The notes beneath the pieces were generated by a model. That model was not told where the DNA came from and ran no database searches. It was given only the letters and a program-made list of their open reading frames with translations. A program made the translations under genes and the position numbers. From an uncultured cyanobacterium (GTDB taxonomy: Bacteria > Cyanobacteriota > Cyanobacteriia > Pseudanabaenales > Pseudanabaenaceae), in contig OY969811.1 of assembly GCA_963703315.1 (NCBI GenBank), forward strand, positions 1,952,001-2,016,000: a stretch of DNA of 64,000 bases, written 5' to 3'. Positions 1-64,000 of this stretch are shown here, in pieces. Position 1 is the first letter of the stretch. Each line of letters starts with the position of its first letter.

Positions 1-382
1 TAGTACCAAGAGTTATCTTGCCGCCTAGGGACTCAAATGACGATAAGAGAAGATTTTGTAAATCTCGTCTTGCCACAGGGTAAGGACGTTGACCGACTTC
101 ATCAATTAAAGGTTGAAGAGGAATTTCATTGAGTAAGTTCCCCGACAAATGGCGGTATTCCATCCGATTCATGATTCCACCGATTGCTGCCATTTTCTCG
201 CCCAAACCAAGACGATTGAGAACTTTAACGCCATTTGACCAAAGCGAAATCCCTGAACCCGTAGGACGCAAATCCCGTACGCGATCGTAAATTTCCACTT
301 CGTAGCCAGACTGTCGCAGCGAGATTCCTGCTGTCAGACCACCGATACCTGCACCGATAATTATTGCTTTTAAACCGTACAC
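1..382 (-). CDS. hpxO: FAD-dependent urate hydroxylase-like monooxygenase (N-terminal part; runs off window start)
   Basis: Not in ORF track. Manual translation from GTG at 382: MYGLKAIIIGAGIGGLTAGISLRQSGYEVEIYDRVRDLRPTGSGISLWSNGVKVLNRLGLG...QRPYPVARRDLQ; GxGxxG FAD motif and close resemblance to the HpxO N-terminus. Confidence 0.8.
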   Translation of the reverse strand, partial: MYGLKAIIIGAGIGGLTAGISLRQSGYEVEIYDRVRDLRPTGSGISLWSNGVKVLNRLGLGEKMAAIGGIMNRMEYRHLSGNLLNEIPLQPLIDEVGQRPYPVARRDLQNLLLSSFESLGGKITLGT

Positions 383-402
383 GATGGCAATCCTACACAA
401 AA

Positions 403-417
403 TGTATACTGTATACA
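403..417. promoter_or_regulatory. Palindromic operator TGTATACwGTATACA overlapping the -10 box (TACAGT, 413-408) of the hpxO-like gene
   Basis: Same 15-mer at 533-547 and, as reverse complement, at 22324-22338. Confidence 0.7.
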
Positions 418-434
418 AAACTATTTTTAACCAT

Positions 435-450
435 TGTATATCAAGCTACA
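435..450 (-). promoter_or_regulatory. NtcA-binding site of a canonical class II promoter for the hpxO-like gene
   Basis: TGTA-tatcaagc-TACA (GTA-N8-TAC), then exactly 22 nt to TACAGT (TAN3T) on the minus strand. Confidence 0.75.
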
Positions 451-528
451 AAACAGCAGGAGTTACGCAAAGTTGCATGGTCAGGAGATCGCAACTTTTT
501 TGCCACATTGATCTTGCTATACAACAAA

Positions 529-551
529 TGTATGTATACTGTATACATACA
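529..551. promoter_or_regulatory. Extended perfect palindrome containing the same operator core
   Basis: TGTATGTATAC-T-GTATACATACA in the divergent intergenic region. Confidence 0.6.
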
Positions 552-634
552 AAATTTAGAGAATCCATCTATAACTGTCGCCAATCTTGTTAGGACACAA
601 AACCAGAACATAAATTACTGAATCTTACGAGTTT

Positions 635-1117
635 ATGATTATTCCTATTCCTCAGCCTTTTCAGCCGATTGTGACATTTGCTCATCCTGTTTTGATGACT
701 GCCACTTTGATCACCGCTATTTATGCAGCCTACTTGGGAATGCAATATCGCAAGGCGCGTAGCTCTGAAGGCGAAGTCAAGAAAGCTCTGATGTCTAAGC
801 GTTACAACCTTCAGCATTACAAAATTGGTGCAATCTTTTTGGTGCTAATGGTCGGAGGTGCGATCGGAGGCATGGCGGTTACTTATAACAGCAGTGGCAA
901 ACTGGCGATCGGAGCGCATTTATTTGCAGGTTTAGGATTAGCATTTTTAGCAGCTATATCGGCTTCTCTTGCACCATTAATGCAGCAGGGAAAAGAATGG
1001 GCAAGAATCTCACATATTTCAATCAATACCGTAATTCTCGGTATTTTTTCTTGGCAATTGCTTACGGGTTTAAATATTGTGCAGCGTATTTTAGAGCAAA
1101 TGTCAAAAGCATCTTAA
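635..1117 (+). CDS. DUF4079-family membrane protein (cytochrome b561-like His pattern)
   Basis: HP-x-LM start, HYKIG, AHLFAG and RISHISIN His motifs, four hydrophobic helices. Confidence 0.75.
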   Translation: MIIPIPQPFQPIVTFAHPVLMTATLITAIYAAYLGMQYRKARSSEGEVKKALMSKRYNLQHYKIGAIFLVLMVGGAIGGMAVTYNSSGKLAIGAHLFAGLGLAFLAAISASLAPLMQQGKEWARISHISINTVILGIFSWQLLTGLNIVQRILEQMSKAS

Positions 1118-1746
1118 TAATTTTTGTACAGGCATAAAGTAATCTCAGACTCATAAAATTTAATGTTGCTAGATATATCGCAATATTAAATTTTTAGCTA
1201 TTATTATTAATGATTATTCTTTGCTAAATTAGCAAAGATAATGGGTTAAGCGATTACTAACTTAGCCTATATTTAATTTTAGAAATTTACTTGGTAATAA
1301 GAATAATAAGTACAGCCTATTGCGACTTAAAGTAGTACAGAGAGATCTTTAAGTTGGCGCAAAACACTGCATCTAAAAATAATTAAAAATTAGAATCAAA
1401 ACTTATAGCGCATAGTTCTTGGTGTCATAGATTTTGAGATTTTATATTTAATTATGTCTAGCTTTCTACTGACTATTTTAAAAACTTTATAGATAATAAT
1501 TTTAAATAAATTAAAATAGCTAATTTATTTAAAATTGACTCGACAAAAAAGTAACTTAGAATACCATTACTTTGTGAAAGCTCTGTTGTAATAAAGTCTA
1601 TATGTCAAGCTAGTTTGTTAATTTACTATATTAACTAAGGAAACTAATTAATTTTTTGCTGATATTATGAGGGCATTTCTTTATGATATCAAATCTCTTA
1701 AGCAAAGTATTAATTGTTACATTTAGATTGAGTTTACTAACTAGTT

Positions 1747-2331
1747 TTGGCAATCAAAAATCAGAGTCGTAAAAGTATGCGTAGGAATAAGTTCGGCAGT
1801 ATGTTCAAATCACCTAGTTCTAAATTACTTACTAAATTCAGTAGTCTTTGCTTAGCCCTAGTAATCATGTTGGGTGTCTTTTTAGGTAATCCAATTAATG
1901 CACAGGCAAATGTCACCACATCCAATTTTGATGGCTTTGTTTCTGAGATGAGATCGCCTGCCGATGGCACAAATTTTTCTTTGCTACTAGCAGATGCGGC
2001 AGTAGAACCTGAAGCAACACCAGAAACTCCAGAAGCAAAAGCCGCCGCTAAACTCGAAGCCAAAAAAGCTAAGGCTGCCGCTAAACTCGAAGCTAAAAAG
2101 CTCAAGGAAGCTGCTGAAGCTGAAGCTGCTGAAGTAAAAGCGGCGGAAAAAGCAGCTAAAAAAGCGGCTAAGCTAGAAGCAAAAAAGGCGAAGGAAGCAG
2201 CTAAACTTGAAGCCAAAAAAGCTAAGGAAGCAGAAAAAGCGGCTGCGACTGAAGAAGAACCATTGAAAGAATCTCCTGAAGCAGCACCTTCAGAGCCAGC
2301 AGCAGCAGTAGAAACTGAACCTACTCCTTAG
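1747..2331 (+). CDS. Exported Ala/Lys/Glu-rich low-complexity protein (start may be 1777 or 1801)
   Basis: Signal peptide ending AQA; repeats of AAKLEAKKAK; Pro/Glu-rich tail. Confidence 0.7.
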   Translation: MAIKNQSRKSMRRNKFGSMFKSPSSKLLTKFSSLCLALVIMLGVFLGNPINAQANVTTSNFDGFVSEMRSPADGTNFSLLLADAAVEPEATPETPEAKAAAKLEAKKAKAAAKLEAKKLKEAAEAEAAEVKAAEKAAKKAAKLEAKKAKEAAKLEAKKAKEAEKAAATEEEPLKESPEAAPSEPAAAVETEPTP

Positions 2332-2474
2332 TTATCGCGATTTTGAGTTTGCCTAAGGTAAATTCAAAGGTCAAAACCTTTACTGTGATTGTCTTTGGGT
2401 TTGCAAATGAGCATCCACTCATTTGCAAACCTCTATACCGATAAATAATCTATGATCTAATTCAGGGCAAGAAA

Positions 2475-3263
2475 ATGACTTCGGCAATTCCGCGATCGCA
2501 ATCCAAGTTCAACCTGAGTGCCTACTTAATTAGCGATAAACCAGCAGGATTCTTATTAAGTTGGGTAGCTGGATTTGTGGATACTTCTGCATTTATTATT
2601 CTATTTGGACTCTTCACCGCCCATGTAACTGGAAATATTGCTTTAGCGGGGTCTTCATTTGTGAGTTCTGACACTGAGACAACGATTACCCGTTTATTGA
2701 TGTTGCCCACATTTGTAGTCACTGTCGCTTTGACTTCCCTGCTTGCTCGCTATGCCCGTAGTCAAAAGTGGTGTGTATTTGGAGTATTGTTGACTGCGGA
2801 AGCGATCGCCCTAGCAATCTTTCTATCACTGGGAATGACTCTTTCCCCTGAACTTCTATTTGATGTTCAAGAGGAGCTAATTCTACCCATTGGTATTTCT
2901 GGGGTAATTGCTATGGCAATTCAGAATGCTTTGATGAAAGAGGCAAAAGGAGTATTTAAAAGCTATATTCCCACGACAGTAATGACTGGAAATACTACGC
3001 AACTAACCATTGATGTAGTGCAGTTTTTTAGTGCAAAGTTGGCAAAAAATCAGACTGAATTAACTCAAATTGAAGCTGAAGAATCTTTAGAACGGATTAG
3101 CAGATTTGTACCAACGATCGCAGGTTTTGCCCTTGGTGGATTGCTTGCGGCTTGCTTTGTATTAGCTTCTGAGTCTTGGTGGAGCTTATCTCTACCTTTG
3201 ATTATTATCTCGATTTTGGCGATCGCTGCCTATGTTGAGCATGGGCGCGAATCTACCACATAA
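2475..3263 (+). CDS. YoaK/DUF1275-family membrane protein
   Basis: AGFVD...F.AHVTGN and AMAIQN...TTVMTGN motifs. Confidence 0.85.
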   Translation: MTSAIPRSQSKFNLSAYLISDKPAGFLLSWVAGFVDTSAFIILFGLFTAHVTGNIALAGSSFVSSDTETTITRLLMLPTFVVTVALTSLLARYARSQKWCVFGVLLTAEAIALAIFLSLGMTLSPELLFDVQEELILPIGISGVIAMAIQNALMKEAKGVFKSYIPTTVMTGNTTQLTIDVVQFFSAKLAKNQTELTQIEAEESLERISRFVPTIAGFALGGLLAACFVLASESWWSLSLPLIIISILAIAAYVEHGRESTT

Positions 3264-3327
3264 GGATTGAATGAGCAGCGCCTTGCTACGCTCATCTACA
3301 TTTTTAAAATATTCTTAGGAAAAGCAA

Positions 3328-3945
3328 ATGAGACAACGTTTACTATCATTACTATCAATTTTTATCAGCGCTATTATTTTTGTGGGATTGCTTACGAGCA
3401 ATACAGTCCAAGCACAAACTATCTCTTCGCATACGGAAACTTGGCTAGCTGAGGTAGAGATGGCAGAACCAGTCATAGAAACTGAAGTTGCTGCACCTGA
3501 ATCTGCTGCACCTAAATCTGTAGCAGTATCGAAACCTGATGAGACAACTACTCTTCTCAAACAATTAGAAACAGAAATATTGCCCCAAATTGAGAGTGTC
3601 TTAACTCCAGAGCAACAATCGGAATTTGCCGCTAAGGTTGCCGCAGGAACTAGTTTTCGCAAAGCTTTTAAAGCTATAACTCTTACACCAGCGCAAAAAA
3701 GTAAACTGAGTACCGTATTTAAATCTATTCCTAAAAAAGATATTTTTGCGACACTTACTCCTGCTCAGAAGAAACAACTATTTTTGAAAAATAAACAGCT
3801 ATTTATTCCTAGTTCTGAAGAAATTGGCGCGAAGATTACTGCTGGTATGAAAATGGCAAAGGATAAGTCTCCTTTAGCACCATCCGCAGAATCGATTATC
3901 GAAAAAATCAATGCCAAAATGAAAGCTATTGAGACAGAGGAATAA
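3328..3945 (+). CDS. Exported hypothetical protein with LTxxQ motifs (Spy/CpxP-like helical)
   Basis: Signal peptide (VQA); LTPEQ, LTPAQ, LTPAQ. Confidence 0.7.
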   Translation: MRQRLLSLLSIFISAIIFVGLLTSNTVQAQTISSHTETWLAEVEMAEPVIETEVAAPESAAPKSVAVSKPDETTTLLKQLETEILPQIESVLTPEQQSEFAAKVAAGTSFRKAFKAITLTPAQKSKLSTVFKSIPKKDIFATLTPAQKKQLFLKNKQLFIPSSEEIGAKITAGMKMAKDKSPLAPSAESIIEKINAKMKAIETEE

Positions 3946-3947
3946 AG

Positions 3948-4178
3948 ATGGATAGTATGATGTCGGGTCGTTTGAATGATTGGTTGCTATTAGTAGCGGC
4001 GATCGTGGCGGCAATGGTCATATTTGCATCCTTAGCGAAGATTGCGAAATCAGTACTTGTACCATTTGCAGTTGTGGCGATCGCTTTAATTGTGGCAAAG
4101 ATTGCTTTTGGGATTACTCCAGAATATCTTTGGCATGAGTCAATTCATGTGATTAGGAGACTAGGAGCAAGATCCTAA
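3948..4178 (+). CDS. Small membrane protein
   Basis: Two hydrophobic helices; starts 2 nt after the upstream stop. Confidence 0.65.
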   Translation: MDSMMSGRLNDWLLLVAAIVAAMVIFASLAKIAKSVLVPFAVVAIALIVAKIAFGITPEYLWHESIHVIRRLGARS

Positions 4179-4245
4179 AACCTGTGGCGCACGCTGCGCG
4201 TGCGCCACAGGTTTTAGAACTGTTTTTTAATTATGCCGAAGTAAT
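4175..4245. repeat. Palindromic MITE-like repeat (AAACCTGTGGCGCACGC family)
   Basis: Long perfect hairpin; relatives at about 1378-1468, 48140-48236, 49192-49235 and 49755-49842, several with TAAGTAGCT..GC.TAATTAAA-like ends. Confidence 0.7.
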
Positions 4246-4296
4246 TATAGGATGAGAGGTGCTTCGTTCCGACCATCCTATAAAGTTGAAAATCAC

Positions 4297-4986
4297 ATGA
4301 GAATTTTGCTAGTTGAAGATGAAGATGATCTGGGTAAGGCGCTACAACGGAGCTTAAGGCAAGAAAAATATATTGTTGATTGGGTACAGGACGGTGCAGA
4401 AGCATGGAGATATCTTTCAAGTCCTGAAGTAGATTATGTGCTGGCAGTTGTCGATTGGATGTTGCCAAGTTTATCGGGGTTGGAAATATGTAAGCGCTTG
4501 CGATCGCATGGTAATTCGCTGCCAGTGCTAATGCTGACGGCAAAGGATCAGATGCAAGATCGGGTGATGGGTTTAGACTCAGGGGCAGATGATTATCTTG
4601 TTAAGCCGTTTGGGATGGTGGAATTGATGGCGCGGCTGAGAGCGTTGCTACGAAGACCGCCTCAATTTCAGCCCCAAATTTTACAGGTAGGCAATTTGAT
4701 TCTTGATTATGGGAAGTCCACAATTGCGATCGCTAATCAAAATGCGATCGCTGAAGGCATCATGCTGACAACTAAAGAATTTCAGTTGTTAGAATACTTT
4801 ATGCAGCATCCTAATCAGATTCTTACCCGTGACCAGATTATGAATCGGCTATGGGAATTTCAATCCGAACCTGCTAGTAATGTCGTGGCAGCCCAAATTC
4901 GGCTGTTAAGAAAGAAATTAGCAGAATATAGTTGTGATATTGAGATTGAAACAATCTATGGTTTGGGATATCGCTTGAATTCATGA
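4297..4986 (+). CDS. rppA: OmpR-family response regulator, RppA/NrsR type
   Basis: MRILLVEDE, DWMLP phosphoacceptor, GADDYLVKPF, SNVVAAQIRLLRKKL, ETIYGLGYR; next to heavy-metal RND genes. Confidence 0.85.
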   Translation: MRILLVEDEDDLGKALQRSLRQEKYIVDWVQDGAEAWRYLSSPEVDYVLAVVDWMLPSLSGLEICKRLRSHGNSLPVLMLTAKDQMQDRVMGLDSGADDYLVKPFGMVELMARLRALLRRPPQFQPQILQVGNLILDYGKSTIAIANQNAIAEGIMLTTKEFQLLEYFMQHPNQILTRDQIMNRLWEFQSEPASNVVAAQIRLLRKKLAEYSCDIEIETIYGLGYRLNS

Positions 4987-6320
4987 ATCACAATAAAATC
5001 TTTTTGGGAGCGCGGTTACATCTTGCAGGTTGGTATGCAGGCGTGATGGGAATCATTTTGACCCTATCAGGAGTCGGTATTTATCAGGTGATGGCTCATG
5101 CCCATTGGCAAGCAGTCGATCGCGAGTTAGAGTCCGTAGCTGGGACATTGCATGATAGTTTAGAACCTCTACTACAACAAAGCGATCGCATCGATCCGAG
5201 CGTCCAACAAATTCTTCCTAACCTTTGCATCATCGGTGAGAAATGTGAGCAAGAATCTTCCACAAGACATATTATGGGTGCGATCCAACAAGAAAGCTTC
5301 TATGCGTTATTTCTGACTCGTTCTGGAAACTTGATTGCCACAGTCGGAAAACCACCAATGGGAATTGTCCCTCAGATTGGACAAGAAGCTTGGCAAACAA
5401 TTGAGGATCGAGAGGGAAATCGTTATCATCAAATTTCACTTTTACTTAAAAATAATCGTGGGAAATCATGGGGATATCTGCAAGTAGGGCGATCGCTTGC
5501 TGACTATGACCATCATCTTGAGCAATCAAAATTAATATTGATCATTAGTTTACCGATTGTTTTTCTGATTGTGAGCATAGCAAGTTGGTATTTAGCAAGT
5601 ATTGCAATGAAACCAGTTTATTCTTCTTATCAACAAATTCAGCAATTCACCGCCGATGCTGCCCATGAACTGCGGACTCCGCTTGCAGCCATCCGCGCCA
5701 CAGTTGAATCTACTCTTAGTAGTGAGTCAATTTCTGAACTAGAGTCAAGAGATATTTTACAAACAATCAATCGCCAAGCAGTGCGACTTTCAGAACTGGT
5801 GCAAGATTTACTTCTGCTGTCGAGGATGGACTTACAACTAATTACTTTACAAAAGCAAGCTTGTTGTTTGAATGAAATTGTTAGTGATTTAGTTGAAGAA
5901 GTCTCAGCACTTGCCATCCAGTCAGATATTGATCTAAAACTGAACGTTGCCCATGAATCTACAATTTATGTCAATGGTAATCAAGAGCAACTCTATCGAC
6001 TAATTCTAAATATTCTAATCAATGCAATTCATTACACGCCTGAACATGGCAAAGTTGAGGTATCTCTCGATCACATCGAGCATCATGCGATTATCCAAAT
6101 TCAGGATAATGGAATTGGTATAAGTTCCATTGATTTACCCAACATCTTCGATCGCTTCTATCGAGTAAGTAGCGATCGCTCTCGCAAAAAAGGTGGATCT
6201 GGTTTAGGCTTGGCGATCGCACAGGCGATCGTCAAATCTCATAATGGCGATATTCAAGCTAAGAGTGAGATTGAACAAGGTAGTACATTTACAATTAAGA
6301 TGCCATTAATAGCAATATAA
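4983..6320 (+). CDS. rppB: Sensor histidine kinase, RppB/NrsS type
   Basis: Two TM helices, FTADAAHELRTP H-box, N/G1/F/G2 boxes; ATGA overlap with the regulator. Confidence 0.85.
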   Translation: MNHNKIFLGARLHLAGWYAGVMGIILTLSGVGIYQVMAHAHWQAVDRELESVAGTLHDSLEPLLQQSDRIDPSVQQILPNLCIIGEKCEQESSTRHIMGAIQQESFYALFLTRSGNLIATVGKPPMGIVPQIGQEAWQTIEDREGNRYHQISLLLKNNRGKSWGYLQVGRSLADYDHHLEQSKLILIISLPIVFLIVSIASWYLASIAMKPVYSSYQQIQQFTADAAHELRTPLAAIRATVESTLSSESISELESRDILQTINRQAVRLSELVQDLLLLSRMDLQLITLQKQACCLNEIVSDLVEEVSALAIQSDIDLKLNVAHESTIYVNGNQEQLYRLILNILINAIHYTPEHGKVEVSLDHIEHHAIIQIQDNGIGISSIDLPNIFDRFYRVSSDRSRKKGGSGLGLAIAQAIVKSHNGDIQAKSEIEQGSTFTIKMPLIAI

Positions 6321-6472
6321 GTAAGACTTACGCATAAGATTTGCGGGGGGGATTGGCTAGCGATCGCGTCTAAAAATCAACTTTTGATTTTGTGGGTGAC
6401 GATGCAAAATGTTTGCGGGTATAGTTTAAACTTATTTGATTCAGTTAGGCTTGAATTAGGGAGTTTTGCGCG

Positions 6473-9400
6473 ATGGCGACAGGTAAAGAGGAGCAACCGA
6501 TCTGGGTGCAAGACTTGTTGGCTTGGCTGGACAAGATTGAGGCAAAGAAGTTAGAGGGAGAAAAATGGATTGAGCGGGTAAATGAGGTTTTGGCTGAGTT
6601 ACTGCCAGATTTATCAGAACCGTTAAAACAAGATGATCTTAGAGACACTAAAAATGTTTGTGAGGAGTATTCCAGATCGCAAACAATAGCCGATGTCACC
6701 GCTCAAACTTCTGCATCTGATGTAGAACGATTAAAACAGTCTCTTGCAGACGCTCAAAGTATTTATGATGAGTATTCCAGATGGCAAGCAATAGCTGATG
6801 TAGTCGCTCAAATTCCTGAATCCGAGCCAGAACTACTAAAACAAGCTCTTGATGTTGCTCAACGTATTAGTGATGAGTATTGTAGATCAGAAGCGATAGC
6901 CGCCGTAGCCTCTCAAATTCCTGCATCTGAACCAGAACTACTGAAGCAAGCTCTTGAAGCTATTCAACGTATTGATAATGGAAATTACAGATCGCCAGCA
7001 ATAGTCTCTCTAGCCACTCAAATTCCTTCGTCTGAGCTAGAACTACTAAAACAAGCTCTTGAAGCCGCTCAAAGCATTGATAATGAGTATTACAGGTCAC
7101 CAGCAATAGTTGCCGTAGCCACTCAAATTCCTGCATCTGAGCCAGAACTGTTAAAACAAGCTCTTGAAGCCGCTCAAAGCATTGATAATGAGTATTACAG
7201 GTCACCAGCAATAGTTGCCGTAGCCACTCAAATTCCTGAATCTGAGCCAGAACTACTAAAACAATCTCTTGAAGCCGCTCAACGTATTAAAAATGATGAA
7301 TGCAGATGGAAAACTATAGCCATCGCAGCCGCTCAACTTCCTTCATTAGAACGAAAACTAGTTTTACAACAAGCAATTGAATCCACTCAACGTATTTATG
7401 ATGAGTATTCCAAATCGAAAGCAATAGCCGATGTAGCCACTCAAATTCCTGCATCCGAGCCAGAACTGTTAGAAAACGCTCTTAAAGCCGCTCAAAGCAT
7501 TGAGAGTGAGCATTACAGATCGAAAGCGATCGCCGCCGTAGCTGCTCAAATTCCTGCATTGGAAAGAAAATCAGCTTTACAACAAGCCATTGAAGTCGCT
7601 CAACGTATTGAAAATGAGGATTACAGATCACAAGCAATAGCCGCCGTAGCTGCTCAAATTCCTTCGTCTGAGCCAGAACTACTAAAACAAGTCCTTGAAA
7701 ATGCTCAACGTATTGAGTATGAAGATTACAGATCGCAAGCGATAGCTGCCGTAGCCGCTCAAATTCCTTCGTCTGAGCCAGAACTACTAAAACAAGTCCT
7801 TGAAAACGCTCAACGTATTGTCGGCGAGGAATACAGATTGCCAGTAATAGTCGCCGTAGCTACTCAAATTCCTGCATCCGAGCCAGAACTAATAAAACAA
7901 GCTCTTGAAGCTGCTCAACTTATCGAAAATGAGTATTTAAGATCGCCAGCAATAACCGCCATAGCTGCTCAGATTCCTGCATTCGAGCTAGAATTAATAA
8001 AACAAGCTCTTGAAACCGCGCAAACTATTAATGATGAGTATTGTAGAGCGCCAGCAATAGCCGCCGTAGCTGCTCAAATTCCTATATCCAAACGAAAACT
8101 AACTTTACAACAAACGATTAAAGTCGCTCAACATATTGAAAATGAGGATTACAGATCACAAGCAATAGCTACCGTAGTCGCTCAAATTCCTACATCAGAA
8201 CCAGAACTATTAAAACAAACCCTTGAAACTGCCCAAAGTATTGGTGATGAGAATTGCAGATTGTCAGTAATAGCTGCCATAGCTGCTCAAATTCCTGCAT
8301 CCGAGCCAGAGTTACTAAAACAGGCTCTTAAAGCCGCTCAAAGTATTATTGATGTGCAATACAGATGGCAAGCAATAGCCGCCGTAGCCGCCAAAATTCC
8401 TGAGTCCGAGCCAGAACTATTAAAACAAGCTCTTGAAGCCGCTCAAAGTCTTTTCGGCGAGGAATACAAATCGCCAGCAATAGCTGCCGTAGTGGCTCAA
8501 ATTCCTGTATCTGAGCCAGAACTATTAAAACAAGCTCTTGAAGCCGCTCAAAATATTGAGGATAAGCAATATAAAGCGCCAGCAATAGCCGCCGTAGCCT
8601 CTCAACTTTCTCCATCCGAACGAAAATCAGTATTACAACAAGCTATTAAAGTTGCACAAAGTATTGAAGACTATTATTCTGACTCGAAAGGAAGGGCAAT
8701 AGCCGCCGTAGCTGCTCAAATTCCTGTATTCGAACCAGATCTGTTAAAACAAGCCCTTGAAACAGCCCAAAGTATTAGTGATGAATATTTCAGATCAAAA
8801 ACAATAACTGCTGTAGCTGCTCAAATTCCTGAATCCGAGCTAGAACTGTTAAAACAAGCTCTTGAAGCTGCCCAGAGTATTCAAAATAATGATGAATATA
8901 GATCAAAAACAATAACTGCCGTAGCCGCTCAAATTCTTCCATCGCAACGAAAACTAGCCTTACAACAAGCTATTGGAGCCACTAAAAGTATTAGTGATGA
9001 GTATTCCAGATCGAAGGCAATAGCCGCCGTAGTCGCTCAAATTCCTGTATCCGAGCCAGAACTATTACTACAAGCCTTTGAAGCCGCTCAAAATATTGGT
9101 AATGAGAATTACAGATCAGAGGCAATAGCCACCGTAGCCACTCAACTTCCGCCATCCGAACGAAAATCAGCTTTACAAAAAGCTCTTGAAGTTGCTCAAA
9201 ATATTGAGCGTGAGGATTACAGATCGCAAACAATAGCCGTTGTAGCTGCTCGAATTCCTGCGTCCGAGCCAGAACTGTTAAAACAAGCCTTTGAAGCCGC
9301 TCAAAGTCTTGTCGATGAGCAAAACAGATCGCCAGCAATAGCCACCGTAGCTGCTCAAATTCCTGTATCCGAACTAGATCTGCTAAAACAAGCTCTTGAA

Positions 9401-12400
9401 GCTACTCAAAATATTAATCGTGGGTATCATAGATCTGAAGCAATAGCTGCCGTAGTCGCTAAACTTCCGACATCGGAATATCACAAAATAATTGAAATTT
9501 GTTCAAAGCTAGAAAACAAGCAATATCGGATTGAGGCATTAGGAGCTATAGCCTTTAAGGCAACTGAGATGCTAATCGCCCAAACCCCTCAAAATCTAAT
9601 ATCCACGATTTTAGAAATAGTTCCCAACGGTAAAAATTCAGCCGATAAAGCCAAACTTCTTAGCGCTCTTGCTACTCGACTTTCTACAGGGCTTTTTCCC
9701 AGAGCATTACAAATCATCCAAAATGAAATCAACCATCCCACATACCAAGCCGAAACTCTTAGCAATCTTCTCCCCTATTTGCCCCCAGAACAACTTCCAG
9801 AAGCACTCGCAGTAATAACAAGCTTCGCGGGTTACTCTGCTCCCACCACAGCCCTTTGCCAACTTATCCCTAAACTTACTTTTCCCGACCTAGAGTTAGT
9901 CTTCAAGGATTTTATTATTGGAACCACTGAAACAAAGGCACGAATTCCGCAACCAAAACTCCAATATCAAATCCTTAAATGTCTGAATACTTGCCTCAAA
10001 AGCATTCTGGAAAATATTACCGAAATTGACGCAGACCAACATAGCCAAGAGAGACTATCTCAAGAAATCAATGACCACCTTCACCAAATCATTAATGAAT
10101 ACGGGCATCTATTTAGCAAACTCTCATCAGACAATCAAACCGTAACACCTAAATTGATCGCCGAACAAACAAAAATCTTACGAACCATTCGCGAAAATAG
10201 CCGCGACTTCGACAAAGCCAACGCCCTCATTCAAATAACCGCCAGTTTAGATGATTCTCTATCCATCGAAGCGCAAAGTATCGCTCAAGAGATTCAAGAT
10301 GCTTATCATAAAGCACGCGCTCTAGTTTCCCTAGCATCAAGATTTCCTAAAATTCGTAACGAAGCGCAACAACAAGTTAATCAGACTAGAAAAGACGAAA
10401 TCCAACATATCGAACTTCTAAGCCAATTTGCCACCATTGTTCCCGAACAAATTCCCAACCTGCTGAAAAGCGTTGAAGAATGGTCAGGCGCAAATCCCTT
10501 TGAACTTCAAGAAACCACCACCGATCCTGAACGCTGCAAATATAAGCGCCGTCGCATCCTGATCGCCCTCAAGCCCCACCTCCCGATCCGCCTCAGCCGC
10601 GAAATCGATCGCGAAACCAGCATCGGCAAAGCCCCTCAAGACCTCTGGGAAAGATGCCTCTTTGTCCTCCGCAACGAATATCGCCAAGCCCTCAAAAGTG
10701 GCAGTTTCCGTAATGATGCCACTCAAGATGAAGATCTGCTCAACCTCAAAGACGAAATCAATGCCTTAACCGAAATGCTGCTCATGCGCGACCTTACCCC
10801 ACCCGTAGCCGTTGGCATCCTCGGTGGTTGGGGCGGCGGTAAATCTTACATGATGCACCTCATGCAAAAACACATGGTCGAGATTCGCAGTCGTGGACTC
10901 GATCCAGTTGAAGCTTGGGGATTTAAAGATAAGGATGAGGAAAATCCTGATAGCAGTAGGTTGAACCGCTATGTCGGACATATTTACCAAATCAAATTTG
11001 ACGCTTGGACTTATGCCAAATCTAACCTCTGGGCAAGCCTCATGCAGACGATCTTCTTTGAACTAGATCGCCAAATCTCCCTAGAACACCAAATTGATAC
11101 CGCTTTAAAAAGAGCCAATCCCAAAACTACCCCTCTCGATTCACAAAATGGAACGATTTGGCAAGCACTCTATGAAGTCAGTGATGAAGATCGCGAATGG
11201 TTTCTCAAAAATGTACTGACCGATCAGACATTTAATGAATGGGAAAAATTGTCAAAAGAAAACAGTAGTTCTGAAAAACTTTGGGAACTATTTGGTAACT
11301 CTCAAAAAGAAGCGATCGCAGATTTAGAAGCCCTAAAATCAACCCTTCAAGAGACAAAAGAGAATTTACAAAAGAAACCAGTCGAAATTTTGAACGATCA
11401 TGTAAAACGTAAAGCTTTCTTTGATACTGCCAGTCAAAAAGCGATCGCCATCCTTCAAAAACGTTTAGGCAAAAACTTTACTGACGAAATCAAGAAGGAC
11501 TTGGAACAAAAACTTACGAAAATTCAAGATACAACGACCGATCTAAATCAATTTTATGATTTGGTCAAAGATGATATCGAAACAGTATTGGAAAAGAAAG
11601 AGACACAAATCGACATCCAATTTATCAAAGAATTCACAGTCAAAAATTATCTGTTTATTCTCATCTGCCTCTCATTCATTCTTTTAGCCATATTCATCCC
11701 CATTGCTCTTCCCGAATCGATAAAAAACAACTTAGTCGCTCAAATCATTTCCGCAACCACTCCATTAGTCGCTGCAATTCCCTTTGCTAAAACAACAATC
11801 CAAAGAGGTCGCAAACTCTATAATCAAATTAAACTCGAAGTTTCTGACTTCACACACAAATTAGAAAACAATATTCAAAATCAAATTGATACTGATAAAG
11901 ATCTTTTAGCCCTGAAAACAAAAATTACAGAACTTGAGAAGGAAGTAAAAAATAAATCCGCAGATATTCCTACTAACACCTATGCTTCGATCACTGATTT
12001 CGTCAAAGATCGCGTCCAAAAAGGTGGCTATCAAGAACACTTAGGCATGATGCATCAAGTCAAAGAAGACCTATCCATGCTCAGCAAACGCCTCTTACCA
12101 CCACCCGCCGATTCTAAGGAATACGCCACCAAAGTTAAACAACTCGCAGAAGTATTTCCCCGTGGTTCCGCCCGTGTAGTTCTCTACATTGACGACCTCG
12201 ATCGCTGTCCACCCAAAACCGTTGTCGAAGTCCTCGAAGCCGTCCAACTCCTCGTCAAGAATCCGCTTTTTATTGCTGTCTTAGCGATCGACGAGCGCTA
12301 CATCACTCGCGCCCTTGCCGATCATTACAAAGGTGTACTTCCCCTCAAAGGTCGCCCCTCCGCCTCGGACTATCTCGAAAAGATCATTCAAATCCCCTAC

Positions 12401-12979
12401 CGTATTCGCCCCATTTCTGAACAAGCCCTCCGTCAATACCTCCGCGCCCAAATCGTCGTCCAAGATAGTGAAACTAGCGGTACTAAGTTTAATGAATTCT
12501 CCCCTGAAGAATTTAATCTGCTCGTTACCTGTTGCCAAGAATCAGAACTTTCTCCGCGCAGCCTCAAACGTCTCACCAACGTCTATAAACTCTACAAAGT
12601 TCTCAGTCGCACTCGCGGTCAAAAGCCCACACCCAAAGAACAAAAAACAATTCTGACCCTGCTTGCCTTTTCCAGTCGCTACCCTGACCTCATGCGCGAT
12701 ATTCTTCAAAAAATTGGTTCCATCTTCGACCAAAGTCAAAATCCAGATAATGAGAAGGAAACCCTTTTTAATGTATTCAAAACATACCTAGAAAATCCTG
12801 CCAAGAATTCCGCAAATTCATACTTAACAGAAGATGTCAAACAACTCACCTATGACTTTCACAAACTTGTGGATGAGAAATTGGAACTCAATGAAATTAG
12901 AAGTATTTTTGACTTTGTGCGTACTTTCTCCTTTGTCGGTGATATTGGGGTCGATCACACAAACTTAGGAATTGCGTAA
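6473..12979 (+). CDS. 2168-aa protein: about 27 tandem 35/36-aa helical repeats plus a KAP-family P-loop NTPase with inserted TM helices
   Basis: Walker A VGILGGWGGGKS, FDAWTY, hydrophobic insert YLFILICLSFILLAIFIPIAL, Walker B VVLYIDDLDRC, YLEKIIQIPY, SPRSLKRLTN. Confidence 0.85.
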   Translation: MATGKEEQPIWVQDLLAWLDKIEAKKLEGEKWIERVNEVLAELLPDLSEPLKQDDLRDTKNVCEEYSRSQTIADVTAQTSASDVERLKQSLADAQSIYDEYSRWQAIADVVAQIPESEPELLKQALDVAQRISDEYCRSEAIAAVASQIPASEPELLKQALEAIQRIDNGNYRSPAIVSLATQIPSSELELLKQALEAAQSIDNEYYRSPAIVAVATQIPASEPELLKQALEAAQSIDNEYYRSPAIVAVATQIPESEPELLKQSLEAAQRIKNDECRWKTIAIAAAQLPSLERKLVLQQAIESTQRIYDEYSKSKAIADVATQIPASEPELLENALKAAQSIESEHYRSKAIAAVAAQIPALERKSALQQAIEVAQRIENEDYRSQAIAAVAAQIPSSEPELLKQVLENAQRIEYEDYRSQAIAAVAAQIPSSEPELLKQVLENAQRIVGEEYRLPVIVAVATQIPASEPELIKQALEAAQLIENEYLRSPAITAIAAQIPAFELELIKQALETAQTINDEYCRAPAIAAVAAQIPISKRKLTLQQTIKVAQHIENEDYRSQAIATVVAQIPTSEPELLKQTLETAQSIGDENCRLSVIAAIAAQIPASEPELLKQALKAAQSIIDVQYRWQAIAAVAAKIPESEPELLKQALEAAQSLFGEEYKSPAIAAVVAQIPVSEPELLKQALEAAQNIEDKQYKAPAIAAVASQLSPSERKSVLQQAIKVAQSIEDYYSDSKGRAIAAVAAQIPVFEPDLLKQALETAQSISDEYFRSKTITAVAAQIPESELELLKQALEAAQSIQNNDEYRSKTITAVAAQILPSQRKLALQQAIGATKSISDEYSRSKAIAAVVAQIPVSEPELLLQAFEAAQNIGNENYRSEAIATVATQLPPSERKSALQKALEVAQNIEREDYRSQTIAVVAARIPASEPELLKQAFEAAQSLVDEQNRSPAIATVAAQIPVSELDLLKQALEATQNINRGYHRSEAIAAVVAKLPTSEYHKIIEICSKLENKQYRIEALGAIAFKATEMLIAQTPQNLISTILEIVPNGKNSADKAKLLSALATRLSTGLFPRALQIIQNEINHPTYQAETLSNLLPYLPPEQLPEALAVITSFAGYSAPTTALCQLIPKLTFPDLELVFKDFIIGTTETKARIPQPKLQYQILKCLNTCLKSILENITEIDADQHSQERLSQEINDHLHQIINEYGHLFSKLSSDNQTVTPKLIAEQTKILRTIRENSRDFDKANALIQITASLDDSLSIEAQSIAQEIQDAYHKARALVSLASRFPKIRNEAQQQVNQTRKDEIQHIELLSQFATIVPEQIPNLLKSVEEWSGANPFELQETTTDPERCKYKRRRILIALKPHLPIRLSREIDRETSIGKAPQDLWERCLFVLRNEYRQALKSGSFRNDATQDEDLLNLKDEINALTEMLLMRDLTPPVAVGILGGWGGGKSYMMHLMQKHMVEIRSRGLDPVEAWGFKDKDEENPDSSRLNRYVGHIYQIKFDAWTYAKSNLWASLMQTIFFELDRQISLEHQIDTALKRANPKTTPLDSQNGTIWQALYEVSDEDREWFLKNVLTDQTFNEWEKLSKENSSSEKLWELFGNSQKEAIADLEALKSTLQETKENLQKKPVEILNDHVKRKAFFDTASQKAIAILQKRLGKNFTDEIKKDLEQKLTKIQDTTTDLNQFYDLVKDDIETVLEKKETQIDIQFIKEFTVKNYLFILICLSFILLAIFIPIALPESIKNNLVAQIISATTPLVAAIPFAKTTIQRGRKLYNQIKLEVSDFTHKLENNIQNQIDTDKDLLALKTKITELEKEVKNKSADIPTNTYASITDFVKDRVQKGGYQEHLGMMHQVKEDLSMLSKRLLPPPADSKEYATKVKQLAEVFPRGSARVVLYIDDLDRCPPKTVVEVLEAVQLLVKNPLFIAVLAIDERYITRALADHYKGVLPLKGRPSASDYLEKIIQIPYRIRPISEQALRQYLRAQIVVQDSETSGTKFNEFSPEEFNLLVTCCQESELSPRSLKRLTNVYKLYKVLSRTRGQKPTPKEQKTILTLLAFSSRYPDLMRDILQKIGSIFDQSQNPDNEKETLFNVFKTYLENPAKNSANSYLTEDVKQLTYDFHKLVDEKLELNEIRSIFDFVRTFSFVGDIGVDHTNLGIA
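6600..9470 (+). repeat. Intragenic tandem repeat array, 105/108-nt units
   Basis: Unit PASEPELLKQALEAAQSIxxExYRSxAIAAVAAQI, near-identical at DNA level. Confidence 0.9.
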
Positions 12980-13031
12980 AAGAACGAGATGTAGTGACAA
13001 TTCATGAATTACCACTACATCTCGTTCTTTT
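12978..13031. terminator. Long hairpin after the KAP gene, REP-derived (GTAG..CAATTCATGAATT..CTAC core)
   Basis: AAAAGAACGAGATGTAGTG...CACTACATCTCGTTCTTTT. Confidence 0.65.
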
Positions 13032-13065
13032 GTGTCAACGCACAATGGATGTTGGAGTTTTTATA

Positions 13066-13098
13066 TTTCACACCTATTTCATTTTGTTGTGAGATGCT
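13066..13098 (+). promoter_or_regulatory. OmpR-type direct repeat TTTCA-N6-TTTCA plus -10 (GATGCT) upstream of the RND adaptor gene
   Basis: 11-bp period; same geometry at 18441-18473. Confidence 0.55.
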
Positions 13099-13150
13099 TG
13101 ATATCAAGGTAATTGCGATAAATATTGAGTACAAAAACTAGATTAAGCAG

Positions 13151-14707
13151 ATGAGATTATCCCCAAGACTTCACGTTCCCATTATTAAAGTAATTCTTAG
13201 TTTGATTTTACTTTCTAATCCTGCGATCGCCCTTGCTCATGCGGGACATGGCGATGAATTTAAAGGGACTAATACAACTGAAATCACGGGAATTACAGTA
13301 GATGATGAAGTTGCCAAGTCACTGGGAATTAAAGTAGAAACTGTAAAGAAACAGCCCCTAAAATTTGGTATGCAAACCACAGGGCAGATCGAGACTTTGC
13401 CGAACCAACAAGTAAAAGTAACTACTCCGATCAAAGGAACAATTGTTAATTTGCTAGTAGAGCCGGGGGCTTTAGTTCAGGCAGGTCAACCTGTGGCAAT
13501 TCTATCTAGTCCAGAACTAGCGGAGTTACGAGTTAGTTCGCTAGAGAAACAGGCAGAAGCAAGTGGCAATATTCTCAATGCTGAATCAAATTTACGTTTA
13601 GCCCGACAAAATCTTGAACGTCAGAAGCTACTTGTTGAAGCAGATATCCGTCAGGCTCAGACTGAATTAAGTTTAGATAAGGAGCGTTATGAGCGCGACA
13701 AAGAGTTATTAGAGAAAGGGGCGATCGCCCGACGACAATTACAAGAATCAGAATCAAAGTTTGTCGCCGCAAGAGCCGCCTTAACTAAAGCAGAAAGTCG
13801 TTTACCTTTGCTAGAAGCTCAAGCACAATTAGAAAGAGCCGAAGCTGATGTACAAGTATCTGCGACCAGAGTTGAGCTAAGTACTGCCGCTTATGCAGCA
13901 AGATTAAATCAACTAGAAGCTAGTGCAAATTCTAATGGCACGATTACAATTACTGCGCCAATTGATGGAGTTGTCAGCGATCGCGAAGCGACAATTGGCG
14001 AGTCAGTTGATGCCGCAGGAAAGACTTTAATGACGATCGTTAATGATGAAAGAGTTCTCGCCACTGCAAATATTTACGAAAAAGATATAAGTAAAATCCG
14101 TATTGGTCAACCCGTGCAGGTGAAAATTGCAGGACAGCCTTCGACTACAGTTTTTCAAGGCAAGGTGACGGTGATTGGTACTACTGTAGAAGGACAAAGC
14201 CGTATTGTTCCCGTAAAAGCTGAGATTGGTAATGTGAAGAGACAGTTAAAAGCGGGGATGTTTACCAATATCGAAATCCTCACAGATAGTGTGTCTGTGC
14301 CAACCTTAGCGATTCCTGCTGCTTCAGTAGTAGAAGCAAATGGCAAGCAGTTAGTATTTGTGCAGAATGGGAAGTCCTATCAGCCTGTTGATGTGACTTT
14401 GGGAAAGACTTCGGGGGATTTAGTGGAAGTTACAAGCGGATTGTTTGAAGGCGATCGCATTGTTACTCAGCGTGCTAATCAGCTATATGCTCAATCTCTG
14501 CGTGGAGATAATAAGCCCAAGGATGATCATAGTAATGCTATAAAACCTGATGTATCTATCCAAAACAACTGGTGGCTGATGCTTCTAGCAGGAGGTGTTG
14601 GCGGCGGCGCAATTGTGGCGATCGCTTTTTGGTTAGGAAGGCGATCGGGTACAAAAATGGTGATACTGCGGGAGCCTTTAAGTACAAGCGATCACATTGA
14701 TAGATGA
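13151..14707 (+). CDS. Heavy-metal RND efflux periplasmic adaptor subunit (CzcB/NrsB-like)
   Basis: Signal peptide then AHAGHGDEF; lipoyl/barrel motifs, long coiled coil, C-terminal TM. Confidence 0.9.
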   Translation: MRLSPRLHVPIIKVILSLILLSNPAIALAHAGHGDEFKGTNTTEITGITVDDEVAKSLGIKVETVKKQPLKFGMQTTGQIETLPNQQVKVTTPIKGTIVNLLVEPGALVQAGQPVAILSSPELAELRVSSLEKQAEASGNILNAESNLRLARQNLERQKLLVEADIRQAQTELSLDKERYERDKELLEKGAIARRQLQESESKFVAARAALTKAESRLPLLEAQAQLERAEADVQVSATRVELSTAAYAARLNQLEASANSNGTITITAPIDGVVSDREATIGESVDAAGKTLMTIVNDERVLATANIYEKDISKIRIGQPVQVKIAGQPSTTVFQGKVTVIGTTVEGQSRIVPVKAEIGNVKRQLKAGMFTNIEILTDSVSVPTLAIPAASVVEANGKQLVFVQNGKSYQPVDVTLGKTSGDLVEVTSGLFEGDRIVTQRANQLYAQSLRGDNKPKDDHSNAIKPDVSIQNNWWLMLLAGGVGGGAIVAIAFWLGRRSGTKMVILREPLSTSDHIDR

Positions 14708-14757
14708 GCTATTACTATTGTGGCTTCAAAATTTTGATTGACGTATCCTTGCATCAT
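14692..14757 (-). pseudogene. 21-codon remnant resembling the N-terminus of a clan AA aspartic protease gene
   Basis: ATGA-coupled to the upstream ORF; MMQGYVNQNFEATIVIAHLSM*. Confidence 0.45.
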
Positions 14758-15029
14758 AGCTTTTCTTTTAAGCTTCGCGCTCCAAAACGATGAACGGCGC
14801 GATAACCGATTCGGACTACCCAAGTTTGAGAATCGGGAAATCGCTCCCTAAGCTTTTTAGTGGCGGTCATTGTGTCATTAGCAATTTCAAAAGCTCCTGT
14901 TTCGATATCAATAGCTACAATTTTGCCGTGATGATCTGTCTCGACTTGTGGGAGGATTTGAGTCTGATAAATGAGATCGCCACGCTTGGCAAATTCTTCT
15001 TTGCTATATCGAGGTTGACGGACTGCCAT
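14754..15029 (-). CDS. Small conserved hypothetical protein (DUF5678-like; usually paired with an aspartic protease gene)
   Basis: RQPRYSKEEFAKRGDLIY...GKIVAIDIETGAFE...VRIG. Confidence 0.75.
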   Translation of the reverse strand: MAVRQPRYSKEEFAKRGDLIYQTQILPQVETDHHGKIVAIDIETGAFEIANDTMTATKKLRERFPDSQTWVVRIGYRAVHRFGARSLKEKL

Positions 15030-15119
15030 AATTGTTGTTTCTCCGCGATCATTGCCTTATTTAACATATTGTAACTGACCATAAACCGCTCCAAAGCGAT
15101 CGCTGATCAAGCTCATTTT

Positions 15120-15356
15120 CTACCGTGATGACTTGGGTGGAATCTGGACAGATTGAGGTAGTGAACAAGTTGGCGGTTTGGTTTGAGCAGATGGTAAGTA
15201 TGGACTGAAGGAATAAACCAAAACAGGGACTATGATATGGGTTCCGATATAGGTAAGACTTCTCAACAGGCGACGGGGAATCGCAATGTTAATTTTGTCA
15301 TCATTGGGAAGAGGAGAAAGCTCTGAGCCTTTACCAGAAATCGATTTGTTTGACAT
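15120..15356 (-). CDS. Hypothetical small protein with one hydrophobic segment
   Basis: ATG-started 78-aa ORF in otherwise empty space; no recognisable motif. Confidence 0.35.
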   Translation of the reverse strand: MSNKSISGKGSELSPLPNDDKINIAIPRRLLRSLTYIGTHIIVPVLVYSFSPYLPSAQTKPPTCSLPQSVQIPPKSSR

Positions 15357-15632
15357 AATGAACCCATCATTAATATTTGTAGGTGTTGTTGCTTCGGCAC
15401 AGCGCTTTGTTCATAAAAAAGCGCTATTAGATATAAATAGTAGTATATACAATCAATAGATATACTGTCAATACTTATAAAACAATTGTGTTACCTAGTC
15501 TCTGATTTGCTTTTGATGCTTATATCTGGAATTATCCTTGGGATTTTGTGATAAATCTTTTGTTATAAAAGGAGAGCTTGCTTAGTGAAAGTATTTCCTA
15601 AGATAATTTTTCAAAAGCTATTTCAGTAAAAG

Positions 15633-15908
15633 ATGATCGTTAGGAAATTTGAGCAGTTACCAGTAGAAGCAAAGAATATTCTCCTGCAAATCAAGTCAGG
15701 TGTTGCATTTGCTCATAAAAAAGATGGGAGTGTATATCGCAACAGAGAAGGAAAGTTACCAGAACGATCGCCTGATTATTATCGGGAATATACGGTTCTG
15801 ACTCCTGAGATGACAACGAGAGGCTCACGCCGTTTGGTTATTGGTAATGAAGGGGAAATCTACTATACTGATGATCACTATCTGACTTTTCAGAAAATCA
15901 TCGAATAG
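15633..15908 (+). CDS. Guanyl-specific ribonuclease (barnase/RNase Sa family), no signal peptide
   Basis: YRNREGKLP, YYREYTV, RGSRRLV, YYTDDHY catalytic motifs. Confidence 0.85.
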   Translation: MIVRKFEQLPVEAKNILLQIKSGVAFAHKKDGSVYRNREGKLPERSPDYYREYTVLTPEMTTRGSRRLVIGNEGEIYYTDDHYLTFQKIIE

Positions 15909-15909
15909 T

Positions 15910-16329
15910 ATGACTAAGCACATAACCCAGTTACTTCCTGTTAAGCCTTTAGCTGATCGTGATTCTGTGGCGATCGCTAATGGTGCTGATAGTTTACAGA
16001 AGTTAGGAACTGAGATTTTTTATCTTGATGGTCGAGAAATTCGGGATAAGCAGTCTTTTTTGCAGAAAGTCGCTGAGGTGATGCGGTTTCCAGATTATTT
16101 TGGCTATAACTGGGATGCTTTGGAGGAGTGCATTACGGATTTAGATTGGTGTCCTGCGGCGCGATATATTTTGATATACGACTATCCAGAAGCGTTTTCA
16201 AAAGTGGAGCCTGAAGAATGGAAGCTTGCATATGATATTTTGCGATCGGCTGTGGAATATTGGCAGGTAACGGATACGCCTTTGGAGGTTTTGTTAATTG
16301 GTGAAACCGTTACAGATAAAACGTTGTAG
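15910..16329 (+). CDS. Barstar-family RNase inhibitor
   Basis: LDG..I...FPDYFGYNWDALEECITDL; directly follows the RNase gene. Confidence 0.9.
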   Translation: MTKHITQLLPVKPLADRDSVAIANGADSLQKLGTEIFYLDGREIRDKQSFLQKVAEVMRFPDYFGYNWDALEECITDLDWCPAARYILIYDYPEAFSKVEPEEWKLAYDILRSAVEYWQVTDTPLEVLLIGETVTDKTL

Positions 16330-16567
16330 GGGCAAAGCATTCCCGCAGAAATTTATGATTTTACACATCGCTTTAAATCGGGAATGCTCTGCCCAAAACC
16401 TCAAACATTTATCGATAATCTCTAAACCGCACAAAACCTTATGCATTTACCGATAATCTCCAAACCGCAGGGATAATTTATCGGTAAAAGCGAAGAGGGT
16501 TTAGCATTTGTAAATGGAGATTTTAGTGAGGAGTTGAGAGAGGTTGGCGCAAATGCTAAACCCCTAC
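16326..16567. repeat. GTAG-type REP doublet element (REPIN-like)
   Basis: GTAGGGGCAAAGCATTCCC...GGGAATGCT and GGGTTTAGCATTTG...CAAATGCTAAACCCCTAC; sister copy at 28432-28611. Confidence 0.75.
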
Positions 16568-16581
16568 GTTACCTACATTAC

Positions 16582-17517
16582 TTACCTTGTGGCTCTGCGG
16601 GTAGCGAGAATGAAAACCTTGTCGATGCCAATATGAAAGGCAAAGCGAGTGAGGCGATAGAAGGTAATCAGTGAAACGAGACGATGATTCATTCCCTTTG
16701 ATTGCATTCTTGTCCGTGATTCCATCATGTCGCTAATCCAGTGCTGCCATTCATCCCATTCTTCAGGAAAGACTTCAGCTAAACCTTGAGTAATAGCTTC
16801 AACTAAAGTTACATCCCATGCTCTTTGTTTAATTTGAATTTGAGATTTACTATAAGCAATGAGATGATCGGGAATTTCCTCTAAAGATATATTTATACAG
16901 GCTTCTGCAGCAAACTGAAGCATGGAATACCTTATACTAAGAGCGTAATTAACCCTAGCATTTACATAAGTATTAGCCATAGAAATAGCAAACGCATTAG
17001 CAATAGCATATGCAATATTGTTCTTTCTAGGATTAGTCATAGAACGACAAGCTTTAACAAACATTCCGTTAGCATGAGATTTATATTTGACAGCTATAGA
17101 CAATTCTTTAGCATAGGCTTTAGACTTTCTAGTCAAAATTCTAGCAGTCGTATCGTTAGCCTTAGTATCGATAGAAATATCTTCTGCCTCAGTAACTAGA
17201 AATTTTGACTCGCTAGTATAGTTGTTTGTCAACATATCAATAGTTCTTTTTATACCAATAGATTTTAATTTGGCATTTAAAGATCTTGATTTTTTGACAG
17301 CATATTTTGCTTTGGTAACAGCAGCCTTTGTTTTATTCTCTAAAAATTGAAATTCAGATACATCAACATGAGCCTTAGCAACAATACTTGCTCCTATCTC
17401 CTCACTAGCTTGAACCATAGCATTAAGCTCTTCTATAGCATCAAATTTAGCTTTACCCTTAAAAGCCCTAAATCCTAATAAAACCCGAAAGATAGCTATT
17501 GGATTAGTTTGACTCAT
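16582..17517 (-). CDS. Hypothetical protein downstream of padR
   Basis: 311-aa ORF 2 nt after the padR stop; Ala/Lys-rich, AT-rich body; Trp/acidic C-terminal motif FPEEWDEWQHW. Confidence 0.7.
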   Translation of the reverse strand: MSQTNPIAIFRVLLGFRAFKGKAKFDAIEELNAMVQASEEIGASIVAKAHVDVSEFQFLENKTKAAVTKAKYAVKKSRSLNAKLKSIGIKRTIDMLTNNYTSESKFLVTEAEDISIDTKANDTTARILTRKSKAYAKELSIAVKYKSHANGMFVKACRSMTNPRKNNIAYAIANAFAISMANTYVNARVNYALSIRYSMLQFAAEACINISLEEIPDHLIAYSKSQIQIKQRAWDVTLVEAITQGLAEVFPEEWDEWQHWISDMMESRTRMQSKGMNHRLVSLITFYRLTRFAFHIGIDKVFILATRRATR

Positions 17518-17519
17518 CT

Positions 17520-17864
17520 CTAAATCCCCCCGATCGCCATAACAGATCTCAACCCACTCAAAAACACCTCCTTAGCATTAAGAGCGCGATTACCCTCACC
17601 CGCAATCACATAATAACGCCGCCTTGCGCCAGTAAGTTCTTCTGGAGTTTCATCACCCCAACGCGAAGTTACAAAACCCTTTTCCTCAAGCTTTTTCAGC
17701 GTCGGATATAGTGAACTAAACCCGATCTTGCGCTTGCCATCACTAGCTTTAGCGATCGCATCGATAATTTCTAAACCATAACGCTCGCGATCGCGCACCG
17801 CATATAGCACCATCTCTTCAGTGGGCGTAAGGTCTAGGGGATCATCAGACTTTTTGCGTGCCAT
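17520..17864 (-). CDS. PadR-family transcriptional regulator (short subfamily)
   Basis: RYGLEI, SLYPTLKKLEEKGFV, GARRRYY. Confidence 0.9.
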   Translation of the reverse strand: MARKKSDDPLDLTPTEEMVLYAVRDRERYGLEIIDAIAKASDGKRKIGFSSLYPTLKKLEEKGFVTSRWGDETPEELTGARRRYYVIAGEGNRALNAKEVFLSGLRSVMAIGGI

Positions 17865-18017
17865 AACCTAATATACATACAATCTATAACTGATTATACA
17901 TTAATTAGATATATAGTCTATATCATAAAAATATTTTTTGATGCGATCGCTGAGACAATTCGGCAAGGCGATCGCTGAAACAATTAGAAAATTGCAAGTG
18001 ATTTTGTTATATCAACA

Positions 18018-18401
18018 ATGAGTAAAGAAAGGATATTTAATAGTTCTCAGTTTCTTCAGCCAAATGATGATGAGCCTATTCGATCAGTTGTTACCGAATC
18101 CAAAGATGCTGTTGTTGTAGCTTGGTATGTCAACTCGAAGCAAAAGATTGCGCCGCACATTCATCCAAATGGACAAGACACATGGACAGTTTTGAGTGGT
18201 AAAGGTGAATATTATCTGGATGCAACAGGCGGCACTAAACAGATAGTTGCTGGAGACATTGCAGTTGCTCCTCTTGGTTGCGTACATGGAGTATTTAATA
18301 ATGGTGACGAACCATTGATATTTATCTCAGTTGTAACACCTGCTACCGCAGGTTATCAACCTATTCCTTTAGAAAATTCCTCTGATAGTACAGCCTATTG
18401 A
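18018..18401 (+). CDS. Cupin domain protein
   Basis: PHIHPNGQD and P.GCVHGVFN cupin motifs. Confidence 0.85.
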   Translation: MSKERIFNSSQFLQPNDDEPIRSVVTESKDAVVVAWYVNSKQKIAPHIHPNGQDTWTVLSGKGEYYLDATGGTKQIVAGDIAVAPLGCVHGVFNNGDEPLIFISVVTPATAGYQPIPLENSSDSTAY

Positions 18402-18440
18402 GGATTCAAGTATTACAGCACAAAGCACTGTAACTTGGCA

Positions 18441-18473
18441 TTTCATCATGACTTCATAATTCCATGTCATGCT
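18441..18473 (+). promoter_or_regulatory. OmpR-type direct repeat TTTCA-N6-CTTCA plus extended -10 (TGtCATGCT) upstream of the RND permease gene
   Basis: 27-nt offset from first repeat to -10, as at 13066-13098. Confidence 0.55.
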
Positions 18474-18514
18474 AACTTCACTAGCTACTCATCATATTTC
18501 TATTACCTCAAATT

Positions 18515-21500
18515 ATGCTGAGTTCCATTATTAAATGGGCGATCGCCCGCCGTTGGTTGGTGATTGTCGGAGCGATGATTCTTAGTATTTGGATATTTCG
18601 TACAATCGTCCAAATGCCTTTGGATGTGTTCCCCCCCTTTGCACCACCGCAAGTCGAAATCCAAACCGAAGCCGCAGGATTAGCGCCCGAAGAAGTGGAA
18701 TCACTGGTGACATTGCCCATTGAGAGCGCAATTAATGGCACGGCTGGCGTTAGTGCGGTGCGTTCTTCGAGTGCAGCTAGTATCTCAGTTGTGCGTGTAA
18801 TTTTTAATTGGGGAACTGATATTTATCAAGCTAGACAGTTAGTAACGGAGCGATTACAGGCGGCTCGGAGTAAATTACCAGCATCGGTGGAGACTCCACA
18901 AATTGCGCCTATTAGTTCGCCAATTGGCACAATTCTTACCTATGCATTCACATCGAAAAATAATGACTTAATGGAAACGCGGCGACTTGTGGATTGGCAA
19001 GTCACTAACCGACTGTTAGCAGTGCCAGGAGTGGCGCAGGTCATTGTTTTTGGTGGGGATGTGCGTCAATATCAAGTGCTGGTTGCTCCTGAAAAATTAC
19101 AAGCCTTTAATGTCTCACTTCAAGATGTATCGGATGCAGTGGCGGCGGCAAATGTGAATGCTGCGGGGGGATATTTGATTACGCCCGATCGCGAAAAATT
19201 GATTCGCGGTATTGGGCGCATTGAGGATATTGAGGCTCTCAAACAATCAGTAATTAAGGCTCGTAACGGTGTGCCTGTAAGAATTAGCGATATTGCCGAT
19301 GTAAAAATTGGGGCGGCGGTGAAGCGTGGTGATGCCAGTGTCAACACTCAGAAAGCAGTAGTAGCAATCATCAATAAACAGCCGCAAGCGGATACGCCCA
19401 CCGTCACCCGTGCTGTAGAAGCTGCCATGAATGAGTTAAAAGTGGGACTGCCCACAAGTATTCAAGTGGAAACTACTTTCCGTCAAGAGGCTTACATTGA
19501 TGCATCGATTGAAAATGTCAAGGAAGCCTTAATCGAAGGCAGTATTATTGTGGCTCTGGTTTTGATTCCGTTTTTGATGAATTGGCGGAACTTAGCCGTA
19601 TGTTTAGCAGCTTTGCCTTTATCTTTGTTGATCGGCGTGTTAGCCCTCAACTGGCTAGGACAAGGCTTAAACACGATGACCTTGGGTGGTTTAGCGGTGG
19701 CGATCGGTTCGGCGGTGGATGATGCGATCGTTGATGCCGAAAATGTTTACCGATGTCTCCGTGAAAATAAACATTCTGATCATCCCCGCCCCGTTTTAGA
19801 AGTGGTTTTTGATGGCTGTCAGGAAGTCCGCGATTCGGTATTTGGAGCCACGATTATCACGATTGTCGTCTTTTCGCCGATCTTTGCGCTCACGGGTGTG
19901 GAGGGTAGTATTTTTATTCCGATGGGTTTGGGTTATTTAGCCGCAGTATTAGCATCTAGCTTTGTGGCGCTCACGGTTACGCCTGCGCTCTGTGCAATTT
20001 TGCTACCCTACGGACATTTACCCGAACGGGAACCTTGGGTAGCACGATTTTTCAAAAAACTATATTTACCGCTCATCAAATTTGCGATGCGCCGATCGCA
20101 GATTATTATTGGTCTTGCGGCGGCAAGCATACTACTATCCGCGATCGTTGTGCCATCCTTCGGGCGCATCTTTTTACCAGAATTTCAAGAGCAGTCTCTA
20201 GTTAACACATTACTGCTCTATCCTGGCTCATCTTTAGAGGCAACTAATAGCGCAGGCTCAGTCCTAGAGAATAAACTGAAAGACAATCCTAACTTCCGTA
20301 ATATTCAAGTGCGATCGGGGAGAGCAGAAGGGGATGCCGATGCCGCAGGGGTGAACTTAGCGCACGTCGATGTGGAGTTGAGTGAAGTTGGCATGAAGGA
20401 TCGCAGAGCCAGTATTGATTTATTGCGTCAGGAGTTTGGAAAAGTAATTGGCGCGGCTCCGAATGTGGGTGGATTTATTTCGCATCGCATGGATGAAGTG
20501 TTATCAGGGGTAAGAAGCGCGATCGCTGTCAAAATATTTGGTGCTGATTTAGCGCAACTGCGGATACTTGGACAGCAGGTAAATGATGTAATGCGATCGG
20601 TTGAAGGTGTAGTCGATCTACAACTGGAACCGCAAATTCCTGTGGAACAAGTTCAGATTAAATTCGATCGCATGGCGGCGGCAAGGTATGGATTAACGAT
20701 TGGGAAACTTTCGGAAACGATTGAAACGGCTCTGAATGGAAAGGTAGTTTCTCAAGTTTTAGAGCAGCAGCAAACTTTCGATCTGGTCGTATGGCTGAAG
20801 CCAGAAGCCCGTCAAAGCTTAAATGCGATCGGTAATTTAATGGTTGATACATCTGATGGTAATAAAATTCCATTAGCTCAAGTTGCCACACTGATCGATG
20901 GGAAGGGAGCCAATACAATTAACCGCGAGAATGTCTCTCGATTGCTAGTGGTTGCAGCCAATGCACAGGGGCGAGATTTGCGATCTGTGGTCAGTGATAT
21001 TCAGGCAAAAGTCAAAGCCCAGATCCAAATCCCTACGGGTTATTACATTCAATATGCAGGACAATTTGAAGCGGAAGGGAGAGCATCTCAAAATATTGTG
21101 CTGTTTAGCGCGATCGCCTTTGTTGCCATCACCGTAATCATGTATCTTTCGGTGAAATCCGTCGCCTCCACAGTGATGATTATGATTAATTTACCTTTAG
21201 CCTTAGTGGGCGGCGTGATTGCTGTCGCCCTAACGGGAGGAGTTTTGTCGATCGCTTCATTAGTCGGATTTGTGACCTTATTTGGGGTTGCTACTCGCAA
21301 TGGTTTATTGTTAGTCGATAACTACAACACCAAATTTGCATCGGGAATGCCCCTAAGAGACTTGTTGATTCAAGGCTCAATGGAACGACTTAACGCGATT
21401 CTGATGACTGCATTTACTTCAGCATTAGGCTTAGCGCCGCTAGTGGTAGCGGGTGGTGCTGGGAAGGAGTTATTACAACCATTATCGATTGTCGTTCTGG

Positions 21501-21637
21501 GTGGGCTGTTCACATCTACCGCCTTAACCTTACTGGTTTTACCAGCTTTGTATTCCCAGTTTGGGAAGTACCTCATTCCCAAACCAACTTGCCCTCATCC
21601 CCCAGCCCCTTCTCCCAGAACGGGAGAAAGGGAGTAA
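18515..21637 (+). CDS. CusA/CzcA/NrsA-family heavy-metal RND permease
   Basis: MPLDVFP..PPQVEIQTEA, AIGSAVDDAIVDAENV, ERLNAILMT. Confidence 0.95.
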   Translation: MLSSIIKWAIARRWLVIVGAMILSIWIFRTIVQMPLDVFPPFAPPQVEIQTEAAGLAPEEVESLVTLPIESAINGTAGVSAVRSSSAASISVVRVIFNWGTDIYQARQLVTERLQAARSKLPASVETPQIAPISSPIGTILTYAFTSKNNDLMETRRLVDWQVTNRLLAVPGVAQVIVFGGDVRQYQVLVAPEKLQAFNVSLQDVSDAVAAANVNAAGGYLITPDREKLIRGIGRIEDIEALKQSVIKARNGVPVRISDIADVKIGAAVKRGDASVNTQKAVVAIINKQPQADTPTVTRAVEAAMNELKVGLPTSIQVETTFRQEAYIDASIENVKEALIEGSIIVALVLIPFLMNWRNLAVCLAALPLSLLIGVLALNWLGQGLNTMTLGGLAVAIGSAVDDAIVDAENVYRCLRENKHSDHPRPVLEVVFDGCQEVRDSVFGATIITIVVFSPIFALTGVEGSIFIPMGLGYLAAVLASSFVALTVTPALCAILLPYGHLPEREPWVARFFKKLYLPLIKFAMRRSQIIIGLAAASILLSAIVVPSFGRIFLPEFQEQSLVNTLLLYPGSSLEATNSAGSVLENKLKDNPNFRNIQVRSGRAEGDADAAGVNLAHVDVELSEVGMKDRRASIDLLRQEFGKVIGAAPNVGGFISHRMDEVLSGVRSAIAVKIFGADLAQLRILGQQVNDVMRSVEGVVDLQLEPQIPVEQVQIKFDRMAAARYGLTIGKLSETIETALNGKVVSQVLEQQQTFDLVVWLKPEARQSLNAIGNLMVDTSDGNKIPLAQVATLIDGKGANTINRENVSRLLVVAANAQGRDLRSVVSDIQAKVKAQIQIPTGYYIQYAGQFEAEGRASQNIVLFSAIAFVAITVIMYLSVKSVASTVMIMINLPLALVGGVIAVALTGGVLSIASLVGFVTLFGVATRNGLLLVDNYNTKFASGMPLRDLLIQGSMERLNAILMTAFTSALGLAPLVVAGGAGKELLQPLSIVVLGGLFTSTALTLLVLPALYSQFGKYLIPKPTCPHPPAPSPRTGERE

Positions 21638-21691
21638 GAAAATCCTCTTGTTCCCCTCTCCCAAAAAGGGAGAGGGGCTAGGGGTGAGGGG
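21592..21691. repeat. CCCTCAnCCCC...GGGGTGAGGG cyanobacterial palindromic repeat; supplies the permease stop codon
   Basis: Nested inverted repeats; related copy at 26900-27086. Confidence 0.7.
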
Positions 21692-21744
21692 CTTAGCAAT
21701 TTCTGCGTAAGTCCAAACTTTCTAAATAAAACCCAAGGAAATCT

Positions 21745-22233
21745 ATGCAATTATTTCAATCGATTCTTCTCAGCTTGGCTAGTTTAGCTGTACTAGCAGC
21801 TTGTAGTAACAACACTCCAACTACAAGCTCAACAACTGCAACTACGGTAGCTAAAGTTGAGACAGCCCAAGCAAATTCTACGCCTAGCGCGACAAAATCT
21901 GAAACTAAGCATGGCGCTCCTCAACAAGGAGGACAGGTGATTGAGTCGGGAATCTATCATTTAGAGTTGGTTATCGCACCTGAAGAGAATGGCATTCATT
22001 TGGATTTCTTTTTGCAAAAAGGTGACACCCATGAAGCAATTCCCGATGCTAAAGTAACGGCACAAGTTCATTTGCCTGACGGGACTCAAAAGAATTTAGA
22101 TCTAGCCTATGATGCTCCTGCCAAGCACTATGGAGTAAACCTATCAGGCAAAGCAAAGGGTGAGTATAAAGTGGTGATTTTGTCAGATATTAAAGGGGAA
22201 AAGGTCAACGGACGATTTAACTTTAAGTTGTAG
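21745..22233 (+). CDS. Lipoprotein associated with the metal efflux locus
   Basis: Lipobox LAAC; GGQVIESGIYHLEL; Ig-like C-terminal part. Confidence 0.75.
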   Translation: MQLFQSILLSLASLAVLAACSNNTPTTSSTTATTVAKVETAQANSTPSATKSETKHGAPQQGGQVIESGIYHLELVIAPEENGIHLDFFLQKGDTHEAIPDAKVTAQVHLPDGTQKNLDLAYDAPAKHYGVNLSGKAKGEYKVVILSDIKGEKVNGRFNFKL

Positions 22234-22290
22234 GCAGTTCTTTTACTGCGCGTCCTTAAGCATTTCTTTTGTTATGCTAATTTCTCATTT

Positions 22291-22338
22291 TGTAGTGATT
22301 CTAGCGGAATTACCCGAAGTTTTTGTATACAGTATACA
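22291..22338 (+). promoter_or_regulatory. Degenerate NtcA site (GTA-N8-AGC), N22, -10 TACAGT overlapped by the TGTATACAGTATACA operator
   Basis: Same geometry as the hpxO-like promoter. Confidence 0.65.
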
Positions 22339-22379
22339 ATACATAGAATTTATATTTCAAATAACTCAAGCAAGACATT

Positions 22380-23819
22380 ATGGATGCGGAAAAGGAACTT
22401 ACCCTAGATGATCAATTTGCCGACAAAGTTGAAGATGCTTCAGCAGTCGGTAAGTCTGAACTCATCTATGGTCTAAATGATAAGCCCCCAGTTGTCGAAG
22501 CGATTTTTGTGGCTTTCCAGCACGTTCTCGCTGCTTTTGTTGGCATTATCACGCCGCCAATCATTATCTGTACCACTCTCGGACTAGATGCCGCGAATAC
22601 TAGCTATTTAATTAGTATGTCGCTCTTCGCTTCGGGAATCTGCACTTATATCCAATGTAAAAAGATTGGTCCCGTTGGTTCAGGTTTGCTGAGTTTGCAA
22701 GGAACCAGTTTTGCTTTCCTTGCACCTATTTTAGGTGTAGGAACTGTTGCGATCCAAAAAGGGAGTTCTCCAGAGCAAGCTTTGGCTTTGATTTTTGGAG
22801 TTTGTTTATTTGGCTCTTTTGTAGAAATTATTTTGAGTCAATTTTTACATCTCCTAGATAAAATCATTACTCCAGTTGTTTCTGGAACGGTCGTGATGAT
22901 TATTGGTCTAGGATTGATTAAAACTGGGATGATCAGCTTAGCTGGTGGTGCTGTCGCTCTAGCCCAAAAAGATGGTTCCTTTGGGAGCTTTCAAAATCTG
23001 GCTCTTGGTGGTACTGTCCTTTTGATTGTGCTGACCCTAACCCTTTCTAGGAATCGCTTTTTGAGGATGGGCGCGATCGCGATCGGGTTGGCAGTTGGCT
23101 TTATCATTTCTTTGTTCCTTGGTATTGTAGATTTTAGTTCTCTAAGTCAACTTCCTTTCTTTAGGATTCCAGTACCTCTTCGTTATGGGATCAGCTTTGA
23201 TTTTGGAGCCTTCCTACCATTCATCCTGCTCTATGTTTTAACAGCGATCGAAACCGTTGGTGATTTGACAGCAACTTCGGCAGTATCTGGAGAACCAGTC
23301 AAAGGCGGTGTGTATGTTCGCCGTATTAAGGGGGGTGTTCTTGGAGATGGGATTAACTCATTGATTGCTGCGTTTCTCAACACATTTCCTAACACTACCT
23401 TTAGTCAAAACAATGGTGTTATCCAAATGACAGGTGTAGGTAGTCGTTATGTCGGATTCTTTGTAGCTGGCATTTTTGCGATCTTGGGACTGTTGCCTGT
23501 TATTGGTGGTGTATTTCAAACTATTCCCCAACCTGTTTTGGGTGGTGCAACTCTAGTTATGTTTGGCTCGATCGCTGTGTCTGGTTTAAATATCGTCGTA
23601 TCAGCAGGACTAGATCGCCGTTCGATTATCATCGTTGCAGTATCTCTTGGCTTAGGCTTAGGTGTGGTATTTGTGCCTGAAGTTTTTGCAGATAAACCCG
23701 CAATTTTTAATAATCTGTTTGGTTCTGCGATCTCTACAGGTGGTTTAACCGCTATCCTTTTGAGTTGGCTATTACCTAGGTTCGATGAAGAAGTTGCTGT
23801 TCAAGAAAATCTTTCTTAA
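22380..23819 (+). CDS. NCS2/NAT nucleobase permease, xanthine (XanQ/XanP) type
   Basis: FQH in TM1; NAT signature QNNGVIQMTG as in XanQ. Confidence 0.9.
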   Translation: MDAEKELTLDDQFADKVEDASAVGKSELIYGLNDKPPVVEAIFVAFQHVLAAFVGIITPPIIICTTLGLDAANTSYLISMSLFASGICTYIQCKKIGPVGSGLLSLQGTSFAFLAPILGVGTVAIQKGSSPEQALALIFGVCLFGSFVEIILSQFLHLLDKIITPVVSGTVVMIIGLGLIKTGMISLAGGAVALAQKDGSFGSFQNLALGGTVLLIVLTLTLSRNRFLRMGAIAIGLAVGFIISLFLGIVDFSSLSQLPFFRIPVPLRYGISFDFGAFLPFILLYVLTAIETVGDLTATSAVSGEPVKGGVYVRRIKGGVLGDGINSLIAAFLNTFPNTTFSQNNGVIQMTGVGSRYVGFFVAGIFAILGLLPVIGGVFQTIPQPVLGGATLVMFGSIAVSGLNIVVSAGLDRRSIIIVAVSLGLGLGVVFVPEVFADKPAIFNNLFGSAISTGGLTAILLSWLLPRFDEEVAVQENLS

Positions 23820-23832
23820 ATACTATTTCTTG

Positions 23833-23867
23833 AATAAAAAAGCCTCGCTACGCGAGGCTTTTTTATT
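23833..23867. terminator. Bidirectional intrinsic terminator between convergent genes
   Basis: AATAAAAAAGCCTCGC-TAC-GCGAGGCTTTTTTATT. Confidence 0.8.
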
Positions 23868-24555
23868 TTCTGATCAGCACTAAGGTTCCATTAAATAGAA
23901 GTACCATCAATCCTAAAGTAGCTAAAACTATGATTGTACCGATTAGATTTTTCTGGCGTGATATTCTCACATAAGCAGGTTGCAACCAAAAGCTTAATCT
24001 TTGAGAGATAACGGGCATTACCACAAAACTCAAAACTGTGGAAGTAATTAAGTTATTTACAATCATGGAGTTTGCTAGTGACCAAGATTGCATTAGATTA
24101 AAGATGGAAAAGGCGATCGCCTGTATCATCACCACAGGATAAAGACCTAAAACCACTGCTAAAATCTGCTTCCAACGTGGAGGTCCTAGCCCTTTATATT
24201 CCGCACTGCCTGCCTGCATCGAGAACCAACCCTCTAAGCCAGTCGTAAAAGACTTAAATCGATAGGCAGAAAATATTTCCTGTCCAGATTCTAATAATTG
24301 CTGGCGATCGCTTGATTCCATCCATTGATTAAGATTTTCAGGCGAATCAAAATGCATAATGTAATACCACTTCACAACGGGGTCTTTACACTTAAGTGGT
24401 GGACATAGATCACACCGCAGAAACCCGTCATATTTCCTTGAGATCTCAACTAAATGATTGTGCCATCTTTTAAAAGCAAAATCTCTCCCTTTTGGGACAA
24501 TATGTTCAGTGACTAGACTGGAGTAAAAAAGCTGCTCTAAGGGAGTATTTTTCAT
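23863..24555 (-). CDS. ABM-like (antibiotic biosynthesis monooxygenase) domain plus membrane domain protein
   Basis: FDSPENLNQWMESSDR, TGLEGWF, PPRWKQ, VVMP motifs. Confidence 0.8.
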   Translation of the reverse strand: MKNTPLEQLFYSSLVTEHIVPKGRDFAFKRWHNHLVEISRKYDGFLRCDLCPPLKCKDPVVKWYYIMHFDSPENLNQWMESSDRQQLLESGQEIFSAYRFKSFTTGLEGWFSMQAGSAEYKGLGPPRWKQILAVVLGLYPVVMIQAIAFSIFNLMQSWSLANSMIVNNLITSTVLSFVVMPVISQRLSFWLQPAYVRISRQKNLIGTIIVLATLGLMVLLFNGTLVLIRK

Positions 24556-24759
24556 AACTGATAACTCGCACAGACTTTGACATTAAACCAATATTTCCAT
24601 TGCTAAAGTGTTGCTCAGCAACACTTTAGCAATGGAAATAAATGGAAATATTGTGTTTCACAGTCTAGTGAAGTACAGGTTGGTTAGTACAAACTAAAAA
24701 ACCAGAAGTCGCGTTGCGGCGCTCCGCGCCGCAACGCGACTTCTGGTTTTTTGTCCTAA

Positions 24760-25263
24760 TTACTGTTCTACAGATGCAACTGTTTTAGGCGTATAAAATG
24801 ACATTGCACCCACGATGGGAATAGTCGAAGGACAACCTTGTGTCTTAAACCAAACCCGTTTACCTGATGCTAAGCCCTGTGTCGCAAGCCTTTCAGAGAT
24901 TACACAATCACTAAGGGTGTCATGGAGTGCAAAAGTATTGACATTGAGTAAGCTAGGGCTTGCCACATCTAGATATTTATCGCGATAAATGCCTTGCACA
25001 ATATTCCGATTGTAGAGACTTGCGGAAGAACCTACTTGAAGGTTGTACTTCTCAAACATCCAATTAGGAACATAGTAATTGTTCGATGTGCCTGTTATGT
25101 TTTTGAAGGTAACGATATTACCAGCAATCTTTTCTATTGTCTGAGGAGAGGTATTATCGATATATTCATCAGCAGTTTGAGCATTGGCTGATATCGCGAA
25201 TGCTGTGGTGGCGATCGCCACTGAACAAATAGTAAGAATTGAGTTTAGAATAAATTTTTGCAT
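24760..25263 (-). CDS. Exported hypothetical protein
   Basis: Signal peptide ending ANA. Confidence 0.65.
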   Translation of the reverse strand: MQKFILNSILTICSVAIATTAFAISANAQTADEYIDNTSPQTIEKIAGNIVTFKNITGTSNNYYVPNWMFEKYNLQVGSSASLYNRNIVQGIYRDKYLDVASPSLLNVNTFALHDTLSDCVISERLATQGLASGKRVWFKTQGCPSTIPIVGAMSFYTPKTVASVEQ

Positions 25264-25340
25264 AGCCTTTATCTTTCCTAAAGATATATTCCTAAAGAGA
25301 TAATTATTGAACTAGGTAATAGTTCTTCTGTTACTCTTTA

Positions 25341-25400
25341 AGAATTACAGAACTATGGTTGATTTAAGATATAAGTTGATTGATTACAGTACAAAACTTA
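25341..25400 (-). promoter_or_regulatory. Island promoter motif, copy A
   Basis: rc: ATCAATCAA CTTATATC TTAAATCAA ccatagttc TGt AATTCT. Confidence 0.65.
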
Positions 25401-25518
25401 TCTAGACATGAACGATTGCAATGATTTTAGATCATAAGTATCTCAGCATAACTAAAGAGCTTGTAATGCCTGTTTAGCAAGCAATATAAGCTTCTAGATT
25501 TTAAGTTTACTTACGTCT

Positions 25519-25625
25519 AGCTACAAACTGTTGAGGCTTAAAGTAGTCCAGAGAAATTATTAAAAGTGTGGCAAAGTCGTATTTTTAATAATTTCTCTGG
25601 ATTTCAAATCAGCGTAAAGTGCTAT
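25519..25625. repeat. MITE-like palindromic element; same family at 35176-35284, fragment near 38868-38905
   Basis: Shared ends (AGCnCTTTnCGCT..AAAnCCAGAGAA / AAGnCTCAAnAG) around a central hairpin. Confidence 0.55.
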
Positions 25626-25828
25626 GCTTAATGCCCAAATCAAAAGATTAATAGAGATTATTACTCTTATCAAGTTTTGATGCATTCTTATACAACTCAA
25701 ATAACTTAGAGATTTAGATATACATCATCTCAAACATCCCTCGGTTATGGTCTTCTTAGTAAGATCAAAACTTTTAGACACAGCCGTGATAATCGCCTGT
25801 GATAAAAGTTATAGACAGGAGATTCACA

Positions 25829-26899
25829 ATGAGAATAGCCCAAGTTTCACCACTATGGGAACAGGTTCCTCCCCCCGCTTATGGCGGCACTGAACTTGTA
25901 GTCAGTTTACTCACCGAAGAACTAGTCAAGCGTGGTCATGAGGTCACTCTATTTGCTTCGGGAGACTCCACAACTGCTGCCAAATTAGAATCTGTACATC
26001 CCAGAGCTTTACGTTTAGATACTAATGTTACAGATCCAAATATCTACGATATGCTCAATATGAGCCGAGTCTATGAGAATGCGGATCAATTTGATATTAT
26101 TCATTCCCATGTTGGTTGTGTGGCATTACCTTATGCGAATTTAGTCAAAACACCTACAGCTCATACATTACATGGCATCTTCACACCTGACAATGAGAAA
26201 CTATTTACTCATGTACGGAAGCAACCCTTCATCAGTATTTCTAATTCTCAAAGGGATACAAGATTAGGCTTAAACTATGTAGCCACAATTTATAACGGTA
26301 TTGATCCTAATACCTATAGCTTTTATCCTCAGCCAGAACATCCACCGTATCTGGCTTTTTTGGGTCGAATATCGCCTGAAAAGGGAGCGCATTTAGCGAT
26401 CGAGATTGCGAAACGTTCGGGATGGCATCTGAAGATGGCTGGAAAAGTTGACGCTGTGGACGTGGAATATTTTGAAACTCAAATTCGCCCCCATATTGAT
26501 GGCGAACAAATCGAATTCCTCGGTGAAGCTAATCATCAACAAAAAAGTATTCTTATGGGTGGAGCTGTTGCTACGCTCTTCCCAATTACATGGAAGGAAC
26601 CTTTTGGACTGGTGATGATTGAATCAATGGTCACAGGTACGCCTGTAATCGCCATGAGTTTAGGCTCTGCACCTGAAGTGATTGCTCATGGAGTAAGTGG
26701 GTTTCTCTGCCAGAACGTCACTGAATGTGTAGATGCGATCGCCCCTGCTACCCAGTTAGATCGGCGTGCTTGTCGCGATCATGTCCTGATGAATTTCACT
26801 GCGAAACGAATGGCAGATGGCTATGAAGCGGTGTATCAGAAGATTTTGGGAGAGAAATATTCTCGAAATGGACAAAAGCGCGATTTGGTAATGCAATAG
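25829..26899 (+). CDS. Glycosyltransferase family 4
   Basis: MRIAQVSPLWEQVPPPAYGGTE, GRISPEKG, EPFGLVMIES; AGGAG RBS before 25829. Confidence 0.9.
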   Translation: MRIAQVSPLWEQVPPPAYGGTELVVSLLTEELVKRGHEVTLFASGDSTTAAKLESVHPRALRLDTNVTDPNIYDMLNMSRVYENADQFDIIHSHVGCVALPYANLVKTPTAHTLHGIFTPDNEKLFTHVRKQPFISISNSQRDTRLGLNYVATIYNGIDPNTYSFYPQPEHPPYLAFLGRISPEKGAHLAIEIAKRSGWHLKMAGKVDAVDVEYFETQIRPHIDGEQIEFLGEANHQQKSILMGGAVATLFPITWKEPFGLVMIESMVTGTPVIAMSLGSAPEVIAHGVSGFLCQNVTECVDAIAPATQLDRRACRDHVLMNFTAKRMADGYEAVYQKILGEKYSRNGQKRDLVMQ

Positions 26900-27086
26900 C
26901 CCTCACCCCCTATTCCCGTCTCCTAATGGGAGATGGGGCGTAGGAAAATTTTTCCCTTCTCCCATTAGTTGCTCAAGATCCCCCCAGCCCCCCCTTAAAA
27001 AGGGGGGAGAATTATCTTCTTCCCCCTTTTTAAGGGGGATTGAGGGGGATCTACACTCTCAAACATAGATAGAGGAGCTAGAGGAG
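26900..27086. repeat. CCCTCACCCC repeat with a nested GATCCCCC..CCCCTTAAAAAGGGG element (26976-27052)
   Basis: The inner element recurs at 56923-56992. Confidence 0.65.
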
Positions 27087-27126
27087 CTAAAAGAGAGGGA
27101 CTGAATAATAAAAAAGGAGAAATATT

Positions 27127-28422
27127 ATGTTGAGTTTAAATAGACAGGCGATCGCCCTCATTTCTGACCATGCTGATCCTGCGGCGGATGTGGGATGCGA
27201 AGAAGCAGGTGGACAAAATGTATATGTGCGCCATGTGGGCGAAACCCTTGCAGCACTCGGTTGGCAAGTGGATATGTTTACGCGCAAAGTTCATGCTAGT
27301 GATGAGGCGATCGTGCAGCATTCACCGCATTGTCGAACAATCCGACTTAAAGCAGGAGCAGAAGCCTATATTCCTAGAGATAGATTATTTGAACATATGC
27401 CAGAGTTTGTGCATTCATTTCAATCTTTTCAAAGGACTCAGGGCATAAATTATCCCTTAATCCATACAAATTATTGGCTATCGGCTTGGGCTGGGCTGGA
27501 ATTACAAAAAACTAGCGGTATCCAATTGGTGCATACCTATCACTCTTTAGGAGCCGTGAAATATCAAGCTCTGGCGGAGATTCCACAAGTTGCCAATACT
27601 CGTCTCAGGGTTGAGCGAGAGATTTTAGAACGCGCTAATTGTGTGGTGGCAACTAGTCCTCAAGAACAGGAAACTTTGCGATCGCTTGTGTCAACTCGTG
27701 GACAAATTGAAGTTATTCCTTGCGGAACAGATACCAACAACTTTCGGATGACATCAAAGGCTCATGCTCGTAGCAAATTGAAATTAGGTATCCATGAGAA
27801 AGTGATTCTTTATGTTGGTAGATTTGATGAACGGAAAGGGATTGAGACTTTGGTGAGAGCCTTCGCAATCCTAAAGAAACATGATCTGCAAAATCTCAAA
27901 CTGATTATTGTTGGCGGTAGTTCTGCAAATATGCCCGATGGTGATGAGAGGAAAAGAATTGAACATATTGTTTCTGAACTAGGGCTAACCAATGCTACGG
28001 TTTTTGCGGGTCGAATTGGGCATGATATTTTACCGCTTTACTATACTGCGGCTGATGTTTGCGTGATTCCCAGTTACTATGAACCCTTTGGCTTAGTGGC
28101 GATCGAGGCAATGGCTTGTGGTGTGCCTGTGGTTGCCTCGAATGTGGGTGGCTTGAAGTTCACGATCATTCCTGAAGAAACGGGTCTATTAGTTGAGCCA
28201 AAAGATGTCGAAGCTTTTGCTAATGGTATTCATCGGATTCTCTTTGATGAGTTATGGGTGCGAAAAATGCGGAAGCAAGCATCGGCAAATGTGAATCAGC
28301 GATTTAGTTGGGCAGGAGTCACGATTCAACTGAGTGAACTCTATCGTCATGTATTAGCGCGATCGATTATGCATGAACAAGCTTGGAGTTACAAGATGCC
28401 AAGCATCAATAGATCTGCATAG
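27127..28422 (+). CDS. GT4 glycosyltransferase, sucrose-phosphate synthase-like (GT domain only)
   Basis: IALISDHADPAADVGCEEAGGQNVYV, IHTNYWLS, HTYHSLG, GRFDERKG, EPFGLVAIEA. Confidence 0.75.
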   Translation: MLSLNRQAIALISDHADPAADVGCEEAGGQNVYVRHVGETLAALGWQVDMFTRKVHASDEAIVQHSPHCRTIRLKAGAEAYIPRDRLFEHMPEFVHSFQSFQRTQGINYPLIHTNYWLSAWAGLELQKTSGIQLVHTYHSLGAVKYQALAEIPQVANTRLRVEREILERANCVVATSPQEQETLRSLVSTRGQIEVIPCGTDTNNFRMTSKAHARSKLKLGIHEKVILYVGRFDERKGIETLVRAFAILKKHDLQNLKLIIVGGSSANMPDGDERKRIEHIVSELGLTNATVFAGRIGHDILPLYYTAADVCVIPSYYEPFGLVAIEAMACGVPVVASNVGGLKFTIIPEETGLLVEPKDVEAFANGIHRILFDELWVRKMRKQASANVNQRFSWAGVTIQLSELYRHVLARSIMHEQAWSYKMPSINRSA

Positions 28423-28431
28423 AATGAAACC

Positions 28432-28611
28432 GTAGGGGCAGAGCATTCCCACCACAATCTGTAAATCCTAGATAATCTTCTTTTGGGAATGCTCTGCCAA
28501 AACCTCGCAACAGAGGGAAAAATTATCTATAAAAGCACAGAGGGCTGAGCATTTGCGGATCGAGATTTCTGTAACGGGTTCAAATTTGTGACGCAAATGC
28601 TCAGCCCCTAC
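28432..28611. repeat. GTAG-type REP doublet element (REPIN-like)
   Basis: GTAGGGGCAGAGCATTCCC...CAAATGCTCAGCCCCTAC. Confidence 0.75.
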
Positions 28612-28650
28612 GGTCTTAATGCAATAAATCGTGATATTAACAGTAACCCA

Positions 28651-29319
28651 ATGAGAAACAAATTAATATACCGTTTTATTCTATTTTTAGTAGCTTTAAG
28701 CGTATTTACAGGTTGTGCTTTTAGCTTGAATGGAACTAGAGGATCGGGAGTTTTAAAAACTGAGGTTAGAGAAGTGAAGACCTTTTCAACGATCTCTTTT
28801 AAATCTGTTGGCAAGCTCAAAATCCAACAGACAGGTAAAGAATCTCTCACAATTATTGCTGATGAGAATATTTTGCCAATCCTAGAGAGTCGAGTGTCTG
28901 AACAAACCTTGTATATTAACAATGTGAACTCTTCCAGTATTGATCCGACTAATCCCATTGAATTTATTGTCGAAGTGAAGAATCTGGAGAATTTATACAC
29001 TAAGGCAGTTGGTAGTATCGAAGTTAAGGATATTCAAGGAAAAAGGTTATCGATTTCCCTTGATGGTGTCGGTAGTATGGCGATCGCGGGAAATGTGGAT
29101 GTATTGGATCTCAACCTTTCTGGAGTCGGTAACTTTAATGGTGAAGAGTTGAAGGCAAAGCAGGCTACGGTTCGCAATAAAGGTGTAGGCAGTGCGGTGG
29201 TTAATGTGAGTGAGCAGTTAGAGGCATCTGTATCAGGTATAGGAGCGATCGAATATATCGGTTCTCCTCAAGTTCAAGAATCTATGAAAGGAATGGGAGA
29301 GATTAAAAAAAGAAGCTAA
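28651..29319 (+). CDS. GIN-domain (DUF2807) beta-helix lipoprotein
   Basis: Lipobox FTGC; repeated xxGVGxx beta strands; upstream in-frame GTG lies inside the REP element. Confidence 0.85.
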   Translation: MRNKLIYRFILFLVALSVFTGCAFSLNGTRGSGVLKTEVREVKTFSTISFKSVGKLKIQQTGKESLTIIADENILPILESRVSEQTLYINNVNSSSIDPTNPIEFIVEVKNLENLYTKAVGSIEVKDIQGKRLSISLDGVGSMAIAGNVDVLDLNLSGVGNFNGEELKAKQATVRNKGVGSAVVNVSEQLEASVSGIGAIEYIGSPQVQESMKGMGEIKKRS

Positions 29320-29331
29320 CAATAATCTGTT

Positions 29332-29928
29332 ATGAATAAATTAAAACTTTCTGGTCTACTATTCTTTCTTGCTGGCTCATTTGCTTTGATGGGCATCATC
29401 ACTGCCGAAGCATTGTATCCATCAGGCACTGGTTACACAACTTTTCACAGCGAAATCAGCGATCTTGGTGCAACTAGACCGCCCAACAGCATAATCTATC
29501 AGCCGTCTTCGAGCATTTTTAATACCACAATGCTGTTATCTGGGTTAATGACTTTAACCGCAACATTTTATCAGCATAGATATTTCAGAAAATTGCTTGT
29601 CAGCATTCCACTTGGTCTATTTGGTTTGGGTTTGGTGGGTATTGGAATTTTTTCTGGTGACAAAACTCCGTATCATGGAGTGTTTGCAATGCTTACATTT
29701 TTATCTGGTGGATTTTCAGCGATCGCCTCTGCCAAAATTGCTTCAGCACCTTTCAAATATATTGGGATTCTACTTGGTTCAGTTGCATTACTTACTTGGT
29801 TCGCTGCCGTGTTTGTCCCCACCATTATTTTTCCTTATATCGGCATTGGCGGAACAGAAAGATGGATAGTTTATTCACTTGTATTATGGTTAACAGGTTT
29901 AGGTGGTTATTTGATGAATAAACAATAA
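29332..29928 (+). CDS. DUF998-family membrane protein
   Basis: ISDLGA, H in helix 4, GGTER. Confidence 0.8.
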   Translation: MNKLKLSGLLFFLAGSFALMGIITAEALYPSGTGYTTFHSEISDLGATRPPNSIIYQPSSSIFNTTMLLSGLMTLTATFYQHRYFRKLLVSIPLGLFGLGLVGIGIFSGDKTPYHGVFAMLTFLSGGFSAIASAKIASAPFKYIGILLGSVALLTWFAAVFVPTIIFPYIGIGGTERWIVYSLVLWLTGLGGYLMNKQ

Positions 29929-29943
29929 TTCAAAAATAAAACA

Positions 29944-30522
29944 ATGAAAAAAATACTAATTATCAATGGGCATCCAGACAAGGAGAGTTTTTGTTTTGCA
30001 CTCGCAGAAAGCTATAAAAAAGGTGCAGACTCATCTGGAGTAGATTGCAAATTAGTGCATCTAATTGATTTAGATTTCAATCTCATTTTGACTTTTGGAT
30101 ACAGAATAATAAGCGAGTTAGAACCTGATTTAGTAAAAATGCAACAAGAGATTCTTGCCGCAGACCATTTAGTTTTGGTTTATCCGAATTGGTGGGCAAC
30201 TTTTCCTGCAATTCTAAAAGGATTTATCGATAGGGTTTTTGTGCCTAATTTTGCCTTCAAATATCGTGAAAACTCTCCATTTTGGGACAAATTATTAATA
30301 GGGAAAACCGCGAGAATGATTGTCACGATGGATACGCCAAATTGGTATTACTTCTTGATGAATATAAATGCTGGACATAATGCAATGAGAATTGGCGTAT
30401 TAGAATTTTGCGGTATAAAACCCGTAAAAATTACCTCATTTGCTCCCGTAAAATCATCTGATGAAGTAAAAAGAAAAAAATGGTTGGCTGAAGTTGAGAA
30501 ATTAGGAAAAGAGCAAAAGTGA
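29944..30522 (+). CDS. NAD(P)H-dependent oxidoreductase (flavodoxin-like fold)
   Basis: INGHP...SFC, YPNWW..PAILKGFIDRV. Confidence 0.9.
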   Translation: MKKILIINGHPDKESFCFALAESYKKGADSSGVDCKLVHLIDLDFNLILTFGYRIISELEPDLVKMQQEILAADHLVLVYPNWWATFPAILKGFIDRVFVPNFAFKYRENSPFWDKLLIGKTARMIVTMDTPNWYYFLMNINAGHNAMRIGVLEFCGIKPVKITSFAPVKSSDEVKRKKWLAEVEKLGKEQK

Positions 30523-31382
30523 AAATCACCAATCAAAAAAGGCGATCGCTAAAGCAAATCGGATTTTTTTTGCTTTATACTTTTTCGATAACTTGGCTAT
30601 CTTGGCTGATCATTATCATCGGGAATAAATATTTTAATTTCCTTTTGTATGGTGAGCCTTTATTCTGGATACCATACATAATCGGTGGGTTAGCTCCAGC
30701 TATTAGTTCTTATATTATCTATCGACAGTTCAATGAAGATTTCATTCCAGAATTTTTTATTAAGTATATCTTTTGTAAAAAAGTCGATAGAAAAGCATGG
30801 CTAATATTTGGATTATTTACAATTTGGCGTTTATTGATGATTTGGATTGCTTTTGGCATTAATAGACCTATCTCAATACTCTCGATAATTATTAATTTAC
30901 CACTGCTCATTCTTTTAGGTGGATTAGAAGAATTAGGTTGGCGCGGAATTTTGCAGCCTCAATTAGAAAAGATAATTAATTATTTGCCCTCAATCCTTGT
31001 AGCAGGGACTATATGGAGTGTTTGGCATTTGCCGCTATGGATGATAAAAGGCACAGTCCAAAGTTCATTTCCCTTTGGATTATATTTGTTTTCAGGAATA
31101 ATTTTAACTGCTAGTTTTACAACTCTTTATAAATACACAAACAACTTATTCCTTTGTGTCTTAAGTCATGCTTGGTTTAATGGATGCATTGGATTAGCTC
31201 TATATGTCGGCAATAATGGAACCTTACAGCTAGATTTGAATTGGAAAGTAATTGTAGTTTTTTTCCTTGAGCTAATAGCCTCTATCTGTTTAGGAATTGC
31301 CTACAGCCGTAAGCCCCCCCTTATGTTAAACAATAATTTCAAACCCAGAAAAAGAACTTCACTTAATAACAATCATGAATAA
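30519..31382 (+). CDS. CPBP (CAAX protease/Abi) intramembrane metalloprotease
   Basis: EELGWRG, WSVWHLP, HAWFN. Confidence 0.9.
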   Translation: MKITNQKRRSLKQIGFFLLYTFSITWLSWLIIIIGNKYFNFLLYGEPLFWIPYIIGGLAPAISSYIIYRQFNEDFIPEFFIKYIFCKKVDRKAWLIFGLFTIWRLLMIWIAFGINRPISILSIIINLPLLILLGGLEELGWRGILQPQLEKIINYLPSILVAGTIWSVWHLPLWMIKGTVQSSFPFGLYLFSGIILTASFTTLYKYTNNLFLCVLSHAWFNGCIGLALYVGNNGTLQLDLNWKVIVVFFLELIASICLGIAYSRKPPLMLNNNFKPRKRTSLNNNHE

Positions 31383-32190
31383 CAGCGACCCAGAGAACCA
31401 TTCACCATTAAAATTCTTTCTACTTGTTTTTGGACTTTCTATCCCTTTATGGATAATTGAAACAAGAATTGACGTAAAAGGGTTGCCGTTAGATATTCCT
31501 ATAACAGACATTTTAGCTGCATTTACACCAACGATTGCTGCTAGCATTCTCGTTTATAAAGAAGAAAAACTGATTGGTGTTAAAAAACTGTTTAAGAGGA
31601 TTTTAGATTTTCCAAGAATCACAAAAAAGATATGGTACTTGCCGATCGCTTTGCTACCATTTTTAATATATTTATTGATATACATAGTAATTCACCTCAT
31701 CGGATTACCGCTCCCAATCAATTTTTACATCCCTTTTCTTTCTATCCCTTTTCTCTTTTGTTTGTTTTTTCTCGGATCTGCGGCAGAAGAAACTGGCTAT
31801 ATGGGTTATGCGATCGCACCTATGCAAGAACGGTTTGGCGCTTTATCAGCAAGTATCCTTATCGGTATACCTTGGGCGGTGTGGCATTACCCATCAATAA
31901 TTCAACAAGGACATAATCTAACTTGGATAGCTTGGGCAACTCTTGGTACTGTTGCAGTGAGAGTTCTAATTGTTTGGATTTATAACAACACAGGAGAAAG
32001 TTTATTTGCTTGCATTCTCTTTCATACTTTTTTGAATGTAGGAAGACCTTTGTTTCCAAGGGATAGAATACATAATCCATTGGTTGATTATCCAGAAGTT
32101 CACTATTCAATAATGGCAATTACTGCTGTTATTGTTGTCTTTCTATGGGGATCAAATACATTAGCTCGATACAGGTATTCTCTCCGATAA
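31375..32190 (+). CDS. CPBP intramembrane metalloprotease
   Basis: EETGYMG, WAVWHYP, HTFLN. Confidence 0.9.
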   Translation: MNNSDPENHSPLKFFLLVFGLSIPLWIIETRIDVKGLPLDIPITDILAAFTPTIAASILVYKEEKLIGVKKLFKRILDFPRITKKIWYLPIALLPFLIYLLIYIVIHLIGLPLPINFYIPFLSIPFLFCLFFLGSAAEETGYMGYAIAPMQERFGALSASILIGIPWAVWHYPSIIQQGHNLTWIAWATLGTVAVRVLIVWIYNNTGESLFACILFHTFLNVGRPLFPRDRIHNPLVDYPEVHYSIMAITAVIVVFLWGSNTLARYRYSLR

Positions 32191-32202
32191 AATTTGAATT
32201 TA

Positions 32203-32273
32203 GTTATATTTTGTATCATAATTAATTAATTCAATCAACTTATTCATGAAGTCATGCGATCGCCTGTCACAAT
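32203..32273 (+). promoter_or_regulatory. Island promoter motif, copy C
   Basis: TTCAATCAA CTTATTCA TGAAGTCAT gcgatcgcc TGt CACAAT. Confidence 0.7.
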
Positions 32274-32342
32274 CAAAATTTTACATAGGAAAATCTATAA
32301 TATTTAGAAAGTTAATTCAGACAATATTCTAGAGTTTGCTAT

Positions 32343-32510
32343 ATGGAAAGTGAAACCAAATTAACACTAATTAAAATTATTCAAACGACAATTTGGATAT
32401 TCTTTGATTTTGTGATTTTCTATATGCTTTATGCAGCGATCACAAGTAAATTTGATATCTGGCTCTGGAATTATTTCGGATTACTATATTTTAAAATCAC
32501 AAAAACATGA
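32343..32510 (+). pseudogene. 55-codon ORF, probably a truncated membrane-protein gene
   Basis: MESETKLTLIKIIQTTIWIFFDFVIFYMLYAAITSKFDIWLW...; stop overlaps the next ATG. Confidence 0.45.
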
Positions 32511-33148
32511 ATAAAACAGTACATAAAGTTGGGTTTTGGTCAGGACTTACTGCATTTATTTCAACACTTGCATTTACTGTTGTTCAGATGCTACAGCTTT
32601 TTGGTGTTCTCAATTATCCATTGGATGAAATTTTAATTTATGGATTCTCTCTTTGCATAGTAATACCTTTCTTGCTAGAAATGCTTGCCCTTCACTATGT
32701 AGCTCCAACCGAAAAAAAGTTTTGGAGTCATGCAGCTCTTATTTTTACAGTCTTGTATGTGGCATTCGTTACGGCTAATTATGTCGTTCAACTAGCAACG
32801 GTAATTCCGATGACACTGCAAGGAACTTCAGACGAGATTCTGATTCTAAAACAAACTCCGCACTCTCTCTTTTGGGACTTTGATGCGATCGGATATATAT
32901 TTATGGGATTCGCAACCTTATTTGCTGTTCCTATATTTGAGAAGCAGGGATTTCAAAGGTGGGTTAGATACTCTTTCTTGGTTCATAGTCTGGTTACACC
33001 TTTGATTGTATTTGTCTACTTCTATCCAAACTTTTCGGAGAAGCTACTTCTTATTGGAATTCCTTGGGGAATTACAGCGCCTTTGTCAATGTTGCTACTT
33101 GCCGTAATGTTCAAGAAAGATTCTGAAGTAAGCACTCAAACAATATGA
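32507..33148 (+). CDS. Hypothetical multi-pass membrane protein
   Basis: About six hydrophobic helices. Confidence 0.75.
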   Translation: MNKTVHKVGFWSGLTAFISTLAFTVVQMLQLFGVLNYPLDEILIYGFSLCIVIPFLLEMLALHYVAPTEKKFWSHAALIFTVLYVAFVTANYVVQLATVIPMTLQGTSDEILILKQTPHSLFWDFDAIGYIFMGFATLFAVPIFEKQGFQRWVRYSFLVHSLVTPLIVFVYFYPNFSEKLLLIGIPWGITAPLSMLLLAVMFKKDSEVSTQTI

Positions 33149-34044
33149 AAACTTCAAATCTGGTTATCTGGCTGTCATCTCTAATTGTCGTATTAGCATT
33201 AATCGCCGCTAGTCTCGGCTTGTTCTGGCAAGATGGGGGCAATTCGTTCTCTTTTACCACGCTCCGAGGAGACACTGTATCGATCGCTGGAAGAGGCTTT
33301 TACAAATACGATACGACGCTAATGGCGATGGGTTTTAAAGCAGGTGATGCGGTAACGCTGATTTTGGGTATCCCCGCGCTGATCTTCTCTCTTTTACGCT
33401 ATCAGCGTGAATCTGTGCGAGGTGGTTTGTTGTTGGCGGGTACGCTAAATTATTTTCTTTACAACTATGGCTCAATGGCGTTTGGCGCAGCTTACAACCA
33501 TCTATTTCTCATCTATGTCGCACTGATGTCGGTCAGTTTGTTTGCGCTAATCCAGACGTTAATGTCCTTTGATTTGGCGATATTACCTGTCCACTTTTCT
33601 GCTCACCTGCCGCGCCGCAATATTGGAATTTACTTGATTCTGTCTGGAGTGGCGCTGCTGTTAATCTGGCTAATTTTAAGCATTATCCCCGCACTAATCG
33701 AGGGCAAAGCACCGATGGAAGTGTGGAGCTATACCACCGTAATTACCTATGCGATCGATATGGGTATTGTTGCACCTGCGCTAATTGTCACTGGGATAAT
33801 GTTACTACGCCGCAACCCTCTGGGATACTTGCTTACAGCCACGCTGCTAGTGTTTACAGTGATTCTCGGAACCAATCTGCTGACTGCTGGTACGTTCCAA
33901 GTGTTAGCAGGCTTAATCGACATTCGACAGTTTATCGGATTCGTGGCTTCCTTCGCGATCCTGACACTGTATGCAATCTGGTTTACATTGGCATTTTTCC
34001 GTAACCTTTCAGAGCGAATCTCTCCACAAACTGCTCATCTTTAA
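33145..34044 (+). CDS. Hypothetical multi-pass membrane protein
   Basis: About eight helices; ATGA-coupled. Confidence 0.8.
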   Translation: MKTSNLVIWLSSLIVVLALIAASLGLFWQDGGNSFSFTTLRGDTVSIAGRGFYKYDTTLMAMGFKAGDAVTLILGIPALIFSLLRYQRESVRGGLLLAGTLNYFLYNYGSMAFGAAYNHLFLIYVALMSVSLFALIQTLMSFDLAILPVHFSAHLPRRNIGIYLILSGVALLLIWLILSIIPALIEGKAPMEVWSYTTVITYAIDMGIVAPALIVTGIMLLRRNPLGYLLTATLLVFTVILGTNLLTAGTFQVLAGLIDIRQFIGFVASFAILTLYAIWFTLAFFRNLSERISPQTAHL

Positions 34045-34076
34045 AGAACTTTAGAATCTAATTGAGGCAACACTCC

Positions 34077-34565
34077 ATGAAAAAAGTACCTTTCTTCAAG
34101 CACCGTTTATTTCTATTAGGAGTATCTTTATCGCTATATATGATGGGACTAATTCTCCCAGCACTTGCTTTTGAGATCGTCAATTTCAAGACAATACACT
34201 CAGGAATCATCATTGATATGAAGGGAATAGAAGTGACAGCTTGGGGAGTACTCGGATTATTATTTCTGCAAATACCCGCGATCGGCTGGTTAGCAAATCC
34301 ACTTTATTGGCTTTCCTGTGTATTTTTTGTAAAGAAGAAATATCAGTTCTCTATAGCTTTTACTATTACCGCAATTATTGTTGGATTTCTAGGAACAATA
34401 TCCGCATATTGGTTTGCTTTGCCAAATGGCAGTAGTCCTGATAGTCAAATTCTATTAACTAAATTATTACTTGGTTTTTGGTTGTGGCTTGCTGCTCCTA
34501 CATTTCTGATGATTGTTGATTTTGTCTATTTACAATATAGGAGCCAAACCAATGCCCATGAATAA
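34077..34565 (+). CDS. Hypothetical membrane protein
   Basis: LPA..., WLANP, GFWLWL motifs, four helices. Confidence 0.7.
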   Translation: MKKVPFFKHRLFLLGVSLSLYMMGLILPALAFEIVNFKTIHSGIIIDMKGIEVTAWGVLGLLFLQIPAIGWLANPLYWLSCVFFVKKKYQFSIAFTITAIIVGFLGTISAYWFALPNGSSPDSQILLTKLLLGFWLWLAAPTFLMIVDFVYLQYRSQTNAHE

Positions 34566-35175
34566 AAAATGGAGAATCATAAAACTAAATTTATATAAAC
34601 TGCCAATTTTGTTGGTAGCAATTATTTTCTCTGTACTTAATTTTGAAGATAAGGCGATCGCGCAAGAGGCTGATGTGCCGAAACCTAATGGTAACGGAGA
34701 CTTTAGCAGCATATTTCTACAAGGAAACCGTGGCTTTTATGCTGTTCAAAAGTGGTTAATTATTCAGTCTGTAGAATCAGAAGCGAATGGAGGTACTGTA
34801 AATTGTCGATACACCCCGAATGGAGAGATAAGATCGCGCATTCAGAGAGGTGCTATTCTTACGGCTGTTTTTAACAAAACTGCGATGGGTCGAGTCCCCA
34901 ATCCCCATACCTCAGCTGATGATGCGATCGTTTTAGACAGTAGTGGCTCCCCTTGGTTGCGGGTAATCGGCACAAGAGAGGAGTTAGCTTATCCCGTCAG
35001 ACCTCTGACTTTTTATGACTTAGGAGAATGCTATGTGAGGGCTAATTTAAAATATATTGCTCCCATTAATCCTGATGCAATCAATTTTTACGATCAAAAA
35101 ACATCTTTTTCTTACTGTGCTGTTAAGCCTTTGTATTGCTTACCTATTATCGCTCAATGGCTATCACTAAGATAG
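34552..35175 (+). CDS. Exported hypothetical protein
   Basis: Signal peptide ending AIA; NCRxxP and CYVRAN motifs (SH3-like possible). Confidence 0.65.
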   Translation: MPMNKKWRIIKLNLYKLPILLVAIIFSVLNFEDKAIAQEADVPKPNGNGDFSSIFLQGNRGFYAVQKWLIIQSVESEANGGTVNCRYTPNGEIRSRIQRGAILTAVFNKTAMGRVPNPHTSADDAIVLDSSGSPWLRVIGTREELAYPVRPLTFYDLGECYVRANLKYIAPINPDAINFYDQKTSFSYCAVKPLYCLPIIAQWLSLR

Positions 35176-35407
35176 TTATACAGCGCTTTGCGCTTACTCA
35201 AAACCCAGAGAATTTTTTGAAAGGAGCGCGGAGCGCTCCTTTCAAAAAATTCTCTGTACTGAATAAAGACTCAATAGGCTGTATTCAGTACAGAGAATTA
35301 ACGGCACTGCTTTAGTCTGCCTAGATTTGGGAGTCTTGATAAGCAAGGGATATAGTATCTCATATTTAATATTTCACATTTAATGGATAAGAAAAAGGAT
35401 AAAAATA

Positions 35408-36226
35408 ATGGATGACAGCATATTCAAAAAACACTCACCTATCAAATTCTTTTTGTTGGTTTTGTTACTGTCAATTCCATTCTGGATATTGGCTACTATG
35501 ACTAGAGATTTAACTGAAGTACTTCCGATAAAGCTGCCAATAAGCGCATTAATGACTTTCTGTCCTTTATTAGCAGCAGCAATTCTTGTTTATAAAGAAC
35601 AGAAGATTCATGGTGTTAAAGAACTCTTAAAACTATCTTTTGACTTTCAAAAAATCAAAGACAAAAAATGGTACATACCTATTGTTCTTCTCATGCCCAC
35701 CATAGCAGCACTTTCTTATCTATACTTGAAGATGACAGGAACCATACTACCCGAACCTCCAATCCCTTTTATATCTGTTATCATTTTTTTCTTTGTGTAT
35801 TTTATAGGTGCGATCGGCGAAGAAGTGGGTTGGAGTGGTTATGTTACCGAGCCTTTGCAAAACCAGTATGGGGCTTTTAAAGCAAGTATCATCATCGGTT
35901 TTATTTGGGCAATATGGCATATTATTCCCTATAGCCAAGCCCATCAAACGCCAATATGGATATTTTGGCAATGTATCGGTATGGTCTTTTTGCGGACAAT
36001 TATGGTTTGGATTTTTAACAATACTCATAAAAGTGTTTTTGCAATAATTCTCTTTCATACCATGATTAATATAAGTCCGTATCTATTCCCAAGTAATGGT
36101 TCTCACTATGACCCATTTATTTTTGCCGTTTTATTAGCGATTACGGCGATCGCCATAACTTGGCTATGGGGAACGGAAACTCTGGGTAAATATCGTTTTT
36201 TAGTCCCAATCAGCATCGAAAGGTGA
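35408..36226 (+). CDS. CPBP intramembrane metalloprotease
   Basis: EEVGWSG, WAIWH, HTMIN; paralog of 31375-32190. Confidence 0.9.
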   Translation: MDDSIFKKHSPIKFFLLVLLLSIPFWILATMTRDLTEVLPIKLPISALMTFCPLLAAAILVYKEQKIHGVKELLKLSFDFQKIKDKKWYIPIVLLMPTIAALSYLYLKMTGTILPEPPIPFISVIIFFFVYFIGAIGEEVGWSGYVTEPLQNQYGAFKASIIIGFIWAIWHIIPYSQAHQTPIWIFWQCIGMVFLRTIMVWIFNNTHKSVFAIILFHTMINISPYLFPSNGSHYDPFIFAVLLAITAIAITWLWGTETLGKYRFLVPISIER

Positions 36227-36229
36227 GGT

Positions 36230-36610
36230 ATGACCAACTCTAAGCGTATAGGAGAACTGCTGGGACCAACCCTGATGGTAATGGTTGCTTCGGAGTTTCC
36301 GCTTATTCAACCGCATCTCTACGACGAACAGATACCACCAGTCGTCTACCTCTCTGGAGTTCTCATGTTCATTGCAGGTTTAGCAATTGTGCGATCGCAT
36401 AACCTATGGCAACGTGACTGGACTCTGTTGATTACACTCTGTGGCTGGTTCTTGCTAGCTCTCGGACTGTTCCGAATGTTCGCTGCTAGTTTCTACCGAC
36501 TTGCCTCTGGCAACACAAATTCACTCTTCTTGATGATTGTCGAAGGTATTCTATTTGCAATTGGTTCTTTGATAACGTGGAAGGCATATGCGCGTGACGC
36601 AAAATCATAA
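36230..36610 (+). CDS. Small membrane protein
   Basis: Four helices; HNLW...W motif. Confidence 0.75.
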   Translation: MTNSKRIGELLGPTLMVMVASEFPLIQPHLYDEQIPPVVYLSGVLMFIAGLAIVRSHNLWQRDWTLLITLCGWFLLALGLFRMFAASFYRLASGNTNSLFLMIVEGILFAIGSLITWKAYARDAKS

Positions 36611-36705
36611 GGAAGTATTGCAATCCTTTTTGATCGCCTATAGTTTAATAGAATAAATTAACAGAACAAATTGACGAGTTATTTAATTTCAGTGATATTT
36701 ATTCA

Positions 36706-36767
36706 GTTACATTTTGTCGCGTAATCAATCAATTCATTCACGAAATCAAGCGATCGCCTGTCACAAT
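36706..36767 (+). promoter_or_regulatory. Island promoter motif, copy D
   Basis: ATCAATCAA TTCATTCA CGAAATCAA gcgatcgcc TGt CACAAT. Confidence 0.7.
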
Positions 36768-36844
36768 CATACATGGAAGAACTACAAGCAAGTTAATCCA
36801 GTCGATATTCCTAAAATCTACAGTAACCAATATAGGTAAGCGTC

Positions 36845-37288
36845 ATGTGGATTGAATGGATTGCAATTATTAGCAGTTTAATCATAGTTAGCTTTGGAAT
36901 CGCTGTCATTTATGCTAGCGATCGCTGGCGGTCTGAGACTGATAAATTACGAGTCAAAATGACAAATGGACAACAACCGATTCAGCCTAAAAACTATGAT
37001 CCAAAAGAGATTGTAGACTTACCAGAGCCTGTACAAAGATATTTTAGGGCTGTACTTCAGGATGGACAGGCGCTCATCTCAAAAGTTGAACTCTCTCAGA
37101 CAGGACAGTTTCACATGAATGAAACAGAGCATAAATGGCATAAGTTTACCGCTACGCAACTTGTGATTACACAAAGGCTAGGCTTTGACTGGGATGCAAA
37201 AATCCAGATATTTCCCTTCATAAATGTATTTGTCCATGATACATATCTGCTTAGTTCCTCGACCCATCGCGACACCCAAAGAACATGA
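36845..37288 (+). pseudogene. Truncated DUF6920/DUF6544-like gene (N-terminal half only)
   Basis: Near-identical to the 39067-40005 product from DRWxSETDKL to VHDTYLL, then diverges and stops. Confidence 0.75.
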
Positions 37289-37328
37289 ATCGACTTGATC
37301 AATAGATTGAAAAAGTAAGGAGATCGAA

Positions 37329-38669
37329 ATGCAAAGATTGTTAACTAAAAGTCCAGTCGCAGTGGCTGCTTTCTGGATCACTGTTTATCTGGCGATCGCT
37401 CTGCTACCTCTTTTTGTCTTACTTCTATACCCTCCTGCTTCGGCTGGACGGGGTGGGTGGACGGAGTTTTCAGTTTCTCTCGGATTTGTGGGATTGGCAA
37501 TGTTAGCGCTTCAGTTTGCCATCACCGCCCGACTCCATCAAATTGAGGCATCCTACGGAGTTGATATCATCCTGCAATTCCATCGCTATATCTCTCTAGT
37601 GGCTTTCGCCCTGATCCTGATTCATCCCCTAATTCTCTTTATTAATCAACCCGAAACGTTAGAGTTACTGAATATATTCAAAGCTCCGTGGCGAGCCAAA
37701 TTCGCCGTGACTGGCACTCTGGCACTGATAGTACTGGTTATCACCTCAATTTGGCGGCAGCGCCTCAGCATTCCCTATGAGCTATGGCGTGAAAGTCACA
37801 GCATTCTAGCTGTGGTGGCAGTGACCTTGGGTTTAGCCCATGGACTGGGAGTCAGCTATTATCTGGGACTGTTCTGGAAACAGCTGTTGTGGAGTGTGAT
37901 CGCCCTAAGCGCTTTATGGTTGCTGATTTACGTCCGCATCGTCAAACCTTGGATAATGACCAAACACCCCTACTTCGTAGAAGAGGTCATTCCTCAAAGA
38001 GGAAATGTGTGGACTTTAGCTATTCGTCCGAGAGGACACAAGGGATTTCGATTTCAACCTGGACAATTTGCTTGGATCACCCTCGAAATTTCGCCCTTTC
38101 GGATGCGCGAACATCCCTTTTCCATGTCTTCGAGTGGCGACCACCCTGAACGATTGGAATTTAGCATCAAAGCTCTAGGAGACTTTACCCAAACTATTAA
38201 GGATATTAAGTCAGGGACTAAGGCTTATCTTGATGGTCCTTACGGCGTGTTTACGAGCGATCGCTACTGGGATGCTGCTGGATTTGTACTCATTGCAGGT
38301 GGGATAGGCATCACCCCAATGATGAGTATGCTGGTTACTGCCATTGAGCGGAGAGATGATCGACCGTACTTACTCATTTATGCCAACAAAAGCTGGGAAG
38401 ATATGACTTTCCGCGAGGAATTAGATGGTCTCATTGACTCGATAGATCTCATGATCATTTATGTGTTGCGTCAGCCTTCCGAAGACTGGACAGGTGAAAC
38501 TGGCTATGTCGATAAAGACCTGTTACAAAAATACATTCCCATCCATCGCGGTAGCCGACAATATTTTATCTGTGCCGCTCCAGTTATGATGGAGCAAGTT
38601 GAAGAAGCGCTTCTTGATTTAGAGGTGCCTGCAACCAATATCCAAATGGAACACTTCAATCTAGTTTAG
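37329..38669 (+). CDS. Ferric reductase-like transmembrane / ferredoxin-reductase family oxidoreductase
   Basis: Heme-ligand His pairs in TM part, EHPFS, DGPYG, IAGGIGITP, terminal EHF. Confidence 0.9.
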   Translation: MQRLLTKSPVAVAAFWITVYLAIALLPLFVLLLYPPASAGRGGWTEFSVSLGFVGLAMLALQFAITARLHQIEASYGVDIILQFHRYISLVAFALILIHPLILFINQPETLELLNIFKAPWRAKFAVTGTLALIVLVITSIWRQRLSIPYELWRESHSILAVVAVTLGLAHGLGVSYYLGLFWKQLLWSVIALSALWLLIYVRIVKPWIMTKHPYFVEEVIPQRGNVWTLAIRPRGHKGFRFQPGQFAWITLEISPFRMREHPFSMSSSGDHPERLEFSIKALGDFTQTIKDIKSGTKAYLDGPYGVFTSDRYWDAAGFVLIAGGIGITPMMSMLVTAIERRDDRPYLLIYANKSWEDMTFREELDGLIDSIDLMIIYVLRQPSEDWTGETGYVDKDLLQKYIPIHRGSRQYFICAAPVMMEQVEEALLDLEVPATNIQMEHFNLV

Positions 38670-38689
38670 TTCTTAACTATGGAAGACTT

Positions 38690-38830
38690 ATGCGATACGT
38701 CATTATGATTCAAATCGTTAGTATTATGGCTTTGATTTTACTTGGATCTGCCGCAATGTTTGCGTGGTTGCAAAATCGATCTTTCCAAGAACCTCCAGAG
38801 TTAGAAAAGACTTCTTTATTAAGTAATTGA
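38690..38830 (+). CDS. 46-aa single-helix membrane peptide
   Basis: Below the ORF-track cutoff; MRYVIMIQIVSIMALILLGSAAMFAWLQN... Confidence 0.5.
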   Translation: MRYVIMIQIVSIMALILLGSAAMFAWLQNRSFQEPPELEKTSLLSN

Positions 38831-38985
38831 TTTCACCTATCAAATATATAACTGTCTACGAAGTTGAATACAGAGCTTTACGCTGACTTAAAATCCAGAA
38901 AGATTTTTGAGTGTCAATAATTGTTTGCTTTTGCGATCGCTTAGAACTCACGACTCATAGTAATAGCGATCGCCATAACTTAGCT

Positions 38986-39047
38986 ATTACATTTTGTAGT
39001 GTATTCAATCAACTCATGCACGAAGTCAAGCGATCGCCTGTCATAGT
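38986..39047 (+). promoter_or_regulatory. Island promoter motif, copy E
   Basis: TTCAATCAA CTCATGCA CGAAGTCAA gcgatcgcc TGt CATAGT. Confidence 0.7.
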
Positions 39048-39066
39048 TAAAACTTTACATAAGAGA

Positions 39067-40005
39067 ATGATATTCATCCAAACATGGCGATTTATAGTAT
39101 TGATATTAGCTGTATTTGGCTTAGGTTTATCTATGAACTATTTGCTGAAGTTACCGCCAATTGCCATGATCAGCATTCTGATCGTAGCCATATTAGTAAT
39201 TATCGTCATTTATGCTCGCGATCGCTGGCAGTCTGAGACTGACAAATTACGAGTAAAATTGACAAACGGACAACAACCAATTCAACCTAAAACCTATGAT
39301 GCTCAAGAGATTGTAGATTTACCAGAGCCTGTACAGCGATATTTTAAGGCTGTGCTTCAGGATGGACAGGCGATCGCTACCGAGGTAGAACTCTCTCAGC
39401 ATGGACAGTTTCACATGAATGAAACCGAGACTAAATGGCATAAGTTTACTGCTACGCAACTTGTAGTTACCCAAAGGCTAGGTTTTGATTGGGATGCCAA
39501 AATTGAGATGATTCCCTTTGTAAATGTATTTGTCCATGATACCTATCTTCTAGGAGAAGGAACTCTACAAGCTTCCATACTTAGTCTTTTCACGGTTGCC
39601 AAAATGCACAATACGCCCGAATTAAATCAGGGTGAATTATTACGATTCCTTGCGGAAACGGTTTGGTATCCGACAGCATTGTTACCTAGTCAGGGTGTGG
39701 TCTGGGAAGCGATCGATCAGCATTCTAGCCGCGCCACTTTGACCGATGGCAAAACCACTGCCTCGGTTGTGTTTCAGTTTGATGCTGAAGGATTAATTAC
39801 CAGTATGCGTGCCGATGCTCGTTGTTATCGCGTAGTTGGTGATAAATCGATGTTTATGCCTTGGGTCGGTAATTTTCGAGAATATGCAATTTGTAATGGA
39901 ATGCGAATTCCCTTAGAAGGTGAAGTGGGTTGGGAACATCCAGAAGGGCTTCGACTTTATTTTAAAGGAAAGATTACAGAGATTAGTTATAAGTTCGCAT
40001 TGTAA
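39067..40005 (+). CDS. DUF6920/DUF6544-like protein with N-terminal anchor
   Basis: LPEPVQRYF, GFDWDA, RFLAETVWYPTALLP, GMRIP; start placed after the promoter motif rather than at 38911. Confidence 0.75.
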   Translation: MIFIQTWRFIVLILAVFGLGLSMNYLLKLPPIAMISILIVAILVIIVIYARDRWQSETDKLRVKLTNGQQPIQPKTYDAQEIVDLPEPVQRYFKAVLQDGQAIATEVELSQHGQFHMNETETKWHKFTATQLVVTQRLGFDWDAKIEMIPFVNVFVHDTYLLGEGTLQASILSLFTVAKMHNTPELNQGELLRFLAETVWYPTALLPSQGVVWEAIDQHSSRATLTDGKTTASVVFQFDAEGLITSMRADARCYRVVGDKSMFMPWVGNFREYAICNGMRIPLEGEVGWEHPEGLRLYFKGKITEISYKFAL

Positions 40006-40083
40006 GTACACTTTACCCAATGGGATTAGTCCTGATCATCAACTTCATATCCAATTCACAATATCAGTAATAGTAATAATAAT

Positions 40084-42357
40084 ATGTCTAACATAAATGA
40101 CCTCAATCTAATTGAACCCGTTGCGATTGAAGTCGGGGGTAGGACTTTTATTCCTGTTGATCAAAATCAAATTTCACCTTGGGTTTGCCTCATTAGTGAA
40201 CATCCCATCTCAACACTGACCCTCAAAGATGATGATTTATTCTTGATTACCGATACTTTGGGCAATATTTCTGACCTTAGCTGCCGCATTGGTGGTATTG
40301 AGGACAGTATGGGCTTATTTTGTCGGGATACGCGATTTCTAAGTCGTCTAGAGTTACAAATTGATCGGCGATCGCCAATTTCGTTTAGTAGCACTGCCCA
40401 TAAAGGTTTTGCGATGACAGTTTTATGTTCTAATCCAGAGATTAATGATCAAGATGGTAAACAAATCAAATCGGAAACCATTGGCATCCATCGCGAAATT
40501 TTGATCAAGGGTGGATTGTTTGAAGAGATGCAAGTCACTAATTACAATACGCATCCTATTAGTTTTACGCTGAGTCTGAGTTTTGATGCGGATTTTTTAG
40601 ATGTATTTGAAGTACGAGGATCTAAGCGCGAAAAAAGAGGGATTTTATTAAGTTACCTACCTGAACCAGCCAAAAATTCGGCGGAACTTTTATTTAAAGA
40701 AATAGTGCTTGCCTATGAGGGATTAGATGGAGCTTTAATGGAGTCACGGATTCAATTTAATGCCCGTCAACCCGATGAAATTCTTGGCTATACCGCAGTT
40801 TGGCAACTGAATTTAGCAGCCCATGAAGCGATCGCTTTAGGATATCGGATTCATTTGTTTACAGATAACCATCCTACTTCTGTCGTTAGTGTTCCCGATA
40901 CATTTTCTCAGGCAAAAGCAGAAGAGTTATTGGAAGAGAAGCTATGGATGGATCAAATCACGAGGATTCAGACGGATAATAAATCTCTAAATGAGGTGAT
41001 TGATCGCGCTGTACAGGATATTTATTTGCTACGGCAGACATCAGAAAAGAATAACTTCCTTTCGGCAGGAGTACCTTGGTTTTCGACTTTGTTTGGTCGA
41101 GATTCAATTATTTCGGCTTCTCAAACTCTCGTTTTAGATCCGATGATTGCCCGTGATACGCTGCTGATTTTGGCACATTTTCAAGGAAAGGTAGATAACG
41201 AATGGCGCGATGAGCAGAAAGGCAAAATCCTCCATGAAATTAGGCTTGGTGAAATGGCACGATGTCATGAAGTTCCTCATGATCCTTACTATGGAACCGT
41301 TGATGCAACACCACTTTGGTTAATGCTCTACGCCGAATATTTTGCATGGACGGCTGACCAAACAACGCTAGATCAGCTATGGGCAAATGCCATCTCAGCG
41401 ATGTCTTGGATCGATCGCAACTCCAAGGAAACTGGCTATCTAAGCTATCAAAGAACTTCAGCGAAAGGTTTGGTTAATCAGGGATGGAAGGATTCTGATA
41501 ATTGTATTGTGAATCGCAATGGTGAACTAGCGAAAGGTGCTATTTCTTTATGCGAAGTGCAAGGCTATGTCTATGCTGCCAAAATTCGCATGAGTGAGTT
41601 AGCCGAGAGAAAGCAGTTGTTTGACCTTGCCGAACTTTGGCGATCGCAGGCAAAAGATTTAAAAACTCGCTTTAATCAAGATTTTTGGCTTCCTGATCAA
41701 GACTTTTGCGCTCTGGCTCTGGATGGCGATGGTAAACCCGTTGACAGTATTACTTCTAACCCTGGACATTGTTTGCACCTCGGCATTTTTGATCATGAAA
41801 AGGTTCTCAGTGTATCGGCCCGTTTAAATGAGCCTGATATGTTTAATGGCTGGGGAGTACGGACACTCAGCAATCTCTCTCCTGCCTATAATCCGATGGG
41901 CTATCACATTGGTTCCGTTTGGCCTCATGATAATAGTCTGATTGCCTTGGGTATGCGATCGCAAAGTCTGGTTAAGCAATCATTGCGAATTGCTCAAGGC
42001 TTGATTGATATGACAATCTCCCAGCCATATCATCGACCACCTGAACTATTTTGCGGCTATGAGCATGATGGATTTACTTCGCCAGTCCAATATCCTGTCG
42101 CCTGTTCTCCGCAAGCTTGGGCAACGGGAACGATCTTCCAATTAATTTCGATTATGGTTAATTTTGTGCCTGATGCTAACAATAACCAACTTCACATTAT
42201 CGATCCCTGTTTACTAAATTCTATTAATCGTCTCTCGATTCAGAATTTGCGAATTGGACAGACATTGCTAGATTTGGAGTTTGAACGCTATGGCGACACT
42301 ACCGCCTGTCGAGTCAACAAAAAACGTGGCAATCTCCGCGTGATTATTGAGGCATAA
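40084..42357 (+). CDS. Amylo-alpha-1,6-glucosidase / glycogen-debranching family protein
   Basis: DTRFLS, AGVPWFSTLFGRDS, GKILHE, NQGWKDS, YHIGSVWPHDN, ACSPQAWA. Confidence 0.9.
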   Translation: MSNINDLNLIEPVAIEVGGRTFIPVDQNQISPWVCLISEHPISTLTLKDDDLFLITDTLGNISDLSCRIGGIEDSMGLFCRDTRFLSRLELQIDRRSPISFSSTAHKGFAMTVLCSNPEINDQDGKQIKSETIGIHREILIKGGLFEEMQVTNYNTHPISFTLSLSFDADFLDVFEVRGSKREKRGILLSYLPEPAKNSAELLFKEIVLAYEGLDGALMESRIQFNARQPDEILGYTAVWQLNLAAHEAIALGYRIHLFTDNHPTSVVSVPDTFSQAKAEELLEEKLWMDQITRIQTDNKSLNEVIDRAVQDIYLLRQTSEKNNFLSAGVPWFSTLFGRDSIISASQTLVLDPMIARDTLLILAHFQGKVDNEWRDEQKGKILHEIRLGEMARCHEVPHDPYYGTVDATPLWLMLYAEYFAWTADQTTLDQLWANAISAMSWIDRNSKETGYLSYQRTSAKGLVNQGWKDSDNCIVNRNGELAKGAISLCEVQGYVYAAKIRMSELAERKQLFDLAELWRSQAKDLKTRFNQDFWLPDQDFCALALDGDGKPVDSITSNPGHCLHLGIFDHEKVLSVSARLNEPDMFNGWGVRTLSNLSPAYNPMGYHIGSVWPHDNSLIALGMRSQSLVKQSLRIAQGLIDMTISQPYHRPPELFCGYEHDGFTSPVQYPVACSPQAWATGTIFQLISIMVNFVPDANNNQLHIIDPCLLNSINRLSIQNLRIGQTLLDLEFERYGDTTACRVNKKRGNLRVIIEA

Positions 42358-42396
42358 AATAAGTGCCGCAAATAAGTGCCGCGCACTGCGCGGCAC

Positions 42397-43104
42397 TTAT
42401 TTTCTGATAATTACCTCTGGCTGATTAAATTCGTGGGATTGATGAAAGATCGCGTTCATTCTTAATGCACCTGCGAGAGTCGCTGAACCATAGATGACAA
42501 TACTCACAGGAATGTTATAGAACGAAGCTTCAATCCCGATCCCATAGCTTAGCGCTACCAATAAAAATGTTTTTTGGATAGAGCGGACTAATTTTCGATT
42601 AATTTTTTCATCAATTAAGCGATTCTTCCGAGTTATATATTCCCAGTCCAGATATTGAATTACGCCTGTGACTAATAGATTGACACCATAAAAAGTCGTA
42701 GCAGAACGATGGGAAAGATTTTCTCCTAACAATGATGCTGAAAAAGGAATTAAGGAAATAGACATCAAAAATAGAAGGTTCAGCCAAATATGAGTGCGAT
42801 CGCAGCGAGAAACGTAATGAGACACCATTTGATGCTGAAACCACAGTAGCCCAAGAATTGTAAAACTCAGAAAGTAAGTAAAAAACTTAGGGAGTAGTGT
42901 AATCAGGTGCTGCGTCAGTTCGACATCTGACTGCACATGAAATGTCTTAATATCCAGTACTAATAGGGTTAATGCGATCGCGAAAAATGCATCGACTAGA
43001 GCATCGATACGATGGTTGCTGATATCCGCATTTCCAGATCCTGAAGAAATTATATTTCTTGTGCCTCTAAATAAACTTACCAAACGGAATGAGGGAAAAC
43101 GCAT
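42397..43104 (-). CDS. TMEM175 (DUF1211) family protein
   Basis: RIDALVDAFFAIALTLLVLDI; YFLSF..LGLLWFQH. Confidence 0.85.
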   Translation of the reverse strand: MRFPSFRLVSLFRGTRNIISSGSGNADISNHRIDALVDAFFAIALTLLVLDIKTFHVQSDVELTQHLITLLPKFFTYFLSFTILGLLWFQHQMVSHYVSRCDRTHIWLNLLFLMSISLIPFSASLLGENLSHRSATTFYGVNLLVTGVIQYLDWEYITRKNRLIDEKINRKLVRSIQKTFLLVALSYGIGIEASFYNIPVSIVIYGSATLAGALRMNAIFHQSHEFNQPEVIIRK

Positions 43105-43117
43105 TTTCTATCACTGG

Positions 43118-43627
43118 TTATTTGCGACTAAACCATTTAGCAGCGATCGCTCCCAAAGCGGCTCCTACAATAGGATTACTCAGAAATTTTACAAGTGCTG
43201 GTTGAATGGCTAAAACTTCTTGAAAAATATCAGGATGCGTGTGGTAAGCAAAACTAGCCAGCTTCGCCACATCTTCGGGAGTCATGCGGCTAGGATTATG
43301 GCTAGACAATCCTAATTGCCGTTCGAGATCTCGCTCACTCAGACCGCGCTTTTTCAGATGTTTGAAGAATTCTCTAGCTACATCATCTCGCTGGTTAGGT
43401 TGAATACCTGCAACCGCTTTTTGTAATTCTGGTTCCATTTCGGCTGGAGTAATGCGATCGGATTGAAAGAAGTTACTAAATAAATTACGACGCTCTTCGC
43501 GAGTCGATCTTTGAGCAAAATCATCAAAGTTCTGATAATCTTCGGTCTCATCGGGTAGGGTTTCTTTGTTCCCACCTGCCAAATCTTTCATGATTTGACG
43601 CTTATATTCATCGCTAGAATTTGGCAT
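43118..43627 (-). CDS. Conserved hypothetical protein
   Basis: Clean 169-aa ORF; FLSNPIVGAALGAIAAKW tail. Confidence 0.75.
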   Translation of the reverse strand: MPNSSDEYKRQIMKDLAGGNKETLPDETEDYQNFDDFAQRSTREERRNLFSNFFQSDRITPAEMEPELQKAVAGIQPNQRDDVAREFFKHLKKRGLSERDLERQLGLSSHNPSRMTPEDVAKLASFAYHTHPDIFQEVLAIQPALVKFLSNPIVGAALGAIAAKWFSRK

Positions 43628-43783
43628 GGTTGTTATGTTAGTTTAGATATTAATGCTAAATTTGATTTGGGATAGGCGGCGCTTTGCGCCGCCTATCCCA
43701 AATCAATAGATTTTTAAAAGTGTTGCTTTGCGACACTTTTAAAAATCTATTGATTTGGATTGGAAAGAATGAGACTGTGAGTT

Positions 43784-44080
43784 TCAAGTAGTTCCTGCTT
43801 TATCCCAAGCATCTCGAACTGCGTCTATAACCTTATTCCAAGCTAATCCAGTCGCACCCTTCTGGGCTAAAATCGCCTCATAATCTAGTTTGAGTTCAGC
43901 TTCTGCTTCATCAAAACTTTTGCCAAGATAGCGATCGTAGCCTTCATGTCCCGTTTGATAAGCAGGTTGATAGTCTACATAGGGAGTCTCTTTTTCGATG
44001 TAAGGACGAGAACCATAATTCTCCTGCCAATAAGCATCATAAGAATCTTTAGGGTTAACAGTTGTGGTTTGATTATTCAT
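43784..44080 (-). CDS. Hypothetical stress-associated protein
   Basis: DAYWQENY.SRPY...YQPAY..G...AVRDAWD. Confidence 0.75.
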   Translation of the reverse strand: MNNQTTTVNPKDSYDAYWQENYGSRPYIEKETPYVDYQPAYQTGHEGYDRYLGKSFDEAEAELKLDYEAILAQKGATGLAWNKVIDAVRDAWDKAGTT

Positions 44081-44156
44081 TATCATCTCAAGTAAAGTAT
44101 CAAGCAAAATCAATCAGTGAGCAAAGCACCGCTCACTAACTACTCTTACAAATTGT

Positions 44157-44594
44157 TTAGCTTGCTTGTTGATATTCAATTTGCTGGGACTGACTATCAT
44201 ATCGAGCGGTTAAAATCAGCTTTTTGTCAGGGGCATAGACAAAAACTGTTAAGTCTTGATTGGGAAAATTGTGCCTAAAGCCTTGAGTCAAAGATTGAGC
44301 TAAAGTTTTCACTTCTGTCGGTCGAACTTCAGATGAAATCACGACTCCTAACTTGTTGCGATCGCGCATATAAGCATCCTTAATCAAACCTTTACTAGTT
44401 TTAAGCACCCAATTACTAAAATCTTGCTCTGTGGAAGAGTTACCTTGAGCTAACTGACTGTATTCTGAACCTTGATTGGTTTTTACTAGATTAGAAGATT
44501 GAGTTTGCGAAGATTCACAAGCAGTTGTAAAGGTCAAAATTAGCATCAGAGCCAACATTCCTAAAATCTTCCGAGCTTGGTAAAACATATTCAT
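44157..44594 (-). CDS. Hypothetical lipoprotein
   Basis: Lipobox TTAC; NFPNQDLTVFVYAPDK. Confidence 0.75.
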   Translation of the reverse strand: MNMFYQARKILGMLALMLILTFTTACESSQTQSSNLVKTNQGSEYSQLAQGNSSTEQDFSNWVLKTSKGLIKDAYMRDRNKLGVVISSEVRPTEVKTLAQSLTQGFRHNFPNQDLTVFVYAPDKKLILTARYDSQSQQIEYQQAS

Positions 44595-44649
44595 ATAGCT
44601 TCCTGACTAAATAATAGAGATTCACATGACTATACATTTTGTCTTCTAT

Positions 44650-45003
44650 CTATCCAATGTTTTTCTCAGCAAAGTACTTATTCAAGAAAGTACTGACAAA
44701 AGATAGAACGATGGGAGCTAGAATCAAGGCTAGTATGCCATTCATGGTAAATCCAGGAACGATAACTGAAGCCAGCCAAAGTAATATTCCATTTACAACA
44801 AATGAAAACAAACCTAAAGTAATGAAAGTAAGTGGTAGGGATAAAAATTTAACAATCGGTGCAATGAAAGCATTTACAAATCCAATCACGACCGCAGCTA
44901 TTAACGCCGCAGGGAAGTTCGCAATGTCCACGCCTGGGACGACCATATCAACCACAAGAAGTCCTAAAGCGGTTGCCAGTATTGTGACAAGGTATCCAAT
45001 CAT
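44650..45003 (-). CDS. YvlD/DUF360 four-helix membrane protein (so-called phage holin family)
   Basis: VPGV, NAFIAP, LSLPLTFITLGLF..VVNG. Confidence 0.85.
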   Translation of the reverse strand: MIGYLVTILATALGLLVVDMVVPGVDIANFPAALIAAVVIGFVNAFIAPIVKFLSLPLTFITLGLFSFVVNGILLWLASVIVPGFTMNGILALILAPIVLSFVSTFLNKYFAEKNIG

Positions 45004-45060
45004 ATTTTTCCTAAGTGTAATATTTGTAGCTAGAGTGTGGATAATACTTTGTGAAATAAT

Positions 45061-45228
45061 CTATTGATCTTGTTGTTTAGAAATCGCCCAGAGAGCGTGA
45101 ATAACACCAGGAATCCAACCTAATAGAGTTAGTCCAATATTGATCAAGAACGTAGCACTAAAACCGTAAGTCATAAAGACACCAAGTGGTGGGAGTATAA
45201 TCCCTAGAATAATTTGAATTGGTTTCAT
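45061..45228 (-). CDS. YqaE/Pmp3-family membrane peptide
   Basis: ILPPLGVF...INIGLTLLGWIPGVIHA. Confidence 0.9.
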   Translation of the reverse strand: MKPIQIILGIILPPLGVFMTYGFSATFLINIGLTLLGWIPGVIHALWAISKQQDQ

Positions 45229-45323
45229 AGTTGAGAACTCTATAAATGAACTGACAATTTGATGCGGGATTGTTTCTCTGCCAAAGGCAGAGAAACAATC
45301 CCGTGTTTGAAATGAGCTATAAA

Positions 45324-46094
45324 TCAAGACTTATTAACAACACCTTTGTTTTTCCAAAGTTCTTGCAAATTTTGCTTGATTTCCTGCTCTTTACGGGCAA
45401 CTACTGAGCCAAGTTCACCTAGATTGTGTTCAATTTCTACTTGCTTCTGCTGTAAAGGCAATATAGTTCCATTAGCTTCGGCTTCAGTTTTTTTCTGGTC
45501 GTACCAAGTTTTAGCTTTTTCCCATTGCTGCTTGACCTCGTTGTAGCGATCGCCATAACGAAGTGCCAACTTCTTGTCTAAGATGGCAAGCTGAGTCTTG
45601 AGCTTGAGATATTGCTCTTGCAAAATGCCAGATTCTTGACTCTCCTGCACATTACTGACTGCTAAATTCATTACTTTTAAATTGGGATCTATAGAATCAG
45701 TTGATTCCACTACTTGAAGGTCAATTAAGATCTCACTGATTTCCCGATCTAATTGTTCTTGCTGCTCATCTAACTGGGCTTGGATTTCTAGGAGTTTGGT
45801 GCGGCGTTGGGCGATCGCCTGTTGTCGCTGATTAGTACTTCCTGCGATCGCTCCTTCAATAGAAGCCGTAATTCTTTCGGTATTTTCTTTCCCACTTCCT
45901 TTCAAGTCCGCCATTACAATAGAAATTGCATCTTTGACAATTAGACGAATTTCACCTGTGCCTTCTTTTAATTCGGCAACTGTCTGCTCAACAGCATCTT
46001 TGACAATCTCGCGAATATGCTCAGCCCGAATCTTTCCTTCTGCTTTCGCTCTATCGAGATTAGTTGTGATTTTTTCTTTAACTGGATTAGGCAT
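45324..46094 (-). CDS. Coiled-coil hypothetical protein
   Basis: Gln/Glu/Lys-rich heptads; no catalytic motif seen. Confidence 0.7.
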   Translation of the reverse strand: MPNPVKEKITTNLDRAKAEGKIRAEHIREIVKDAVEQTVAELKEGTGEIRLIVKDAISIVMADLKGSGKENTERITASIEGAIAGSTNQRQQAIAQRRTKLLEIQAQLDEQQEQLDREISEILIDLQVVESTDSIDPNLKVMNLAVSNVQESQESGILQEQYLKLKTQLAILDKKLALRYGDRYNEVKQQWEKAKTWYDQKKTEAEANGTILPLQQKQVEIEHNLGELGSVVARKEQEIKQNLQELWKNKGVVNKS

Positions 46095-46141
46095 AGTTAA
46101 TGTTTCCAAATCTTCAGTATAGAATTTATGCATTTAATCGC

Positions 46142-46235
46142 ATTCTGACAGATAGATGTTTGAAATCATGTATATCGAGATATTGAAGAATGTCTTTATT
46201 GATTGACTTGTATGGGAATGTCGTAAATCTTTATC
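46142..46235 (-). promoter_or_regulatory. Island promoter motif, copy F (degenerate 5' half)
   Basis: rc: GATATACA TGATTTCAA acatctatc TGt CAGAAT. Confidence 0.45.
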
Positions 46236-46413
46236 ATGTCGTCAGTCTTTCTAAAACACGGGGTTGCGGCGCGAAGCGTTGCAAACCGCTTCTTCGGTTT
46301 TATACAAATGCCAACATCTATAGAATTAGAAACATCAATGTTTAGCAAAGGATTACAATAAAAGCAATTGCTGCTAAGTACCTCAGCGATGGGGTTTTAT
46401 TTTGACAATCGAA

Positions 46414-47730
46414 ATGTATGCTGAAGAAGAAATAGATCGAGAACTTAGAGTGTCCGTTCGGACTAGTCTCACAGCATCGACTATCGATGGTGGTTTATCG
46501 ACGGTTTTTAGTAATATTACTGGAGGAGTCTTACTCAGTAGTTTCTTGTTGAATTTGGGAGCGAGTCCCTTTGAGATTGGCATGGTGGCTTCGCTGCCAA
46601 TGCTTGCGAATCTTTTACAACCCCTTGGAGCATTATTATCCAATCGTACCAACAGTCGTCATGACTATGGCATCTGGACATTTCTGCCCGCTCGACTGCT
46701 CTGGCTAGTTCTGCTCATTGGCATTATTTTTAGAGGAACGCATACCGACTTCTCACCACAACTAGTGTATTTGACATTGATTTTAGTTATAGCTTCCAAT
46801 ATCTTAGCGGCGCTAGGTAGTGCTTCTTGGATGAGTTGGCTAGCTGCATTGGTTCCACCAAAACTACGCGGTCGTTACTACAGCGTTCGCAATATTGTTA
46901 GTAATCTCGCAGGTTTACTCTGTTTACCGATCGCAAGTTTTATTATTTCCCATTGGCAAGAAGGGGCGATCGCGGGTTATGGGATTGTTTTGAGTATCAG
47001 CATTCTAGCGGGTGTCGCGAGTTTGAGTTGTCAACACTTTATGGTGGATATCAATCCTCAAAAATATCAAACCGTCTGTCAATTAGAAAATCAAGCTGAA
47101 AATCAGCCAGACCAACATCACTCAAATCTATTTAATAGTCTAATCGTTCCATTTAAAGATCACAATCTTCTTGTCTTTCTTAGTTATTTTGGACTTTGGG
47201 GATTTGCCGTTAATCTCAGCACACCCTTTTTTAATCTCTATATGTTAGATAATCTCAGTGTCGATATCACTTGGGTAACGCTATTTAACAGTCTCTCTAA
47301 TGGTGCAAATATGTTGATGCTAATAGTCTGGGGAAGATTAAGCGATCGCGTAGGTAACCGACCTTTATTAATATTTGCAGGCTTAGCGATCGCGGTTACA
47401 CCTTTATTTTGGTTGCTCACAGGTATAGCCCAAGTTCAATCCCAATTATGGATCTATCTAATCCTCTTCCATCTCTTTTTGGGCGGAACTTGGGCAGCAA
47501 TTGATTTAGGAAGCAACAATATTCAGATTGCGATCGCGCCAATCCAACATCATGCGACTTTCTTTGCGATCGCCTCTGCCGTTGCGGGTATAGGCAGTGC
47601 TTTAGGCACAACCACAGGTGGAATTTTAGCGCAGTACGCTCATTATCAAGGAATTTTTGGAGTATTTTTTCTATCTGCGATTTTGCGGTTAGTGGCACTA
47701 ATCCCTTTGTGGTTCATCCATGAAAATTGA
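46414..47730 (+). CDS. MFS transporter
   Basis: About 12 helices; WGRLSDRVGNR motif A. Confidence 0.85.
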   Translation: MYAEEEIDRELRVSVRTSLTASTIDGGLSTVFSNITGGVLLSSFLLNLGASPFEIGMVASLPMLANLLQPLGALLSNRTNSRHDYGIWTFLPARLLWLVLLIGIIFRGTHTDFSPQLVYLTLILVIASNILAALGSASWMSWLAALVPPKLRGRYYSVRNIVSNLAGLLCLPIASFIISHWQEGAIAGYGIVLSISILAGVASLSCQHFMVDINPQKYQTVCQLENQAENQPDQHHSNLFNSLIVPFKDHNLLVFLSYFGLWGFAVNLSTPFFNLYMLDNLSVDITWVTLFNSLSNGANMLMLIVWGRLSDRVGNRPLLIFAGLAIAVTPLFWLLTGIAQVQSQLWIYLILFHLFLGGTWAAIDLGSNNIQIAIAPIQHHATFFAIASAVAGIGSALGTTTGGILAQYAHYQGIFGVFFLSAILRLVALIPLWFIHEN

Positions 47731-47783
47731 AAAGTGGCAACGCTTTGCGTCGCCACTCTAAATTATCTAAATCGAATTTGATA

Positions 47784-48086
47784 TTAGGCAGGTTGAATAT
47801 CCCACCCAGTTAATTCATCCACTGAAAAAATCTGACCAACTATAATCGCTTGGGTTCCTCTTTCACGAATATGATCAATTTGCTTATTGCCGTGATCATT
47901 GACTTCAGTAATTCTAAAAACTATTTTCTGCCCATTTTCGATCACAATTCCTTCAAAAGAAATGTCTGTTGATAGATTGCCAATTGGCTCTGGATGATCG
48001 GGAGACTGAGGAAATTCAGACCCTTTGGAAATCTTTCCAGTTACTTTACCATCTAACTCAAATGCTCTTTGGGTACTTGTTTTCAT
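47784..48086 (-). CDS. Hypothetical protein
   Basis: ATG-started 100-aa ORF with normal composition. Confidence 0.55.
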   Translation of the reverse strand: MKTSTQRAFELDGKVTGKISKGSEFPQSPDHPEPIGNLSTDISFEGIVIENGQKIVFRITEVNDHGNKQIDHIRERGTQAIIVGQIFSVDELTGWDIQPA

Positions 48087-48241
48087 ATCTTTTAATAATG
48101 CTGAATGTAAATCGTTGATTTTGAGGGATAGATAAATATCTCGGCATAATTAAAAACCAGAGTTAAAGCCTGTAGTACACGCGTAGTATGTGCCACAGGC
48201 TTTAGGGTTTTATATTTAATTAAGCCTAATTACTTATTTGG

Positions 48242-48394
48242 TTAGATGCGTTGTCCTACAAATAGGTTATAAACAATCCCAATAACTGCTAAAACCAAAA
48301 GTATATGGATTAAACCACCACCAATATTAATTGAAAATCCTAATAACCAGAGAATTAGGAGTACACCAATACCAGTCCAGATTAGATTTAACAT
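48242..48394 (-). CDS. 50-aa lmo0937/DUF5670-family membrane peptide
   Basis: Below the ORF-track cutoff; LLILWLLGF...GGLIHILLVLAVI. Confidence 0.85.
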   Translation of the reverse strand: MLNLIWTGIGVLLILWLLGFSINIGGGLIHILLVLAVIGIVYNLFVGQRI

Positions 48395-48438
48395 AGTTTT
48401 CTTTTCTATTTAGATGAAATTGATTAACATTCTGTGAT

Positions 48439-48720
48439 CTACAAATCATTAATTTTTTTAGCTAACTCAATATCAAGATTACTGATGCCATCTACATCAT
48501 GAGTAGCTAGATCAATCACGACACGATTATAGACATTAAAAAATTCGGGATGGTGATCCATTTTCTCAGCGACAAAAGCAACCTTAGTCATAAAGGTAAA
48601 AGCATCAACAAAGCTATTAAACTTAAAAGCTCGATTTAACTTCTCATTGGCTAATTTCCATTCAGGTAATTTAGCGATCTCTAAGGTAACTTCTTTGTCT
48701 GTCAATTTTGTCTTAGGCAT
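48439..48720 (-). CDS. Pterin-4a-carbinolamine dehydratase
   Basis: [23 protein letters not shown]. Confidence 0.9.
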
Positions 48721-48844
48721 AAAAAAGTATTGTGTAGTAGTTTCTCAATTGAGTTAAATAAGAATATGCCCCTGTCAAATACAGGGACATATTCTTATAC
48801 TAAAAAGTAGCGATCACCCTGCGGCAGGCTAGGGTGAAAAACTA

Positions 48845-49027
48845 CTAATCAATAACTTTTTTGACTTCATCTTTGACATCTTCAGCAGCGTGGCGTACTT
48901 TAGCTTCAGCTTGTTTTGCCTTGCCTTCTACCTGATTTTTAGTGTCACCAGTCACATCTCCGACAGCTTCTTGCACTTTGCCTTCAACATTTTTAGCAGT
49001 TGCCTTAGCTCTATTTTCTAAACTCAT
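48845..49027 (-). CDS. csbD: CsbD-family stress protein
   Basis: KNVEGKVQEAVGDVTGD...EGKAKQ; AAGGAG RBS. Confidence 0.9.
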   Translation of the reverse strand: MSLENRAKATAKNVEGKVQEAVGDVTGDTKNQVEGKAKQAEAKVRHAAEDVKDEVKKVID

Positions 49028-49095
49028 AATAAGCTCCTTCCATAATTTGAGAATTATTTACTAGAGTCGAATTAACAACTCTGGTCTCTGAAACT

Positions 49096-49166
49096 ACGAT
49101 GACAGGCAAACATTTGATTTCTTGAATGAATTGTTTAAATTGATTGAATACAATACAAATCGTAAT
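49096..49166 (-). promoter_or_regulatory. Island promoter motif, copy G
   Basis: rc: TTCAATCAA TTTAAACAA TTCATTCA AGAAATCAA atgtttgcc TGt CATCGT. Confidence 0.7.
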
Positions 49167-49270
49167 TAAACAAATATGCCAAATCCTCCACAAAACCCGT
49201 TAACCTGTGGCGCACGCCACAGGTTAACGGGTTTTAGCTACTTACCGATAGCACCGCAAGTTGAATCCTC

Positions 49271-49531
49271 CTAATTATTAGTCCAGTGCCAAGCATCAAC
49301 AGACTTACGGGCGCTATCTGCAAAATCGTTAGCATCGTGACGGACTGGCACTCTAGGATCGCGATCGCTACCATTAGACCAGTACCAAGCATCGATAGAA
49401 TTATGAACGCTATTTGTAAAATCGTCAGTATCATGACGAATTGGCATTCTAGGATCACCAGTTGGATTCCTGACTGATTCTTGAATTTGACCTTTGATAT
49501 CTTTTTCCTTGTCGCTATTTTCTAAACTCAT
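49271..49531 (-). CDS. Diverged CsbD paralog with an internal 32-aa duplication
   Basis: MSLEN...KGQIQESV..PTGD; 96-nt-period repeat at 49280-49360 and 49376-49456. Confidence 0.55.
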   Translation of the reverse strand: MSLENSDKEKDIKGQIQESVRNPTGDPRMPIRHDTDDFTNSVHNSIDAWYWSNGSDRDPRVPVRHDANDFADSARKSVDAWHWTNN

Positions 49532-49666
49532 GATGGAATATTTACTAGGATAGAATTTACAACTTTGGACTTATAGGTCACCATTCCATTAAGACAAATA
49601 AAAACTCAATAAGTTCCCCTACTCGTCTTTTAGTTTTGTGTTCTAAAAAGAATTGGCGACAGTTAT

Positions 49667-49737
49667 ACTGTGACAAGCGAATATTTCATTTCCTGATTGA
49701 ATTGATTGAATTGATTGAATGAAATACAAATCTTAAT
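49667..49737 (-). promoter_or_regulatory. Island promoter motif, copy H
   Basis: rc: TTCAATCAA TTCAATCAA TTCAATCA GGAAATGAA atattcgct TGt CACAGT. Confidence 0.7.
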
Positions 49738-49953
49738 TAATGCCAAATCCAATTTAAGTAGCTGGGCGCAATTAAATATAAAACCAGAGCAAAACCTATG
49801 GCGCACGCTGCGCGTGCGCCATAGGTTTTTGCTCTGGTTTTTAGATAGTTAAGATTGGCGACGCTTTGCGCCACCAATCTCATAAAAACAAATGAAGGCG
49901 GTGCTTTGCACCACTTTCATTTGTTTGGGTTTGCAAAACTTGAATTGCTATAA

Positions 49954-50727
49954 TTAATTAAGATCAATTTTATTCATGCGATGTTCATTCAAGCTCTTTG
50001 CAAAATTTAGATCTTCAGTACCAAGTAATTTATCCCAGAATGTGAAATAAAGACCATAATGCCGATTGTACTTAAGATGATGAATGGAATGATGGGCAGG
50101 ACCAATAAACCACCTCACTAACCAATGGTGCGGAAATGATAAGGGAAACCGATCAATCCCTAGATGGTTTAACACTGCCCAGATCGTCATTGTCGTTAGG
50201 ATGGCTATTAAAGTAATAAAATGCAATGGAATAATAAAAACAATACCAATCAAAAAGAGAGAACTAACGATCGCTTCTAATGGATCAAAAGCAAAGGAAG
50301 TCCAAGGCGTAGGATAGCGCGATCGATGATGCCCTTGATGCAACCAATGAAAAAGAGAAGGATGATGAAATAAGCGATGGGTAAAGTAAAAATAGGCATC
50401 TTGCAAAATTAACACTGCTCCATAACTTACGCCTAAGTACCACAGTCCATATTCTCTAGGATTACTGTAAAGGCGCGTAAAGTTAGCATTATAGAGCGAT
50501 ACGATTAATGCTGAGGCGATCGCAAATACTGCTGCCGAAAGTACAGAAAGTTGAATGTCCCGTTGGATTGATTCCCAAGATGGATTCTGTGGTTGATTTT
50601 GTCCGCCTAAAGAATGACGTAAAGGCGAATAAAAGAATAAATATGTCCCTCCCGCAACCAAAAAGTATCGGACAAGAATAATTCCAAAAAAGGCAATACC
50701 ATAGAATCCGAATGATTGATCTAGCAA
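49954..50727 (-). CDS. Sterol desaturase / fatty acid hydroxylase family protein
   Basis: His boxes HRLFH, HQGHH, HHSIHH. Confidence 0.9.
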   Translation of the reverse strand: MLDQSFGFYGIAFFGIILVRYFLVAGGTYLFFYSPLRHSLGGQNQPQNPSWESIQRDIQLSVLSAAVFAIASALIVSLYNANFTRLYSNPREYGLWYLGVSYGAVLILQDAYFYFTHRLFHHPSLFHWLHQGHHRSRYPTPWTSFAFDPLEAIVSSLFLIGIVFIIPLHFITLIAILTTMTIWAVLNHLGIDRFPLSFPHHWLVRWFIGPAHHSIHHLKYNRHYGLYFTFWDKLLGTEDLNFAKSLNEHRMNKIDLN

Positions 50728-50728
50728 T

Positions 50729-51145
50729 TTAAACTCTGTTATAAAAAATAAATCTGACTAATGAAATCAAAAGATAGCTTAAAAGCGCGTAGGCAATAAT
50801 TGCAATGACAATATTTACATCAAAGATATTTGCGCCGCCATCAGAAGTAGGACTGATGAATAAAGTAGAAAATGGGGCAATAAAGGGGGCAGATAGATTA
50901 TTGATAAATCGTGCGAATTCATTTTGGGTATTAGCACCAAATAAACGTAATATGAACCTTAAAATTAATAATATTTCAATAATTCCTCCTAGCCAATAAA
51001 TACTATTAACGATCCAATAATAAGTATTAGTGCGCTGAGCTACTCCTAGACGATTTTCTTCTTGCCGAAGTCGAAATTGTTCTTCATCTTGTCGTAGGTC
51101 TTGTCGTCTTTCAAGATTACTTTCATCACGTTGATTATCATTCAT
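50729..51145 (-). CDS. YggT-family membrane protein
   Basis: LRFILRLFGAN...LSAPFIAPF. Confidence 0.8.
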   Translation of the reverse strand: MNDNQRDESNLERRQDLRQDEEQFRLRQEENRLGVAQRTNTYYWIVNSIYWLGGIIEILLILRFILRLFGANTQNEFARFINNLSAPFIAPFSTLFISPTSDGGANIFDVNIVIAIIAYALLSYLLISLVRFIFYNRV

Positions 51146-51180
51146 TTTGCAACCATTACATTTTATGTGGGCGTAAAGCT

Positions 51181-51273
51181 TATAGCATTTTCATCTAGTG
51201 ACGTATAGGTTGGTTTCCCCGCCTTCGGCGGGGAAACCAACCTATGTAACGCGCTTGCTTGAAAAGCGCTATA
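51181..51273. repeat. MITE-like element with TATAGC..TTTTCA / TGAAAA..GCTATA ends and a central hairpin
   Basis: Terminal inverted repeats; TAGGTTGGTTTCCCCGCC-TTC-GGCGGGGAAACCAACCTA core. Confidence 0.65.
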
Positions 51274-51287
51274 TCGCTTTTAGCTGT

Positions 51288-51350
51288 ATATTTACAGATA
51301 GCTGTATGATTTTGTGTATAAGTTGATGGAATAATATATGAATCTTTATC
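51288..51350 (-). promoter_or_regulatory. Island promoter motif, copy I
   Basis: rc: TTCCATCAA CTTATACA CAAAATCAT acagctatc TGt AAATAT. Confidence 0.6.
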
Positions 51351-51409
51351 TTATCCAATTGTAAAAACCTTAGTTATAGATGGTGCAACGTACCATCTAT
51401 AACTAAGGT

Positions 51410-52120
51410 TTACTGAATTAAGCCTGCAATAATATTGATACTCATAGCAACGATCGCGGTATTAAAGAAAAAAGAGAGAATGCTATGGAATAAAGATAAA
51501 CGTCTTAGCGATCGCGAAGTAATCTCTACATCTGAAACTTGGCTCGTCATGCCAATCACAAACGAGAAATATAAAAAATCCCAATAGTCTGGCTCAATAT
51601 CTTCAGGAAAATCTAGTCCGCCCGCTTTGCAATCACTCTGCGTCTGGTGATCTTGATAATATTCATGAGCATAGTGCATTGTAAAAATCGTGTGAACGAG
51701 CAACCATGAACCAACAATTGTAACTATCGCAAGCATTACATGAGGAATTATGATATTTATTTCTTTTCCTTTTGCTTCTCTCAAGATAAAGGCGATCGCT
51801 AAGATACTGGCACAGGCAGCAGCAGTAACGATACTCAAGATTACTAGTCGCCCCTCATCCTGACTTTGAGCATTACGGCGCATTGTTGTTGGCTTTGCTT
51901 GCACCATTAGCACCCAAGTTGCTACTAAAAAACTGATCATCCCTGTATTCCATATACAGAGAATCTTTGTGGATAAACTAAACCAATCTGGAAGCAAAAA
52001 CGATACGATGAAAGAAAATATAATAGATAAGATCAGACGCGAGCGAACTCTCCATCGATGAGACAGTTGCGCTTTGACTGAATTTTGCGTAGGTTTTTGA
52101 GGTAAGGTCATGGGCGGCAC
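51410..52120 (-). CDS. DUF1345-family membrane protein
   Basis: HYAHEYY, PDYWDFLYFSFVIGMTSQVSDV. Confidence 0.9.
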   Translation of the reverse strand: MPPMTLPQKPTQNSVKAQLSHRWRVRSRLILSIIFSFIVSFLLPDWFSLSTKILCIWNTGMISFLVATWVLMVQAKPTTMRRNAQSQDEGRLVILSIVTAAACASILAIAFILREAKGKEINIIIPHVMLAIVTIVGSWLLVHTIFTMHYAHEYYQDHQTQSDCKAGGLDFPEDIEPDYWDFLYFSFVIGMTSQVSDVEITSRSLRRLSLFHSILSFFFNTAIVAMSINIIAGLIQ

Positions 52121-52229
52121 TATGCTATGCCAAGCATTCAGATGAAATCTTATTTAACGGCAGGACTATCTAAAATAGCTTTAATAGCTTTGCCAAATAG
52201 TGTAACTCTTTTGTTTAGGCATATGATTT

Positions 52230-53138
52230 CTACACATGATTTTCTGGCTCTAGATGGCATGGGTAGTCGGGATCGCCAGATTCAATTTGTAGGGTTGAGT
52301 GGTCAATGCCAAAGTGAGTATGCAGATCTTTGCAAGTATCAGTTAAAAAGCGATCGCCTTCATGTCCTGCTGGCATCACCAAATGCGCGGTGAGAGCGAT
52401 CTCGGTGGTACTGATTGCCCAGATATGGAGATCATGAACTTGGGTGACACCTTGCAGATTTTGTAAAAAAGTCCGTACGGCGATCGGTTCTATCTGTTTA
52501 GGAACTCCATCAAGGATTAGTTCCAAAGCATCTTTAAATAAATTCCAAGTTCCCACGACGATGACGGCAACGATCGCCAAACTAATCACAGGATCGAGCC
52601 AAAACCAACCTGTGAGCAAAATCGAAATTCCTGCTAGTACCACGCCCACCGACACTAATGCATCGGCTGCCATGTGCAGAAATGCGCCCCGAATGTTCAT
52701 ATCCTTGTCGCGTTCTGACAAAAACAAGAGTGCAGTGATGGTGTTAATCACTACCCCGATTCCTGCGACTAAAATTACTGTGCCACCAGCGATCGCTGTA
52801 GGTTCTTGCAAGCGGCGAATCGCTTCCCAAGTAATCCCACCCATCGTTAGCAATAACAGAATTGCATTAACTAAAGCTGCCAATATCGAAGAGCGCCGCA
52901 GTCCATATGTGTATTTGTGATTGGGAGGACGCTGTACGAGATAACTAGCTCCCCATGCTAACAATAGTCCTAACACATCGCTGAGATTATGCCCTGCGTC
53001 TGCCAATAATGCTAATGAGTGGGTAATCAGCCCGAACCAAGCCTCCACTAAAACAAAGCCAATATTTAGGCAAGTGCCAATCAGAAAGGCGCGGTTATAG
53101 TTTTTAGGCGCATGACTATGTTCGTGATGATGAGCCAT
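52230..53138 (-). CDS. Cation diffusion facilitator (CzcD/ZitB-like)
   Basis: His-rich N-terminus, ADAGHNLSD, FLHMAAD, VHDLHIW. Confidence 0.92.
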   Translation of the reverse strand: MAHHHEHSHAPKNYNRAFLIGTCLNIGFVLVEAWFGLITHSLALLADAGHNLSDVLGLLLAWGASYLVQRPPNHKYTYGLRRSSILAALVNAILLLLTMGGITWEAIRRLQEPTAIAGGTVILVAGIGVVINTITALLFLSERDKDMNIRGAFLHMAADALVSVGVVLAGISILLTGWFWLDPVISLAIVAVIVVGTWNLFKDALELILDGVPKQIEPIAVRTFLQNLQGVTQVHDLHIWAISTTEIALTAHLVMPAGHEGDRFLTDTCKDLHTHFGIDHSTLQIESGDPDYPCHLEPENHV

Positions 53139-53298
53139 AGGAATAACCTCATTAAATAGGCATCAATAAACTGGCGATTGCAAAACTGGCGATCGCATTC
53201 AGCACAAATATGATTCAGAATTTGATATGCCTTGATAATGAGGATAGCCCAAAAACAGATGAATATTGTTTTGATTAATGAGACGATCGCTATTACGA

Positions 53299-53571
53299 TT
53301 ACTGAATTTTCGACAGGATCAAGCTGACAAGGACAATAAGTCCTAATGCTCTCCGAAAGTAATTAACCCCTTGAAATAATTCTTCCCAAGCCCAAGTAAA
53401 CAAAGATCCGAAAGCGATCGCGTCTAATCCGATAGAAATTTTACCTGTTGTAAAAAACAGCTTTAACAAACTAGCTACAATCCAGACAATCAGAGGTAAG
53501 TTCGGCATCTGGGCGAGAACAATGTCACCTTCGCGATCGCGAAACACTTTATCGAATAACGTATTTTCCAT
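53299..53571 (-). CDS. Small membrane protein
   Basis: AQMPNLPL, WAWEELFQGVNYFRRALG. Confidence 0.75.
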   Translation of the reverse strand: MENTLFDKVFRDREGDIVLAQMPNLPLIVWIVASLLKLFFTTGKISIGLDAIAFGSLFTWAWEELFQGVNYFRRALGLIVLVSLILSKIQ

Positions 53572-54056
53572 TAAATCACTCTTTTTTCTGGTATTTCTAC
53601 AAGTATAGAGATCACAAGTAAACTTAGTCCCATAATTTTAACGAGGGCATTTGCTGTGTGGGCATATTCCCATTGATCACGATACTGCATCCAGTTTAAT
53701 GGAATGGGAGTCGTTAACCATTTAGCGAATTCAGCATTCATTGGCGCGATAAGTACAATCCAACTCACAAATGCGATCGCTAAGAGTATCGCTCCGCCCA
53801 ATGTCCAGTAAAACGTTGAACCATGTTTGCGAACTAGAAATACGAGAATAATTGCAGTTAAAATAGCGGCAATTTCAAAGAATGCACCGACTGTACCAAA
53901 CAACCGATAAATATTTTCAATAACTGTCACTCTGATCCAAAGTTGTTGGTCAAACTGCATTCTTTGCGGTAACTCTAGCAAATGTGTCATCGACAAACTA
54001 AGACTAAACGCAGCCAGCATCAGCGTAATAAATCGCCAAACTCGGATGAATATCAT
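53571..54056 (-). CDS. DUF1772-like membrane protein
   Basis: HLLELP, PMNAE, RDQWEYAH. Confidence 0.7.
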   Translation of the reverse strand: MIFIRVWRFITLMLAAFSLSLSMTHLLELPQRMQFDQQLWIRVTVIENIYRLFGTVGAFFEIAAILTAIILVFLVRKHGSTFYWTLGGAILLAIAFVSWIVLIAPMNAEFAKWLTTPIPLNWMQYRDQWEYAHTANALVKIMGLSLLVISILVEIPEKRVI

Positions 54057-54108
54057 TTTGTTTTGTCTGATATAAATTAAATAAAGCCGAAACTACGTTT
54101 AACCTGAA

Positions 54109-54369
54109 TTAATGATCGACAGCCGATGCAGAATCTAATTCCCAGCGATCGCGATCACGCTTTAGGAGCATTTCTTCGGTATCAATGGGAGTATGATCAT
54201 CTACCACAATCCCCATCGCCACCGCCAATTCTTCTGTGTCATTTTGACTGGGAACTGCGGTGCTACCGCCAACGGCTTCATCACCATTTACTTCTGCTCG
54301 ATAGGCATCATTCTCAGCGTCGTCGGCTGAATCTGCACCTGTTAGCAAATTTGGTTGTGGGTTTGTCAT
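54109..54369 (-). CDS. DUF6335-like acidic small protein
   Basis: GDEAVGGST..PSQN..EELAVAMG, RDRDRWEL. Confidence 0.75.
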   Translation of the reverse strand: MTNPQPNLLTGADSADDAENDAYRAEVNGDEAVGGSTAVPSQNDTEELAVAMGIVVDDHTPIDTEEMLLKRDRDRWELDSASAVDH

Positions 54370-54402
54370 ACATTTTTTCCTGTAAGTTCTTCTTATCTCT
54401 TC

Positions 54403-54465
54403 ACGATCGCAGAAGCATGATTGATCTAAGATGTGAATTGGTTAAATACAGTACAAAACTTATCT
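54403..54465 (-). promoter_or_regulatory. Island promoter motif, copy J
   Basis: rc: TAGATAAGTTTTGTACTGTA (shared with copy A) TTTAACCAA TTCACATC TTAGATCAA tcatgcttc TGc GATCGT. Confidence 0.65.
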
Positions 54466-54529
54466 ATCCTTCTTCTTCATTAAGAGAGCTATCATTTAGG
54501 TAATGAATGACAAGTAATGGTAAAAAATA

Positions 54530-55228
54530 ATGGCTCAACTTATCTTGGTTCGGCATGGACAGAGCCTTTGGAATGCCCTCAATAAATTCACGGGATGGGT
54601 AGATGTCCCATTAAGTGAACGTGGACGAGCAGAAGCAACGATCGCCTCTTGTCGGCTCAGTGGTTATCGCGTAAATGTCTGTTTTACTAGCAAATTAATT
54701 CGGGCGATCGAGACAGCGACAATTTGCCTAACAGAACGCGATGATATCTGTGGTGGCAAAATTCCGATTATTAAGCACGAACAATCCGACCAAGACTGGA
54801 ATGGCTGGGATCGTTACGATGGGAACCCAGATGAAGAGTTACCTATTTTTACAAATGCTGCCCTTGATGAGCGGTTTTATGGTGAATTGCAGGGCTTAAA
54901 TAAAGCCGAAACCGCGATCAAGTATGGCGATGAAAAGGTGCATGAATGGCGGAGGTCTTTCAGCGTTCGACCACCTGGAGGAGAGAGTTTAGAGGATACC
55001 CAAAAGCGAGTGATTGCTTATTTTAAAATCCGCATTTTGCCGCATTTACTTCAAGGCGAAAACGTTCTCATTGCTGCTCATGGGAACTCATTACGTTCCA
55101 TTATTATGATGCTCGATCGCCTGAGTCCACAGGAAGTAACAGCACTAGAATTAGCCACGGGTGTGCCGATTGTGTATGACCTTGATGTCTCTGGAGATGC
55201 GATCGGCAAAAAGATTCTAAATGATTGA
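54530..55228 (+). CDS. gpmA: 2,3-bisphosphoglycerate-dependent phosphoglycerate mutase
   Basis: LVRHGQSLWN, FTGWVDV, ERFYGELQGLNK, AHGNSLR. Confidence 0.92.
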   Translation: MAQLILVRHGQSLWNALNKFTGWVDVPLSERGRAEATIASCRLSGYRVNVCFTSKLIRAIETATICLTERDDICGGKIPIIKHEQSDQDWNGWDRYDGNPDEELPIFTNAALDERFYGELQGLNKAETAIKYGDEKVHEWRRSFSVRPPGGESLEDTQKRVIAYFKIRILPHLLQGENVLIAAHGNSLRSIIMMLDRLSPQEVTALELATGVPIVYDLDVSGDAIGKKILND

Positions 55229-55241
55229 CATCAATTAATAC

Positions 55242-55913
55242 TCAACTCAAAAGATCGTATGTACCACCGCGCTCTAATGCTTTTTTGTATGCAGGACGGC
55301 TGTGGATGCGATTCAAGAATGCCATAAGTTTTGGACGACTTGAGTTCAGTCCACCCCTTGCCAATGCTGCCTCTAGAGGGAAACTGATTTGGATATCGGC
55401 TGCGGTAAATTCGTTGCCCGCAAACCATGTGCTTTTACTAATCTCTGCCTCCATATAGTCTAGATGCAGAGCGAGCTGAGGATCAATAAATAAACTTTTA
55501 ACGCGATTTGTGATTGATTTAGCGATCGGACGCACAAAAAAGAGCATGGGACTCTTTTCAATTTGGTCGAAGATCAGCTTAAGTAATAACGGAGGCATCG
55601 CAGAACCTTCGGCATAGTGCAACCAATAGGTGTAGCGCAAATGTTCTGGCGTGCCTAGCGCAGGTTTTAAGCGTCCGTTGCCATAGCGATCGACTAAGTA
55701 CTCGACAATGGCTCCAGATTCCGCCAAGGTCAGATCACCATCAGTAATCACAGGCGATTTACCGAGGGGATGTACTTTTTGTAAAGATGGGGGAGCCAAC
55801 ATAGTTTTCGGGTCACGTTCATAGCGCTTGATTTCGTAGGGGAGTTCCAGTTCCTCTAGTAGCCAAAGTACCCGTTGGGAGCGAGAGTTATTTAAATGGT
55901 GAACGGTGATCAT
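55242..55913 (-). CDS. Glutathione S-transferase (GTT1-like)
   Basis: HLNNSRSQR, HPLGKSP, AESGAI, FTAADI. Confidence 0.92.
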   Translation of the reverse strand: MITVHHLNNSRSQRVLWLLEELELPYEIKRYERDPKTMLAPPSLQKVHPLGKSPVITDGDLTLAESGAIVEYLVDRYGNGRLKPALGTPEHLRYTYWLHYAEGSAMPPLLLKLIFDQIEKSPMLFFVRPIAKSITNRVKSLFIDPQLALHLDYMEAEISKSTWFAGNEFTAADIQISFPLEAALARGGLNSSRPKLMAFLNRIHSRPAYKKALERGGTYDLLS

Positions 55914-55924
55914 AAAACTTTCTC

Positions 55925-56278
55925 TCATTTTGTTGAAGCAGGTTGACAGGTCACAACTCCTTCTTTTTGAGTGTTTGCATCAGGGTTGCTACCCATCGCC
56001 CGAACCTTCATACTCGGCTGATAGTTTGGATAGCAACGCACTAAAACCGTATCACCATCACGAGTTATATATAGAACACTAATGGGTTTCCCCCCCAGAA
56101 TAGCGGTTTCGAGATAAGGGGGTGTAGCGGCAGTTGCAATCAATTCAGGTTGAGGAGTAGTATTCACTGAATCGGACAGAATAGCCTTTGCGCCTAGAGG
56201 TTGTAAATAGAGCAGTAAAAATGTTGTCGCGATCGCTAATATTGCCACAAACAACTTAGAAGATAGTTTAAACATCAC
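55925..56278 (-). CDS. Exported hypothetical protein
   Basis: Signal peptide ending AKA; two Cys. Confidence 0.65.
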   Translation of the reverse strand: MMFKLSSKLFVAILAIATTFLLLYLQPLGAKAILSDSVNTTPQPELIATAATPPYLETAILGGKPISVLYITRDGDTVLVRCYPNYQPSMKVRAMGSNPDANTQKEGVVTCQPASTK

Positions 56279-56338
56279 CTGACCTTTTCCTTATAAATCA
56301 ACAAAATAGAGAAGTGGCGCAAAGCGCCACTTCTCTAT

Positions 56339-56875
56339 TTAAACTCCCACAGTTTTTTTATTCATCTCTGGTTTTGAGCCATTGGATTCCACAGCTTCAC
56401 CTTCAATGAAAGAACGTAGCATCCATGCAATCTCTTCATGCTGTTCCATCAAACCTGTGAGAAAGTCGGCGGTTCCATCATCTTTAAACTTGTCGCCACA
56501 TTTATCAATGTCTCCTCGCAAATTTCGCACTACTTTTTCGTGATCTTCTAGCAATTGCGATACCATGCCTGTTGCGGTCGGAACCTTTCCAGCATTTTCC
56601 TTGAGTGAGCAGATTTTCAGAAATCCTTCCATTGTGCCGACAGGATAGCCTCCGAGCATTCTGATTCGCTCAGCGATCGCATCGACATTGAGGGTGAGAG
56701 CTTCATAATGTGCTTGCCAGAGTTTATGCAAGGTCATAAATTGAGGACCAACGACATCCCAATGATATTTTTTGGTTTTGACTAGCAGCAAATAGCTGTC
56801 TGCTAGGTCGTTGTTGAGGATGTCGATTACGCCTTGTCGTTGGGTATCGGTTAGTCCAATATTGATTGTCTTCAT
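56339..56875 (-). CDS. dps: Dps-family DNA-binding ferritin-like protein
   Basis: HWDVVGPQF..LH, DAIAER, HEEIAWML. Confidence 0.92.
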   Translation of the reverse strand: MKTINIGLTDTQRQGVIDILNNDLADSYLLLVKTKKYHWDVVGPQFMTLHKLWQAHYEALTLNVDAIAERIRMLGGYPVGTMEGFLKICSLKENAGKVPTATGMVSQLLEDHEKVVRNLRGDIDKCGDKFKDDGTADFLTGLMEQHEEIAWMLRSFIEGEAVESNGSKPEMNKKTVGV

Positions 56876-56922
56876 AATAAATTTCCTTGGATTAATGAAT
56901 GGTGTTGGTTAAAAACTCTAAG

Positions 56923-56992
56923 AGATCCCCCTCAATCCCCCTTAAAAAGGGGGAAGAATTAATTCTCTTTTTAAGGGGGGGTGGGGGGATCT
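56923..56992. repeat. GATCCCCC..CCCCTTAAAAAGGGG palindromic repeat
   Basis: Same family as 26976-27052. Confidence 0.7.
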
Positions 56993-57014
56993 AGAGCAAT
57001 TCTTAAATCGGTTC

Positions 57015-57212
57015 TTAGACTGGTTCCATTAATGGAACATCTGTTGCAGGTGCATCTTCTGGCTCAAAATCAGCCTTGGGAGTTCCACATTTGGGACAAA
57101 CCCAATCATCGGGCAAAGCTCCAAAGGGAGTACCAGGTTCAATACCTGAGTCTGGATCGCCGATCGCGGGATCGTAGACATATCCACAGGTTTTACAGAT
57201 ATATTTTTGCAT
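57015..57212 (-). CDS. Rubredoxin
   Basis: [14 protein letters not shown]...WVCPKCG. Confidence 0.92.
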
Positions 57213-57321
57213 TTTTGACTCTAAGTTCCTAAATATAAAAATGGTTTTAGAAGAGCATAATAAGCGGCGCAAAGCGCCGCCCATTATGCTCACTACATAA
57301 TGGATGTAGCGATCGCAAAAG

Positions 57322-58056
57322 CTAAAAGTTATAGCCAATCCCAACCAAAATACCCAGATCAGTAGTGCGTAAAAAAGCTAAATTTGCCGCTACATTGATT
57401 GTAAAGTTAGATGATAGAGGGACATCAATCCCTGCGGTAAGCATAGGACCAACGCTACTATTAGAACCAGTATTAATCGCAATTCCACCACCTAGATAGG
57501 GAGAGAACCGCAAATCTCCAAAAGACTGTTGAGGTGCAAGATCATAGGTTACAGGAAGTAAAATAGTTGCAAAATCTCTTAGTATAAGCACACTAGGACG
57601 AACTGATATAACTTCAGTTAATCCAAGTTTACTGATAATTGCAAAGCTTGTCCCGCCTAAATCACTGCCACCAGTTAACCCAAAATTAGCCCCAACTCCT
57701 AAATAACTTGGTCCCGATCGCGTAGATCTAAATATGAGGTTGCCGTTGCTATCAGTTGGCGGCACGATCTGAGAAATGGTGTTTGTCGAACTTTTGAGGC
57801 TAATTGCATTACCTTGGGAACTCTCAGTTAAAGTTGCTACTGTTGATATTTTCCCTTCTGGTAATTGAATAGTCTTTTCAATTTGCTCTAATTTTAGTGA
57901 GGGTGTTACAGATTTAGGAACTTCGTTTTTATTAACTGCGATCGCACAATCTTTTACCCATCCACAATTAGAAGAATTAATTGTTTCTGCTTTTAGTTCA
58001 GGCACAAAGCTGCCCAACATTAATAGAGTTAGTCCAGCTAGAAGATTAAGTTTCAT
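57322..58056 (-). CDS. Outer-membrane beta-barrel protein (small, 8-strand type)
   Basis: Signal peptide; [14 protein letters not shown], terminal GIGYNF. Confidence 0.75.
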
Positions 58057-58096
58057 CGACTGTTCATTTATGAATTATTTCAGTTGTATATTGCCT

Positions 58097-58156
58097 AATT
58101 TGACATGACAATGATTGACTTCATGAATGAATTGATTGAGTCTACATAAGCTTAAT
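58097..58156 (-). promoter_or_regulatory. Island promoter motif, copy K
   Basis: rc: CTCAATCAA TTCATTCA TGAAGTCAA tcattgtca TGt CAAATT. Confidence 0.7.
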
Positions 58157-58248
58157 AGCAGCTTAAGGATTGAGAAGTATCAAATATTTGTGTTCAAACC
58201 TAAAAGCTTGTGCCACCCACTAAGCGGGTGACACAAGCTTCTATCTAC

Positions 58249-59970
58249 TTAAGCAGGTAAGGTGTAACGTTTTTCGATCGCGGTTTTAATGCGATCGCGA
58301 CTATCGTTAGGGGACAGATCTGGAGATGTTTCGATCTCGCTGACTTCAGCCGCTAAGGATTTATCCTTAATCGAGTTTTGCAACCACTTTGAGTAATCTT
58401 GCAGATGTAAATGATGTAGCCAAGTGCGATCATCTACGCCTTCAGCAAGTTGCATAAACATGATCAGGTTTTGCGCTTTAAGATTTAATTGGTTATCTTC
58501 ACCTCTAAAAAAGAAACAGCGATCGCTACCCAAGTTTCCTTCAGCATAGTTCCGCATATGCCGTTGGCGTTCTTGCAGAGGACGGATTACTTCAAATTGA
58601 AATGGCTGATCTTCAGTTTTGATAAACCAAGCCACTCCCGATCCTGAAGCCAGTTCTAAAGGAAGTGGCTCCTTAGGTATCTGATGTCCTACCGTGTTGC
58701 AAAAATCTGTAAAAGTCTGCATTGGTGACTTCACAGCAATCAATGTGTCAATCAAAGATAAAGCAGAGGTGGCTACGTGTTCAGGATGAACCGTTACCAT
58801 GAGAACACCATTGACTGATTGTGGCAAAGTTACCGATGCGTCCCAAGAAGATGGGAACATATGATGCACTTCATCAATGACAATCCAATGTGGTCGCCCA
58901 GTCCGCACCCGCATTTCTAATAGAGAAGGTAGTAGTTGCGCGAGAAATAACGGGCGATCATCAATTTTCACTCCCATTAAATTGACGATCAGATTTTGCT
59001 CTGGCTTACTTAAAACCGTTAACACTTCTGCGGAACTAGGAATCTGTTGAGCATTTCCTAAAATCACAGTCCGATCAAAGCTTTGATAATCTCCTTCGGG
59101 ATCAATAATACAAACCTGATAGCCCTTATCGATAAATCTTTCGATTAATCCTGTCGCTAAAGTTGATTTACCACCACCAGAGATTCCCGCCAGCAAAATA
59201 TTGCGGTTAAGGGGCTGAATATAGGTTTCGCGATCGCCTTCGAGATTACCCAAGACAATGCGATGTCGATCTGGCAAAATGGAAGACTCGCGCAGATCTT
59301 CGGTCAAATCTAGGGTTAACAATCTCTCAATTAATTCGATTACGCCATCACCGCGACTTGCTTCAGTCACCCAATCCACTTCACTCTTGACCGATGGTAG
59401 GGCGTTGGCAACGGCAACAGAAAACTCACATAGTTTTAGAAAAGCTAGATCATTCTCGGCATCACCGACTGCTACCGTATTACGGACAGATAAGCCCATT
59501 TTGTCGAGGGCTGCGCTTAGCCCTGAAGCCTTGTTAACTCCTGCGGGCAGAACCATTACCGCGCCTTTGTTAAAGATCACCTGTAGATCTAATCCCAGTT
59601 CTCTAATTACGGTAAGTACTTGGGTTTCGTTGGGTTCCCATGTTGCCACGATTACTTTACCGACCGAGAGGGGATCGATACTACGCGATCGCAAAGCATT
59701 GATAAATTTCTCAGGGGGTAACTCACCGAGCAGTAATTCTTCGCGAGTGGTAGGAAAGTAAATTACGGCTCCATTTTCAGCAACAACGCAATCGAATAGG
59801 CTAGTCTCAGGAAAGACTGCGATCAGATCTTCAAGTTGTCTACCTGTCACTAAGATCAGCTTGCGTCCTGATTTTTGGAGTCGCTTGAGAGCATCGAGAG
59901 TTGCCTCTGATACCTTTCCATCCTTCGCTAAGGTTCCATCGTAATCCGTGGCTAATATGAGATAATGCAT
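58249..59970 (-). CDS. HAD-IIB phosphatase fused to a HerA/DUF87-like P-loop domain
   Basis: DYDGTL, VTGR, GDAEND; then GISGGGKST, IIDPEGDY, IVIDEVH. Confidence 0.85.
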   Translation of the reverse strand: MHYLILATDYDGTLAKDGKVSEATLDALKRLQKSGRKLILVTGRQLEDLIAVFPETSLFDCVVAENGAVIYFPTTREELLLGELPPEKFINALRSRSIDPLSVGKVIVATWEPNETQVLTVIRELGLDLQVIFNKGAVMVLPAGVNKASGLSAALDKMGLSVRNTVAVGDAENDLAFLKLCEFSVAVANALPSVKSEVDWVTEASRGDGVIELIERLLTLDLTEDLRESSILPDRHRIVLGNLEGDRETYIQPLNRNILLAGISGGGKSTLATGLIERFIDKGYQVCIIDPEGDYQSFDRTVILGNAQQIPSSAEVLTVLSKPEQNLIVNLMGVKIDDRPLFLAQLLPSLLEMRVRTGRPHWIVIDEVHHMFPSSWDASVTLPQSVNGVLMVTVHPEHVATSALSLIDTLIAVKSPMQTFTDFCNTVGHQIPKEPLPLELASGSGVAWFIKTEDQPFQFEVIRPLQERQRHMRNYAEGNLGSDRCFFFRGEDNQLNLKAQNLIMFMQLAEGVDDRTWLHHLHLQDYSKWLQNSIKDKSLAAEVSEIETSPDLSPNDSRDRIKTAIEKRYTLPA

Positions 59971-59979
59971 GAATTTAAA

Positions 59980-61386
59980 TTAATTTAAGGCAGCTTTGCC
60001 AGATTCAGGAGCGCGTAAATCATCTAGAGATAGGTTTGGAGTTTCTGTATAAACTGAGTCAAGTAAGACTTCTAAGACATCAGCATCACGGGAAATGGCG
60101 ATCGCCTGATGCGTGATTAATTCGCCAACATTGAGAATCACCTCATCATTGCGATCGAGGATAACGCGAGTGACAGGACGACCTAAAGCACCCTTAATTC
60201 TTCGATCTTCAATTGCTTGAGTGCCATGATCTTGGAGATTACTAGCAGTTTCCTTAACCTGCTCCCATAATCCTTTAGCACCGTCCTTAACCTGTTGCCC
60301 AACATTGGAACCAGTAACTCTCAAAGCATCACCTGTAGTTAGACCCACTGCTTCTAATAAAGCTTGTTCTTGATGATGAGTTTTTGCTCTTTCAAGTACT
60401 TTTGGAGTCACAATTTGACCTTCTACTGCCACAACTGAACCTTCAGGTGTGAAAATCATCTTGTTCACTCGCCGACCTTGCGCTTGCTCAAGTCCAATAT
60501 TTGCACCCATACCTGTCACCGCCCCTGTCAATTTTTCTCCTAACTTAGCAGTGGCACTTCCTCCTGCTGCATGATAGAGATCATTGGTCATATTCAGGTT
60601 CCGAGCTGCCAAGATATGTGATGAATTCACAACCTTTCCTTCCTGAATTAAAGTTATGCCATCGGTAGTTTCTACAGTTTTTTGAGCAACTTTTCCTAAT
60701 ACAAAAGTCTCTTGTTCTTCAGGATCAACAACCGCATTAGTAAAGCTAGTACCTGCAAATGTCGTCGCTTCTTGAAACTTATCGCCTGTGAATTGGGCAG
60801 CTTCTTGAGCTTTCTCACCTGTAAACTGAGCCATTTCCTGCACTTTGCCACCTGCCGTTTGCATAGCTCCTCTAATGCCACCAACTTGTTCTTGCATCAA
60901 GTCAGCAGTTTCCGAAGGCACAAAGGCAATATCTTCACCAATCTTCAGGGTGTCAGGAGCAGGCACAAAGGAACGCCCAGAATAAGCATCGGCAAAGATG
61001 CCGCCCGATACTTCATACCCTTCGATCGCACCAGTAGTGTCATCAAAATAAAGGTCAAGCATTGTTCCCAAATCACGACCATCAAGGGTCATAATTCTTG
61101 TGCCTTTCAAGATATTATCTCTTTCTAAAATACTTTGCATTGCAGGAAATTCTTGAGCCGAGGCGATCGCCTCTCTAGAAGCGACAATGACGGCATCAGC
61201 ACCGATCGCCTGAATATTTGTTAAAGGCAGTACCAATGCATTACTAAACCAACCACCTTCATCCACAAGAAAGCCTAATAATTGATTACTCTCTTGATCA
61301 AAAATCAAGTCTACAATTGTTCTAAATTCTTCCCCAGAGTCATAAGCAACTATAGGTTTCCCAATCATCCCTTTACCGTTACGCAT
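59980..61386 (-). CDS. PRC-barrel domain protein
   Basis: Two PRC barrels (IGKPIV..DSGE, IGADAVIV; KGTRIMTLDGRDLG), helical linker, repeated G..I...G..IT motifs. Confidence 0.85.
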   Translation of the reverse strand: MRNGKGMIGKPIVAYDSGEEFRTIVDLIFDQESNQLLGFLVDEGGWFSNALVLPLTNIQAIGADAVIVASREAIASAQEFPAMQSILERDNILKGTRIMTLDGRDLGTMLDLYFDDTTGAIEGYEVSGGIFADAYSGRSFVPAPDTLKIGEDIAFVPSETADLMQEQVGGIRGAMQTAGGKVQEMAQFTGEKAQEAAQFTGDKFQEATTFAGTSFTNAVVDPEEQETFVLGKVAQKTVETTDGITLIQEGKVVNSSHILAARNLNMTNDLYHAAGGSATAKLGEKLTGAVTGMGANIGLEQAQGRRVNKMIFTPEGSVVAVEGQIVTPKVLERAKTHHQEQALLEAVGLTTGDALRVTGSNVGQQVKDGAKGLWEQVKETASNLQDHGTQAIEDRRIKGALGRPVTRVILDRNDEVILNVGELITHQAIAISRDADVLEVLLDSVYTETPNLSLDDLRAPESGKAALN

Positions 61387-61417
61387 TTCATTCTCCTAAA
61401 TTTGGTGAAAGTCAACC

Positions 61418-61612
61418 TTAATTGACTGCTTTGTTATTAGTTTTTACAGGTTGGCTAGTAGAGGTATTTCTTACTTCAGTCTCTTTGCCAAAATTAGGAA
61501 CAAGATCAATTACTCCAAAGTATTCCAATGCGACGAATCCAGCCGCAGCTACCAACATAGCCACGCCAGTATATAAAGCCGAATTACTTTTCTTTCCTAC
61601 AAGTCTGGGCAT
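61418..61612 (-). CDS. Small single-helix membrane protein
   Basis: MPRLVGKK...ALEYFGVIDLVPNFG; paralog at 62345-62512. Confidence 0.75.
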   Translation of the reverse strand: MPRLVGKKSNSALYTGVAMLVAAAGFVALEYFGVIDLVPNFGKETEVRNTSTSQPVKTNNKAVN

Positions 61613-61670
61613 ATATTTTTCCTCGCAAGTTATTGTCACATAGAGAAATTCCAAACTTCTCTATGTCCAT

Positions 61671-61749
61671 ACCATTACAGAAGAGTGTTTAGTTTTTTGA
61701 GTGATTTGATTGAATTGATTTACTATGCAATAAAGTGTTACAAAACTTA
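61671..61749 (-). promoter_or_regulatory. Island promoter motif, copy L
   Basis: rc: TTCAATCAA ATCACTCA AAAAACTAA acactcttc TGt AATGGT. Confidence 0.6.
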
Positions 61750-61819
61750 CTTCTATTCATACCCAAGAACAGATGAGGTGCTTTGCACCTCATCTGTTCT
61801 TGGGCTTCACTATCTATGA

Positions 61820-62305
61820 TTACGGTGTTGTTAGAACGGCTTGTAGTTTTGCCTCATCTTCATTAGATAAAGAAGTTTTCAGGACTTTGCCCTTAAATCT
61901 ACTGAGATCTTCTAATACTTTGTCAGGAGTAGCTCTTCTCACCAGTACAAAAATAGCCGAGGTGTTAGGTTCAATCGTACTGCCCACTTCGCGGATAAAG
62001 TTATCATCGATTCCAATATCTGACAATGCTCCAGAAATCCCGCCCGCGATCGCGCCAACTGCCCAACCCAAAAGAGGATTAAAAAAGATGAAACCAAATA
62101 GTAAACCCCAAAAACCTCCACTTAAGGCTCCAGCAGTGGTCAGTTCCTGAGTCTGTTTAATCTTTACTTTTCCGTCCTTATCTCTAATCACGACGGCGGC
62201 ATCTTCTAAATCAATTAGATGCTCTTTTTGAAGCTTTCGGAGTTCCAGTAAAACTGCGTCAGCAGTGAATTCATCTTTAAAGCCAACAGCAATTAGACTA
62301 CTCAT
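61820..62305 (-). CDS. DUF1269-family membrane protein
   Basis: LIDLEDAAVV, GALSGGFWGLLFG glycine zipper, DIGIDDNF. Confidence 0.9.
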   Translation of the reverse strand: MSSLIAVGFKDEFTADAVLLELRKLQKEHLIDLEDAAVVIRDKDGKVKIKQTQELTTAGALSGGFWGLLFGFIFFNPLLGWAVGAIAGGISGALSDIGIDDNFIREVGSTIEPNTSAIFVLVRRATPDKVLEDLSRFKGKVLKTSLSNEDEAKLQAVLTTP

Positions 62306-62344
62306 TCATTTCTCCAGTTATAACTTTTTAATTGATTAGATTGG

Positions 62345-62512
62345 TTATTTTCGATAGGTTTGGCTAGTAGAAACTTCAGGTTTCTGTCCAAAATCATAAA
62401 TCAAGTCAACCACTCCAAAATACTCCAAGGCTATAGCTCCAGCCGCAGCTATAAGCAAACTAAAGCCAAGATATACAGTAGAATTGTTTCTCTTTCCGAC
62501 AAGTCTAGACAT
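62345..62512 (-). CDS. Small single-helix membrane protein
   Basis: MSRLVGKR...ALEYFGVVDLIYDFG; AAGGA RBS. Confidence 0.7.
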   Translation of the reverse strand: MSRLVGKRNNSTVYLGFSLLIAAAGAIALEYFGVVDLIYDFGQKPEVSTSQTYRK

Positions 62513-62638
62513 TATGTTTCCTTGCAATCAATACTTGCCTGAAGAACTCTATAGCTTTCGCCATTTGTATTAGGAAAAATCAAAATCCTAGAAGAGAGTG
62601 GCAGCGCTTCGCGCTGCCACTCTCTTCTGGTTTTATAT

Positions 62639-63115
62639 TTAGGATTTAACTTTGTTTTTGATGGATTTAGCAGTGTCAGATGCTTTATCAGTTAAAGATT
62701 TAAGAGCATCGCCAGCCTTGTCTTTTACATAATTAGCTGCATCACCAGCCTTGTCTAAAGTGTCATCTTTAGCAGAGTTCATCTTGTCACTAGCTTTATC
62801 AAAAGCTTTTTCTACCTGCTTCACAACAGGTGGTGTATCTTCATTAGAACTTCGCTTCATTTTGTCAAAATCAGAGGTTCCTTGAATCTCATTTAGACCT
62901 TGATTTGATACATCATCAGACGTATATTCCTGATTTGTATCGTAAGTACTGCCCTTTACTGCATCTTCAGCTTTTTTCTGAATGTTAGGCATAGTCAGGT
63001 TGTCAATGATTTGATTGTCCTGAGATGCGATCGCTGGAGCAATGTTAGCAAAAGCAATTAACCCACAGACAACAATCATGACTACAAATCGCTTCAGAAA
63101 TTGAGTAAGCTTCAT
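62639..63115 (-). CDS. Exported hydrophilic LEA-like protein
   Basis: GGAGG RBS, signal peptide (AIA), GLNEIQG motif, 11-mer DKAGDA repeats. Confidence 0.7.
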   Translation of the reverse strand: MKLTQFLKRFVVMIVVCGLIAFANIAPAIASQDNQIIDNLTMPNIQKKAEDAVKGSTYDTNQEYTSDDVSNQGLNEIQGTSDFDKMKRSSNEDTPPVVKQVEKAFDKASDKMNSAKDDTLDKAGDAANYVKDKAGDALKSLTDKASDTAKSIKNKVKS

Positions 63116-63164
63116 AGAATTTCCTCCTAATTTAATTAATAATTGGAAATTGTTTCCTACAAAC

Positions 63165-63226
63165 ACAATTGCAAATCAATGTTTGATTTTGAGAATGAGT
63201 TGATTGATTACGAAATAAACTGTAAT
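63165..63226 (-). promoter_or_regulatory. Island promoter motif, copy M
   Basis: rc: ATCAATCAA CTCATTCT CAAAATCAA acattgatt TGc AATTGT. Confidence 0.65.
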
Positions 63227-63291
63227 AGCAACTTTGGAGTTTGTGAGGGCGCAGCTTCGCCGCGCCCTCACTCAAAGACCTAATGGCAAGT

Positions 63292-63498
63292 TTATGAAAC
63301 TGGAACTACACCTGAGGCAATAATGCCCCAAAAATGTAGAACACCTTGATGCGTAAATAATTCGATCGCGATCGCTGAGACAAATCCAATCATCGCGAGA
63401 CGACCGTTCCAGAGTTCAGCTTGGGGTGTAAATCCTCTAATCCAAGCATTGCGCTGCATAACCTTTGCAGCTTCAGCTTGAGGGGTATTGGTTTGCAT
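63292..63498 (-). CDS. hli: High-light-inducible protein (HLIP, chlorophyll a/b-binding helix)
   Basis: GFTPQAELWNGRLAMIGF; GGAG RBS. Confidence 0.9.
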   Translation of the reverse strand: MQTNTPQAEAAKVMQRNAWIRGFTPQAELWNGRLAMIGFVSAIAIELFTHQGVLHFWGIIASGVVPVS

Positions 63499-63580
63499 AG
63501 TAGTTCTCCAAAAAATTGTTGTGCAAAGTGAATAATTAGCCATGAAGTGCGGCGAAGTCGCACTTCATGGCTAATGGGAT

Positions 63581-64000
63581 CTATTGAGAGGCAACTGTTG
63601 CTTTAATCGTGACGGTTTTAACACCCTTGATTTCCATTGCCAAACTTTTGATTTTAGTAAGATCATTTAGTAAAGGAACGGTTCCTGACACAACAACATT
63701 TGCATCTTTAGACTCTATGGTGAGATTGCCTTTGGGGATATTCGCTTCCAACTTGCTCCGAACTTCACTAGCCAGATCAGTATCGGGGCGTTTGGTTTTG
63801 TCACCCATTGCATCATTGCGTTGTTCACGGGCGCGAATATCTGATTCCAATTGTTTTTTACGAGTTTCACTTTGAGCGTCATCTATAGCCGCTTGAGTGT
63901 TTTGAGGGGAGGTCGTCGGGCTGCTAGTGCTATAGGTTGCATTAGGTGCAGGAGCTTCTGCGGTAGTTCTGGCATCGGTGCAAGATACTAATGTGACTAA
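63581..64000 (-). CDS. BON-domain lipoprotein (start lies beyond window end)
   Basis: Frame open to 64000: LVTLVSC lipobox, ESDIRAREQRN, BON motif V.VSGTV...A..IKGVK.V. Confidence 0.8.
   Translation of the reverse strand, partial: LVTLVSCTDARTTAEAPAPNATYSTSSPTTSPQNTQAAIDDAQSETRKKQLESDIRAREQRNDAMGDKTKRPDTDLASEVRSKLEANIPKGNLTIESKDANVVVSGTVPLLNDLTKIKSLAMEIKGVKTVTIKATVASQ

Follow-up and report, generated by a model that had tools for sequence, protein, structure and literature searches.

The locus described here raises the question of what role would be served by a single polypeptide that joins a long array of locally variable helical repeats to a membrane NTPase of the KAP family. The gene encoding this protein lies in a window of 64,000 nucleotides, the whole stretch of DNA that was analysed, and the complete genome carries it as a single copy. 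Its parts and immediate surroundings are given in Table 1.

Table 1. Positions of the repeat-KAP gene, its parts and its flanking features within the window.
Feature	Position (nt)	Strand	Basis
Flanking response regulator and histidine kinase (context only)	4252-6320	+	Domain scan
Extent of insertion relative to kin	6305-13064		Kin have the kinase, then the efflux gene almost directly
Whole ORF, 2168 aa: repeat array, degenerate stem and membrane KAP NTPase	6473-12979	+	ORF call, no internal stop
N-terminal segment, aa 1-78, modified capping repeat	6473-6706	+	Alignment with homologues' first repeat; low pLDDT
Homogenised array, 26 helical-hairpin units, aa 79-997	6707-9463	+	Repeat finding, unit parsing, fold search
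Span with six long-variant units	7337-9253	+	Unit parsing
Individual long units	7337-7444, 7550-7657, 8078-8185, 8606-8719, 8933-9040, 9146-9253	+	Unit parsing
Helical stem, aa 998-1410, degenerate repeat units inside	9464-10702	+	Sequence comparison
KAP NTPase N-half: Walker A (10823-10846), conserved FDAW motif (10997-11008)	10703-11152	+	Pfam scan, homologue motifs
Variable helical insert within NTPase, predicted transmembrane hairpin (about 11651-11707, 11732-11788)	11153-11962	+	Hydropathy scan
KAP NTPase C-half: Walker B (12185-12208), conserved downstream motifs (12371-12397, 12551-12574)	11963-12652	+	Pfam, homologue comparison
C-terminal region, aa 2061-2168, clade-conserved, no domain recognised	12653-12979	+	Domain scan, homologue comparison
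Palindrome immediately 3' of stop codon; may be a terminator or a small repeat element	12980-13029		Sequence
Flanking CusB/HlyD-type membrane-fusion protein, metal-efflux locus (context only)	13151-14707	+	Domain scan

Architecture of the repeat-KAP protein

Tandem Repeats Finder detected a 105-bp period repeated 26.5 times (6661-9468; score 2252, 74% matches). Parsing of amino acids 79 to 997 resolved 19 units of 35 aa, a single 36-aa unit in which the extra residue is a loop insertion, and six of a longer variant (four ERK, one KRK and one QRK; five have 36 aa and the sixth has 38 aa); incomplete or degenerate units flank the array at either end. A first-pass annotation, made by a model from the sequence, had counted about 27 tandem 35-aa units, six of them longer; the array and its long variants stand, while the number of units is 26. 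Each unit consists of helix A (columns 6-17), a loop (18-21) and helix B (22-33), and the variable patch is formed by the loop and the first turns of helix B. This is where variability had been placed in that annotation, and all five motifs that it quoted (DNEYYRSP, VGEEYRLP, IDVQYRWQ, FGEEYKSP and NRGYHRSE) occur in the ORF; variation is nevertheless spread over about ten of the 35 columns (3, 15, 18, 20-24, 26, 27, 30, 31). The units have a mean pairwise identity of 0.60 at the protein level, and the DNA identity of a unit to its nearest unit is 0.76-0.95, mostly 0.80-0.85. Variable columns 23, 27 and 30/31 follow an i, i+4, i+7/8 spacing along helix B, a periodicity that would place the variable residues on one face in three dimensions.

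A fold search with the array matched HEAT and related solenoids, but the 25 Pfam families that a scan listed for the 33 repeat stretches include no HEAT family. Matches on the repeats to CofC, HPT, DUF7938 and Josephin (NCBIfam, Pfam) were below cut-off or of low complexity and were set aside. What had been described as a helical linker after the array is helical but contains degenerate copies of the array's own repeat; this stem is 48-66% identical among close homologues. An effector domain at the N-terminus was ruled out, as amino acids 1-78 align with the capping repeat of homologues and atlas matches are all at or below 0.76. In agreement with the first reading, the domain scan and the atlas search found no separate effector domain in the protein.

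The C-terminal half scores 111.8 bits with Pfam KAP_NTPase, for which the cut-off is 20, and both Walker A (aa 1451-1458) and Walker B (aa 1905-1912) are intact. Between them lie two hydrophobic segments, at aa 1727-1745 (hydropathy 3.06) and, more weakly, at aa 1754-1772 (1.71). Predicted segments of this kind number at least one in all 117 homologues scored and at least two in 85 of the 117. The family assignment and the predicted hairpin agree with the membrane-anchored KAP NTPase proposed at the outset. AlphaFold, run without an alignment on aa 997-2168, returned a pLDDT of 42 and was set aside, and sequence searches of the KAP half against solved structures and against phage records gave no match. 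PADLOC and NCBIfam models match the generic KAP part only, with 83 bits against a cut-off of 600 for the QatA model and a partial match to the PADLOC PifA model; the Pfam scan contained no YobI family and the PADLOC scan no Tmn model. The protein is a member of the KAP family, and not an NLR, a Tmn or a TALE.

Recombination and selection in the array

The array had been proposed to be reprogrammable by recombination. Recombination itself is borne out by an incompatibility test (p=0.0002), and arrays differ between strain contigs as well as among near-identical KAP cores. Sequencing run X1, which agrees with the window across the pieces shown and may have been its source, was left out of the strain comparison. 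A diversity-generating retroelement was rejected as a source of variation: variation is no higher at adenines than elsewhere, and the complete genome has no RVT_1 match.

Codon models were compared for this gene and for 12 homologous arrays, which are partly kin. M2a was better than M1a for this gene's array alone (p about 0.001) and for 9 of the 12 others, the remaining three being without signal. With a free synonymous rate, columns 20-24, 26 and 27 of the 12 arrays gave a dS of 0.7 and a dN of 2.0 (LRT 52.7), a value reached by none of 26 pooled null simulations (maximum 12.3), and the exposed helix-A columns of the same arrays are under purifying selection. An additional test on 'preset' columns 21, 23 and 27 in the 12 arrays was circular and is excluded from the evidence. 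There is diversifying selection on the loop and the start of helix B at the level of the family. The per-position dN/dS comparison called for by the first-pass annotation yields excess amino-acid change across the 12 arrays but a p of 0.08 for this gene alone with free dS, its variable columns having a raised dS of 1.4 and a dN of 2.0.

These results bear on the alternative of a structural arm, in which the exposed loop of the array drifts because constraint on it is relaxed, slippage and gene conversion keep the scaffold homogeneous, and the gene is a largely neutral passenger or has a housekeeping role as a scaffold. Taken alone, this gene is indistinguishable from a neutral fast loop (under the corresponding null, 5 of 20 runs attained the LRT observed), and the three silent arrays and the housekeeping neighbourhoods of homologues point the same way. 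Against relaxed constraint stand the pooled excess of dN over dS at the same columns, where dS is not raised and simulated nulls are exceeded, the conservation of exposed helix-A columns, the intact ATPase motifs and the sharing of the repeat with NLR-like proteins. We regard this explanation as unlikely, and give it the least credence of those considered.

Clade and kinship of the repeat

The gene falls within a KAP clade of cyanobacteria. P0002, the relative closest to it, shares 96-97% identity with it in the ATPase core and 29% in the array, and comparison of homologues indicates that arrays turn over far faster than ATPases. Among the 150 best repeat-profile matches, a P-loop motif precedes the repeats in 112 and a repeat-KAP arrangement is found in 13. 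Domain scans of 31 such matches identified NB-ARC, NACHT or NPHP3_N in 17 and KAP in three; several also contain a trypsin, caspase or EAD4 domain. The C-terminal tail of the NB-ARC/NACHT proteins belongs to the same repeat family and varies at the same columns, and column variability in 14 KAP arrays correlates with that in 12 P-loop-first arrays (Spearman 0.78). The array and the repeat tails at the C-terminus of NLR-like STAND proteins are homologous.

Sister KAP clades carry WD40, TIR, caspase, trypsin-VMAP or nSTAND1 modules in place of the repeat. Occurrence is patchy, the linker being clearly present in one of 47 other genomes of the genus, and of 21 genome loci, 3 are broken. Our literature searches yielded no description of the repeat-KAP clade; architectures of this type may already figure in the 2004 paper from which the KAP family takes its definition.

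Genomic context

Comparison with kin loci shows that the gene was inserted into a metal-efflux locus, that such an insertion is rare, and that the gene arrived there alone. An association with a defence island, suggested as a check in the first-pass annotation, does not hold at this locus: it is a metal-efflux region, and PADLOC matched none of 10 window neighbours. Comparison with kin loci also ruled out a defence hotspot at the insertion site. The core of the palindrome downstream of the gene is present once within the window, and a promoter-like site at 6396-6425 scored no better than chance.

Across 25 homologous loci, the 112 neighbours are mostly housekeeping genes and no partner gene is conserved. 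One homologue adjoins type V-K transposon genes. The homologue of Nostoc PCC 7120 (WP_010999687.1) is carried by a conjugative plasmid, where PifA-like, Mrr and NB-ARC/WD40 genes lie nearby. The protein might act as a sensor or adaptor only, its arm binding the trigger and its KAP switch signalling to a separate effector encoded elsewhere (TIR, caspase or NLR-like), in the manner of Kidins220/ARMS, a signalling scaffold in animals. Its lack of an effector domain, the TIR, caspase or trypsin effectors fused to sister KAP proteins and the NB-ARC/WD40 gene adjoining the PCC 7120 homologue are all consistent with such a role. The absence of a conserved partner at the 25 loci and the arrival of the gene alone at this site argue against it, and we regard it as improbable, if somewhat less so than the other alternatives.

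The plasmid location of one homologue also touches on the nature of the ligand. With the same sensor-switch design, the protein could detect non-phage intruders or non-kin cells, such as plasmid or conjugation proteins, competitors' toxins or, in filaments, non-self partners in allorecognition. Fungal receptors with such repeats are described as acting in allorecognition (PMC4986451), and one account allows that phage restriction may not be the main function of PifA (PMC13552941). Nothing in the present data points to a non-phage ligand, however, and the bacterial relatives that have been tested (Tmn, EF_KAP and the Avs families) respond to phage; this possibility is unlikely, and ranks between the other two alternatives.

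A candidate one-protein immune receptor

We consider it probable that the repeat-KAP protein is a one-protein immune receptor, in which a 26-unit array is set on a KAP ATPase and the variable repeat face would bind a foreign, probably phage, protein. We favour this because the ATPase core and the array differ so sharply in identity between closest relatives, the repeat is shared with STAND tails and selection is seen at the family level, and also because of the TIR, caspase and trypsin modules of sister clades, the patchy occurrence, the broken loci, the PCC 7120 neighbours, the homologue beside type V-K transposon genes and the precedents set by Tmn (PMC13001434) and EF_KAP (PMC13552941). The metal-efflux setting, housekeeping neighbourhoods, the raised dS of the variable columns in this gene, the partial kinship of the 12 arrays, KAP models that match generically only, and a domain order reversed relative to Tmn and NLRs count against it. 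The protein is best read as sensor and effector in one polypeptide, after the model of Tmn but with the order of domains reversed, and with a putative ligand and output. In such a receptor, the hairpin would hold arm and ATPase on the cytoplasmic side, several copies may assemble at the membrane, and target binding to the arm would turn on ATP turnover. The ATPase-membrane hub would itself be the effector, as is reported of Tmn, with ATP drain or ion loss halting infection, and repeat shuffling with point change could retune recognition.

More tentatively, the clade may constitute an NLR-independent modular immune platform that acquired the recombining repeat sensor from NLR-like proteins, placed it at the opposite end and coupled it directly to a membrane ATPase effector. 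A reprogrammable recognition surface coupled in this way would make specificity rewritable unit by unit.

Fungal work has described the diversification of immune specificity by internally conserved repeats (PMC4986451), and a 2020 preprint (10.1101/2020.01.06.895854) offers the same for bacterial receptors as a suggestion only. The codon tests presented here support repeat-based diversification in a repeat family of bacteria, on a backbone that is not STAND. Should the receptor reading be true, NLR sensor logic and Tmn membrane-effector logic would be united in one protein in reversed order. The known repertoire of anti-phage immunity in cyanobacteria would then be extended by a candidate present in a laboratory strain, Nostoc PCC 7120 (WP_010999687.1), and engineered HEAT binders would have a counterpart in nature in this repeat.

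Comparison with known systems

TAL effectors, which bind DNA, have near-identical 34-aa repeats with two adjacent variable residues. A likeness to them had been drawn at first and is rejected because about ten columns vary here and there is no TAL family match. In alphaRep proteins, which are designed HEAT binders (PMC3754942), the randomised positions 18, 19, 22, 23, 26 and 30 are presumably spaced like columns 22, 23, 26, 27, 30 and 34, in a putative register based on the alphaRep consensus; sequence comparison gave no confirmation of this register. The alphaRep bGFP-A (PDB 4XL5) aligned structurally over 245 residues with a Z of 11.1, a value near 11 being common for helical repeats, and an rmsd of 4.0. 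By sequence, the closest of the solved structures is TON_1535 (PDB 3ZPJ; E 1e-13). Unlike the repeat-KAP protein, neither has an NTPase.

Kidins220/ARMS, a conserved neuronal scaffold, carries N-terminal ankyrin repeats followed by a membrane-inserted KAP NTPase. The order of an N-terminal repeat array and then a membrane-inserted KAP NTPase is thus the same in both, with ankyrin repeats there and not here; we know of no diversifying repeats in Kidins220/ARMS. A KAP NTPase domain is also shared with PifA, QatA and EF_KAP (PMC13552941), and the anti-phage activity of EF_KAP is reported to require Walker B and the fused region (PMC13552941). The fused regions of these three proteins are C-terminal and, as described in that source, non-repetitive, whereas the repeats here are N-terminal; the QatA operon includes QatBCD, which are not among the neighbours here.

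NLR-like STAND proteins (the Avs families and the cyanobacterial effector-NB-ARC/NACHT-repeat proteins P0123, P0138 and P0151) share the repeat family and its variable columns. They differ in their effector-NTPase-sensor order and STAND NTPase, whereas in the protein studied here the repeats come first, only KAP was found, a membrane anchor is predicted and an effector at the N-terminus is lacking. Fungal NLRs whose WD40, TPR or ANK repeats are internally conserved, as portrayed in PMC4986451, resemble it in concerted evolution, number polymorphism and positive selection at few positions; repeat and NTPase are different, and selection is weaker in this gene. The likeness to fungal NLR repeats proposed initially is upheld for recombination, number polymorphism and family-level selection but not for internal identity, which in the fungal type is given as above 85% over 100 aa or more, while the units here are mostly below 85%.

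In Tmn, the membrane NTPase itself is the effector (PMC13001434). An oligomeric membrane ring, ATP turnover on triggering and Mg export are characteristic of the Tmn type. Its NTPase is YobI and comes first, with the arm last, and its repeats are undetectable in sequence and conserved in number; the protein described here has a KAP NTPase, an N-terminal arm and a homogenised array of variable number. In common with Tmn, it is a single polypeptide encoded by a stand-alone gene, with two transmembrane helices inside the P-loop domain and a long HEAT/ARM-like solenoid arm (both predicted here), and without a separate effector.

Architecture of the repeat-KAP protein

The repeat-KAP gene singled out in the first-pass annotation is real: it is an unbroken open reading frame encoding 2168 aa, present as one copy in the complete 4.57-Mb genome. 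A 105-bp period of 26.5 copies within it bears out the tandem array, which had been put at about 27 units but parses into 26 (aa 79-997), and six of these are the long ERK/KRK/QRK variant, as had been stated. The N-terminus carries a capping repeat. AlphaFold, run without an alignment (mean pLDDT 79, pTM 0.45), predicts the units to be helical hairpins, with helix A at columns 6-17 of the repeat and helix B at columns 22-33. Fold searches with the array model returned HEAT-type and related solenoids, and the top sequence match to the array among solved structures was archaeal TON_1535 (E 1e-13). The helical linker described between array and KAP NTPase is present but contains degenerate repeat units. 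In agreement with a membrane-anchored KAP NTPase, Walker A and Walker B are both intact, and a predicted transmembrane hairpin is carried on a 450-aa insert of the KAP domain.

Coordinates of the features described
Sequence	Coordinates	Feature	Remark
Window	4175-4237	Contig ends pile up at high depth in four runs	Points to a short repeat element in front of the response regulator
Window	6473-12979 (+)	Repeat-KAP ORF	
Window	12980-13029	Palindrome immediately after the KAP stop codon	Core occurs once in the window
Window	13065-13090	Direct-repeat box closely upstream of the efflux gene, kept in relatives; right end of the insertion	Resembles a metal-responsive regulator site
Window	14708-18514	Second variable stretch, interrupting the efflux genes	Gap only ~2 kb in two relatives
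Window	15633-16329	Barnase-like ribonuclease with barstar	Within 14708-18514
Window	16582-17864	PadR regulator and 311-aa partner of no assigned family	Within 14708-18514
Window		Cupin and 91-aa ORF	Within 14708-18514
Window	49277-49456	96-bp unit, two copies	Stretch without a long ORF
L092 (pCC7120alpha)	755-15281	PifA-like KAP, Mrr nuclease, 137-aa unknown, repeat-KAP, NB-ARC/WD40	Likely a defence island, in a laboratory strain
L060 (homologous locus)	1-8293	Repeat-KAP gene adjoining type V-K TnsB, TnsC, TniQ	Repeat-KAP may be transposon cargo
L016 (homologous locus)	4127-4810	227-aa ORF directly upstream of repeat-KAP	
L018 (homologous locus)	7080-7763	227-aa ORF directly upstream of repeat-KAP	

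Kinship of the array and the ATPase

A search with a profile of the unit gave 4097 representatives. Sorted by a crude motif rule, the best 150 of these comprise 112 with a P-loop-like motif N-terminal to the repeats, 13 repeat-KAP proteins, and 25 that are neither. In a Pfam scan of 31 of the best 150, 17 matched NB-ARC, NACHT, or NPHP3_N, three KAP, three only trypsin or AAA_16, and eight nothing relevant; N-terminal trypsin, caspase, and EAD4 domains occur among them. In P0123 the order is EAD4, NB-ARC, repeats. Column variability in 12 P-loop-first arrays correlates with the values for 14 KAP arrays (Spearman 0.78) and for the window gene (0.58-0.60). Because of the NB-ARC/NACHT matches and this correlation, the window array is taken to be the repeat tail of NLR-like proteins, placed at the opposite end of a different NTPase. 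A CHAT-protease protein (P0127) also has a related repeat tail, with no NTPase listed.

With the KAP half of the window protein as query, 274 proteins were found, 120 of them listed as matches; 117 of those listed entered a midpoint-rooted FastTree phylogeny, three being excluded for a missing motif. One branch (support 100) unites 58 repeat-bearing proteins and two without detected repeats. The remaining members have WD40 (43), TIR, caspase, trypsin-VMAP, nSTAND1, or AAA_35 modules N-terminal to the same KAP, and one further repeat-bearing protein (P0116) is placed among the WD40/TIR/caspase-type members, outside the repeat branch. The constant part of the family is the ATPase. In four proteins (P0065, P0066, P0073, P0095) nSTAND1 is fused directly to the membrane KAP module, giving two P-loop domains per chain, and one of them also has a caspase.

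The closest relative of the window protein (P0002) is 96-97% identical to it in both KAP halves, whereas identity drops to 48-66% over the stem and to 29% over the array. Variation between strains, a point raised in the first-pass annotation, is seen in a contig from sequencing run X2, which shares the gene start and KAP part with the window (130 differences in 1659 bases) but not its array. In a contig from run X7, a net 951 bases are missing, equal to exactly nine in-register units; the joint has 36 bases on its short side, is seen in this single contig, and could be explained by repeat mis-placement. The bin that contains one repeat-KAP locus (L017, 74% identical in the query region) carries the label Rhizobium, probably through misbinning.

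Selection on the variable patch

Selection was tested with in-house codon code. In the window array, dN/dS is ~0.6 overall, and M2a is preferred over M1a (LRT 14-16, p ~0.001) with omega 1.8-2.0 on one third of columns. None of 54 nulls simulated with or without recombination reached 16.2 (maximum 14.8); a neutral loop at twofold rate reached it in 5 of 20. With the synonymous rate free, the variable patch (columns 20-24, 26, and 27) has dS 1.4 and dN 2.0 (p=0.08). Since a neutral fast loop attains this LRT and the patch falls to that p value, the M2a result is insufficient for the window gene alone. Columns 23, 27, and 30/31 have a helical spacing that fits one face, and the units of the array have recombined (p=0.0002). 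Retroelement-type mutagenesis of the array was rejected, since the variation is not biased towards adenines and the genome gave no reverse transcriptase match.

DNA was available for 14 other arrays, and the 12 with at least eight units were tested; these are partly related, and their loop alignment is profile-based. M1a is rejected at p<0.05 in nine of the 12; column 23 is flagged in 10 arrays and column 27 in eight. When pooled, columns 21 and 23 survive a 35-column correction, and columns 3, 22, and 27 are nominal. Across the window-defined patch the 12 arrays give dS 0.7 and dN 2.0 (LRT 52.7), dN is below dS at five exposed helix-A columns, and none of 26 pooled null simulations that combine recombination with a fast-evolving neutral loop exceeds 12.3. 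The proposed selection on a hypervariable loop and helix start is thus upheld for the family and falls short in the window gene taken singly. Relaxed drift of the array is unlikely, and marginally the least favoured of the alternatives to a one-protein receptor.

Insertion site and genomic context

Among 14 loci of genus relatives with the upstream kinase, none has the KAP gene; the efflux gene lies within ~100 bases in four and outside the stretch in three, and in seven other small genes lie between, which by resemblance are presumably metal-regulon genes. The linker is clearly present in one of 47 other genus genomes, and in a second genus genome a fragment of a close KAP stands at the end of a contig.

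A defence neighbourhood did not materialise at the window locus, where 0 of 10 neighbours match PADLOC. At 25 homologous loci, 112 of 115 neighbours were scanned (three duplicates dropped); most are housekeeping genes, and there is no conserved partner gene among them. A handful have mobile or conflict functions (YhcG/PDC-S02, HigB, a caspase-like protein, type V-K TnsB/TnsC/TniQ, and IS genes), in tallies that are raw counts. Of 21 genome loci, three are disrupted, in one case by an IS605 element. On a single contig (L018/L032), two repeat-KAP genes, one frameshifted, lie either side of MACPF-jacalin and peptidase M15 ORFs.

The clearest defence context is that of WP_010999687.1 on Nostoc PCC 7120 plasmid pCC7120alpha, a protein of 2297 aa with the architecture of the window protein (34% identical). 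Its gene has in its vicinity one that matches PifA over the full length, together with genes for an Mrr type IV nuclease and an NB-ARC/WD40 protein. A target other than phage seems doubtful.

Proposed mechanism and comparison with known systems

Building on the observed anatomy, kinship, turnover, and family-level selection, we consider it fairly probable, by analogy with Tmn, that the window protein is a one-protein receptor whose arm senses a foreign protein and whose KAP hub is the effector. A cytoplasmic solenoid arm would bind the foreign protein via its helix-B face, upon which the hairpin-anchored hub may oligomerise and ATP turnover rise, the hub itself acting as effector. PMC13001434 reports for Tmn that RIIB of phage T2 is bound by the solenoid arm and that ATP turnover and Mg export are powered by the decamer; EF_KAP-type KAP fusions are described as protecting against phage, with Walker B required, in PMC13552941. 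A protein that is a sensor only is unlikely, if the foremost of the alternatives.

The window protein is a member of the KAP family; in Kidins220 the ankyrins are N-terminal. We found no description of the repeat-KAP clade in the literature searched (subscription journals and supplements aside), and PMC13581612 does not mention KAP. Under a register that we presume, columns 22, 23, 26, 27, 30, and 34 of the window repeat have the spacing of the positions varied in the alphaRep binder library. Those positions (18, 19, 22, 23, 26, and 30) are on the concave face (PMC3754942). That KAP ATPases can carry repeats is already general knowledge (Tmn preprint), diversifying repeats are established in fungi (PMC4986451) and conjectured for bacteria (10.1101/2020.01.06.895854), and KAP proteins are mentioned as targets of retroelement mutagenesis (PMC10907252). 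Under the receptor reading, the window protein would work in a mode like that of Tmn and of fungal and bacterial NLRs, while differing from Tmn, and likewise from the NLRs, in NTPase type and domain order.

Follow-up and report, generated by a model that had tools for sequence, protein, structure and literature searches.

The stress-gene island and its repeated promoter-like element

The 64-kb window, by which we mean the whole stretch of DNA analysed, carries a stress-gene island that occupies positions 24760..64000 and continues past the right window end to about G000:C1:2027600 (G000 being the 4.57-Mb genome that contains the window). Genes of the island are preceded by a promoter-like element present in the window in 11 full copies, which score 23-69 bits with a matrix built solely from sites of other genomes and for which start sites were predicted. 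On the plus strand, full boxes lie at 32214..32273 (predicted start 32280), upstream of membrane-protein genes (32507-34044); at 36708..36767 (predicted start 36774), upstream of a DUF6920/DUF6544 gene and a ferric-reductase-like oxidoreductase; and at 38988..39047 (predicted start 39054), upstream of a DUF6920 gene and a glycogen-debranching-type enzyme (40084-42357). On the minus strand, the box at 25341..25400 (predicted start 25334) precedes a 167-aa secreted hypothetical protein (24760-25263); that at 49096..49155 (predicted start 49089) precedes csbD (48845..49027, minus strand), encoding a 60-aa CsbD-family general stress protein (Pfam PF05532, E 3e-16); and that at 49667..49726 (predicted start 49660) precedes an 86-aa ORF (49271-49531). 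Further along this strand are boxes at 51288..51347 (predicted start 51281), upstream of YggT and fatty-acid hydroxylase/sterol desaturase genes; 54403..54462 (predicted start 54396), upstream of a DUF6335 gene and the run after it; and 58097..58156 (predicted start 58090), upstream of a 244-aa exported protein, rubredoxin and dps, the last a Dps/ferritin-like gene (56339..56875, minus strand; Pfam PF00210) that probably belongs to the same transcript. The two remaining minus-strand boxes are at 61671..61730 (predicted start 61664), ahead of a small ORF, a PRC-barrel protein (59980-61386) and a HAD phosphatase (58249-59970), and at 63165..63224 (predicted start 63158), ahead of a hydrophilic LEA-like protein (to 62639) and a DUF1269 gene.

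The motif targets in the window include the general-stress genes csbD, dps, LEA-like, PRC-barrel and Pmp3, and the part of the island beyond the window adds Mn catalase, hemerythrin, YflT and BON genes, four more diverged copies of the box and a HTH-NACHT gene. Across genomes, the first genes behind 103 of 116 sites comprised 16 receivers, 15 CsbD-like genes, 8 LEA-like genes and others, with no sulfotransferase among the annotated ones.

A first-pass annotation had counted 13 motif copies in the window, and each of the 13 places agrees with its description, 11 of them being full copies. The other two places, termed partial, represent a separate variant: 25717..25751 (plus strand), consisting of the last 9-mer and the -10 alone upstream of two GT4 glycosyltransferases (25799-28422), and 46142..46201 (minus strand), upstream of a run (46133-43118) encoding Pmp3, a 4-TM holin-like protein and small hydrophilic proteins. 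These two score -22 and -15 bits, below background for the full-box matrix, and have their own 22-nt variant, which occurs nowhere else in the genome at ≤3 mismatches. The annotated absence of the motif from the first 24 kb was borne out by a search with a 27-nt pattern, which gave nine matches in the window versus none across 100 shuffles. A matrix scan of the 4.57-Mb genome, as that annotation had proposed, recovered the 11 window copies, one extra copy at the genome's second csbD locus (G000:4303000, 55 bits) and, within a coding frame, a probable chance match (G000:1807008, 22 bits), and the reversed matrix had no match in this genome. The one exact motif match in viral contigs, located antisense within a helicase gene, was also taken as chance. 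The copies had all been called intergenic; two of them (39004 and 58140) fall within long stop-to-stop frames, yet ahead of the likely ATG.

The element consists of three phased 9-mers, AAnTCAwnC, the last of which ends 10 nt ahead of a weak xANNNT -10. The fixed spacing described previously was confirmed, but at 10 nt rather than 9, because box 3 runs to a conserved C (AARTCAAAC). The hexamer stands at this distance in all 13 places noted in the window and is preceded by TG in 12 of them, as annotated, yet TG proved dispensable across genomes, where it occurs in just 57-67% of sites, against 96-97% for A(-11) and T(-7). These two bases occur jointly in 92 of 97 sites, compared with 1-13 of 97 in shifted frames, and position -12 is C in 69% of sites across genomes. 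A sense ORF starts ≤300 nt away from 85 of 97 sites, and on the opposite side from 22 of 97. No -35 hexamer is evident in the element. A generic σ70 scan of the 45-64 kb region was uninformative, with 42 sites versus 47.5 expected. The weak upstream box is AAGTT-like in 5 of 68 sites.

TCAA repeats are simple sequences, and some copies are near-identical cassettes (a HIP1 site within the spacer is common to 9 of 68), as might be expected of a small mobile repeat with no part in regulation or of an RNA element (a leader or RNA-binding-protein site). Both possibilities appear extremely improbable, given that A and T are fixed at -11 and -7 while the spacer columns are free, that orientation is strict and conservation extends across families, that the predicted fold of the element is close to nil (mean -2.5 kcal/mol), that the window contains no Rfam family, and that the start sites of the XssQ promoters discussed below lie downstream of homologous boxes. 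The window contains no tRNA either.

A HTH-NACHT protein as candidate regulator

The lack of a cognate regulator noted in the first-pass annotation holds for the window, where an OmpR-type regulator (4252-4986) and a PadR gene (17520-17864) are located in an efflux region without boxes, but not for the island. At G000:C1:2022795-2025110 (plus strand), 6.8 kb past the window end, the island encodes a 771-aa XRE-HTH-NACHT-NCH2 (STAND) protein with Pfam matches to NACHT (E 4e-17) and NCH2 (E 8e-29), intact Walker A and B motifs and a NACHT module whose structure matches are to the NLRC4/NOD2 fold (E 1e-12). Its N-terminal head forms a confident helical bundle in the predicted structure; the head has no Pfam or NCBIfam match, but the structures it resembles most are XRE/Cro proteins (probability about 0.9, each match weak singly with E 0.08-0.5), and it aligns with the head of XssQ (Slr5058), the Synechocystis sp. 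PCC 6803 activator of sulfated-polysaccharide genes for which EMSA was carried out on AAGTTnnAC (PMC8205485). In a tree of 25 rows, with long branches flagged, XssQ, three XssQ-like proteins and the clade of the 771-aa protein were split 100/100 from six other paralogs. NACHT paralogs are abundant in cyanobacteria (seven matches in G000), and EruA gave a weak partial match to the 771-aa protein, far below cut-off. The clade itself, in which the recognition helix KTRQP[IV]WRF is near-invariant, was present in 53 of 122 cyanobacterial genomes, with named members in Pseudanabaena, Nostoc, Calothrix, Microcystis and Chroococcidiopsis.

Motif and clade gene occurred together in 50 of the 122 genomes and were both missing from 66; three genomes had the gene only and three the motif only, in a sample whose genomes are related to each other and whose 80-genome set was enriched for pattern matches. 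Among the 83 genomes that contributed no training sites, the motif was found in 13 of 15 with the clade gene versus 2 of 68 without it; genomes with only other paralogs had the motif in 2 of 25 cases, and 394 kb around 20 paralog genes contained no site. Since the regulator gene lies inside the island, co-occurrence could partly reflect co-transfer. The gene adjoins the motif in four distant loci. In double-positive genomes outside the genus of G000, a site lay ≤200 nt from the gene end in 13 of 27, ≤2 kb in 18 and ≤10 kb in 21, with the nearest listed site >700 kb away in 2 of 27 and on another contig only in four. Of the gene-only genomes at the threshold used (G037, G042 and G304), the first two have weaker sites beside the gene. 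Three of four named plasmids carrying the clade gene also carry sites; the plasmid L118 has the gene without a site.

These patterns can be set against the proposal that a chromosomal stress regulator, of the OrrA/Rre1 type or a group 2 σ factor, reads the boxes and that the HTH-NACHT gene is an island passenger. The dehydration/salt regulon of OrrA and the genes linked to NfSrr1 of Nostoc flagelliforme share with the motif targets the classes dps, Mn catalase, hli, PRC-barrel/AvaK-like and sugar metabolism, and dps, Mn catalase, hli, avaK and sugar metabolism are OrrA-dependent in Anabaena sp. PCC 7120 (PMC9804601); moreover, three genomes (G006, G089 and G134) have a site but not the clade gene. 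Nonetheless, we regard this proposal as unlikely, because 66 of 69 clade-free genomes, close relatives included, lack the motif, because sites lie 25-143 nt behind the HTH-NACHT gene in 13 genomes, and because the box resembles that of XssQ in sequence and position, unlike the NfSrr1 motif, which was considered as the identity of the box and rejected since the sequences do not match. OrrA is a two-component response regulator, for which the passages of PMC9804601 consulted give no binding motif, and NfSrr1 works together with a light sensor (PMC11962455). OrrA could still act upstream of the HTH-NACHT protein. Likewise, a group 2 σ factor, an option raised in the first-pass annotation, is less likely as sole reader, given that the motif tracks a single clade of regulators, but it may still supply the -10 contact.

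A second protein of G000, a HTH-acetate-kinase-like fusion (G000:2852960-2853963), has the same recognition helix, KTRQPIWRFF, and also occurs in G003 and in G006, which retains the csbD site but lacks the NACHT gene. Such a metabolite sensor might be the main reader of the boxes in G000. We consider this very unlikely, as the fusion was found in just 8 of 48 genomes, all of the genus of G000, was absent from the motif-rich genomes G013, G016 and G023 and from every other genus among the 48, and has no site nearby in G000; for the fusion, a role as a derived competitor or as a co-regulator is more likely.

Relationship to XssQ and proposed mode of action

None of the consensus boxes for NtcA, FNR, LexA, Fur, HLR1 or Pho fits the motif by eye, in keeping with what the first-pass annotation said of the NtcA, Fur, LexA and Pho boxes. 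The motif is related to one known box, that of XssQ (PMC8205485), of which it is a variant. We found no description of the motif or of the regulator clade in the literature searched. Clade members and XssQ share the XRE-HTH-NACHT architecture (35% identity over full length), carriage of the regulator on plasmids, and a 9-bp asymmetric direct-repeat box with a proximal copy at -31, 10 nt before a non-consensus xANNNT, a geometry that rests on measured start sites for XssQ targets and predicted ones for clade targets. Relative to the start sites of XssQ-target promoters taken from PMC4195498, the XssQ boxes began at -66/-65, -55/-54 and -31, the -31 box of xssE being our own reading, which departs from the published XssQ consensus. 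Four of the five promoters had xANNNT with a non-T first base at -12 to -7, and the fifth was one base off.

The clade nevertheless differs from XssQ in forming a separate branch of the tree, in its recognition helix (KTRQPIWRF versus STRNSVWKF), in its box (AARTCAwnC in three phased copies versus AAGTTnnAC) and in its targets, which are general-stress rather than sulfated-polysaccharide genes; the clade motif model found no site on pSYSM. The XssQ system also has the partners XssR (REC-GAF) and XssS, whereas the clade gene lacks such a partner: full-length XssR homologs were confined to L207, L209, L216 and L217, beside other paralogs, with none among top G000 matches or beside clade genes in the loci examined. 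Synechococcus elongatus PCC 7942 has no homolog of XssQ. Matches to XssQ-type boxes around 20 paralog genes included a triple tandem in L200 and a plausible site in L199, the rest being scattered or coding matches.

The position of the last box, which overlaps the -35/spacer region, and the frequency of XRE heads among repressors would also suit a HTH-NACHT repressor whose -31 box blocks polymerase until stress releases it. This seems quite unlikely, since XssQ activates from the same position and since activators would be expected to keep strict phase with the -10; in addition, with a weak -10 (C in 69% of sites at -12) and no evident -35 hexamer, the bare promoter should be poor.

We consider it likely that the motif is the operator of an XssQ-family HTH-NACHT protein, a predicted activator of weak general-stress promoters. 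The proposal of the first-pass annotation that these are weak promoters under one activator, at about -52 to -23, fits all the evidence, with the 771-aa protein as cognate candidate. MalT-type STAND activators oligomerise on arrays of asymmetric direct repeats and activate promoters, and MalT, GutR and AfsR each combine a STAND ATPase with a DNA-binding domain; they belong to another STAND subclass with another domain order than the HTH-NACHT clade, in which the XRE head comes first, followed by the NACHT module and an all-helical NCH2 C-terminus. We propose that a stress signal would cause the NACHT module to swap ADP for ATP and oligomerise, following the scheme suggested for XssQ and established in STAND proteins. 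Several XRE heads of the oligomer would then meet boxes that begin at about -52, -43 and -31, besides a weaker XssQ-like box at about -65. The -31 box would stand in for the -35 element, and RNA polymerase would be recruited by the bound protein to a -10 whose first base is mostly not the consensus T.

Implications for stress regulation in cyanobacteria

The boxes and the HTH-NACHT gene probably form a mobile stress regulon run by an NLR-like protein, whose target genes are probably switched on together during drying or salt stress. Regulator and boxes would travel as a cassette on plasmids and islands, picking up different cargo, which in Pseudanabaena-like genomes would be a full complement of genes for general stress and desiccation. 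Many Nostocales have a pseudo-receiver gene next to that of the regulator; the protein would induce this neighbour too, and its product is a candidate partner for feedback. More tentatively, it is possible that a portable cyanobacterial general-stress/desiccation programme has an NLR-like NACHT protein as its master switch. Such a protein would be a one-gene functional stand-in for a general stress response of the σB/σS type, oligomerising on three or four phased repeats with no need of a cognate kinase. Tuning would come from a self-induced pseudo-receiver or from a HTH-acetate-kinase decoy, and the protein would cross orders on plasmids, rewiring genes that gain its 60-bp promoter cassette.

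Bacterial NACHT proteins are mostly regarded as phage-defence sensors, and in the literature searched XssQ was the only one shown to be a transcription factor. The clade shares the NLR-type NACHT module with antiphage bNACHT proteins (bioRxiv 10.1101/2022.07.19.500537) but differs in that its effector is a predicted DNA-binding head and its neighbours are stress genes and promoter boxes, not defence genes. With the present analysis, a second, widespread HTH-NACHT clade gains a specific predicted operator, together with predicted start sites and a probable stress regulon, which suggests a helix-to-box recognition code for other NACHT paralogs and, for engineering in cyanobacteria, an orthogonal pair of activator and promoter. 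To our knowledge, no σB-like general stress switch has been described in cyanobacteria, and the predicted regulon offers a handle on the co-induction of csbD-, dps- and catalase-type genes in these organisms and on the plasmid-borne spread of stress tolerance.

A repeated promoter element in a stress-gene island

The first-pass annotation listed 13 copies of a fixed-spacing motif between window positions 25341 and 63226, concentrated in one island, and the element was found at all 13 places. A matrix built from 11 window copies recovered, in the whole 4,565,174-base genome (G000), these 11 and two further sites, strong at G000:4303000 and weak at 1807008; the weak one lies inside a coding frame and was taken as a chance match. 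With a matrix trained on 67 sites drawn exclusively from other genomes, the scan again gave these 13 sites, 11 in the window and two elsewhere, at more than 14 bits, and none with the reversed matrix. A 27-nt pattern with up to three mismatches matched the window nine times, compared to none in 100 shuffles. The two copies listed as partial (25717 and 46142) kept the last box and the −10 but not the full motif, with matrix scores of −22 and −15 bits; they share a 22-nt variant seen at those two places only. To the right of the window, four diverged copies, picked by eye, lie upstream of Mn catalase, LEA-like, hemerythrin and YflT genes.

Across 76 sites, the element consists of three related 9-mers, TAWTCAATC, AAYTCATTC and AAATCAAAC, whose starts are spaced by 9 and 12 nt, preceded by a weak T-rich box; an xANNNT hexamer is placed ten bases past the last box. 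Among 67 sites chosen on the boxes alone, from loci not selected by any −10 pattern (some were selected with TG), conservation was 88% for the A of the hexamer, 90% for its T and 94% for the closing C of the last box, percentages that include probable false positives. In a 97-site set, partly circular since some loci were drawn by the full-length model, A and T were jointly present in 92 sites, compared to 1–13 in shifted frames, the first base of the hexamer was C in 69% and T in 19%, and the preceding TG had T in 67% and G in 57%. A sense ORF started within 300 nt downstream of 85 of these 97 sites (median 71), compared to 22 on the other side, and eight sites fell inside a frame of at least 150 aa. 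Thus, the proposed promoter reading holds, but TG, part of the noted consensus, is secondary. Set beside the ORF orientation and the conserved hexamer, an RNA or mobile-repeat role for the element is extremely unlikely.

The island extends from about 24.7 kb in the window to G000:2027600, with a GC content of 0.404 versus 0.422 for the genome, and homologous cassettes are carried by plasmids. It encodes CsbD, Dps, Mn catalase, Pmp3, YggT, BON, YflT, DUF1269, DUF6335, PRC-barrel, Hli, GT4 and glycogen-debranching proteins, families known as general-stress markers. In Anabaena 7120, dps, katB, hli and avaK are induced by salt and dehydration (PMC9804601). The box precedes both csbD loci of G000, the second of which (G000:C1:4301359-4304540) contains csbD, double-csbD and transglycosylase-associated genes and a divergent alpha-amylase gene. 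For 103 of 116 sites across genomes, the first downstream genes most commonly encoded single-domain receivers (16), CsbD-like (15) and LEA-like (8) proteins, the remainder being varied and including an AvaK-like PRC-DUF2382 protein.

Two paralogous small ORFs with a hydrophobic stretch, at window 62345-62512 (−; 55 aa) and 61418-61654 (−; ~64 aa from ATG), belong to a family that is first after the box in three loci. Long perfect GC-cored hairpins, intergenic and REP- or terminator-like, occur throughout the island (window 62588-62630, 49791-49829, 63535-63575 and 56304-56340). Other genes of the window encode a 2168-aa protein with long helical repeats and a C-terminal KAP-family NTPase (6473-12979, +), a barnase-like ribonuclease and barstar pair (15633-16329, +), and, lacking the box, an OmpR-type two-component system, HlyD and AcrB/CzcA-type efflux genes (4252-6320, 13151-14707 and 18515-21637).

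A NACHT protein gene linked to the element

A 770-aa gene adjoins motif sites in four of nine distant loci, and its G000 ortholog lies at G000:2022795-2025110, 6.8 kb beyond the window end. The encoded candidate regulator has NACHT and NCH2 domains with intact Walker motifs and a predicted NLRC4/NOD2-like fold (model pLDDT 79). Its head appears XRE/Cro-like by fold matches with weak E-values; a family-library search of the head gave no match. The regulator and its orthologs form a clade supported at 100/100 in a 25-row tree (long branches flagged), in which the clade, XssQ (Slr5058 of Synechocystis sp. PCC 6803) and three XssQ-like proteins are set apart from six other paralogs, also at 100/100; a quick 52-row tree agrees. 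The recognition helix is nearly invariant within the clade, whose members are named in sources merely as NACHT or hypothetical proteins, and is unlike that of XssQ. Extra copies, tandem, C-terminally shortened and fast-evolving, lie beside the full gene at L179:6780-11621 and L189:4203-6368.

The motif pattern was present in 18 of 24 own-genus genomes (reversed control, 0) and in several other families. Taking ≥54% identity along the gene as the threshold for an ortholog, with fragments accepted in G004 and G138, and scoring the motif at a best E ≤1e-5 with model R1, we found both in 50 of 122 genomes, the gene only in 3, the motif only in 3 and neither in 66, a profile in which kin are not independent, a set of 80 genomes was hand-picked from a larger draw and enriched for pattern matches, and up to 13 candidate sites were scored per genome in one of the scans. 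Among 83 genomes without a training site, the motif occurred in 13/15 gene-bearing versus 2/68 gene-less genomes; it was found in 2/25 genomes with other paralogs only.

Physical linkage is a stronger argument than co-occurrence for pairing regulator and motif. Among 27 double positives of the 80-genome set, a site lay no more than 200 nt from the end of the gene in 13, no more than 2 kb in 18 and no more than 10 kb in 21, far away in two and on other contigs only in four, and no motif site was found in 394 kb around 20 paralogs. Sites occurred without the gene in G006, G089 and G134, the G006 site being the box of the second csbD locus retained at the orthologous place, and the gene occurred without a site in G304 and plasmid L118 and with weaker sites only in G037 and G042. 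Given this linkage, it is unlikely that a chromosomal regulator reads the boxes, even with sites present in these gene-less genomes.

In many Nostocales, the box after the regulator gene leads to a single-domain receiver, mostly with Glu replacing the phospho-accepting Asp (L130:4030-4530, L062:8597-9136 and 14 more); tblastn revealed no close match to the Glu-type receiver in G000. A second protein carries the regulator's recognition helix in an XRE head that is joined to a partial acetate-kinase domain, its C-terminal portion (G000:C1:2852960-2853963, −; also L187, L198, L183 and L181). That this fusion is the main reader of the boxes in G000 is very improbable, given its presence in 8/48 genomes, all of the own genus. 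In G000, its gene is convergent with a GAF-LuxR gene.

Four loci with clade members (L116, L117, L185 and L186) carry other cargo, including acyl-CoA desaturase, orange carotenoid protein, NblA, Hli, FtsH, allophycocyanin-like and fasciclin genes, and slightly different boxes, which suggests a cold/high-light regulon.

Comparison with XssQ and a proposed mechanism

The regulator is 35% identical to XssQ, encoded on plasmid pSYSM. XssQ is an activator of the STAND class; it has an N-terminal HTH and binds AAGTTnnAC, single or tandem (PMC8205485, whose figure 3B and figure 4-supplement 2 may give further consensus sequences). The last box of our element, AARTCAAAC, departs from AAGTTnnAC by one or two bases. 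Applied to the pSYSM sequence, the geometry of the element gave expected starts at 44333, 52510 and 41348, an expectation made before the table was opened but written down afterwards, compared to published starts at 44333, 52510 and 41347 (PMC4195498). Relative to the five published starts, XssQ boxes begin at −66/−65, −55/−54 and −31 (the −31 box of xssE being our own reading), and four of the five promoters have xANNNT at −12 to −7 with C, A or G as first base, the fifth being one base off. With the conserved A set to −11, the boxes of our element lie at −52, −43 and −31, and the weak T-rich box further up lies at −65. The pho-box arrangement likewise has a box that ends 10 nt upstream of the −10. 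Beside these activator-like geometries, repression by the regulator is quite unlikely.

Full-length homologs of XssR, a partner protein of XssQ, were found beside other paralogs only. The regulator clade belongs to the same family as XssQ and forms a different system. Four Anabaena 7120 XssQ homologs are named as possible regulators in PMC12267927, and one is listed as a HetR target in PMC4192349. L200:4636-4670 (−) carries three tandem XssQ-type boxes of period 13, with an XssQ-like gene roughly 4.4 kb away.

The literature searched, with most subscription papers outside its scope, contained no description of the clade, its operator or the stress regulon, nor did the available portions of surveys of bacterial NACHT/STAND proteins describe the clade-motif system. 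The element, its linkage to the regulator gene and the XssQ geometry stand as results; as the most likely mechanism, we propose that a stress signal would convert the NACHT module into an oligomer with bound ATP, and that its XRE heads would sit on the phased repeats; with the −31 box standing in for a −35 element, the complex would bring polymerase to the weak −10. In sum, an oligomeric NACHT regulator probably activates weak promoters from phased boxes, a kind of system known from one example, XssQ, to which the clade, operator and stress regulon described here appear to be new additions.
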